Source: Sandaracinaceae bacterium
GTDB taxonomy: Bacteria; Myxococcota_A; Polyangia; Polyangiales; Sandaracinaceae
Direction: 5' to 3'
Assembly: GCA_044220955.1 (NCBI GenBank)
Contig: JBGAQA010000099.1
Location: 1-23,832 of the forward strand
Length of the DNA stretch: 23,832 nt
A model generated the notes under the pieces. The model worked only from the letters and a program-made list of their open reading frames with translations, did no database searches and had not been told where the DNA came from. The stretch's first letter is position 1. Each line of letters starts with the position of its first letter. Shown one piece after another: positions 1 to 23,832 of this stretch. The position numbers and the translations under genes were made by a program.

Positions 1-306
1 CTGAGGCGCTCCCCCGCCTCGAGCGGCGCGCGCGCCGCGTACGCCGGGGGCCTGACCGGCCCACACGGCGAGCCGCTCGCGACGATCGTGGTGACGGACG
101 CCACCGTCGCGGCCGGTGCGTGCGCTGCGCCCCGCCGAGATGGGGACCTCCGCATCGCGCGTCGGGCCGACGGGACCTTCACGGCGGGCGAGCTCTCCGG
201 CTGCGCCGCCCTCGATCTCGTGGACCCGGACGTCCGTGTCGGGATCGGCATCGTCGCTCACCCGGGCGCGGCGCTGCGCTCGCTCGCGCTCACCCGCGAT
301 CCTTGA
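1..306 (+). CDS. 3' end of a hypothetical protein (partial, starts left of window), convergent with tssC
   Basis: Frame 1 is open from base 1 to TGA at 304-306 with GC-rich third positions (...VVTDATVAAG...LRSLALTRDP*). No family recognised. Confidence 0.55.
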   Translation: MRRSPASSGARAAYAGGLTGPHGEPLATIVVTDATVAAGACAAPRRDGDLRIARRADGTFTAGELSGCAALDLVDPDVRVGIGIVAHPGAALRSLALTRDP

Positions 307-330
307 GCCGCCCGCCCGCTCGACGGCCGC

Positions 331-1812
331 TCACTGCTTGTCGAGCCTGCCGACGAGCGAGAGCGTGAACGACGCCCCCATGTACTTGAAGTGCGGGCGC
401 ACGCGCAGACCGCAGCGGTACCAGCCGGGCTGGCCCGCGACGTCCTCGACGACGACGTGCGCCTGGCGGAGCGGGCGGCGCGAGCGCACGGAGGGCTCGG
501 GGTTCTCCATGTCGACGACGTACTGCGAGATCCACTTGTTCAGCTCGCGCTCGAGGTCGGCGCGCTCCTTCCAGGTCCCGATCTGCTCGCGCTGCAGCAC
601 CTTGAGGTAGTGCGCCAGACGCGTGATCACGAACACGTAGGGCAGCTGTGTGCCGAGCCGGTGGTTGGTCTCGGCGAGCTTGCCCTCGGCCGAGATGCCG
701 AAGCTCTTGGGCCGCTGGCACGAGTTGGCCGAGAAGAATGCCGCGTTGTCCGAGCCCTTGCGATGCACCAGGCCGATGAAGCCCTGCTCGGCGAGCTCGA
801 ATTCGCGGCGTTCGGTGAGCGCGACCTCGGTCGGGATCTTCGTCTGGACCTCGCCCATCGCGTCGAACTGGTGCAGCGGGAGCGCCTCGACGGCGCCGCC
901 GGCCTGCGGACCGATGATGTTGGCGCACCAGCGGTACCTGGCGAAGCTGTCTGCGATGCGCGCGGCGAGAGCGAAGGTGGTCGATCCCCAGAGGTAGTCG
1001 CCGTGTGCGTCCAGCGTCTCCTCGTAGTGGAACGCCCGGACCGGGGCGCTCGCGTCGCCGTAGGGCAGGCGGAGCAGCATGCGCGATGCGGTGAGGCCGA
1101 CGTAGCGCGCGTCCTCGTCGTCGCGGAACGAGCGCCACCGAGCGTACTGGGGCCCCTCGAAGAGCGCCTGCAGGTCCTTGAGCTTCGGCAGCTCGGTCCA
1201 GCTCTCGATGCCGAAGAAGCGACAGGACGCCGACGAGAGGAACGGGGCGTGCGACATGGCGGCCACCGCCGCGCACGAACGGAGCATCGAGATGTCGACG
1301 GGACCGTGGTCGAGCTCGAAGTCGGCCACCACGAGCCCGTAGGGTTGACCGCCGAACGTGCCGTACTCGGCCGAGTAGGCCAGTCGGTAGAGCCCGCTCT
1401 TGGTGATCTCCGGACAGTCCTCGAAGTCGGCGGAGAGCTCCTCCTTGGTGGTCGACAGGAGCTCGATGCGGACGTTCTCGCGGAAGTCCGTGCGGTCGAC
1501 CAGGTGCTTGAGGCCGCGCCAGCTCGACTCGAGCCGCTGCAGCGCGGGGGCGTGAAGGATCGCGTCGAGCTGGGCGCTCAGCTTGCGATCGATCTCGGCG
1601 ATCATCGCGTCGACCAGCACCTTGTCGATCCGCTCGCCGCGGTGGGTGGGCGCCAGCATCGCCGCCACGAACGCGCCGACCCCGCTCCTGGCGATCTCGT
1701 AGCCTTCGTCGCCCGGGCGGAGGTGGGTCTCGGCGAGGATCTCGTCGAGGAGGGAGGGGGCGGCGTCGCTCGAGGAGCCGGGGAGCGGGGCGGGGGCGGT
1801 CTGGGCGTGCAT
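331..1812 (-). CDS. tssC: T6SS contractile sheath large subunit TssC (VipB)
   Basis: 493 aa with hallmark segments IDRKLSAQLDAILH, LESSWRGL, EYGTFGGQPYG, AAMSHAPF, AAFFSANSCQ, RLAHYLKVLQREQIG, RPHFKYMG. AGGAG RBS upstream. Confidence 0.97.
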   Translation of the reverse strand: MHAQTAPAPLPGSSSDAAPSLLDEILAETHLRPGDEGYEIARSGVGAFVAAMLAPTHRGERIDKVLVDAMIAEIDRKLSAQLDAILHAPALQRLESSWRGLKHLVDRTDFRENVRIELLSTTKEELSADFEDCPEITKSGLYRLAYSAEYGTFGGQPYGLVVADFELDHGPVDISMLRSCAAVAAMSHAPFLSSASCRFFGIESWTELPKLKDLQALFEGPQYARWRSFRDDEDARYVGLTASRMLLRLPYGDASAPVRAFHYEETLDAHGDYLWGSTTFALAARIADSFARYRWCANIIGPQAGGAVEALPLHQFDAMGEVQTKIPTEVALTERREFELAEQGFIGLVHRKGSDNAAFFSANSCQRPKSFGISAEGKLAETNHRLGTQLPYVFVITRLAHYLKVLQREQIGTWKERADLERELNKWISQYVVDMENPEPSVRSRRPLRQAHVVVEDVAGQPGWYRCGLRVRPHFKYMGASFTLSLVGRLDKQ

Positions 1813-1858
1813 CTTCGTTCTCCTGTCCAGGTGTCTCGGTGTGTCGGTGCTTGGTCGC

Positions 1859-2356
1859 TCAGTCGTGCCCGGTCTCGATGCCGAGCTCGGCCTCGAGTGA
1901 GCGGCGGGCTCCGGCGTCGTCGAGGAGTGCCGCGAGCTTCTTGCGGAACGCCGGCACGTTGCCGAGAGGTCCCTTGAGCGCGCCGAGCTGCTCGCGGAGC
2001 GCGAGGAGCTTGGCCATCTCGGGGACCGCGCGCGCGATGCTCTCGGGCTCGAAGTCCTTCATCGACCGGATGGCGAGGTGGACGTCGAGCTCGCCCGCGT
2101 CCGCTGCACCGAGCCGGTTGGGCACGCAGAGATCGACCGCGACCCCGTGCTCTCGGAGCACCTGATCGAAGCTGTCCTTGTCGACGTTGACCGGCTTGCG
2201 CTCCTCGATCGGGCGCGCATCGGTCCGCCCGCGGTAGTCGCCGACGGCCAGGATCTTGAGCGGCAGCTCGACCTCTTCGCGCGCCTCGCCGGTCGCCGAT
2301 CGGTAGGTGATGTTCACGCGCTCCTTCGGCGCGACGGACTGTTCTTTCGTGCTCAC
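1859..2356 (-). CDS. tssB: T6SS contractile sheath small subunit TssB (VipA)
   Basis: 165 aa, SVAPKERVNITY...EVELPLK...DFEPESIARAVPEMAKLLALREQL...LKGPLGNVPAFRKKL. GTG start with GAGGAG RBS; directly upstream of tssC. Confidence 0.96.
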   Translation of the reverse strand: MSTKEQSVAPKERVNITYRSATGEAREEVELPLKILAVGDYRGRTDARPIEERKPVNVDKDSFDQVLREHGVAVDLCVPNRLGAADAGELDVHLAIRSMKDFEPESIARAVPEMAKLLALREQLGALKGPLGNVPAFRKKLAALLDDAGARRSLEAELGIETGHD

Positions 2357-2407
2357 GTGGGGCTCCTCGTGCTCGGGGCGGGGCCGCCTCTCGGCCCGCT
2401 CCCCTCC

Positions 2408-3937
2408 TCATCGGCCGGACCGGGCCGGCGTTGCGTGCAGGGCCCTCGAGACTTCGAGCGCCGCGTGAGCGTCCAGACGCGCGAGGCGACCGAAGAGCGC
2501 CTGCGAGCCCGTTCCGGCTGCGGCGCCGTGGGCGCGGACCGACGCCCGGAGCGTCCGGGTCGCGAGCTCGGGATCCCAGGCGTCGAGGGCGTGTCGATCG
2601 AGCTCGCTCGCGAGGTCCGCGTGCAGCTCGAGCGCGAGCGGCAGCGCACCCGCGTCCTCGGCCATCTGCGCCATCGCGAGGGTCAGCTCGAAGCGTGTGC
2701 GTCCACTCTCCGCGCTCCGGCGCTGGCGTGCGCCCAGGGCGAGCGCGTCCGCGATCTTGCCGGCGCGCCCGAGTGCGCGGATCTCCGAGGCGGGATCGAC
2801 GCCGCTTTCGTCCGACGCGGCTGCGGCCGGCACCTCCCACGACGAGAAGAGGGCGCGGCTGGTCGCGGAGGCGAACCGAGTGCCGTCGGCGAACTCGCGC
2901 TCGAGCAGCTCGGGCAGGCGGCCGAGCAGGCCTCGCACCTCGTGGCGGTGAACGGCGGCGGCGGCGGCGCCGGACGGTCCCGCGCGATCGAGGGCCCGAG
3001 CGAGGTGCGCGTGCAGATCGAGCGCGAAGCGGCTCCGCTCGAGCGCGCCGAGCGCGTCGCGCACGACGATCTCCGGCGGTGCGCTCACCGACTGCTTCTC
3101 CAGAGCCTCGAGCACCAGCCGCGGCGGCGCGGGCAGCGCGGTGCGCGCCTCGCGCGTCGTCTCCGGGGCGCTCGTGATCGGCAGGTACAGGGCGGCCAGC
3201 GTCCAGCGCATCGCGTCCGGTTCCAGCGCGCATCGGGCCCGTGCGAGCGCGGCCGCGGGCACGAGCTGGCCTGCGATCCTGCGCACGAACGCGGGGACCT
3301 GCTCTGCGCGGTCGGGCGAGGGCTCCGTACGGCTCGCCCCTGCAGGGGACACGAGCGGGGGCGGAGGAGCGAAGACCGGTGGGGGCGGCGGCGCTGGCGC
3401 GGCCGTGACCGGAGCCGGCAACGCGGAGAGGGCGGCCCGCGCGCGCTCCTGCACCGTGGTCGTGCTCGGCGCGTCGTCGCCGAGCACGCGGCGCGCCGCG
3501 ACCTCGAGGGCGGCCCAGGCCGAGGCCAGCGCCTCCAGGCCCTCGCGGCTCGGCGCCCGAGCGGCCGCGAGCGCGATCTCGGCGCGCGCGGCGAACGTGG
3601 CGATGGCGTTGGCGCGGGCCCGGGGGCGAGGCGGTGTGAGCGCCGGCTCGTCGAGCAGTCGTGCGACGAGCCGAGCGCCGAGCGCGACGCCCACGAGCCC
3701 CTCACCCTCGGAGAGCGCGCACGCGAGGGCGGCGCCCACGACGAGGTCTCGCCCGACCTCCGCGAGGTAGCCCTCGCTGCTGCGTCGGACCCGGATCCAG
3801 TCGACCGCGCCACCGGTCGGCGACTCGAGCTTGGCCAGCTCGGTCCGGATCGCGTCGAAGCTGGGGTGGCCGCGGGGATCGGCCAGTGGTGCAGGGAGTG
3901 GCGCGGTCCATCGTTCGAGGCGCGCGTCGGTGCTCAT
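2408..3937 (-). CDS. tssA: T6SS protein TssA (ImpA N-terminal domain, Pro-rich linker, VasJ-like C-terminus)
   Basis: ATG at 3935-3937 overlaps the tssM stop (ATGA). N-terminal DPRGHPSFDAIRTELAKLES...VDW...RDL is ImpA_N-like; C-terminal LDAWDPEL...RLARLD is VasJ/long-TssA-like. The 624-aa ORF in the track is over-extended. Confidence 0.88.
   Translation of the reverse strand: MSTDARLERWTAPLPAPLADPRGHPSFDAIRTELAKLESPTGGAVDWIRVRRSSEGYLAEVGRDLVVGAALACALSEGEGLVGVALGARLVARLLDEPALTPPRPRARANAIATFAARAEIALAAARAPSREGLEALASAWAALEVAARRVLGDDAPSTTTVQERARAALSALPAPVTAAPAPPPPPVFAPPPPLVSPAGASRTEPSPDRAEQVPAFVRRIAGQLVPAAALARARCALEPDAMRWTLAALYLPITSAPETTREARTALPAPPRLVLEALEKQSVSAPPEIVVRDALGALERSRFALDLHAHLARALDRAGPSGAAAAAVHRHEVRGLLGRLPELLEREFADGTRFASATSRALFSSWEVPAAAASDESGVDPASEIRALGRAGKIADALALGARQRRSAESGRTRFELTLAMAQMAEDAGALPLALELHADLASELDRHALDAWDPELATRTLRASVRAHGAAAGTGSQALFGRLARLDAHAALEVSRALHATPARSGR
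2409..2435 (-). promoter_or_regulatory. Putative ECF-sigma-type promoter upstream of tssB
   Basis: Minus strand reads CGCAACG ccggcccggtccggc CGATG, inside the last codons of tssA. Same spacing as five other copies. Confidence 0.65.
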
Positions 3938-6900
3938 GGTGCGCACTCCGCGCCGCCGCGCGCGATGTGGCGCGGCGCCGCGACGCCCGGCGCGCGCAAG
4001 AGCCCGAGCGCGCGAGGGTGTGCCTCGCCGCCGAAGAGCGCGCACTCGGTCCGCACCGGGCGCAGGTCGACGACGACGTCGACGTCGTGTCCAGGCAAGT
4101 GCCAGCGCGCCGTGTGCGTGCGCTCCCCCGGCCTCGCGTCGAGCTGGGCGGCCGCTTCGACGAGCCGAAACAGGCCCCACTCGCCGTCTTGCGCGATGCG
4201 CTCCGAGAGACCCCGCGCGCTCTGCACCTCGACGCGCGCGCCCGTGCTCGGCGACTCGCCAGGCCACACGACGCGCGTCCACGTCTCGGGGCCGTTGTGG
4301 TAGTCGACCGTCGCACCCCCGACGAAGAAGCGCACCGACGCGGCCCCTGCGCTCGGGTGGATGCGGACGTCGAGCTCGATGCGGGGCTCGCTGGCGCCGG
4401 GCGGGAAGAGCCCGTCGGTGATGGCCTGCGAGCGCGCGAGGAACGTGGTCAGCTGTGCCGAGTACGGTGAGCCCGCACCGTGGTCGAGGCGCGCCGCGAG
4501 GGCGAAGCGACGCCCGGCCCGCGGCGCGATCGCGGCGAGCGCCGCGTCGTAGTGGGTCCAGAGCGTCCCGCCCGGGCGGTAGAACGCGCCCACCTCACCG
4601 AGCGCCGCGTCGTCACCGTGGGCCGCGAACGGATAGCGCCCCGCGAGCGACGCCGAGAACGGCGTGAACACCGCCGCGCAGAAGCTGCCCGACACTGCGC
4701 TCGCCATCGCCCGCGACGACGTCAGCGCGGCGGCCTCCACCGGTGGCCGCAGCACGTGCTCGAAGAAGTCGCGTGCGCCCGGCGTCTGCTCGGCCACGAG
4801 TCCGTCGACGCGGCGCCGCGAGGCGACGAGGCGGGTCTCGAGCGCGCCTGCTGCGCCCGCGTCGTCTCGGTAGGTCGCGAGCGCGTCGCGGAGCAGCGCG
4901 AGCTCGTCGGCGTATACGTCCGCGCCGAGCGGCGCGTCGTCGGGGGCGCCCTGCTCGCGCACGGCGAATCGCGTGTAGGGCTCGAGGGCGCGCGTGACGA
5001 GGGCCTCGCCGCGCGGCGCCGCCCGCTCGGCCGGCCTCGTGGCCTCCGGCCGGGCGCTCGCCAGGCGCGTCGTGAGCGAGGCGAGAAGCCCGGTGGCGCC
5101 GTCCGCGGCGTGGCCTTCGCCCGGCGCCTCGAGGCGCGCGTTGTCGTCCACCGCCGCGAGGAGACGTCCGATGGGCGGCGGCGTCCCGCGCGTCATGTCC
5201 TCGAGCAACGCGAGCGCCTCCGTCGCGTCGCGCGGCGGGCGCACCCGCACGCTGGAGAGGAACGTCCGCCACTCGTCGACGTACGCGGCGAGGTAGGCCT
5301 CGCGCAGCGCCTCCCGCGACGCCGGAGCCTCACGCTCGTCCGCCGCGCCGAGCAGCCATGCGCGATCCCGATCCGCCGCCGCGTCGATGCGCTCGCGAAC
5401 GACTTCTTCCCATCCTCGCCGCGTGAACGCGCCGCGGACGTGCTGCTCGCTGGTCAGCGCGTGTCCGGTGGCGCCGACCATCCTGGCGAGCGTGAGGTCG
5501 TAGCCGCGGCCCGCGCTCGCGTCGATCAACGCGTCGAGCGCGGCGCGATCGGCGCTCGTGCGTCCGAGCCCGAGACGTCCGAGGTGGATCGCGCGCTCGT
5601 GTCGCGGGACTCGCGGGCGGTCGGAGCGGTCGGTCATCCCGAGGAGCAACGCCGCGTGCGGCTCGCACGCCCTCGCGGGGCGACCGAGCGCGCCGCACCA
5701 CGCCTGCGCGAGACCGTGGGCCAGCCGTGCGCGACCTTCGGCGTCGAGCTCCGGCTCGGCGGCCTCGGCAGGCCGGCAGAAGCGCAGCTGCCGCTCGAGC
5801 AGCGCGTGCGCGCGTGCCCTCTCGCCGTCGACGGGCTCGCGATCGAGATCGGTCTCGAAGGCGGCGCCCCACGCCTCGAGCTCGCTCGCCTCGGCGGCGA
5901 GGAGCGGCGACAGGACGTGCTCCCGGAGGCTCTCGAGGTAGCGGACGCGGCCGCGGGCTCCGAGCCGCGGTCCCGGCGGAAGGCCGAGGCCCATGGACCA
6001 GGGCGAGCCCTCGTCGGCTCGCCGCCGGAGCGCCCCCAGGGCGTCGTGGAGCGGCACGAAGTCCTCCGGAGCCGCGATCGTGGTGGAGCGCGGCAGCGCA
6101 GCGACGCCGCCGCCCACGGTGTCGATCGCGCGCCTCTGGCCCTGCCAGGAGAACGCGCTGGCGATCGCCAAGACGCTCGCCAGCGTCGCGGACGAGGCGC
6201 CGGCCGACAGGTGCACGAGCGCGCGTCGTCGCCGGGCGCGGGTGCCGGGCGCCGCGGTCTCCGCGTCCGGCAGGATGACCCGGGAGAACAAGTGGTGGAC
6301 GAAGAACGCGCAGGGATCGAGCGCGCTCTCGGGTAGAGGCCGGGGCTCGATCCCGCTCGCGCGCAGGCAGCCCGCGAGCAGGCGATCGAGCGGGCGTCCC
6401 GACTGCGTGGCGCTCGTGAAGTAGACGCCGCGCAGCGTCGGCGTCTCCCCGTACACGCTGGCGACGAACATCTGCGCGAGGAGCGCGGTGAGGGGCTCGT
6501 GGGTCGACTCGAAGTGAGCGGGGAGCTCGGCCGCGAGAGCGCGTGCCTCGAGGCGCCGCTCGGCGGCGAGCGCGGCCGCGGTCCGGGACCGGAGCGCGCG
6601 AGCGAGCCCGGTGAGCTCGTCGCGCACGTGGTCCTCCAGCGAGCCGGCTCCGCTCGCGCCGCCGAGGGTGAAGCCCCAAGGACGCGCGCGACCACGCTTG
6701 TCCAGCGAGGCGAACGCCTCGGAGAAGCCCACGAGATGATCGCACTTGGTGATCACCACGTAGACCGGGATCGCGACGCCCAGCCGCCCCGAGGCGGCCT
6801 CGATGCGCGCGCGCCGGTGCCGGCCCAGCGACGCGCGCTCCGCCTCGGTCGCGGCCAAGAGGTCGTCGACCGGGATCGTGAGCAAGAGGCCGTCGAGCGC

Positions 6901-7506
6901 GCGCGCACCGCGGTGCTTGAGCAGGCGATCGAGCACCGCGAACCACTCGGCGTCCTGCTCGCCCACGGCCCAGCGTCCCGCGGTGTCGAGCAGGATGGCC
7001 TCGTTGGCCAGCCAGACGTCGCAGCGCCGCGTCTTGCCCACGGGCCGCGCGGGCGCCTCGCGCGGCTCTGCCTGGGGGCCGAGGCCCGGCGCGCTCGGAA
7101 ACGAGAGCCCCGAGCTGGCGAGCAGAGTCGACTTCCCGCTCTCCGGTGCTCCGAGGATCGCGTACCAGGGCAGCGCTCCCAGCGCGGCGCGCCCACCACC
7201 TCCCAGGCGCGTCCGAGCGAGCGCGGCGAGCGCTGCGTCGAGGTCCCGACAGACGTCTCGGACCTCGGCGCCCGTGTCGGATCGCGTGGCCTCCCGCGCC
7301 GCCTTCGGTGGCGCGACCGTGCGGACCGGCGCGGGTGTTCGTCCGCGCAGCACGACCCAGCGCCCGAGCGCGAGGGTGAGCGCCAGCACGACGACCAGAA
7401 CGTCGAGCGCCGCGGGCGCCCAGATCGGTGCACCCAGCGCGAGGAGCAGCCACGGGGCGCTCAAGAAGACGACCAGCGTGAGGACGAGTGCGACGGGGAT
7501 GACCAT
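3934..7506 (-). CDS. tssM: T6SS membrane complex subunit TssM (IcmF)
   Basis: 1190 aa. N-terminal hydrophobic helices, LPWYAILGAPESGKSTLL (Walker A), LLDTAGR, PVYVVITKCD, LRGVYFTSATQSG, GRYPFA, GEWGLFRL. Confidence 0.96.
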   Translation of the reverse strand: MVIPVALVLTLVVFLSAPWLLLALGAPIWAPAALDVLVVVLALTLALGRWVVLRGRTPAPVRTVAPPKAAREATRSDTGAEVRDVCRDLDAALAALARTRLGGGGRAALGALPWYAILGAPESGKSTLLASSGLSFPSAPGLGPQAEPREAPARPVGKTRRCDVWLANEAILLDTAGRWAVGEQDAEWFAVLDRLLKHRGARALDGLLLTIPVDDLLAATEAERASLGRHRRARIEAASGRLGVAIPVYVVITKCDHLVGFSEAFASLDKRGRARPWGFTLGGASGAGSLEDHVRDELTGLARALRSRTAAALAAERRLEARALAAELPAHFESTHEPLTALLAQMFVASVYGETPTLRGVYFTSATQSGRPLDRLLAGCLRASGIEPRPLPESALDPCAFFVHHLFSRVILPDAETAAPGTRARRRRALVHLSAGASSATLASVLAIASAFSWQGQRRAIDTVGGGVAALPRSTTIAAPEDFVPLHDALGALRRRADEGSPWSMGLGLPPGPRLGARGRVRYLESLREHVLSPLLAAEASELEAWGAAFETDLDREPVDGERARAHALLERQLRFCRPAEAAEPELDAEGRARLAHGLAQAWCGALGRPARACEPHAALLLGMTDRSDRPRVPRHERAIHLGRLGLGRTSADRAALDALIDASAGRGYDLTLARMVGATGHALTSEQHVRGAFTRRGWEEVVRERIDAAADRDRAWLLGAADEREAPASREALREAYLAAYVDEWRTFLSSVRVRPPRDATEALALLEDMTRGTPPPIGRLLAAVDDNARLEAPGEGHAADGATGLLASLTTRLASARPEATRPAERAAPRGEALVTRALEPYTRFAVREQGAPDDAPLGADVYADELALLRDALATYRDDAGAAGALETRLVASRRRVDGLVAEQTPGARDFFEHVLRPPVEAAALTSSRAMASAVSGSFCAAVFTPFSASLAGRYPFAAHGDDAALGEVGAFYRPGGTLWTHYDAALAAIAPRAGRRFALAARLDHGAGSPYSAQLTTFLARSQAITDGLFPPGASEPRIELDVRIHPSAGAASVRFFVGGATVDYHNGPETWTRVVWPGESPSTGARVEVQSARGLSERIAQDGEWGLFRLVEAAAQLDARPGERTHTARWHLPGHDVDVVVDLRPVRTECALFGGEAHPRALGLLRAPGVAAPRHIARGGAECAP

Positions 7507-7514
7507 GCGAGAGG

Positions 7515-7541
7515 TCTCGGCCGTCCGTCGCCCGCGTTGCG
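7515..7541 (-). promoter_or_regulatory. Putative ECF-sigma-type promoter upstream of tssM (possibly leaderless transcript)
   Basis: Minus strand reads CGCAACG cgggcgacggacggc CGAGA cctctcgc ATG, filling most of the 40-bp tssL-tssM gap. No SD sequence. Confidence 0.7.
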
Positions 7542-7546
7542 CGCCC

Positions 7547-8191
7547 TCAGCTGGAGAGCACGACGCCCGCGTGCACCCAGAGATCCAGCGCGAACAGCGC
7601 CCAGGTCACGGCCGCCAAGACGCACGCCGCCAGACCGGTGGCGAGCGCCCACCGCGGGTCGAGCGGAGCCTCCGCCTGGCTGCGCAAGGGAATGGCGTTC
7701 GGGCAGAGCAGACCCTCGGTCTCCGCGCCGGCGCGGACCAGATCGAGGTGGACGCTCTGAGCGAGCTCGAGGCGCGCCGCGTCCTCTGCGGCGTAGCGGC
7801 CGCGGAAGCCGAGGGCGAGCACCACGGCGTAGACGTAGAGCACGTGCCCGCGCGAGGGGTCGCGTCGGATGGCGTCGAGGCGCACGAAGAAGCCCTCGCC
7901 CGCCGCGTTCTCGCCGAAGAGCGCGAGCTGCAGGAGCCGCGGGAGCCACGCCTCGCGCGTTCGGGCGCGCGCCAGCATCACCTCGTCGGCGTACGCTGCG
8001 AGCGCGTAGACCACGTCGTCGACGTCCTTCGCGGCGATGCGCGCGCGCTCGGCCTCGGCGCGCAGCACCCGGAGCCGGTCTTCGAGGAGTGAGCGCGCGG
8101 CCTCCGGCCGCACGTCCGATCCGGCCGCGACGCGGGTCGCCGCCAGGGTCGGCTCGGCCAGCGCCAGCATGCGCTCGAAGGTGTCGCTCAT
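7547..8191 (-). CDS. tssL: T6SS membrane complex subunit TssL (DotU), no OmpA extension
   Basis: 214 aa. YALAAYADEVML...W...LQLALFGENAAGEGFF...LALGFRGRY and one C-terminal TM helix. Confidence 0.94.
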   Translation of the reverse strand: MSDTFERMLALAEPTLAATRVAAGSDVRPEAARSLLEDRLRVLRAEAERARIAAKDVDDVVYALAAYADEVMLARARTREAWLPRLLQLALFGENAAGEGFFVRLDAIRRDPSRGHVLYVYAVVLALGFRGRYAAEDAARLELAQSVHLDLVRAGAETEGLLCPNAIPLRSQAEAPLDPRWALATGLAACVLAAVTWALFALDLWVHAGVVLSS

Positions 8192-8206
8192 CGGATGTCC
8201 TCGTCG

Positions 8207-9598
8207 TCAGGCGTGGAGCGCTCGCTCGGCGCGATCGGTCTTGCGGTCCCAGCCCGCGCGCGCGATCGCGACGAGCGTCAGGCGGGTGTGCGAGGGGTCG
8301 AAGCTGCGCGCGGGCAGGTAGACGGCGATGCCCCGCTCGGCGAGAGCCGCCCGGAAGTGCCGGTCGTCCGCGGGCAGCTCGAAGCAGGTCTCGCCGGCGC
8401 GCATGGGGACTTCCGGCGGTGGTCGGTGGACCAGCTGCAGGGGGGCGCCCGGTGTGGCCGTCTCGAGCACGCGAGCGATGTCCGCGAAGGACGCGACCTT
8501 CGCGAGGCCGACGAGCGAGGACTCGACGTCGCGCGCCGGGAGCACCGAGCGCACCGAGAGATAGTAGCGCTCGCCGCGCGCCGCCTGCTCGTCGAGCCGG
8601 GCGAAGTGCAGACCGTCGCTGCGCGGCTCGAGCGGGATGGCACGCGCCTGCTCGCGATCGGTCGCCGCCAGCAGCGCGTCGATGCGGTCCATCGTCGCCG
8701 TCAGTGCGCGCTGTGGCTCTCGCGGCTCGAAGTCGGGGAGCTCGATCGAGGCGTCGACGGCGAGGACGGAGAGCGCGCCCGCGAGCGCGAGCAGCCGCTC
8801 GTGGAGCGCCTCCGGCGGGGCGTCGGCGCGGCGCAGGAGGTGGCGCAGCACGGGGTGGTGCGACGCGAGGGCGCTGGCGAGGAAGAAGCGTGTCACGTCG
8901 CCCGGGTCGACCTGCACGCTCTCCGCGTCGCGCTCGTGGCGCGTTGCGACGAGCGCCGCGAGGCGCGCGCCGAGTCGCTCCACGAGCCGGGAGAGCCGTG
9001 CGAGCAGGGGCCCGGAGGCGCCGATCGAGAGCAGCGGGCCGACGCAGGTCTCGTCGAGCGTCGTCGCCCCGTGCGCGTCCCGTCGGGCGACACCGAGAGG
9101 AAGCGTCTCCAGATCCTCGCGCGGCTCGTGACCCATGACGATGCGCAGCGTGGGGACGCCGAGCTCGAGCGTGACCGGCTCCGCCGGAGTCTCCGTGTGG
9201 GTGTCGACACCGCGCCGCTCGAGAACGCGCAGCCTCGGGACCGCGCCGCGTAAGTCGGAGCGAGTCCGACGATCGCGCACGAGCGCGATGTGGACCGACA
9301 CCTCCGCTCGCTCGGGACCGAGTCCGTCGATCGGACGGTCCGGCACGACGAGCTCGGACCCCTCGCCGAGACGAACGACGGTACCGTCGGCGAAGACGCC
9401 CTCGAAGCGCGCGACACGCACCACGCCGTCGCGAAGAGCCTGCGGGTCGAGGGCGAGCAGCCGGATTCCCCAGGCCCCGTCCCCGTGCGTGATCCGGAAG
9501 CGGCCGTCGAGCGCCTCGTGGTGGAGCCGGTCGGCCTCCTGGAGGTGCTGCGGGGCCAGCGGGAGCCCGTCCATCCAGAGCATGCGCGCGGTCGTCAT
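8207..9598 (-). CDS. tssK: T6SS baseplate subunit TssK
   Basis: ATG at 9596-9598 overlaps the tssJ stop. LWMDGLPLAPQHLQ, WGIRLLALD, GVFADGT, PGAPL...PPPEVP...CFEL, IAVYLP. Confidence 0.94.
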   Translation of the reverse strand: MTTARMLWMDGLPLAPQHLQEADRLHHEALDGRFRITHGDGAWGIRLLALDPQALRDGVVRVARFEGVFADGTVVRLGEGSELVVPDRPIDGLGPERAEVSVHIALVRDRRTRSDLRGAVPRLRVLERRGVDTHTETPAEPVTLELGVPTLRIVMGHEPREDLETLPLGVARRDAHGATTLDETCVGPLLSIGASGPLLARLSRLVERLGARLAALVATRHERDAESVQVDPGDVTRFFLASALASHHPVLRHLLRRADAPPEALHERLLALAGALSVLAVDASIELPDFEPREPQRALTATMDRIDALLAATDREQARAIPLEPRSDGLHFARLDEQAARGERYYLSVRSVLPARDVESSLVGLAKVASFADIARVLETATPGAPLQLVHRPPPEVPMRAGETCFELPADDRHFRAALAERGIAVYLPARSFDPSHTRLTLVAIARAGWDRKTDRAERALHA

Positions 9599-10077
9599 GG
9601 CGTCGGGTCTTCCGTCGTGCGCTCGATGCGGTACTCGTCCACCCGCAGCGCGAGCGTCGCCGCCGAACCGCATGGAAGGGCCGCCACCGGGACGAGCACG
9701 CGCCACGTGCGCCCCGCGGGCCGTCGGACGATCGCGACGGCGGCGAGGGAGCGTGTGTCCGCGCTCGGATGCACGTCGAGCGCAGCGCTCTCCCCCGGGT
9801 AGAGCGTGACGGACTCGGTGGCGACGATCGTGTCGGCGAGCGGCGCAGGGGGCGTCCAGGCCTCGTCGAAGGAGACGTTCTCGAAGGCCCCGGGGTCTCG
9901 GAGACCGACGATCCGCACCTCGGTCGGGAGCGGGGCGCCCGAGGTGTCCGGGTTGAGGAGCGCCCCGGAGGCGAGCGTCACGTGCACCTGGGCAGGGGCC
10001 TCGCAGACCGTGTCCGGCGGGAGCGCCTCGGCACAGGCCGAGAGGGCGAGCACCACGACCACGAAGGGCCGGCTCAC
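9595..10077 (-). CDS. tssJ: T6SS outer-membrane lipoprotein TssJ
   Basis: GTG at 10075-10077 overlaps the upstream stop (GTGA). Lipobox LALSAC, LNPDTSGAPLPTEVRIVGL, LYPGES, WR. Lies directly before tssK. Confidence 0.9.
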   Translation of the reverse strand: MSRPFVVVVLALSACAEALPPDTVCEAPAQVHVTLASGALLNPDTSGAPLPTEVRIVGLRDPGAFENVSFDEAWTPPAPLADTIVATESVTLYPGESAALDVHPSADTRSLAAVAIVRRPAGRTWRVLVPVAALPCGSAATLALRVDEYRIERTTEDPTP

Positions 10078-11294
10078 GTCGCCCTCCGCTCGGCCACGAC
10101 CTCGGCCACCCGCGCCGCGAGCCGCTCGTCGGACCAGGTGCGGCCGCTGCGCATGCCGTCGAGCAAGCTGTCCAGCTCGGCGCGAGAGTGAGCGCGGGGC
10201 GCGTCCAGGCGACCGTCGACGAACAGGGTCTCTCTCGCGCGCGCTGGCGCGCCGTGGAAGATCCGTCCGATGCGCGCGAGGGTCGCGACGCGCGCGTCCT
10301 CGGGCAGATCGGACACGCGCGCGACCGCGGCGAGCGCGCGCTCGAAGTCCTCGATCTCCCTCGCACGGCTCGTCGTCGCATCGACCGACGCCAGAAGGCG
10401 CTCGAAGCGGCCCGCGGGGCACGCGGTGCTCGCCGCGCGGGCGTGCCACCCCAGGAGGTTCTCCGCACCGTCGCCCACGCCGAGGTAGTGCGCGAGCGAG
10501 CGCGCGGCGCTCTCGTCACCGCCGAGGATCGCGAGCGCGCGCTCGACCTCGGGGTGTGCGAGCGCGAGGTGCCTCGCCGACTCGGCCATGCGGGCGCCGT
10601 CGCGATGGGTGGGGTCGAACGCCGCCCCGTGGTCGCGGCAGTACTGCGCGTGGAACGCGTCCCGCACCCCCGGAGCGAGGAGCGCGCGCGTCGCCATCAT
10701 CGCGTCGAGGGAAGAGGCGGGCAGGCCGGTGCGTGTCGCGAACGCGGGGCCGACCAGGGTCCGAAGCGCCTCGACGTCCCCCGAGCGCGCGAGCACCGCG
10801 ATGCGTTCGGCCCCCTCGGCGTCGAGGCCCAGCGTGGTGGCGCTGGCGCCGACGTCGCGGCCGTCGACGACCAGGTGATAGTAGGCTGCCGCCGCGTCGC
10901 CGCGCGCGCGCATGGCGTCCACCTCGCCACGCGAGGTGCCGAGCTCGACGAGCCGTGCGTCGCGCTCGCGGGCCAGGCGCGCGAGGTGCTCGCGGATCGA
11001 GAGCTGCGCGACCCCGTACGAGGCGCGGTGGGTGACGCCGGCCGTGGTGCGCAGCGTGGAGAACGTCGGAAAGCCGCCGGACTCGGCGCGACGGTTGGCC
11101 TCGGCGAACACGGCGAACGCCTCCGCGTCGGCCAGGCCGAAGCGCGAGGGCGCCGTCGTTCGTGGGGCCGCCGGAGCGGGCTCGCGTGCGGCCGCGAGGG
11201 CGTCGCCGAACGTCGCGTTGCTCGCGCGGAGGCCTGGCGCATCGGGGTGCTCGACGTTGCGCGGGCGCGTCGGGAGGGTGGCATCGATCCGCAA
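10074..11294 (-). CDS. Hypothetical protein with divergent lytic transglycosylase/lysozyme-like motifs
   Basis: 406 aa, TTG start with GGAGAG RBS. RAESGG (E71), ASYGVAQL, LAHYLGVGDGA and RIFHGAP resemble SLT-type motifs. No signal peptide. The gene is well supported; the function is inferred. Confidence 0.6.
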   Translation of the reverse strand: MRIDATLPTRPRNVEHPDAPGLRASNATFGDALAAAREPAPAAPRTTAPSRFGLADAEAFAVFAEANRRAESGGFPTFSTLRTTAGVTHRASYGVAQLSIREHLARLARERDARLVELGTSRGEVDAMRARGDAAAAYYHLVVDGRDVGASATTLGLDAEGAERIAVLARSGDVEALRTLVGPAFATRTGLPASSLDAMMATRALLAPGVRDAFHAQYCRDHGAAFDPTHRDGARMAESARHLALAHPEVERALAILGGDESAARSLAHYLGVGDGAENLLGWHARAASTACPAGRFERLLASVDATTSRAREIEDFERALAAVARVSDLPEDARVATLARIGRIFHGAPARARETLFVDGRLDAPRAHSRAELDSLLDGMRSGRTWSDERLAARVAEVVAERRAT

Positions 11295-11319
11295 GGTTCT
11301 CTCCGCTCTTCGAGGTGTG

Positions 11320-11346
11320 TATCGGCGCTCCTCGCCTCGCGTTGCG
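11320..11346 (-). promoter_or_regulatory. Putative ECF-sigma-type promoter upstream of the transglycosylase-like gene and tssJKL
   Basis: Minus strand reads CGCAACG cgaggcgaggagcgc CGATA in the 80-bp intergenic gap. Confidence 0.7.
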
Positions 11347-11374
11347 TCGCCTCGAAATTGGGACTCGAGCAGCG

Positions 11375-12163
11375 TCAGTGCTCGTCGAGGAGCGAGGGAC
11401 GGTCGGAGGAGAGGCCCGCGGCGCTCACCCGCAAGAGCCGCTGGCGCTCGACGTCGTACGTGCTCCGGGCCGGAAGCTCGGGGCGGTCCGCGGCGAGCTC
11501 ACGTACCGACACGTGCTCGTGGGCGACGACGGCGTCCGCGCGGGCCTCCAGGGTGACCGTCAGGGTCGCTTCGCGATACCAGCCGTGCTCGAGCGAGGTC
11601 ACACGCTCGGCGCGGACACGGAGGTGCCCTGGACTCCCGTCGAGCGTGAGCGGCACGATGAGCGACCCCTGCTCGACGAAGAGAAACGCGTCGCGCTCCG
11701 TCGAGAAGGCGTCGAGTGAGCTCTCCAGCACCACGATGCGCGTGCCGCCCACCACGAGCGCGCGAAGCGTCGGGCGGATGGCGGGGCCCGCGTGAGAGCC
11801 GGTGGCCTGTGCCTCGAGCCCGAGCGCGGTCCGCCGGACGCGCGCGATGGCGCTGCGGCTCACGCCGTCGTCGGTCCAGACGAGCCACTCGTCCGCGCGG
11901 ATCGGGGCGACGACCTGCACGCGATCCGCCGTGTCCGCGGCAGCGGCTCGGGCCAGCCGAAGCCAGTCCGCGTCGGTGGGCGTCACGTCGGGACCGAGCG
12001 GCGCGTGGAAGAGCGTCGTGGGGAGCAGCTGCGGAGCGCCGCAGCCCGTCGAGAGGACCCACGTCGCGAGGGCGGCGAGCGCGGCGCGCGCCGCGAGCGT
12101 TCCGGCGCGCGCGAGGTGATCGTCGCGAGCTCCGACGGTCGAAGCGCCCGGCGGGGAGGGCAC
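11375..12163 (-). CDS. Hypothetical lipoprotein
   Basis: GTG at 12161-12163 overlaps the upstream TAG (exact start uncertain). Hydrophobic AALAALATWVLSTG-C lipobox, followed by a beta-rich mature region. Confidence 0.7.
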   Translation of the reverse strand: MPSPPGASTVGARDDHLARAGTLAARAALAALATWVLSTGCGAPQLLPTTLFHAPLGPDVTPTDADWLRLARAAAADTADRVQVVAPIRADEWLVWTDDGVSRSAIARVRRTALGLEAQATGSHAGPAIRPTLRALVVGGTRIVVLESSLDAFSTERDAFLFVEQGSLIVPLTLDGSPGHLRVRAERVTSLEHGWYREATLTVTLEARADAVVAHEHVSVRELAADRPELPARSTYDVERQRLLRVSAAGLSSDRPSLLDEH

Positions 12164-12750
12164 TAGTCGCTCCCACCGGCCTCGAGGGCGGAAGCATAAG
12201 CATGCGCGAAGGTGGCGTCGTATGCGGCGCGGTGCCGCGCCTGCCGAGCCTCCGGCGTCTCTCGCGTCCAGCGCGTCCAGAGGGCAGCCTCCCGGAACGG
12301 GCTCGGCCACCACCGGGGCACGTCGGCGCGTGCCTCTCTCGCCCGCATCTCGTCAGACGCCGCCACGGCCTGCGCCGCATGGCGCGCTGCGTCCGTCGCG
12401 GCGCGCGCGTGCGCGCGTAGGCCCTGCATGGCCCGGGCGAGCGCCGTACCGTCCACCTGCTCGACGTCGATGCGGAGCTCCTGCGCCAGGGCGCGCAGGC
12501 GTGGCTCGCGGGCGAGCTCCGGATGCTCGCGCAACAAGTGCGGGAGCACGCTCCGCCGCTCGCCGGGTGGGAGCGCGCGCAGACGATCCACGGCGGCCGC
12601 GGCGTAGGCCGCACGCAGGGGCTCGAGGGCCGCGAGCAGCGCGTTCAAGTGCTGGAGCGAGGTCGCCGCCGGGGCTCCGACGGTCGTCTTCCCGTCGAAC
12701 ACGTCCATCGCGTCCGTCGCCGGCTCGCCGAGCGCCGCGTGGCCGCTCAT
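12163..12750 (-). CDS. TagH/Fha C-terminal-like protein lacking an FHA domain
   Basis: ATG at 12748-12750 overlaps the tssH stop (ATGA); 195 aa. C-terminal LRAHARA...R.AA...REAALW...FAHAY resembles the helical C-terminus of T6SS Fha/TagH proteins. Confidence 0.6.
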   Translation of the reverse strand: MSGHAALGEPATDAMDVFDGKTTVGAPAATSLQHLNALLAALEPLRAAYAAAAVDRLRALPPGERRSVLPHLLREHPELAREPRLRALAQELRIDVEQVDGTALARAMQGLRAHARAATDAARHAAQAVAASDEMRAREARADVPRWWPSPFREAALWTRWTRETPEARQARHRAAYDATFAHAYASALEAGGSD

Positions 12751-15353
12751 CGGTGGCTCCAGGTGAAGCGCACGCTCCCGACGTCGTCGCTCTCTGCCTC
12801 GAGCCCCCGCGCGCCCGACGCCGCGCCAGGCGGGGCCAGGAGCTCGGACGCCAGGGGCGCGAGCACCAGCCGCTCGAGCTCGGTCCGGAGGCGGCGCACT
12901 CCCGCCGAGGGGTCCAGCGCCGTGCGGGCGAGGCTCGCCGACAGCCGCGGCCCGACGCGCAACGTGATGCGGTGGGCGAGAGCGACCCGCTCCGCGACCC
13001 GCCCGAGCTCCATCTCGACGATGGCCCCGATCGCCTCGCCCGAGAGCGGGACGTAGGGGACGACGGTCATCCTGCCGAGCAGCGCCGGCGCGAAGTGCGC
13101 GGCGAGGGACGGGCGGATCGCGCGCTCGATCTCGTCCCGGTCCGTGACGCCCGCGAGCGCCAGCTCTGCGATGCGCTCGGACGCGAGGTTCGAGGTGAGC
13201 AGCACGACGGTGCTCCGGAAGTCGATCACGCGACCTTCGCCGTCGGCGAGGACGCCGCGGTCGAGGAGCTGGTAGAAGACGTTCAACACCTCGAGGTCCG
13301 CCTTCTCGCACTCGTCGAGCAGGACCACGGAGTGCGGGCGCAGTCGCACCGCCTCGGTGAGCTTGCCGCCCTCGCCGTAGCCGACGTACCCGGGCGGCGA
13401 GCCGACCAGTCGCGAGACGGTGTGCTTCTCCTGGTACTCGGAGAGGTTGATCGTGGTGAGGAAGCGCTCGCCCCCGTAGAGCAAGTCCGCGATTGCGCGC
13501 GCCGTCTCGCTCTTGCCCACGCCGCTCGGGCCGACCAGGAGGAACACCCCGGCCGGCGCCTCGCGAGGGCGAAGGCCCGCGTGCGCCACGCGCAGTCCGT
13601 CGGCGATCGCGCGCGTCGCCTCGTGCTGGCCGATCACCCGGCGGTCGAGCGCGCTCTCGAGGTCGCGCAGGGCGTCGGTGCGCGCCCGCTGCAGGTCGCC
13701 GACCGGCACGCCGGTCCAGGACTCGATCGTCGCCGCGATCGCGCTCGCGTCGACCTCGGCGGCGATCAGCGGGCGCTCGCCGGCCGCCGCGTCGAAGGCC
13801 TCCTGGGCCACGCGGACCTCGATCTCGCGCTCCCGGCGCAGCGCCTCGGAGGACGGGCCGCTGGGCACGTCCCGGAGCGCGGCGCGCGCGCCGAGCAGCC
13901 TCTCGAGCGCGCCGCGCTGCGCGCTCCACCGAGCTTCGAGCTCGACCCGCTGGCCGATGACGGCCTGGACTCGTGACTCGAGCGTCGCGCGTCGCTCGCG
14001 GGTGGCCGGGCGCTCGAGACGCTCGCGCTCGAGCGCCGCACGCTCCCTCTCCAGGTCCTCGAGCTCCGCGTCGAGCTCGACGAGCGCCACGGGACGGGCG
14101 AGCTGCGCGGCGCGCACGCGCGCGAGGGTGGTGTCCAGCACGTCGACGCACGAGTCGGGGAGCTGGCGGCCGGCGACGTAGCGCTTGGAGAGCCGCACGG
14201 CCGCCTCGACGGCCTCGCTCCGGATGGGCACTCCGTGCGCGCGCTCGTAGATCGGGACGAGCCCGCGGAGCATCGCGATCGCGCGGCGCTCGTCCGGCTC
14301 CTCGACGCTCACCTTCTGGAACCGGCGTTCGAGCGCGGCGTCTCTCTCGAAGTACTTCTTGTGCTCGCGGAACGTCGTCGCGGCGATCGTTCGCAGCTCG
14401 CCGCGAGCGAGCGCGGGCTTGAGCAGGTTCGCCGCGTCGGTTCCGCCGTTCGGCTGCGCGCCGACCAGCGTGTGCGCCTCGTCGATGAACAGGATGATCG
14501 GCACGCTCGAGGCCTGGACCTCCCGGATCACGCCAGTGAGCCGCGCCTCGAGCTCTCCACGCGCCCCCGCGCCCGCCGAGAGCAGACCCATGTCGAGCCC
14601 ACGCAGGTCGACGTCGCGCAGCGGCTCGGGCACCTCGCCTCTGACGATCGCGAGGGCCAGCCCCTCGACGATGGCCGTCTTGCCCACGCCGGGCTCGCCG
14701 ACGAGGACCGGGTTGTTCTTGCGCCGCCGGCAGAGGATGTGGACGAGCTGCTGCGTCTCGCGCTCCCGGCCGAGCACGGCGTCGAGCTCCCCGGCGCGCG
14801 CCCGCCCGGTGAGGCTCGTCGTGAAGCGCGCGAGCGCACTCGCGCCGCCGGGCCCCGAGTCCTCGCTCGCGGGCACGCGGCGGGCCAGTTCGCCGCTCTC
14901 CGGCGATCGCGCGAGCGCCTCGGCGCGCGTGGCCCGGACGCGATCGAGCGGGATCCCGGCGATCGCGGGCGCCGACCCCGTTTCGTTCTGCGCGCGCTCG
15001 AGGAACGCGACGAGCAACGCGCCGGACCGGATCGCCGCCTCTTGCCACGCGAGCGAGCCCACCAGCCAGGCCTGCTCGAGCCAGCGCACGAGCGCGTCCG
15101 AGAGTGACGGTCGAGCGCCTCCACGGGGGGCGCGCCCGAGCACGTGCTCCAGCTCCGCGCGGACCGCTGCGCGCTCCTCCGCGGTGAGCAGCACTGCCGC
15201 GTCGCCCTGGTCGTCGGCGACGATCGCGTGGAGCACGTGCTCCGGTCCGAGCGTGTCGTGGCGCGCGAGCGCCGCAGCGGTCACGGCCCCCTCGAGGTGC
15301 CGCCTCGCGGTCGGGGTGAGTCGTCGGACGAGCGCTCGAGGTTCGGTTCGCAT
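12747..15353 (-). CDS. tssH: T6SS AAA+ ATPase TssH (ClpV)
   Basis: 868 aa with two AAA modules (RRRKNNPVLVGEPGVGKT, LFIDEAH, KPALARGELRTIAATT; GPSGVGKSE, SRLVGSPPGYVGYGEGGKLTEAVR) and a ClpV-type N-terminus, inside a T6SS cluster. Confidence 0.96.
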   Translation of the reverse strand: MRTEPRALVRRLTPTARRHLEGAVTAAALARHDTLGPEHVLHAIVADDQGDAAVLLTAEERAAVRAELEHVLGRAPRGGARPSLSDALVRWLEQAWLVGSLAWQEAAIRSGALLVAFLERAQNETGSAPAIAGIPLDRVRATRAEALARSPESGELARRVPASEDSGPGGASALARFTTSLTGRARAGELDAVLGRERETQQLVHILCRRRKNNPVLVGEPGVGKTAIVEGLALAIVRGEVPEPLRDVDLRGLDMGLLSAGAGARGELEARLTGVIREVQASSVPIILFIDEAHTLVGAQPNGGTDAANLLKPALARGELRTIAATTFREHKKYFERDAALERRFQKVSVEEPDERRAIAMLRGLVPIYERAHGVPIRSEAVEAAVRLSKRYVAGRQLPDSCVDVLDTTLARVRAAQLARPVALVELDAELEDLERERAALERERLERPATRERRATLESRVQAVIGQRVELEARWSAQRGALERLLGARAALRDVPSGPSSEALRREREIEVRVAQEAFDAAAGERPLIAAEVDASAIAATIESWTGVPVGDLQRARTDALRDLESALDRRVIGQHEATRAIADGLRVAHAGLRPREAPAGVFLLVGPSGVGKSETARAIADLLYGGERFLTTINLSEYQEKHTVSRLVGSPPGYVGYGEGGKLTEAVRLRPHSVVLLDECEKADLEVLNVFYQLLDRGVLADGEGRVIDFRSTVVLLTSNLASERIAELALAGVTDRDEIERAIRPSLAAHFAPALLGRMTVVPYVPLSGEAIGAIVEMELGRVAERVALAHRITLRVGPRLSASLARTALDPSAGVRRLRTELERLVLAPLASELLAPPGAASGARGLEAESDDVGSVRFTWSHR

Positions 15354-15419
15354 GGGACTCCCTTGGATGGCATTCGGAGCGCTCGGCCCTCGCGCGCAGC
15401 GGCGGCCGCTCGGTCTTCT

Positions 15420-15446
15420 TCTCGGCCGGTCCGGGCCGTCGTTGCG
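15420..15446 (-). promoter_or_regulatory. Putative ECF-sigma-type promoter upstream of tssH
   Basis: Minus strand reads CGCAACG acggcccggaccggc CGAGA in the tssG-tssH gap. Confidence 0.7.
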
Positions 15447-15452
15447 CCCAGG

Positions 15453-16355
15453 TCACGCCAGGCGGCGAGCGCGCGGGCGCCCGACGCGGCCCACGCGGCT
15501 CGCGCCGAGCCGTGCGTCTCCGAGCCTCAGCGGAGCGTCGTTCGAGAGGACGAGCAGCTCGAGCTCGGTCGCGGGGTCGCCGAGCCAGGCGATGGACAGG
15601 ACCAGGGCGCGCCGCGCCGGGCCATCCGCTGCGAGCGCGGACACGAACGCGACGTCCACCGGACCGACCCGGATGGTCGCGCGGCTCGCGGGATCGTGGA
15701 CGCTCGTGCCGAGCACGGCCGCGTCGCCGAGCCGCGCGCTGCCCAGCCGCGCCCGCGAGCCCTCGTCGATCGACACCCGCCCACCGGTGTGCTCGACGAG
15801 CACGACGGGGGCCCCGCCGAGCCAGCGCCCGGCCACGAGGCGCAGGGCGCTGGCGAGAGAGGACGCGCTCGGGCGCCCCCGGAGCAAGGGCGCGAGCAGC
15901 AGCGCGGTCTCCCGCTCGGCTGCACGGGTCGCGTCGCAGCGCGCCAGGTGCGCGAGGCGCGCGGGCCAGACGTCGTCGAACGAGCGTGTCTGCTCCGGTA
16001 GCCTGCACCGCTGTACCGAGCGAAAGAGGAGGGCGGTCGCGCGGTGATGGAAGGGCGTCAGCAGCGCGCGCCGCGTCGGCCGATCGGGATCCTCTCGCGC
16101 GATCTCCTCCAGGAGATAGGGCGGGAGCACACCGTCGGCGCCGACCAGCGCGAGGAACTGCGTGGTCCACGCGGGAACCTCGCCGCGGGCCGGCGCGGGG
16201 CACGCGTCGTGAGCGGAGAAGTCGAGCGCGGAGAAGTCGAGCGCGGGGGGCGGAAGAAACCGGACGGGCTCGTCCTCTGCACGAGGAGCGCCGACACGCC
16301 GTCCGCTCGCGCGCTCGATCGCCGCGAGCGACGCGAAGAAGTCGCGACGGCTCAT
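15453..16355 (-). CDS. tssG: T6SS baseplate subunit TssG
   Basis: ATG at 16353-16355 overlaps the tssF stop. EPVRF...LDF, FLALVGADGVLPPY, FHHR, RLG...LG...V.D...IRVGPV. 300 aa. Confidence 0.9.
   Translation of the reverse strand: MSRRDFFASLAAIERASGRRVGAPRAEDEPVRFLPPPALDFSALDFSAHDACPAPARGEVPAWTTQFLALVGADGVLPPYLLEEIAREDPDRPTRRALLTPFHHRATALLFRSVQRCRLPEQTRSFDDVWPARLAHLARCDATRAAERETALLLAPLLRGRPSASSLASALRLVAGRWLGGAPVVLVEHTGGRVSIDEGSRARLGSARLGDAAVLGTSVHDPASRATIRVGPVDVAFVSALAADGPARRALVLSIAWLGDPATELELLVLSNDAPLRLGDARLGASRVGRVGRPRARRLA
16213..16246. repeat. 15-bp in-frame tandem duplication in tssG
   Basis: gcggagaagtcgagc x2 plus gcgg; encodes ALDFS-ALDFS. Confidence 0.9.
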
Positions 16356-18076
16356 GGGGCGCCGAGCGCGGAGCGAAGGGGAAACTCGAGCCGCGTCTTG
16401 GACGGCGAGAGGACGGCGCAGAGCTGCTGCCGGACGTTGAGCGGCAGCTCGCTCGCGAGCGCGTGGTCGAGCGCGCGCCCGAGCAGGAACGCCTCTCCGA
16501 GCGACGGAATCCGTGCCTCGTCGAGCTCGATCTCGACGGCGACGCCGCGCTCGATCACGCCGCGTCTCGCCGCTCGGAACGGCCGCTCGACCACGGCGCG
16601 CACGGCCTCGGCGAGTGACGAGCACGCGCGGGCACGGGCCGCGTCCGACGCGTGCGGTACCGCGCACGTCGCGAGCCAGGAGGTCAGCGCCGCGACGGAG
16701 AGGCGAGCGCGGTGCCCCGAGGCGCTCGCGCCGACGAGCGCGTAGAGCGCGTCCTGGCCCGTCCTGCCCGGCGCGCGTGGACCGAGCGGGGTGAGGTTGG
16801 TGAACGTCGCCACGGAGGGTGAGCGCGCGATGGGCTCGCAGACGTCGCCGGTGCGGAGCTTGGTCGCGAGCGTCCGGTTGGTGCACTCGAGCTCCACGGA
16901 GAGCGTCTCGAGACCGGTGGTGCCGCGGGCCCCGACGCGCAGGAACGTGTCGACCGAACCGTCGAGCGGCGAGCGGCGGCGCCGAAGCGCGAAGTACCCC
17001 TCCGACGCGCCCGCGCCCAGGTGCTCGAACCTCGCGAAGGAACGGTAGCCGCGTCGGCCGCGCCCGGCCTCGGCCAGACCTACCACGCTGCGCACTTCGA
17101 GAACCTCGATCGCCCCCGGGGGCAGCCCCGCGGCGCGCAGCGGGGCGTCACGCACGTCGTCGCGCCACGAGATGGGCTCGGCGTCGCAGCGGAACACGTT
17201 GACCGCAGGGACGCAGTGCAAGCGGATGGCGTCCTCGGCGAGCGCATCCGGCAAGGGCGTGTCCGGCGCGAATTCGAGCCGGATCTCGAGGCTCTCGGTG
17301 CGAGCGCGGGGGGGCACGCGCTCGAGCCCGACGAGGTCGAAGAAGAGGTGGCGCTCGGGGAAGAACCCCAGCTCGACGAGGTGCCGCGCGCCGGCGGGTG
17401 AGCTCTCGGGCCAGGGCAGGTGCGGCTCGCGGTCCGCATCGACGAGGGACGCGCTCCTGCCGAGCGGTGTCTCGGTCTCCCCGCTGCGGACCTGGACGCG
17501 CGCGAGACGGCGGTCGATCGCAGCGGCGAGCAGGCTCGCGGGCGCGAGCGGCGCATGGATGAAGAAGCGCAGCGGACGCGCCGCGTGCGCGCCTTCGATC
17601 GCGGCGCGAGGAGTCCGCAGCGAGATCGACAGCGCCGGCGCGCGCGCGAGGGAGCGATCGATGCGGGATCGGGCCACCGTGATCGGGGTCAGGTCCACGT
17701 CCCAGCTCGAGCGCAGCTCGCAGCGGACGCCGTCGACCGGCCGCGAGCCGAACGCAGCGCCCGCCGGGACGGTCACGCGCTCGCGCAACAGGGCCGCGCG
17801 CGGCGAGAGCTCCATGACGGTCGAGGCGGGCACGGGGCGCAGCGCATGGGGCGCGACGACCTCGGCGATCGCGTCGATCACCTCGGGGACCGCGTCGTCG
17901 GCGCGCTCGCGGGTCCGCGCGGCGACGAAGGCGAACCCCTCGAGCAGACGCTCGACGTCGGGGTCACACCCGGGCTGCGCGAGCGTGTCGCAGAGGCCTG
18001 GATGTCGGAGCGCCATCTCGCGACCCATCTCGCGCAGGAAGGCGATCTCCTCTCGGTAGGTCGCATCGAAGGTCAC
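16352..18076 (-). CDS. tssF: T6SS baseplate subunit TssF
   Basis: GTG at 18074-18076 with GAGGAG RBS. YREEIAFLREMGRE, DPDVERLLEGFAF, FFPERHLFFDL, RLHCVPAVNVF, LECTNR. 574 aa. Confidence 0.96.
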   Translation of the reverse strand: MTFDATYREEIAFLREMGREMALRHPGLCDTLAQPGCDPDVERLLEGFAFVAARTRERADDAVPEVIDAIAEVVAPHALRPVPASTVMELSPRAALLRERVTVPAGAAFGSRPVDGVRCELRSSWDVDLTPITVARSRIDRSLARAPALSISLRTPRAAIEGAHAARPLRFFIHAPLAPASLLAAAIDRRLARVQVRSGETETPLGRSASLVDADREPHLPWPESSPAGARHLVELGFFPERHLFFDLVGLERVPPRARTESLEIRLEFAPDTPLPDALAEDAIRLHCVPAVNVFRCDAEPISWRDDVRDAPLRAAGLPPGAIEVLEVRSVVGLAEAGRGRRGYRSFARFEHLGAGASEGYFALRRRRSPLDGSVDTFLRVGARGTTGLETLSVELECTNRTLATKLRTGDVCEPIARSPSVATFTNLTPLGPRAPGRTGQDALYALVGASASGHRARLSVAALTSWLATCAVPHASDAARARACSSLAEAVRAVVERPFRAARRGVIERGVAVEIELDEARIPSLGEAFLLGRALDHALASELPLNVRQQLCAVLSPSKTRLEFPLRSALGAP

Positions 18077-18090
18077 GCGGTACGCTCCTC

Positions 18091-18462
18091 TCAGCTGACG
18101 CTGCACCGGCCGCTGGCGTCGATCTCGGTCAGGAAACGGTAGGTGCGCCCGCGCTCGCCCCTGCCGCGCCCGCGCACCTGGAAGGCCAAGCAGAGAGGGT
18201 CGGGGCTCGCCACGGCGCGCACGATCACGCCGGTCAGCCGCGGCTCGTAGCGGTCCACGAGAGTCGCGAGCGCGCGCTCGAGCGAGCGCACACCCTCGGG
18301 CCAGGTATGCACGAGGTCGGTCAGATCCGGGCGGCCCAGGTCGGGCGCCGCCGCGGCGGCGCCGCGCCGCGCGTCGAAGAGCGCGCGGAGGTGCAGAGCG
18401 ATCGAGCGATGCTCGTCGAGCTCGCGCGCGCCTCGATCCAGTCGATCGAACAGACCTCGCAT
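18091..18462 (-). CDS. tssE: T6SS baseplate subunit TssE (gp25-like)
   Basis: 123 aa, LFDRL...SIALHLRALFDARRG...DLGRPDL...RYEPRL. Lies between hcp and tssF. Confidence 0.92.
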   Translation of the reverse strand: MRGLFDRLDRGARELDEHRSIALHLRALFDARRGAAAAAPDLGRPDLTDLVHTWPEGVRSLERALATLVDRYEPRLTGVIVRAVASPDPLCLAFQVRGRGRGERGRTYRFLTEIDASGRCSVS

Positions 18463-18489
18463 CGCGCACCTCCGCGGCGCCGTCCCCGC

Positions 18490-18984
18490 TCAGCTCCCCG
18501 TGCGCTCGCGCCAGCTGTCGGCGAACTCCTTGCTGCCCGGGATGTGCGTCCAGGTGATGCGGGAGAAGACGAGCGAGACGTCCTCTTTGACCGGGGCGTC
18601 CTCGGTGCCCTCGGAGACGCGGCGCTTGATGCGGCAGACGCGCGCGTCCTCGATCTTCACGGTGAACCAGTGCTCCCAGCCGCCGCCGTCGGCGATCGGC
18701 CGGAAGAACTTGAACTCGCCCGAGCACTGCTGCGAGCGCGTCAGCGCCTGCGCGAGCACGGGCGAGCTCTTGTCGACCCACTTCGTGATCGCGATGGGCT
18801 CGTACGTGCGGTCGGACTGCGCCCACGAGGAGCGACGATCGAACCCCACCGCCACGCCCTCCTCGTACGAGTGGCACTCGATGGCCTTGCTGACGTCGAT
18901 GTCGGCCATCGACTGGATGGACGACTCGGCCTCGACGTCGTTGCCGTCGGCCTTGAGAAACAGGAACACGGGGATCTGCGACAT
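18490..18984 (-). CDS. hcp: T6SS tube protein Hcp (TssD)
   Basis: 164 aa, PIAITKWVDKSSPVLAQAL, FKFFRP, EHWFTVKIEDARV, EDVSLVFSRITWTH. Strong GAGGAG RBS. Confidence 0.94.
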   Translation of the reverse strand: MSQIPVFLFLKADGNDVEAESSIQSMADIDVSKAIECHSYEEGVAVGFDRRSSWAQSDRTYEPIAITKWVDKSSPVLAQALTRSQQCSGEFKFFRPIADGGGWEHWFTVKIEDARVCRIKRRVSEGTEDAPVKEDVSLVFSRITWTHIPGSKEFADSWRERTGS

Positions 18985-19035
18985 GGCTCTCTCTCTCCTC
19001 TCGGCCGGCGCGATGTCGGCCGGGCTCGGTCTGGT

Positions 19036-19062
19036 TGTCGCCGCGGCGCGCGCGGCGTTGCG
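19036..19062 (-). promoter_or_regulatory. Putative ECF-sigma-type promoter upstream of hcp
   Basis: Minus strand reads CGCAACG ccgcgcgcgccgcgg CGACA in the kinase-hcp gap. Confidence 0.7.
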
Positions 19063-19086
19063 TGCGATCGGCGCGGTGCCGTGGCG

Positions 19087-20739
19087 TCAGAGCATGTCGA
19101 CGACGACACGCTCGGTGCTGCCAGGGTCCACGCTGACGTGGCGCTCGACCTGGGTGCTGCCGCTCGTCACCACGACGTCGTGTGGGCCGGCCTCGACCGT
19201 GATCGTCACGGGGGCGCGGCCGATGGGACGGCCGTCGAGCGTGACGTCGCCGAAGGGCACCGCGACGATCTGGATGCGGCCGAAGCTCGGTGCGGTGTCC
19301 TCGGTCTCGGGAGGTGGCCGGCGCCGGTGGTGCGAGGGCGCGGGTGAGGACGACGAGGGCGAGGGCGCGGGTGAGGACGACGAGGGCGAGGGCGCGGGTG
19401 AGGACGACGAGGGCGAGGGCGCGGGTGAGGACGACGAGGGCGAGGGCGCGGGCGCGGGCGCGGGCGCGGGCGAGGGCGGCTTCGGCGGCTCGCTCGTCGG
19501 GTGCGCCGCGATCGTCTCGTCTTCGGGCCCGCGGGCGTCGGCGATCGCGTGGGCGATGCGCTCGCCGCCGATCATCGTCACGAGGAGGCCGAGCACGAGC
19601 GCGCTCCCGCCGCCGGCCAGCGTGACGCCGAGCGCGAACGGGAGCGCGCGGCTCCGGGCGGGGCGCGGTGCGGCGCGGCTCCCGGAGTCGTCCGTCGCAT
19701 CGGTGCTCGTGACCCCGGCGCCGACCTCCGTCGGTCCCTCGTCCGTCGGGACGCTGCGCGCCACCGGCGTGTCGACCTGGACGCGCGCGCGCGCGCGCAG
19801 GCCCCGGACGCGGGTCGCGGGCGCGCCGGCGCGCGTCCGCCGCGCGTCGTCGACGAGCGCGGCCAGGGCCCGCCGCGGGTCCCGCCCACCGCCTGCGGTG
19901 GCCGAGAGCGCGTGCGCCACTTCGTCCGCCGAGCTCGCGCGATCCTCGGGGCGCGGGGCGAGCATCTTCCCCACGAGGGTCACGACCTCGCCCGGTACGT
20001 CCGGCGCGAGCTCACGGAGCGAAGGACGTCGGGCCCGCTGCGCGTTGGTGAGCGTGTCGAGATCGGTCTGCCCATCGTGCGGGCGCCGCCCCGCGAGCAG
20101 CTCGAACAGGACGACACCGAGCGCGAAGAGGTCGGTGCGGCGATCGATCGGCTCGCCGAGCGCCTGCTCGGGCGCCATGTACGGCACCTTTCCCTTCACG
20201 ATGCCGCTCCGCGTGCGGTGCGTCCGCAGGGTGGAGCGCGCGATGCCGAAGTCGGCGAGCTTCACCTCGCCGTGCACGGACAAGAGGACGTTCGACGGCG
20301 TCACGTCGCGGTGCACGAGCCCCGCGGGGCGCCCGTCGATCTCGAGCGCGTGCGCGTACGCGAGGGCCTCGGCGACCATGCGGACGACGTACATCGCCAC
20401 GTCCGCGGGCAGCGCCGCGCCGCGTGCGCGCAGGCTCGCCAGCAGCGAGCGGAGGTCGAGCCCGTCGACGAGCTCCATCGCCATGAACCACTTGCCGCCC
20501 ACCTGGCCGAGCTCGTGCACCGCGGCGATCCCCGGATGGTGCAGGTGCGCGCAGAGCCGCGCCTCGTCGTGGAACTGCGCGACGGCGTCGCGGTCCCGCT
20601 CGGCGTCGGCGAGCACGCGCTTCAGGCAGACGCGCTTGACGAAGCCCTCCGGCCCGGCGCGCCGCGCCACGTAGACCTCGGCCATCCCGCCGGCGCCGAG
20701 GCGCCCCTCGATCTCGTAGTCACCGAATCGCTCGCCCAT
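19087..20739 (-). CDS. Hanks-type Ser/Thr protein kinase with TM helix, Pro/Ser linker and C-terminal PEGA-like domain
   Basis: MGERFGDYEIEGRLGAGGMAEVY, VCLKR, HRDVTPSNVL, DFG, YMAPEQ, DLFALGVVLFELLAG. TM region ALPFALGVTLAGGGSALVLGLLVTMIGG. PEGA-like VTLDGRPIGRAPVTITVEAGPHDVVV. 550 aa. Confidence 0.93.
   Translation of the reverse strand: MGERFGDYEIEGRLGAGGMAEVYVARRAGPEGFVKRVCLKRVLADAERDRDAVAQFHDEARLCAHLHHPGIAAVHELGQVGGKWFMAMELVDGLDLRSLLASLRARGAALPADVAMYVVRMVAEALAYAHALEIDGRPAGLVHRDVTPSNVLLSVHGEVKLADFGIARSTLRTHRTRSGIVKGKVPYMAPEQALGEPIDRRTDLFALGVVLFELLAGRRPHDGQTDLDTLTNAQRARRPSLRELAPDVPGEVVTLVGKMLAPRPEDRASSADEVAHALSATAGGGRDPRRALAALVDDARRTRAGAPATRVRGLRARARVQVDTPVARSVPTDEGPTEVGAGVTSTDATDDSGSRAAPRPARSRALPFALGVTLAGGGSALVLGLLVTMIGGERIAHAIADARGPEDETIAAHPTSEPPKPPSPAPAPAPAPSPSSSSPAPSPSSSSPAPSPSSSSPAPSPSSSSPAPSHHRRRPPPETEDTAPSFGRIQIVAVPFGDVTLDGRPIGRAPVTITVEAGPHDVVVTSGSTQVERHVSVDPGSTERVVVDML
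19333..19452. repeat. 27-bp coding tandem repeat (4 exact copies plus partial) in the kinase linker
   Basis: cgagggcgcgggtgaggacgacgaggg at 19333, 19360, 19387 and 19414; encodes (PSSSSPAPS)4, adjoining a (PA)n run. Confidence 0.95.
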
Positions 20740-20757
20740 CGCGGCCCTCGGTGTCCG

Positions 20758-20784
20758 TATCGACACGGACAGGCGGGCGTTGCG
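20758..20784 (-). promoter_or_regulatory. Putative ECF-sigma-type promoter upstream of the kinase
   Basis: Minus strand reads CGCAACG cccgcctgtccgtgt CGATA, 18 nt before the kinase ATG. Confidence 0.68.
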
Positions 20785-20785
20785 T

Positions 20786-20924
20786 AGACAGGAGTGCTCG
20801 CCGCGGAGGACCCGGACGGGAGCGCGCTCAGCGCGCGGACGGCAGGGGCCGGAGGGGCGAGCCGACGCAATGCCAAGACAGGAGTGCTCGCCGCGGAGGA
20901 CCCGAACGGGAGCGCGCGCAGCGC
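20786..20924. repeat. Two 49-bp direct repeats with a 90-bp period (REP-like intergenic element)
   Basis: agacaggagtgctcgccgcggaggacccgRacgggagcgcgcKcagcgc at 20786-20834 and 20876-20924, with 2 mismatches. Confidence 0.9.
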
Positions 20925-20941
20925 TCGCGGGGGGACGCCGG

Positions 20942-21378
20942 CTATTCGTCGTCGCGGTGGCGCGCCGCTCGGCGCGCCGTGCCTCGCGCCGCGCGTGCGC
21001 CGCGGCGACGGTGCCGTAGCCCGCGATGCGATCCGCGCGCAGGACGCCGTTCTCGAACGTCAGCTCGTCGATGAAGCGGGTCGGGCCGAAGTCGTAGACG
21101 AGCACGTCCACCTGCACGGTCGTGGTCGCGTACCCGTAGGGCACGTACCCGTAGCCGGGATGGCCGTAGGGGTAGTAGCCGTAGGGCATGACGGCGGCGC
21201 GCGTCTCCATGCGCGTCATGATCGTCGTCGGCTCGCCGCACACCGAGCGGACGTATGCCTCCGAGTCGCCGACCTCGACGAGGCGTCCGTCACACGAGAG
21301 CGCGTGGGCGCGCGCGGGCGCGAGCGCGGTGAGGCCGATTCCGAGCGCGATGCAGGCGCCGAGTGCCCGTTCCCTCAT
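20942..21378 (-). CDS. DUF2845-like secreted protein; as sequenced it has no in-frame stop (probable 1-bp frameshift near the 3' end)
   Basis: ATG at 21376-21378 with AAGGAGG RBS; signal peptide ending AHA-L; LSCDGRLVEVGDS...V...CGEP...YDFGPTRF...LTFENGVL...GYG is the DUF2845 pattern. The nearest plausible stop (TAG 20942-20944) is one base out of frame. Confidence 0.72.
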
Positions 21379-21422
21379 ACCGCTTCCCTCCTTGTCACAG
21401 GATGCCACCGCCGCGCGGGGCT

Positions 21423-22385
21423 TCAAGCCTCCCGCAGCCAGCGCGCGATGGGCTCGAAGACCACGCGCGGCGCGTCGTCGCCCACGAAGAGATCGGCGTG
21501 GGCGTACCAGTCGTCGTCCGTGCCGATGCGCAGCGTCTCCGTCCGCCCGCCCCACGCGCGCGCCGCCGACGAGGCGACCCGCTCGGGCACGATCCCGTCG
21601 CGGTTGGCCAGCACCACCAGCAGGCGCCCCTTCTCGCGCGCCATCGCGTCGGTCACGTTCACGCCCTCGACGACGAGGTCGCGCGTCTTCATCCAGCCGG
21701 CGATGTCGCGGTTCACCGCGGGCTCCGGATCCTCGACCGTCCGCACGAGCTCGCTCGCGGCGCCGAGGTCCACGTGCGCGGCGTTCATGTACATCCCGAG
21801 CAGGGCCGGCGCGCGGCGGGCGATGGGGAGCACGGCCTCCGCCATCCTGCGGGCCCCGCTGACGCGCAGCGCTCCGGCCACGCGGCGCGACGCGAAGGGG
21901 ATCCGCAGCACGAGCGGCACCTCTTCCCAGCGGAGCGGCGAGCCGACGGCGATGAGCGAGCCGACGCGGTGCTGCTGATCGCGGAGCGCGAGGTGCGCGA
22001 AGGTGATCGAGCCGCCGAGGCTCGCGCCGAGCACGTCCACGCGCTCGGCCCCGGTCTGCCCGAGGACGAGCTCGATCGCGGCCGTCACGTCGAGGTCGGC
22101 GTAGCGCGCCATCGTCGGCCCGGGCGCGCTCGCCCGCGCGCGGCGCGACTGCCCCTGCCCGCGCAGGTTCGCGGTCCACACGTCGATCCCCGCGCCCGCG
22201 AGGTGCGCCTCGAGCGAGGTGCCGCGCGGGTGGAAGCCGAAGATGAACGCGTTCATCCCGTAGCCGGGCACGATCAGCAGCGGCCGCCGCGCCCGATCCT
22301 CGCGGGCGGGATCGCGGGTGCGCACCACGTGGAGGGACCAGCCGTCGGCCGTCTCGGCCCAGAGCTCACTGCGCTCGATGGTCAA
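21423..22385 (-). CDS. Alpha/beta-fold hydrolase (esterase/lipase-like, Ser nucleophile)
   Basis: TADGWSLHV, LLIVPGYGMN, NLRGQGQS, GASLGG (GxSxG), DGIVP (Asp), HADLF (His). Probable TTG start at 22383-22385. Confidence 0.88.
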   Translation of the reverse strand: MTIERSELWAETADGWSLHVVRTRDPAREDRARRPLLIVPGYGMNAFIFGFHPRGTSLEAHLAGAGIDVWTANLRGQGQSRRARASAPGPTMARYADLDVTAAIELVLGQTGAERVDVLGASLGGSITFAHLALRDQQHRVGSLIAVGSPLRWEEVPLVLRIPFASRRVAGALRVSGARRMAEAVLPIARRAPALLGMYMNAAHVDLGAASELVRTVEDPEPAVNRDIAGWMKTRDLVVEGVNVTDAMAREKGRLLVVLANRDGIVPERVASSAARAWGGRTETLRIGTDDDWYAHADLFVGDDAPRVVFEPIARWLREA

Positions 22386-22452
22386 GCGCGAGCAGCCTAG
22401 CAGACGGGGCCCCGCCTTGACTGGGTTCCCGCCCGCGTGCGTGGCGCGAGCG

Positions 22453-23832
22453 TCAGTCCCCACGCCGGACCCGGACCGCCGCGAGCTCGGTGCCGCTCTG
22501 CGTGGCGTCCCCCTGTTGGAAGTTGCTGCCATTGATGACGACTCGCCCGGTCCAGCCCGCCGCGTCGGGTGTCGAGAGCAGCAGCTGCCCGAACCAGACC
22601 ATGGTCTCGTCGAAGGTCCCCGGAGCGCCCGATGGCTCGAGGCGCAGCCCCGGGATCTCGACGAGCCCCATGCTCCGCGACTCCACGTAGAAATGGATCG
22701 CCTCCTCCTCGAAGCTCGTCGTCGGCGATCGCGATGTGCTCGCCGCCGTGTAGATTCGATCTGCGCCGACCGCCGTGATGTCGCGCAGTGTCAGGGTGGG
22801 ATCGATGCCGGCGATGGACGTGAGGTCGATACGTTCGACGCCCGCGAACGTCCCTGCGCGACCCGTCGTGGAGCTGGCGCGAAGCAGTTCCGCCGTTCCG
22901 AGCAGCCAGACCTCGTCACGCACTCCCATCCCCGTCTCACGCCTCAGATGCCCCATCGCGTAGTTGCGCTCTGGGTCCGTCAGCGCTCCTGCCTCCGGCG
23001 AATCGGTCGCGATGGCGGGGCCCTCGATTTCCCATGCGACACAGGATGGGCTGGTGGCGATCCCCACCGCTCCGTCGGGCAGCCGTATGGCGCCACGGTA
23101 GAGGCGCTGGACCGGATCCCAGGTGACGCCCTGGGGCCGTTCCGAACTGACGGTGCTCAGGAACGGCTCTGGTGCGGGCCCCTCCGTCCAGTTCTCGCCG
23201 TCCGGTGAACGCCACGTGCTCCAGTTCCACAGCACGCAGTACTCGTCCGGACTGCGCATCGCCGCCGAGACGGTGTAGCCAGGTGTGAATCGCGGCTCCG
23301 TCCGTCCACAAGGATCGAAGGACGGTCGCACGATCTCGAGCGAGTCCACGAAGGCCGGACCGCTGAACTCCACCACCAAGTCCGCAGCAGTTGCCGGCGA
23401 CCAGCGCCCAGCGAGCGTCGCGCGCGAGGAGATCATCGTTCCGTCGGGGCGAACCACGTCCGCTTCTGCCGCGAGGGCACCGTCGGTCTCGGCGACGACA
23501 CGAAGCTCGAACGAGCGCCACCCAGGTGGCACCGCAGGGGCGCTGCTCCTCTCGCCCGCGGACGTACCGACGAAGACGACCTCGTTGCCCATCAGATCGA
23601 CGGTCGTCTGCATCGTGACGTCGCCGAGGCGGACGGTCAGCGACGCGAAGAACTCGATGGGAACGCCGTAGAACACGCGACCGCGGATCGTGGTTCCCGC
23701 CCACGCGCCGCTGAACCGATCCGCCGAGCGTCTGCGGCCCCCGGCCCCCTCCGCGGTGACACCGGCGACCACGCTGGGTGAGCCCCCGGGGTCCGCGACG
23801 ATCTCTACCGACTCGTCCACCCAGACCTCGTC
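22453..23832 (-). CDS. Hypothetical beta-rich protein (partial; starts right of window), possible beta-propeller/glycoside-hydrolase-like
   Basis: The frame is open to the window edge. Asp-box-like WRSPDGENW, WDP..RLYRG and IGIATSPSCVAWE. Lower GC than the rest of the window. Confidence 0.65.
   Translation of the reverse strand, partial: DEVWVDESVEIVADPGGSPSVVAGVTAEGAGGRRRSADRFSGAWAGTTIRGRVFYGVPIEFFASLTVRLGDVTMQTTVDLMGNEVVFVGTSAGERSSAPAVPPGWRSFELRVVAETDGALAAEADVVRPDGTMISSRATLAGRWSPATAADLVVEFSGPAFVDSLEIVRPSFDPCGRTEPRFTPGYTVSAAMRSPDEYCVLWNWSTWRSPDGENWTEGPAPEPFLSTVSSERPQGVTWDPVQRLYRGAIRLPDGAVGIATSPSCVAWEIEGPAIATDSPEAGALTDPERNYAMGHLRRETGMGVRDEVWLLGTAELLRASSTTGRAGTFAGVERIDLTSIAGIDPTLTLRDITAVGADRIYTAASTSRSPTTSFEEEAIHFYVESRSMGLVEIPGLRLEPSGAPGTFDETMVWFGQLLLSTPDAAGWTGRVVINGSNFQQGDATQSGTELAAVRVRRGD

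Follow-up and report, generated by a model that had tools for sequence, protein, structure and literature searches.

A type VI secretion system (T6SS) gene cluster from a Sandaracinaceae bacterium carries six copies of a promoter-like motif that also precedes genes for DNA uptake and recombination across the order, which suggests that one sigma factor turns on neighbour killing and DNA harvest together. We analysed a stretch of 23,832 nucleotides (the window, which is a whole contig) together with its genome of origin, G000, and related genomes. In the model that we hold with moderate confidence, G[C/A]AAC-N16/17-CGAT[A/G] would be the promoter that serves a competence programme conserved in Polyangia (Myxococcota). 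The direct targets of a sigma factor of the type of G000 gene C74 would be dprA, comF and comEA, whose mRNAs would mostly be leaderless, along with the gene for an FHA-domain sigma54 activator; this activator would in turn probably drive comEC, comM-recA, radC and a second comEA from sigma54 promoters. In two genera of the family (g1 and g3), the first-tier promoter would have been placed before each T6SS sub-block and vgrG, an arrangement that would couple the onset of killing to that of DNA capture. The motif, its enrichment, orientation, conservation and targets, the second promoter element and the sigma inventory are sequence-derived; from these we infer promoter activity, sigma identity, the activator link, co-induction and actual transformation.

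Promoter-like sites in the T6SS cluster

The minus strand of the window contains six CGCAACG-N15-CGA sites, at exactly the coordinates and with the fifth bases given in a preliminary description of this DNA. Shuffled versions of the window (n = 100) held a mean of 0.28 sites and a maximum of 2, and none of the 100 reached the observed 6. The six sites and the kinase, hcp, tss and orf10074 genes lie on the minus strand, with gene starts taken from our own gene calling, and Pfam confirmed the earlier labels for the kinase, hcp and the tss genes. The first site (20758..20784, CGATA) is located 18 nt upstream of the ATG (20739) of a Ser/Thr kinase gene with a C-terminal PEGA domain (19087..20739; PF00069, PF08308). 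The second (19036..19062, CGACA) lies 51 nt upstream of hcp and heads hcp (18490-18984), tssE (18091-18462), tssF (16352-18076) and tssG (15453-16355); it is kept in all six relatives with a contig extending to hcp. Six nucleotides past tssG and 66 nt upstream of the tssH ATG (15353), the third site (15420..15446, CGAGA) heads tssH/clpV (12747-15353) and two conserved unknown ORFs (12163-12750 and 11375-12163), and recurs in seven of eight g1/g3 relatives, G001 being the one where it was not found.

The fourth site (11320..11346, CGATA), kept in 8/8 g1/g3 relatives, is 25 nt upstream of orf10074 (10074..11294), which encodes a conserved 406-aa protein, and heads orf10074, tssJ (9595-10077), tssK (8207-9598) and tssL (7547-8191). 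At the fifth (7515..7541, CGAGA), which heads tssM (3934-7506) and tssA (2408-3937), the tssM ATG follows after 8 nt in a leaderless-type arrangement; this site is strict in seven of the eight g1/g3 relatives and a GAAAC variant in G017. The sixth (2409..2435, CGATG), again kept in all eight, lies 52 nt upstream of tssB and heads tssB (1859-2356) and tssC (331-1812). The T6SS core is complete (tssABCEFGHJKLM and hcp, plus vgrG on contig C280, outside the window).

The earlier placement of all six sites in or next to intergenic gaps needs two corrections: the tssB site covers the last nine codons and the stop of tssA, its TGA being the tssA stop codon, and the kinase site falls in a stop-free frame that spans from a DUF2845 gene (21378) into the kinase. 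G001, G002 and G005 encode the kinase separately; the site has a strict counterpart in G001, and its form in G002 and G005 is TCAACG-15-CGATA, a variant. In the window, this site directly adjoins a dispersed REP/BIME-like repeat with a period of ~90 bp (20786..20927, no strand assigned), found at ~75 loci on 54 contigs. Two further CGCAACG heptamers (8942-8948 and 11255-11261) are within genes and lack the CGA, as described previously; the plus strand holds a third (12958), which had been overlooked and also lacks it.

The proposal that internal promoters split the cluster into modules holds insofar as the sites head T6SS sub-blocks, but terminator-like sites in the window are at chance level (4 versus 2.0 ± 1.2), with none at any minus-strand module end, so separate modules and transcripts that nest and overlap are equally likely, and splitting is not supported. 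The label 'transglycosylase-like' for the orf10074 product likewise stands only in part: searches of Pfam, NCBIfam, PDB sequences and Foldseek gave no match and Atlas matches were weak, but the predicted fold weakly matches the lysozyme superfamily (chitosanase, Z 6.2; Slt/MltC/MltE, Z 5.1-5.5). E71 and SYGxAQL are invariant, and the protein is possibly a peptidoglycan hydrolase.

Genome-wide distribution and conservation of the motif

Across G000, 19 of 20 occurrences of CGCAACG-N15-CGAnA are intergenic, compared with 5 of 39 for other spacers. With the looser CGCAACG-Nx-CGA, spacers of 13, 16 and 19 are commoner than 15, and those matches are in-frame coding noise. Outside the window, the following gene is on the same strand at 14 of 15 sites. 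Orthologous T6SS positions yielded 36 strict sites (spacer identity 0.49, flank identity 0.33), and the sites recur before equivalent T6SS genes in the two genera while the spacers between their boxes diverge. This intergenic enrichment and positional conservation support the earlier reading of the six motifs as alternative-sigma promoters, and the predicted orphan vgrG target was also borne out, the motif preceding the genome's sole vgrG. Among T6SS clusters of another layout (divergent hcp/tssJ), several of them partial, a tssJ site was found at just 2 of 12 loci, both from one genus (G010 and G019).

In the wider set the motif becomes G[C/A]AAC-N16/17-CGAT[A/G]. Among 52 sites, where the CGA itself was fixed by the search pattern, the first box is GCAA in 44 and GAAA in 8, and the spacer after AAC is 16 (43 sites) or 17 (9 sites); T follows CGA in 45/52, A or G comes next in 52/52 and A occupies the sixth position in 27/52. 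The site keeps a strict orientation, is not a palindrome and has a spacer of 16/17 nt, and at dprA and comF the start codon lies 7-9 nt past the second box in 36 of 47 cases, which leaves no room for a ribosome site. These features make it highly improbable that the bipartite element is a transcription-factor operator rather than a promoter.

Competence genes and a proposed second promoter tier

A first-tier site lies directly upstream of comF in 23/26, of comEA in 18/29 and of the FHA-sigma54 activator gene in 23/25 cases across the order, and of dprA in 24/27, a count that is partly circular because the relaxed pattern was fixed after viewing dprA upstream regions, a circularity that does not touch the other three; all four counts include kin genomes and are not independent. 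Control windows gave 12/1410 (dprA set) and 13/1268 (comF set), or ~1%. Gene identities come from Pfam/NCBIfam, with comF and comEA scoring below curated cut-offs. Further sites in G000 precede recQ, a recD2-terminated operon, radA, ssb, an Imm49 gene and vgrG, and about half of the strict targets in this genome are lipoproteins, PEGA-domain or unknown proteins. We rejected ssb as a core target (conserved in only 5/26). The signal is not confined to the T6SS: in place of the T6SS-centred regulon first envisaged, the conserved core is dprA, comF and comEA, with the T6SS an add-on in two genera, and the element looks like a competence promoter.

No first-tier site was found at the pilus loci of G000 (pilin, pilB, pilC, pilM, gsp), at its T3SS-like genes or upstream of recA and radC; comM has one in 1/23, and the one at comEC is weak and not conserved. 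Instead, sigma54-like GG-N9-TG elements with upstream repeats occur in 23/23 comM upstream regions, and the same sigma54-type element is present 5' of comEC, radC and the comEA2 operon, the enhancer repeats being CGCCA/TGGCG. Because comEC, comM-recA and radC share this sigma54-plus-enhancer element, the arrangement suggests a two-tier competence cascade in which the activator would link the tiers.

We considered whether the programme is instead a starvation, predation or DNA-damage state in which DNA serves as food or repair template, not for heritable transformation, and the T6SS takes part only because both fire in that state. DprA and ComM function in recombining incoming DNA, the conserved core consists precisely of dprA, comF and comEA, and the SOS-type genes uvrB, recN, ruvB, mutS and a second recA have no site. 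These observations render such a state rather unlikely, even though recQ, recD2, radA, ssb and many surface proteins are among the targets, the pilus genes are outside the regulon, and G114 (51 sites versus 12 in the control) has UvrD and YscJ/FliF- and FliK-like genes among its targets. A precedent for a global attack-phase programme is Bdellovibrio FliA, as described in the available text of PMC3627812.

A candidate sigma factor

In eight small motif-bearing genomes, the only sigma factors common to all were RpoD, RpoD-like, RpoH-like and a non-flagellar sigma28-like type, represented in G000 by C74 (G000:C74:4380-5051). By elimination and fit, a factor of this C74 type is the most likely reader of the motif. 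Against TIGR02479, C74 scores 119.3 bits, short of the cut-off of 189.6 and still its best family match, and its PDB matches are all FliA/WhiG. Like FliA/WhiG, it retains the family's region-2 residues (region 2.4, RxRGAxxDxxR); its -35 helix, in contrast, reads [K/R]SWxSR where FliA/WhiG has ESRVSQ, and [KR]SWx[SC]R is found in 115 of 120 homologs. Canonical FliA forms a separate clade (support 99/99). Flagellin was not found in any of five genomes tested (G000, G007, G027, G031 and G042), and the putative targets, unlike those of FliA/WhiG, are competence and T6SS genes.

In the accessible parts of two reports, the sigma28 -10 element is GCCGATAA with an invariant central CGA (PMC12871210) and a sigma28-type promoter reads TTAAG-N16-CCGATA (PMC3627812). 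The motif shares with these a CGATAA -10 box with its invariant CGA and 17-18 nt between the AA of the -35 box and CGA, while the GC that precedes CGA in GCCGATAA is weak (25/52 each). It departs from them at the -35 box, which is GCAAC/GAAAC rather than TAAA/TTAAG (GCAA/GAAA for the sigma28 T(A/C)AA). The altered helix fits the replacement of TAAAG by GCAAC, and the retained region-2 residues fit CGATAA. In G113 and G046, the helix lacks K/R and the C is gone from the dprA/comF sites (GCAAT, GCAAG). The motif precedes C74-type genes in only 1 of 16 cases, G114 having two same-type sites upstream of its own. Outside Polyangia the fit is loose, with the sigma type but no dprA/comF site in G043, G044 and G052, and only FliA-type sigmas seen in G094 despite its clear comF site. 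The C74 ortholog search covered genomes other than G001-G007, G017 and G023.

Other shared factors were weighed as readers. RpoH-like and RpoD-like proteins are as widely shared as the C74 type, the RpoH-like gene (C110) abuts comEC convergently, and the -10 box of canonical FliA (C265) is a natural fit to the motif. However, CGATAA does not look like the consensus boxes of RpoH or RpoD, FliA-type factors were not found in motif-bearing G013, G031, G032 and G108, and TAAA-N17-CGATA has 0 occurrences in G000, and we therefore regard any of these three as very unlikely to be the reader.

The preliminary description had named an ECF sigma factor. ECF promoters have an AAC-type -35 box and a CG-starting -10 box ~16 nt apart, and to this extent the motif does look ECF-like; G000 also encodes ~25 ECFs, and a motif-bearing kinase heads the cluster. 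The same competence and T6SS regulon could then be ECF-read, possibly with activation by the kinase, as for Xanthomonas EcfK by PknS (PMC8999054, available portion). We judge this unlikely. Profile searches, which may miss divergent ECFs, and the sigma inventories of the eight genomes revealed no ECF that accompanies the motif wherever it occurs, and the autoregulated ECF gene expected earlier did not materialize, none having a conserved motif upstream. C231 is missing from G042, and in 7/7 relatives a motif of its own, TGAAT-N16/17-CGTC, lies upstream of it; C270 is missing from G027 and G013 and has GGAAT-N18-GTT in 5/7. These two, with C102, C259 and C253, were dropped on distribution or own motifs, and a SigH-like factor (C62, near tuf) was found in only 2/5 genomes. 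No ECF gene lies beside the kinase in the window, which, as previously noted, contains no sigma factor gene. A CGATAA -10 box with sigma28-like spacing, together with the other motifs at widespread ECFs, makes an ECF unlikely as the reader, and the C74 type remains our preferred candidate.

Relation to known systems

As far as the available text of PMC6237807 and PMC10239892 goes, TfoX/QstR of Vibrio cholerae place DNA-uptake genes and the T6SS in one programme, so that DNA freed by killing can be taken up. The arrangement described here, as read from sequence, would be similar, in another phylum and with one sigma-type promoter repeated six times in the cluster and again before vgrG, in contrast to the TfoX/QstR activators. 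If correct, it would be a second Gram-negative coupling of T6SS killing to competence, built from different parts.

In streptococci, the competence sigma also drives a killing function (fratricide). Alternative competence sigmas are described for streptococci (ComX/SigX; PMC12378983) and Lactobacillus sakei (SigH; PMC3364868), each source being available in part. The resemblance to ComX/SigX would lie in an alternative sigma acting directly on the late competence genes dprA, comF and comEA; the differences are a sigma28-family candidate, a Gram-negative host, a T6SS killing arm and comEC/comM on a sigma54 tier. Bdellovibrio attack-phase FliA is likewise a non-flagellar programme in a predator lineage, according to the accessible passages of PMC12871210 and PMC3627812. 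Xanthomonas citri EcfK (ECF43)/PknS, which controls the T6SS in the part of PMC8999054 available, similarly combines an alternative sigma on the T6SS with a Ser/Thr kinase at the cluster; here, unlike there, the window is without a sigma gene, no ECF fits the distribution and the regulon core is competence.

In a literature search with most subscription journals and supplements outside its reach, we found no paper on this promoter, this sigma or myxobacterial DNA-uptake regulation, and in a recent M. xanthus review competence, natural transformation and FliA do not occur. The analysis yields a promoter together with lists of its targets, a candidate for the master sigma and an activator for the second tier. 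If the model is true, a sigma28-family factor would have taken on the role of a competence sigma while its -35 code changed, and inducing it could make genetically stubborn Polyangiales transformable. A broader reading, which we put forward tentatively and would rate somewhat short of even, is a previously undescribed two-tier competence cascade in Polyangia. At its head would stand a master sigma derived from sigma28, its -35 helix rewired, followed by the FHA-sigma54 activator; killing machines would be plugged in independently at the top tier, and ssDNA-acting transposases and nucleases would borrow the same promoters. Killing neighbours to take their DNA would then have evolved here separately from the Vibrio system. 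The lineage plug-ins in such a cascade would be the T6SS in two Sandaracinaceae genera and possibly a T3SS-like apparatus in G114, and the borrowers would be small transposases and nucleases.

A conserved, promoter-like motif in the T6SS cluster

The six copies of CGCAACG-N15-CGA claimed in the preliminary description are present, position for position and all on the minus strand; shuffled windows contain a mean of 0.28 and never six. Pfam matches and our own gene calls give a complete T6SS core, ordered kinase, hcp, tssE, tssF, tssG, tssH, two unknown ORFs, orf10074, tssJ, tssK, tssL, tssM, tssA, tssB and tssC. The preliminary description placed all six in or next to intergenic gaps: four are intergenic, the tssB site covers the final nine tssA codons, and the kinase site, directly after a dispersed repeat, is inside a frame that is stop-free in the source genome (G000) and closed in three relatives. 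This REP/BIME-like repeat (window 20786-20927; ~90-bp period; ~75 loci on 54 contigs) is flanked by the DUF2845 gene and the kinase, and these two genes run on in a single open frame in G000 alone. The conserved, T6SS-linked orf10074 (window 10074-11294) has no family match and only weak fold matches to the lysozyme superfamily, with E71 invariant; it is a possible peptidoglycan hydrolase for TssJLM assembly.

Across G000 (7.5 Mb, 72.5% GC; 6,545 genes by our own calls, 92% coding), CGCAACG-N15-CGAnA has 20 matches, of which 19 are intergenic and 15 lie ≤100 nt from a same-strand start, compared with 39 matches for nine other spacers within 11 to 20, five of them intergenic and four close to a start. 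Of the 15 sites beyond the window, 14 point toward the gene that follows. In relatives (five genomes of the same genus and three of a second), the site recurs before the same T6SS genes: tssB and orf10074 (8/8 each), tssM (7/8, plus one variant), tssH (7/8) and hcp (6/6 of those whose contig extends to it). At 36 orthologous sites, whose boxes are identical to the window's by construction, spacer identity is 49% and flank identity 33%. Among 12 T6SS clusters of other layout from other genera, just two, from a single genus, have a site before tssJ. The feature is real and well conserved, and its placement leaves little doubt that it acts as a promoter. Elsewhere, seven copies on one strand within 6 kb (G001:C29:24041-30256), several with near-identical spacers, probably form a repeated cassette.

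A predicted regulon centred on competence

Strict or near-strict sites in G000 also precede dprA, comF, comEA, recQ, an operon ending in recD2, radA, ssb, an FHA-domain sigma54 activator, an Imm49 immunity gene, a REP-type transposase and several lipoprotein or PEGA genes. The anticipated orphan vgrG was borne out, as a site precedes the only vgrG found in G000 and likewise a vgrG after tssC in G007.

Relatives across the order were scanned for [GC][CA]AAC-N16/17-CGAn[AG] ≤130 nt from gene starts. This pattern precedes dprA in 24/27 relatives (control windows, 12/1410), a count that is partly circular because the pattern was relaxed after inspection of dprA upstream regions, and comF in 23/26 (13/1268). 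In 36 of these 47 sites the start codon lies 7-9 nt past the second box, a leaderless-mRNA-like spacing. Sites also precede the activator (23/25) and comEA (18/29 rows, the misses being mostly weak second-paralog matches), but ssb in only 5/26 (control, 10/667); none was found before pilus genes of G000. The motif extends to a further family (f18) and to G098 and G123. The 22 genomes examined from other classes yielded clear sites at dprA in G114 and at comF in G094 alone, and a variant site in G046. In G002:C173 (L137, L114), comF is in two pieces ~1.5 kb apart, which suggests an insertion. The core of the predicted regulon is competence. It is larger than the T6SS set first proposed, and competence and T6SS very probably belong to one common regulon.

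Candidate sigma factors

The preliminary description proposed an ECF sigma factor as the reader of the motif. We inventoried sigma factors in eight small motif-bearing genomes, using all profile matches for seven and 13 of 14 for G042. The ECF reading fails on co-distribution and autoregulation: the commonest ECF (C231) was not found among the 13 matches read in G042, nor the second commonest (C270) in G027 or G013, and each has its own upstream motif. For C231 this is TGAAT-N16/17-CGTC, in 7/7 relatives and G000 (L191:2362-2997 and orthologs), likely its autoregulatory promoter; for C270 it is GGAAT-N18-GTT. Types present in all eight are RpoD, RpoD-like, RpoH-like and sigma28-like (C74; G000:C74:4380-5051); canonical FliA was not found in G013, G031, G032 or G108. 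At G046:C26:446637-448264 (L322), a sigma28-like gene and a C231-type ECF are divergent neighbours, and an RpoH-like gene (L205:4089-5171) is convergent with comEC, 3 nt from its end.

The sites' logo, cG(C/A)AAC-N16/17-CGAT(A/G)a, agrees with sigma28 promoters at -10 and in spacing, but not at -35 or in flagellar association. The published sigma28 promoter is T(A/C)AA-N16-GCCGATAA, its central CGA being invariant (PMC12871210), and that of Bdellovibrio TTAAG-N16-CCGATA (PMC3627812). A search of five genomes turned up no flagellin. One genome without flagellin carries canonical FliA followed by a 60-aa gene (L189:3179-4176), which we take to be FlgM-like.

C74 is closest to FliA/WhiG, yet below the family cut-off, and canonical FliA proteins group apart in a well-supported clade of their own. 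Among 120 C74 homologs, 116 keep RxRGAxxDxxR and 115 have a -35 helix [KR]SWx[SC]R, where FliA has ESRVSQ. In sigma70 factors this helix position reads base -31, so the K/R would fit the C of GCAAC. At dprA/comF the box reads GCAAT or GCAAG in G113, which has P at this position, and in G046, which has V, a suggestive tracking of the fifth -35 base in only two lineages. In G114, 51 sites compare with 12 in controls, and two of the 51 precede its own C74-type gene. Against C74, only 1/16 C74-type genes has the motif upstream; outside Polyangia, G043, G044 and G052 carry the sigma type but have no dprA/comF sites, and G094 has a site yet only FliA-type sigmas were seen there. On balance, with C74 orthologs looked up in genomes other than the relatives from the two T6SS genera, a C74-type sigma is the probable reader.

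A possible sigma54-type second tier

The first-tier motif precedes comM(-recA) in only 1/23 relatives; all 23 read instead carry a sigma54-type GG-N9-TG box with CGCCA/TGGCG repeats 45-90 nt upstream. The box often resembles the sigma54 consensus, TGGCACG-N4-TTGC. In G000 this element precedes comM-recA, comEC, radC and an operon with a second comEA (L352, G000:C284 upstream of 2774; L205, C110 upstream of 17832; L420; L410), together with two Uma2 genes, RAYT, Rpn and an IS91-type transposase; the comEC box recurs in G003 and G007. Since a conserved sigma54 activator, present in single copy, belongs to the first tier, a two-tier cascade through it is about as likely as not.

Proposed mechanism and related systems

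Induction of the sigma28-like factor would start transcription at six places along the T6SS cluster as well as at vgrG. Internal promoters had been expected to split the cluster into modules; the six predicted starts stand, but terminators occur at chance level, so overlapping, nested transcripts are no less likely than separate modules. The same factor would drive the DNA receptor, ComF, DprA and helicases, and the sigma54 activator, in turn, the ComEC channel, ComM, RecA and RadC. T6SS-mediated lysis of prey would free DNA beside a competent cell; as pilus genes lack first-tier sites, DNA capture would depend on pili under other control. Sequence itself gives the promoter and its targets, whereas the reading sigma, the cascade and the physiology are inferred.

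The V. cholerae TfoX/QstR programme (PMC6237807) and ComX-type competence sigmas work similarly, but the proposed polyangial system is made of different parts. In the openly accessible literature, we found no description of the promoter, sigma or coupling in Myxococcota.

RAYT, IS91-type and Rpn transposases and Uma2 nucleases have first- or second-tier promoters (L038:5183-5869, L412:680-1519, L418:830-1810, L419:1289-2668, L349:1926-2645 and L411:908-1828), a placement that would suit expression when single-stranded DNA comes in. In G114 (L481-L500), the motif heads dprA, UvrD, YscJ/FliF-like and FliK-like genes, several four-helix-bundle (23S rRNA IVP) genes and one PD-(D/E)XK nuclease; these may build a further killing machine under the same promoter switch.
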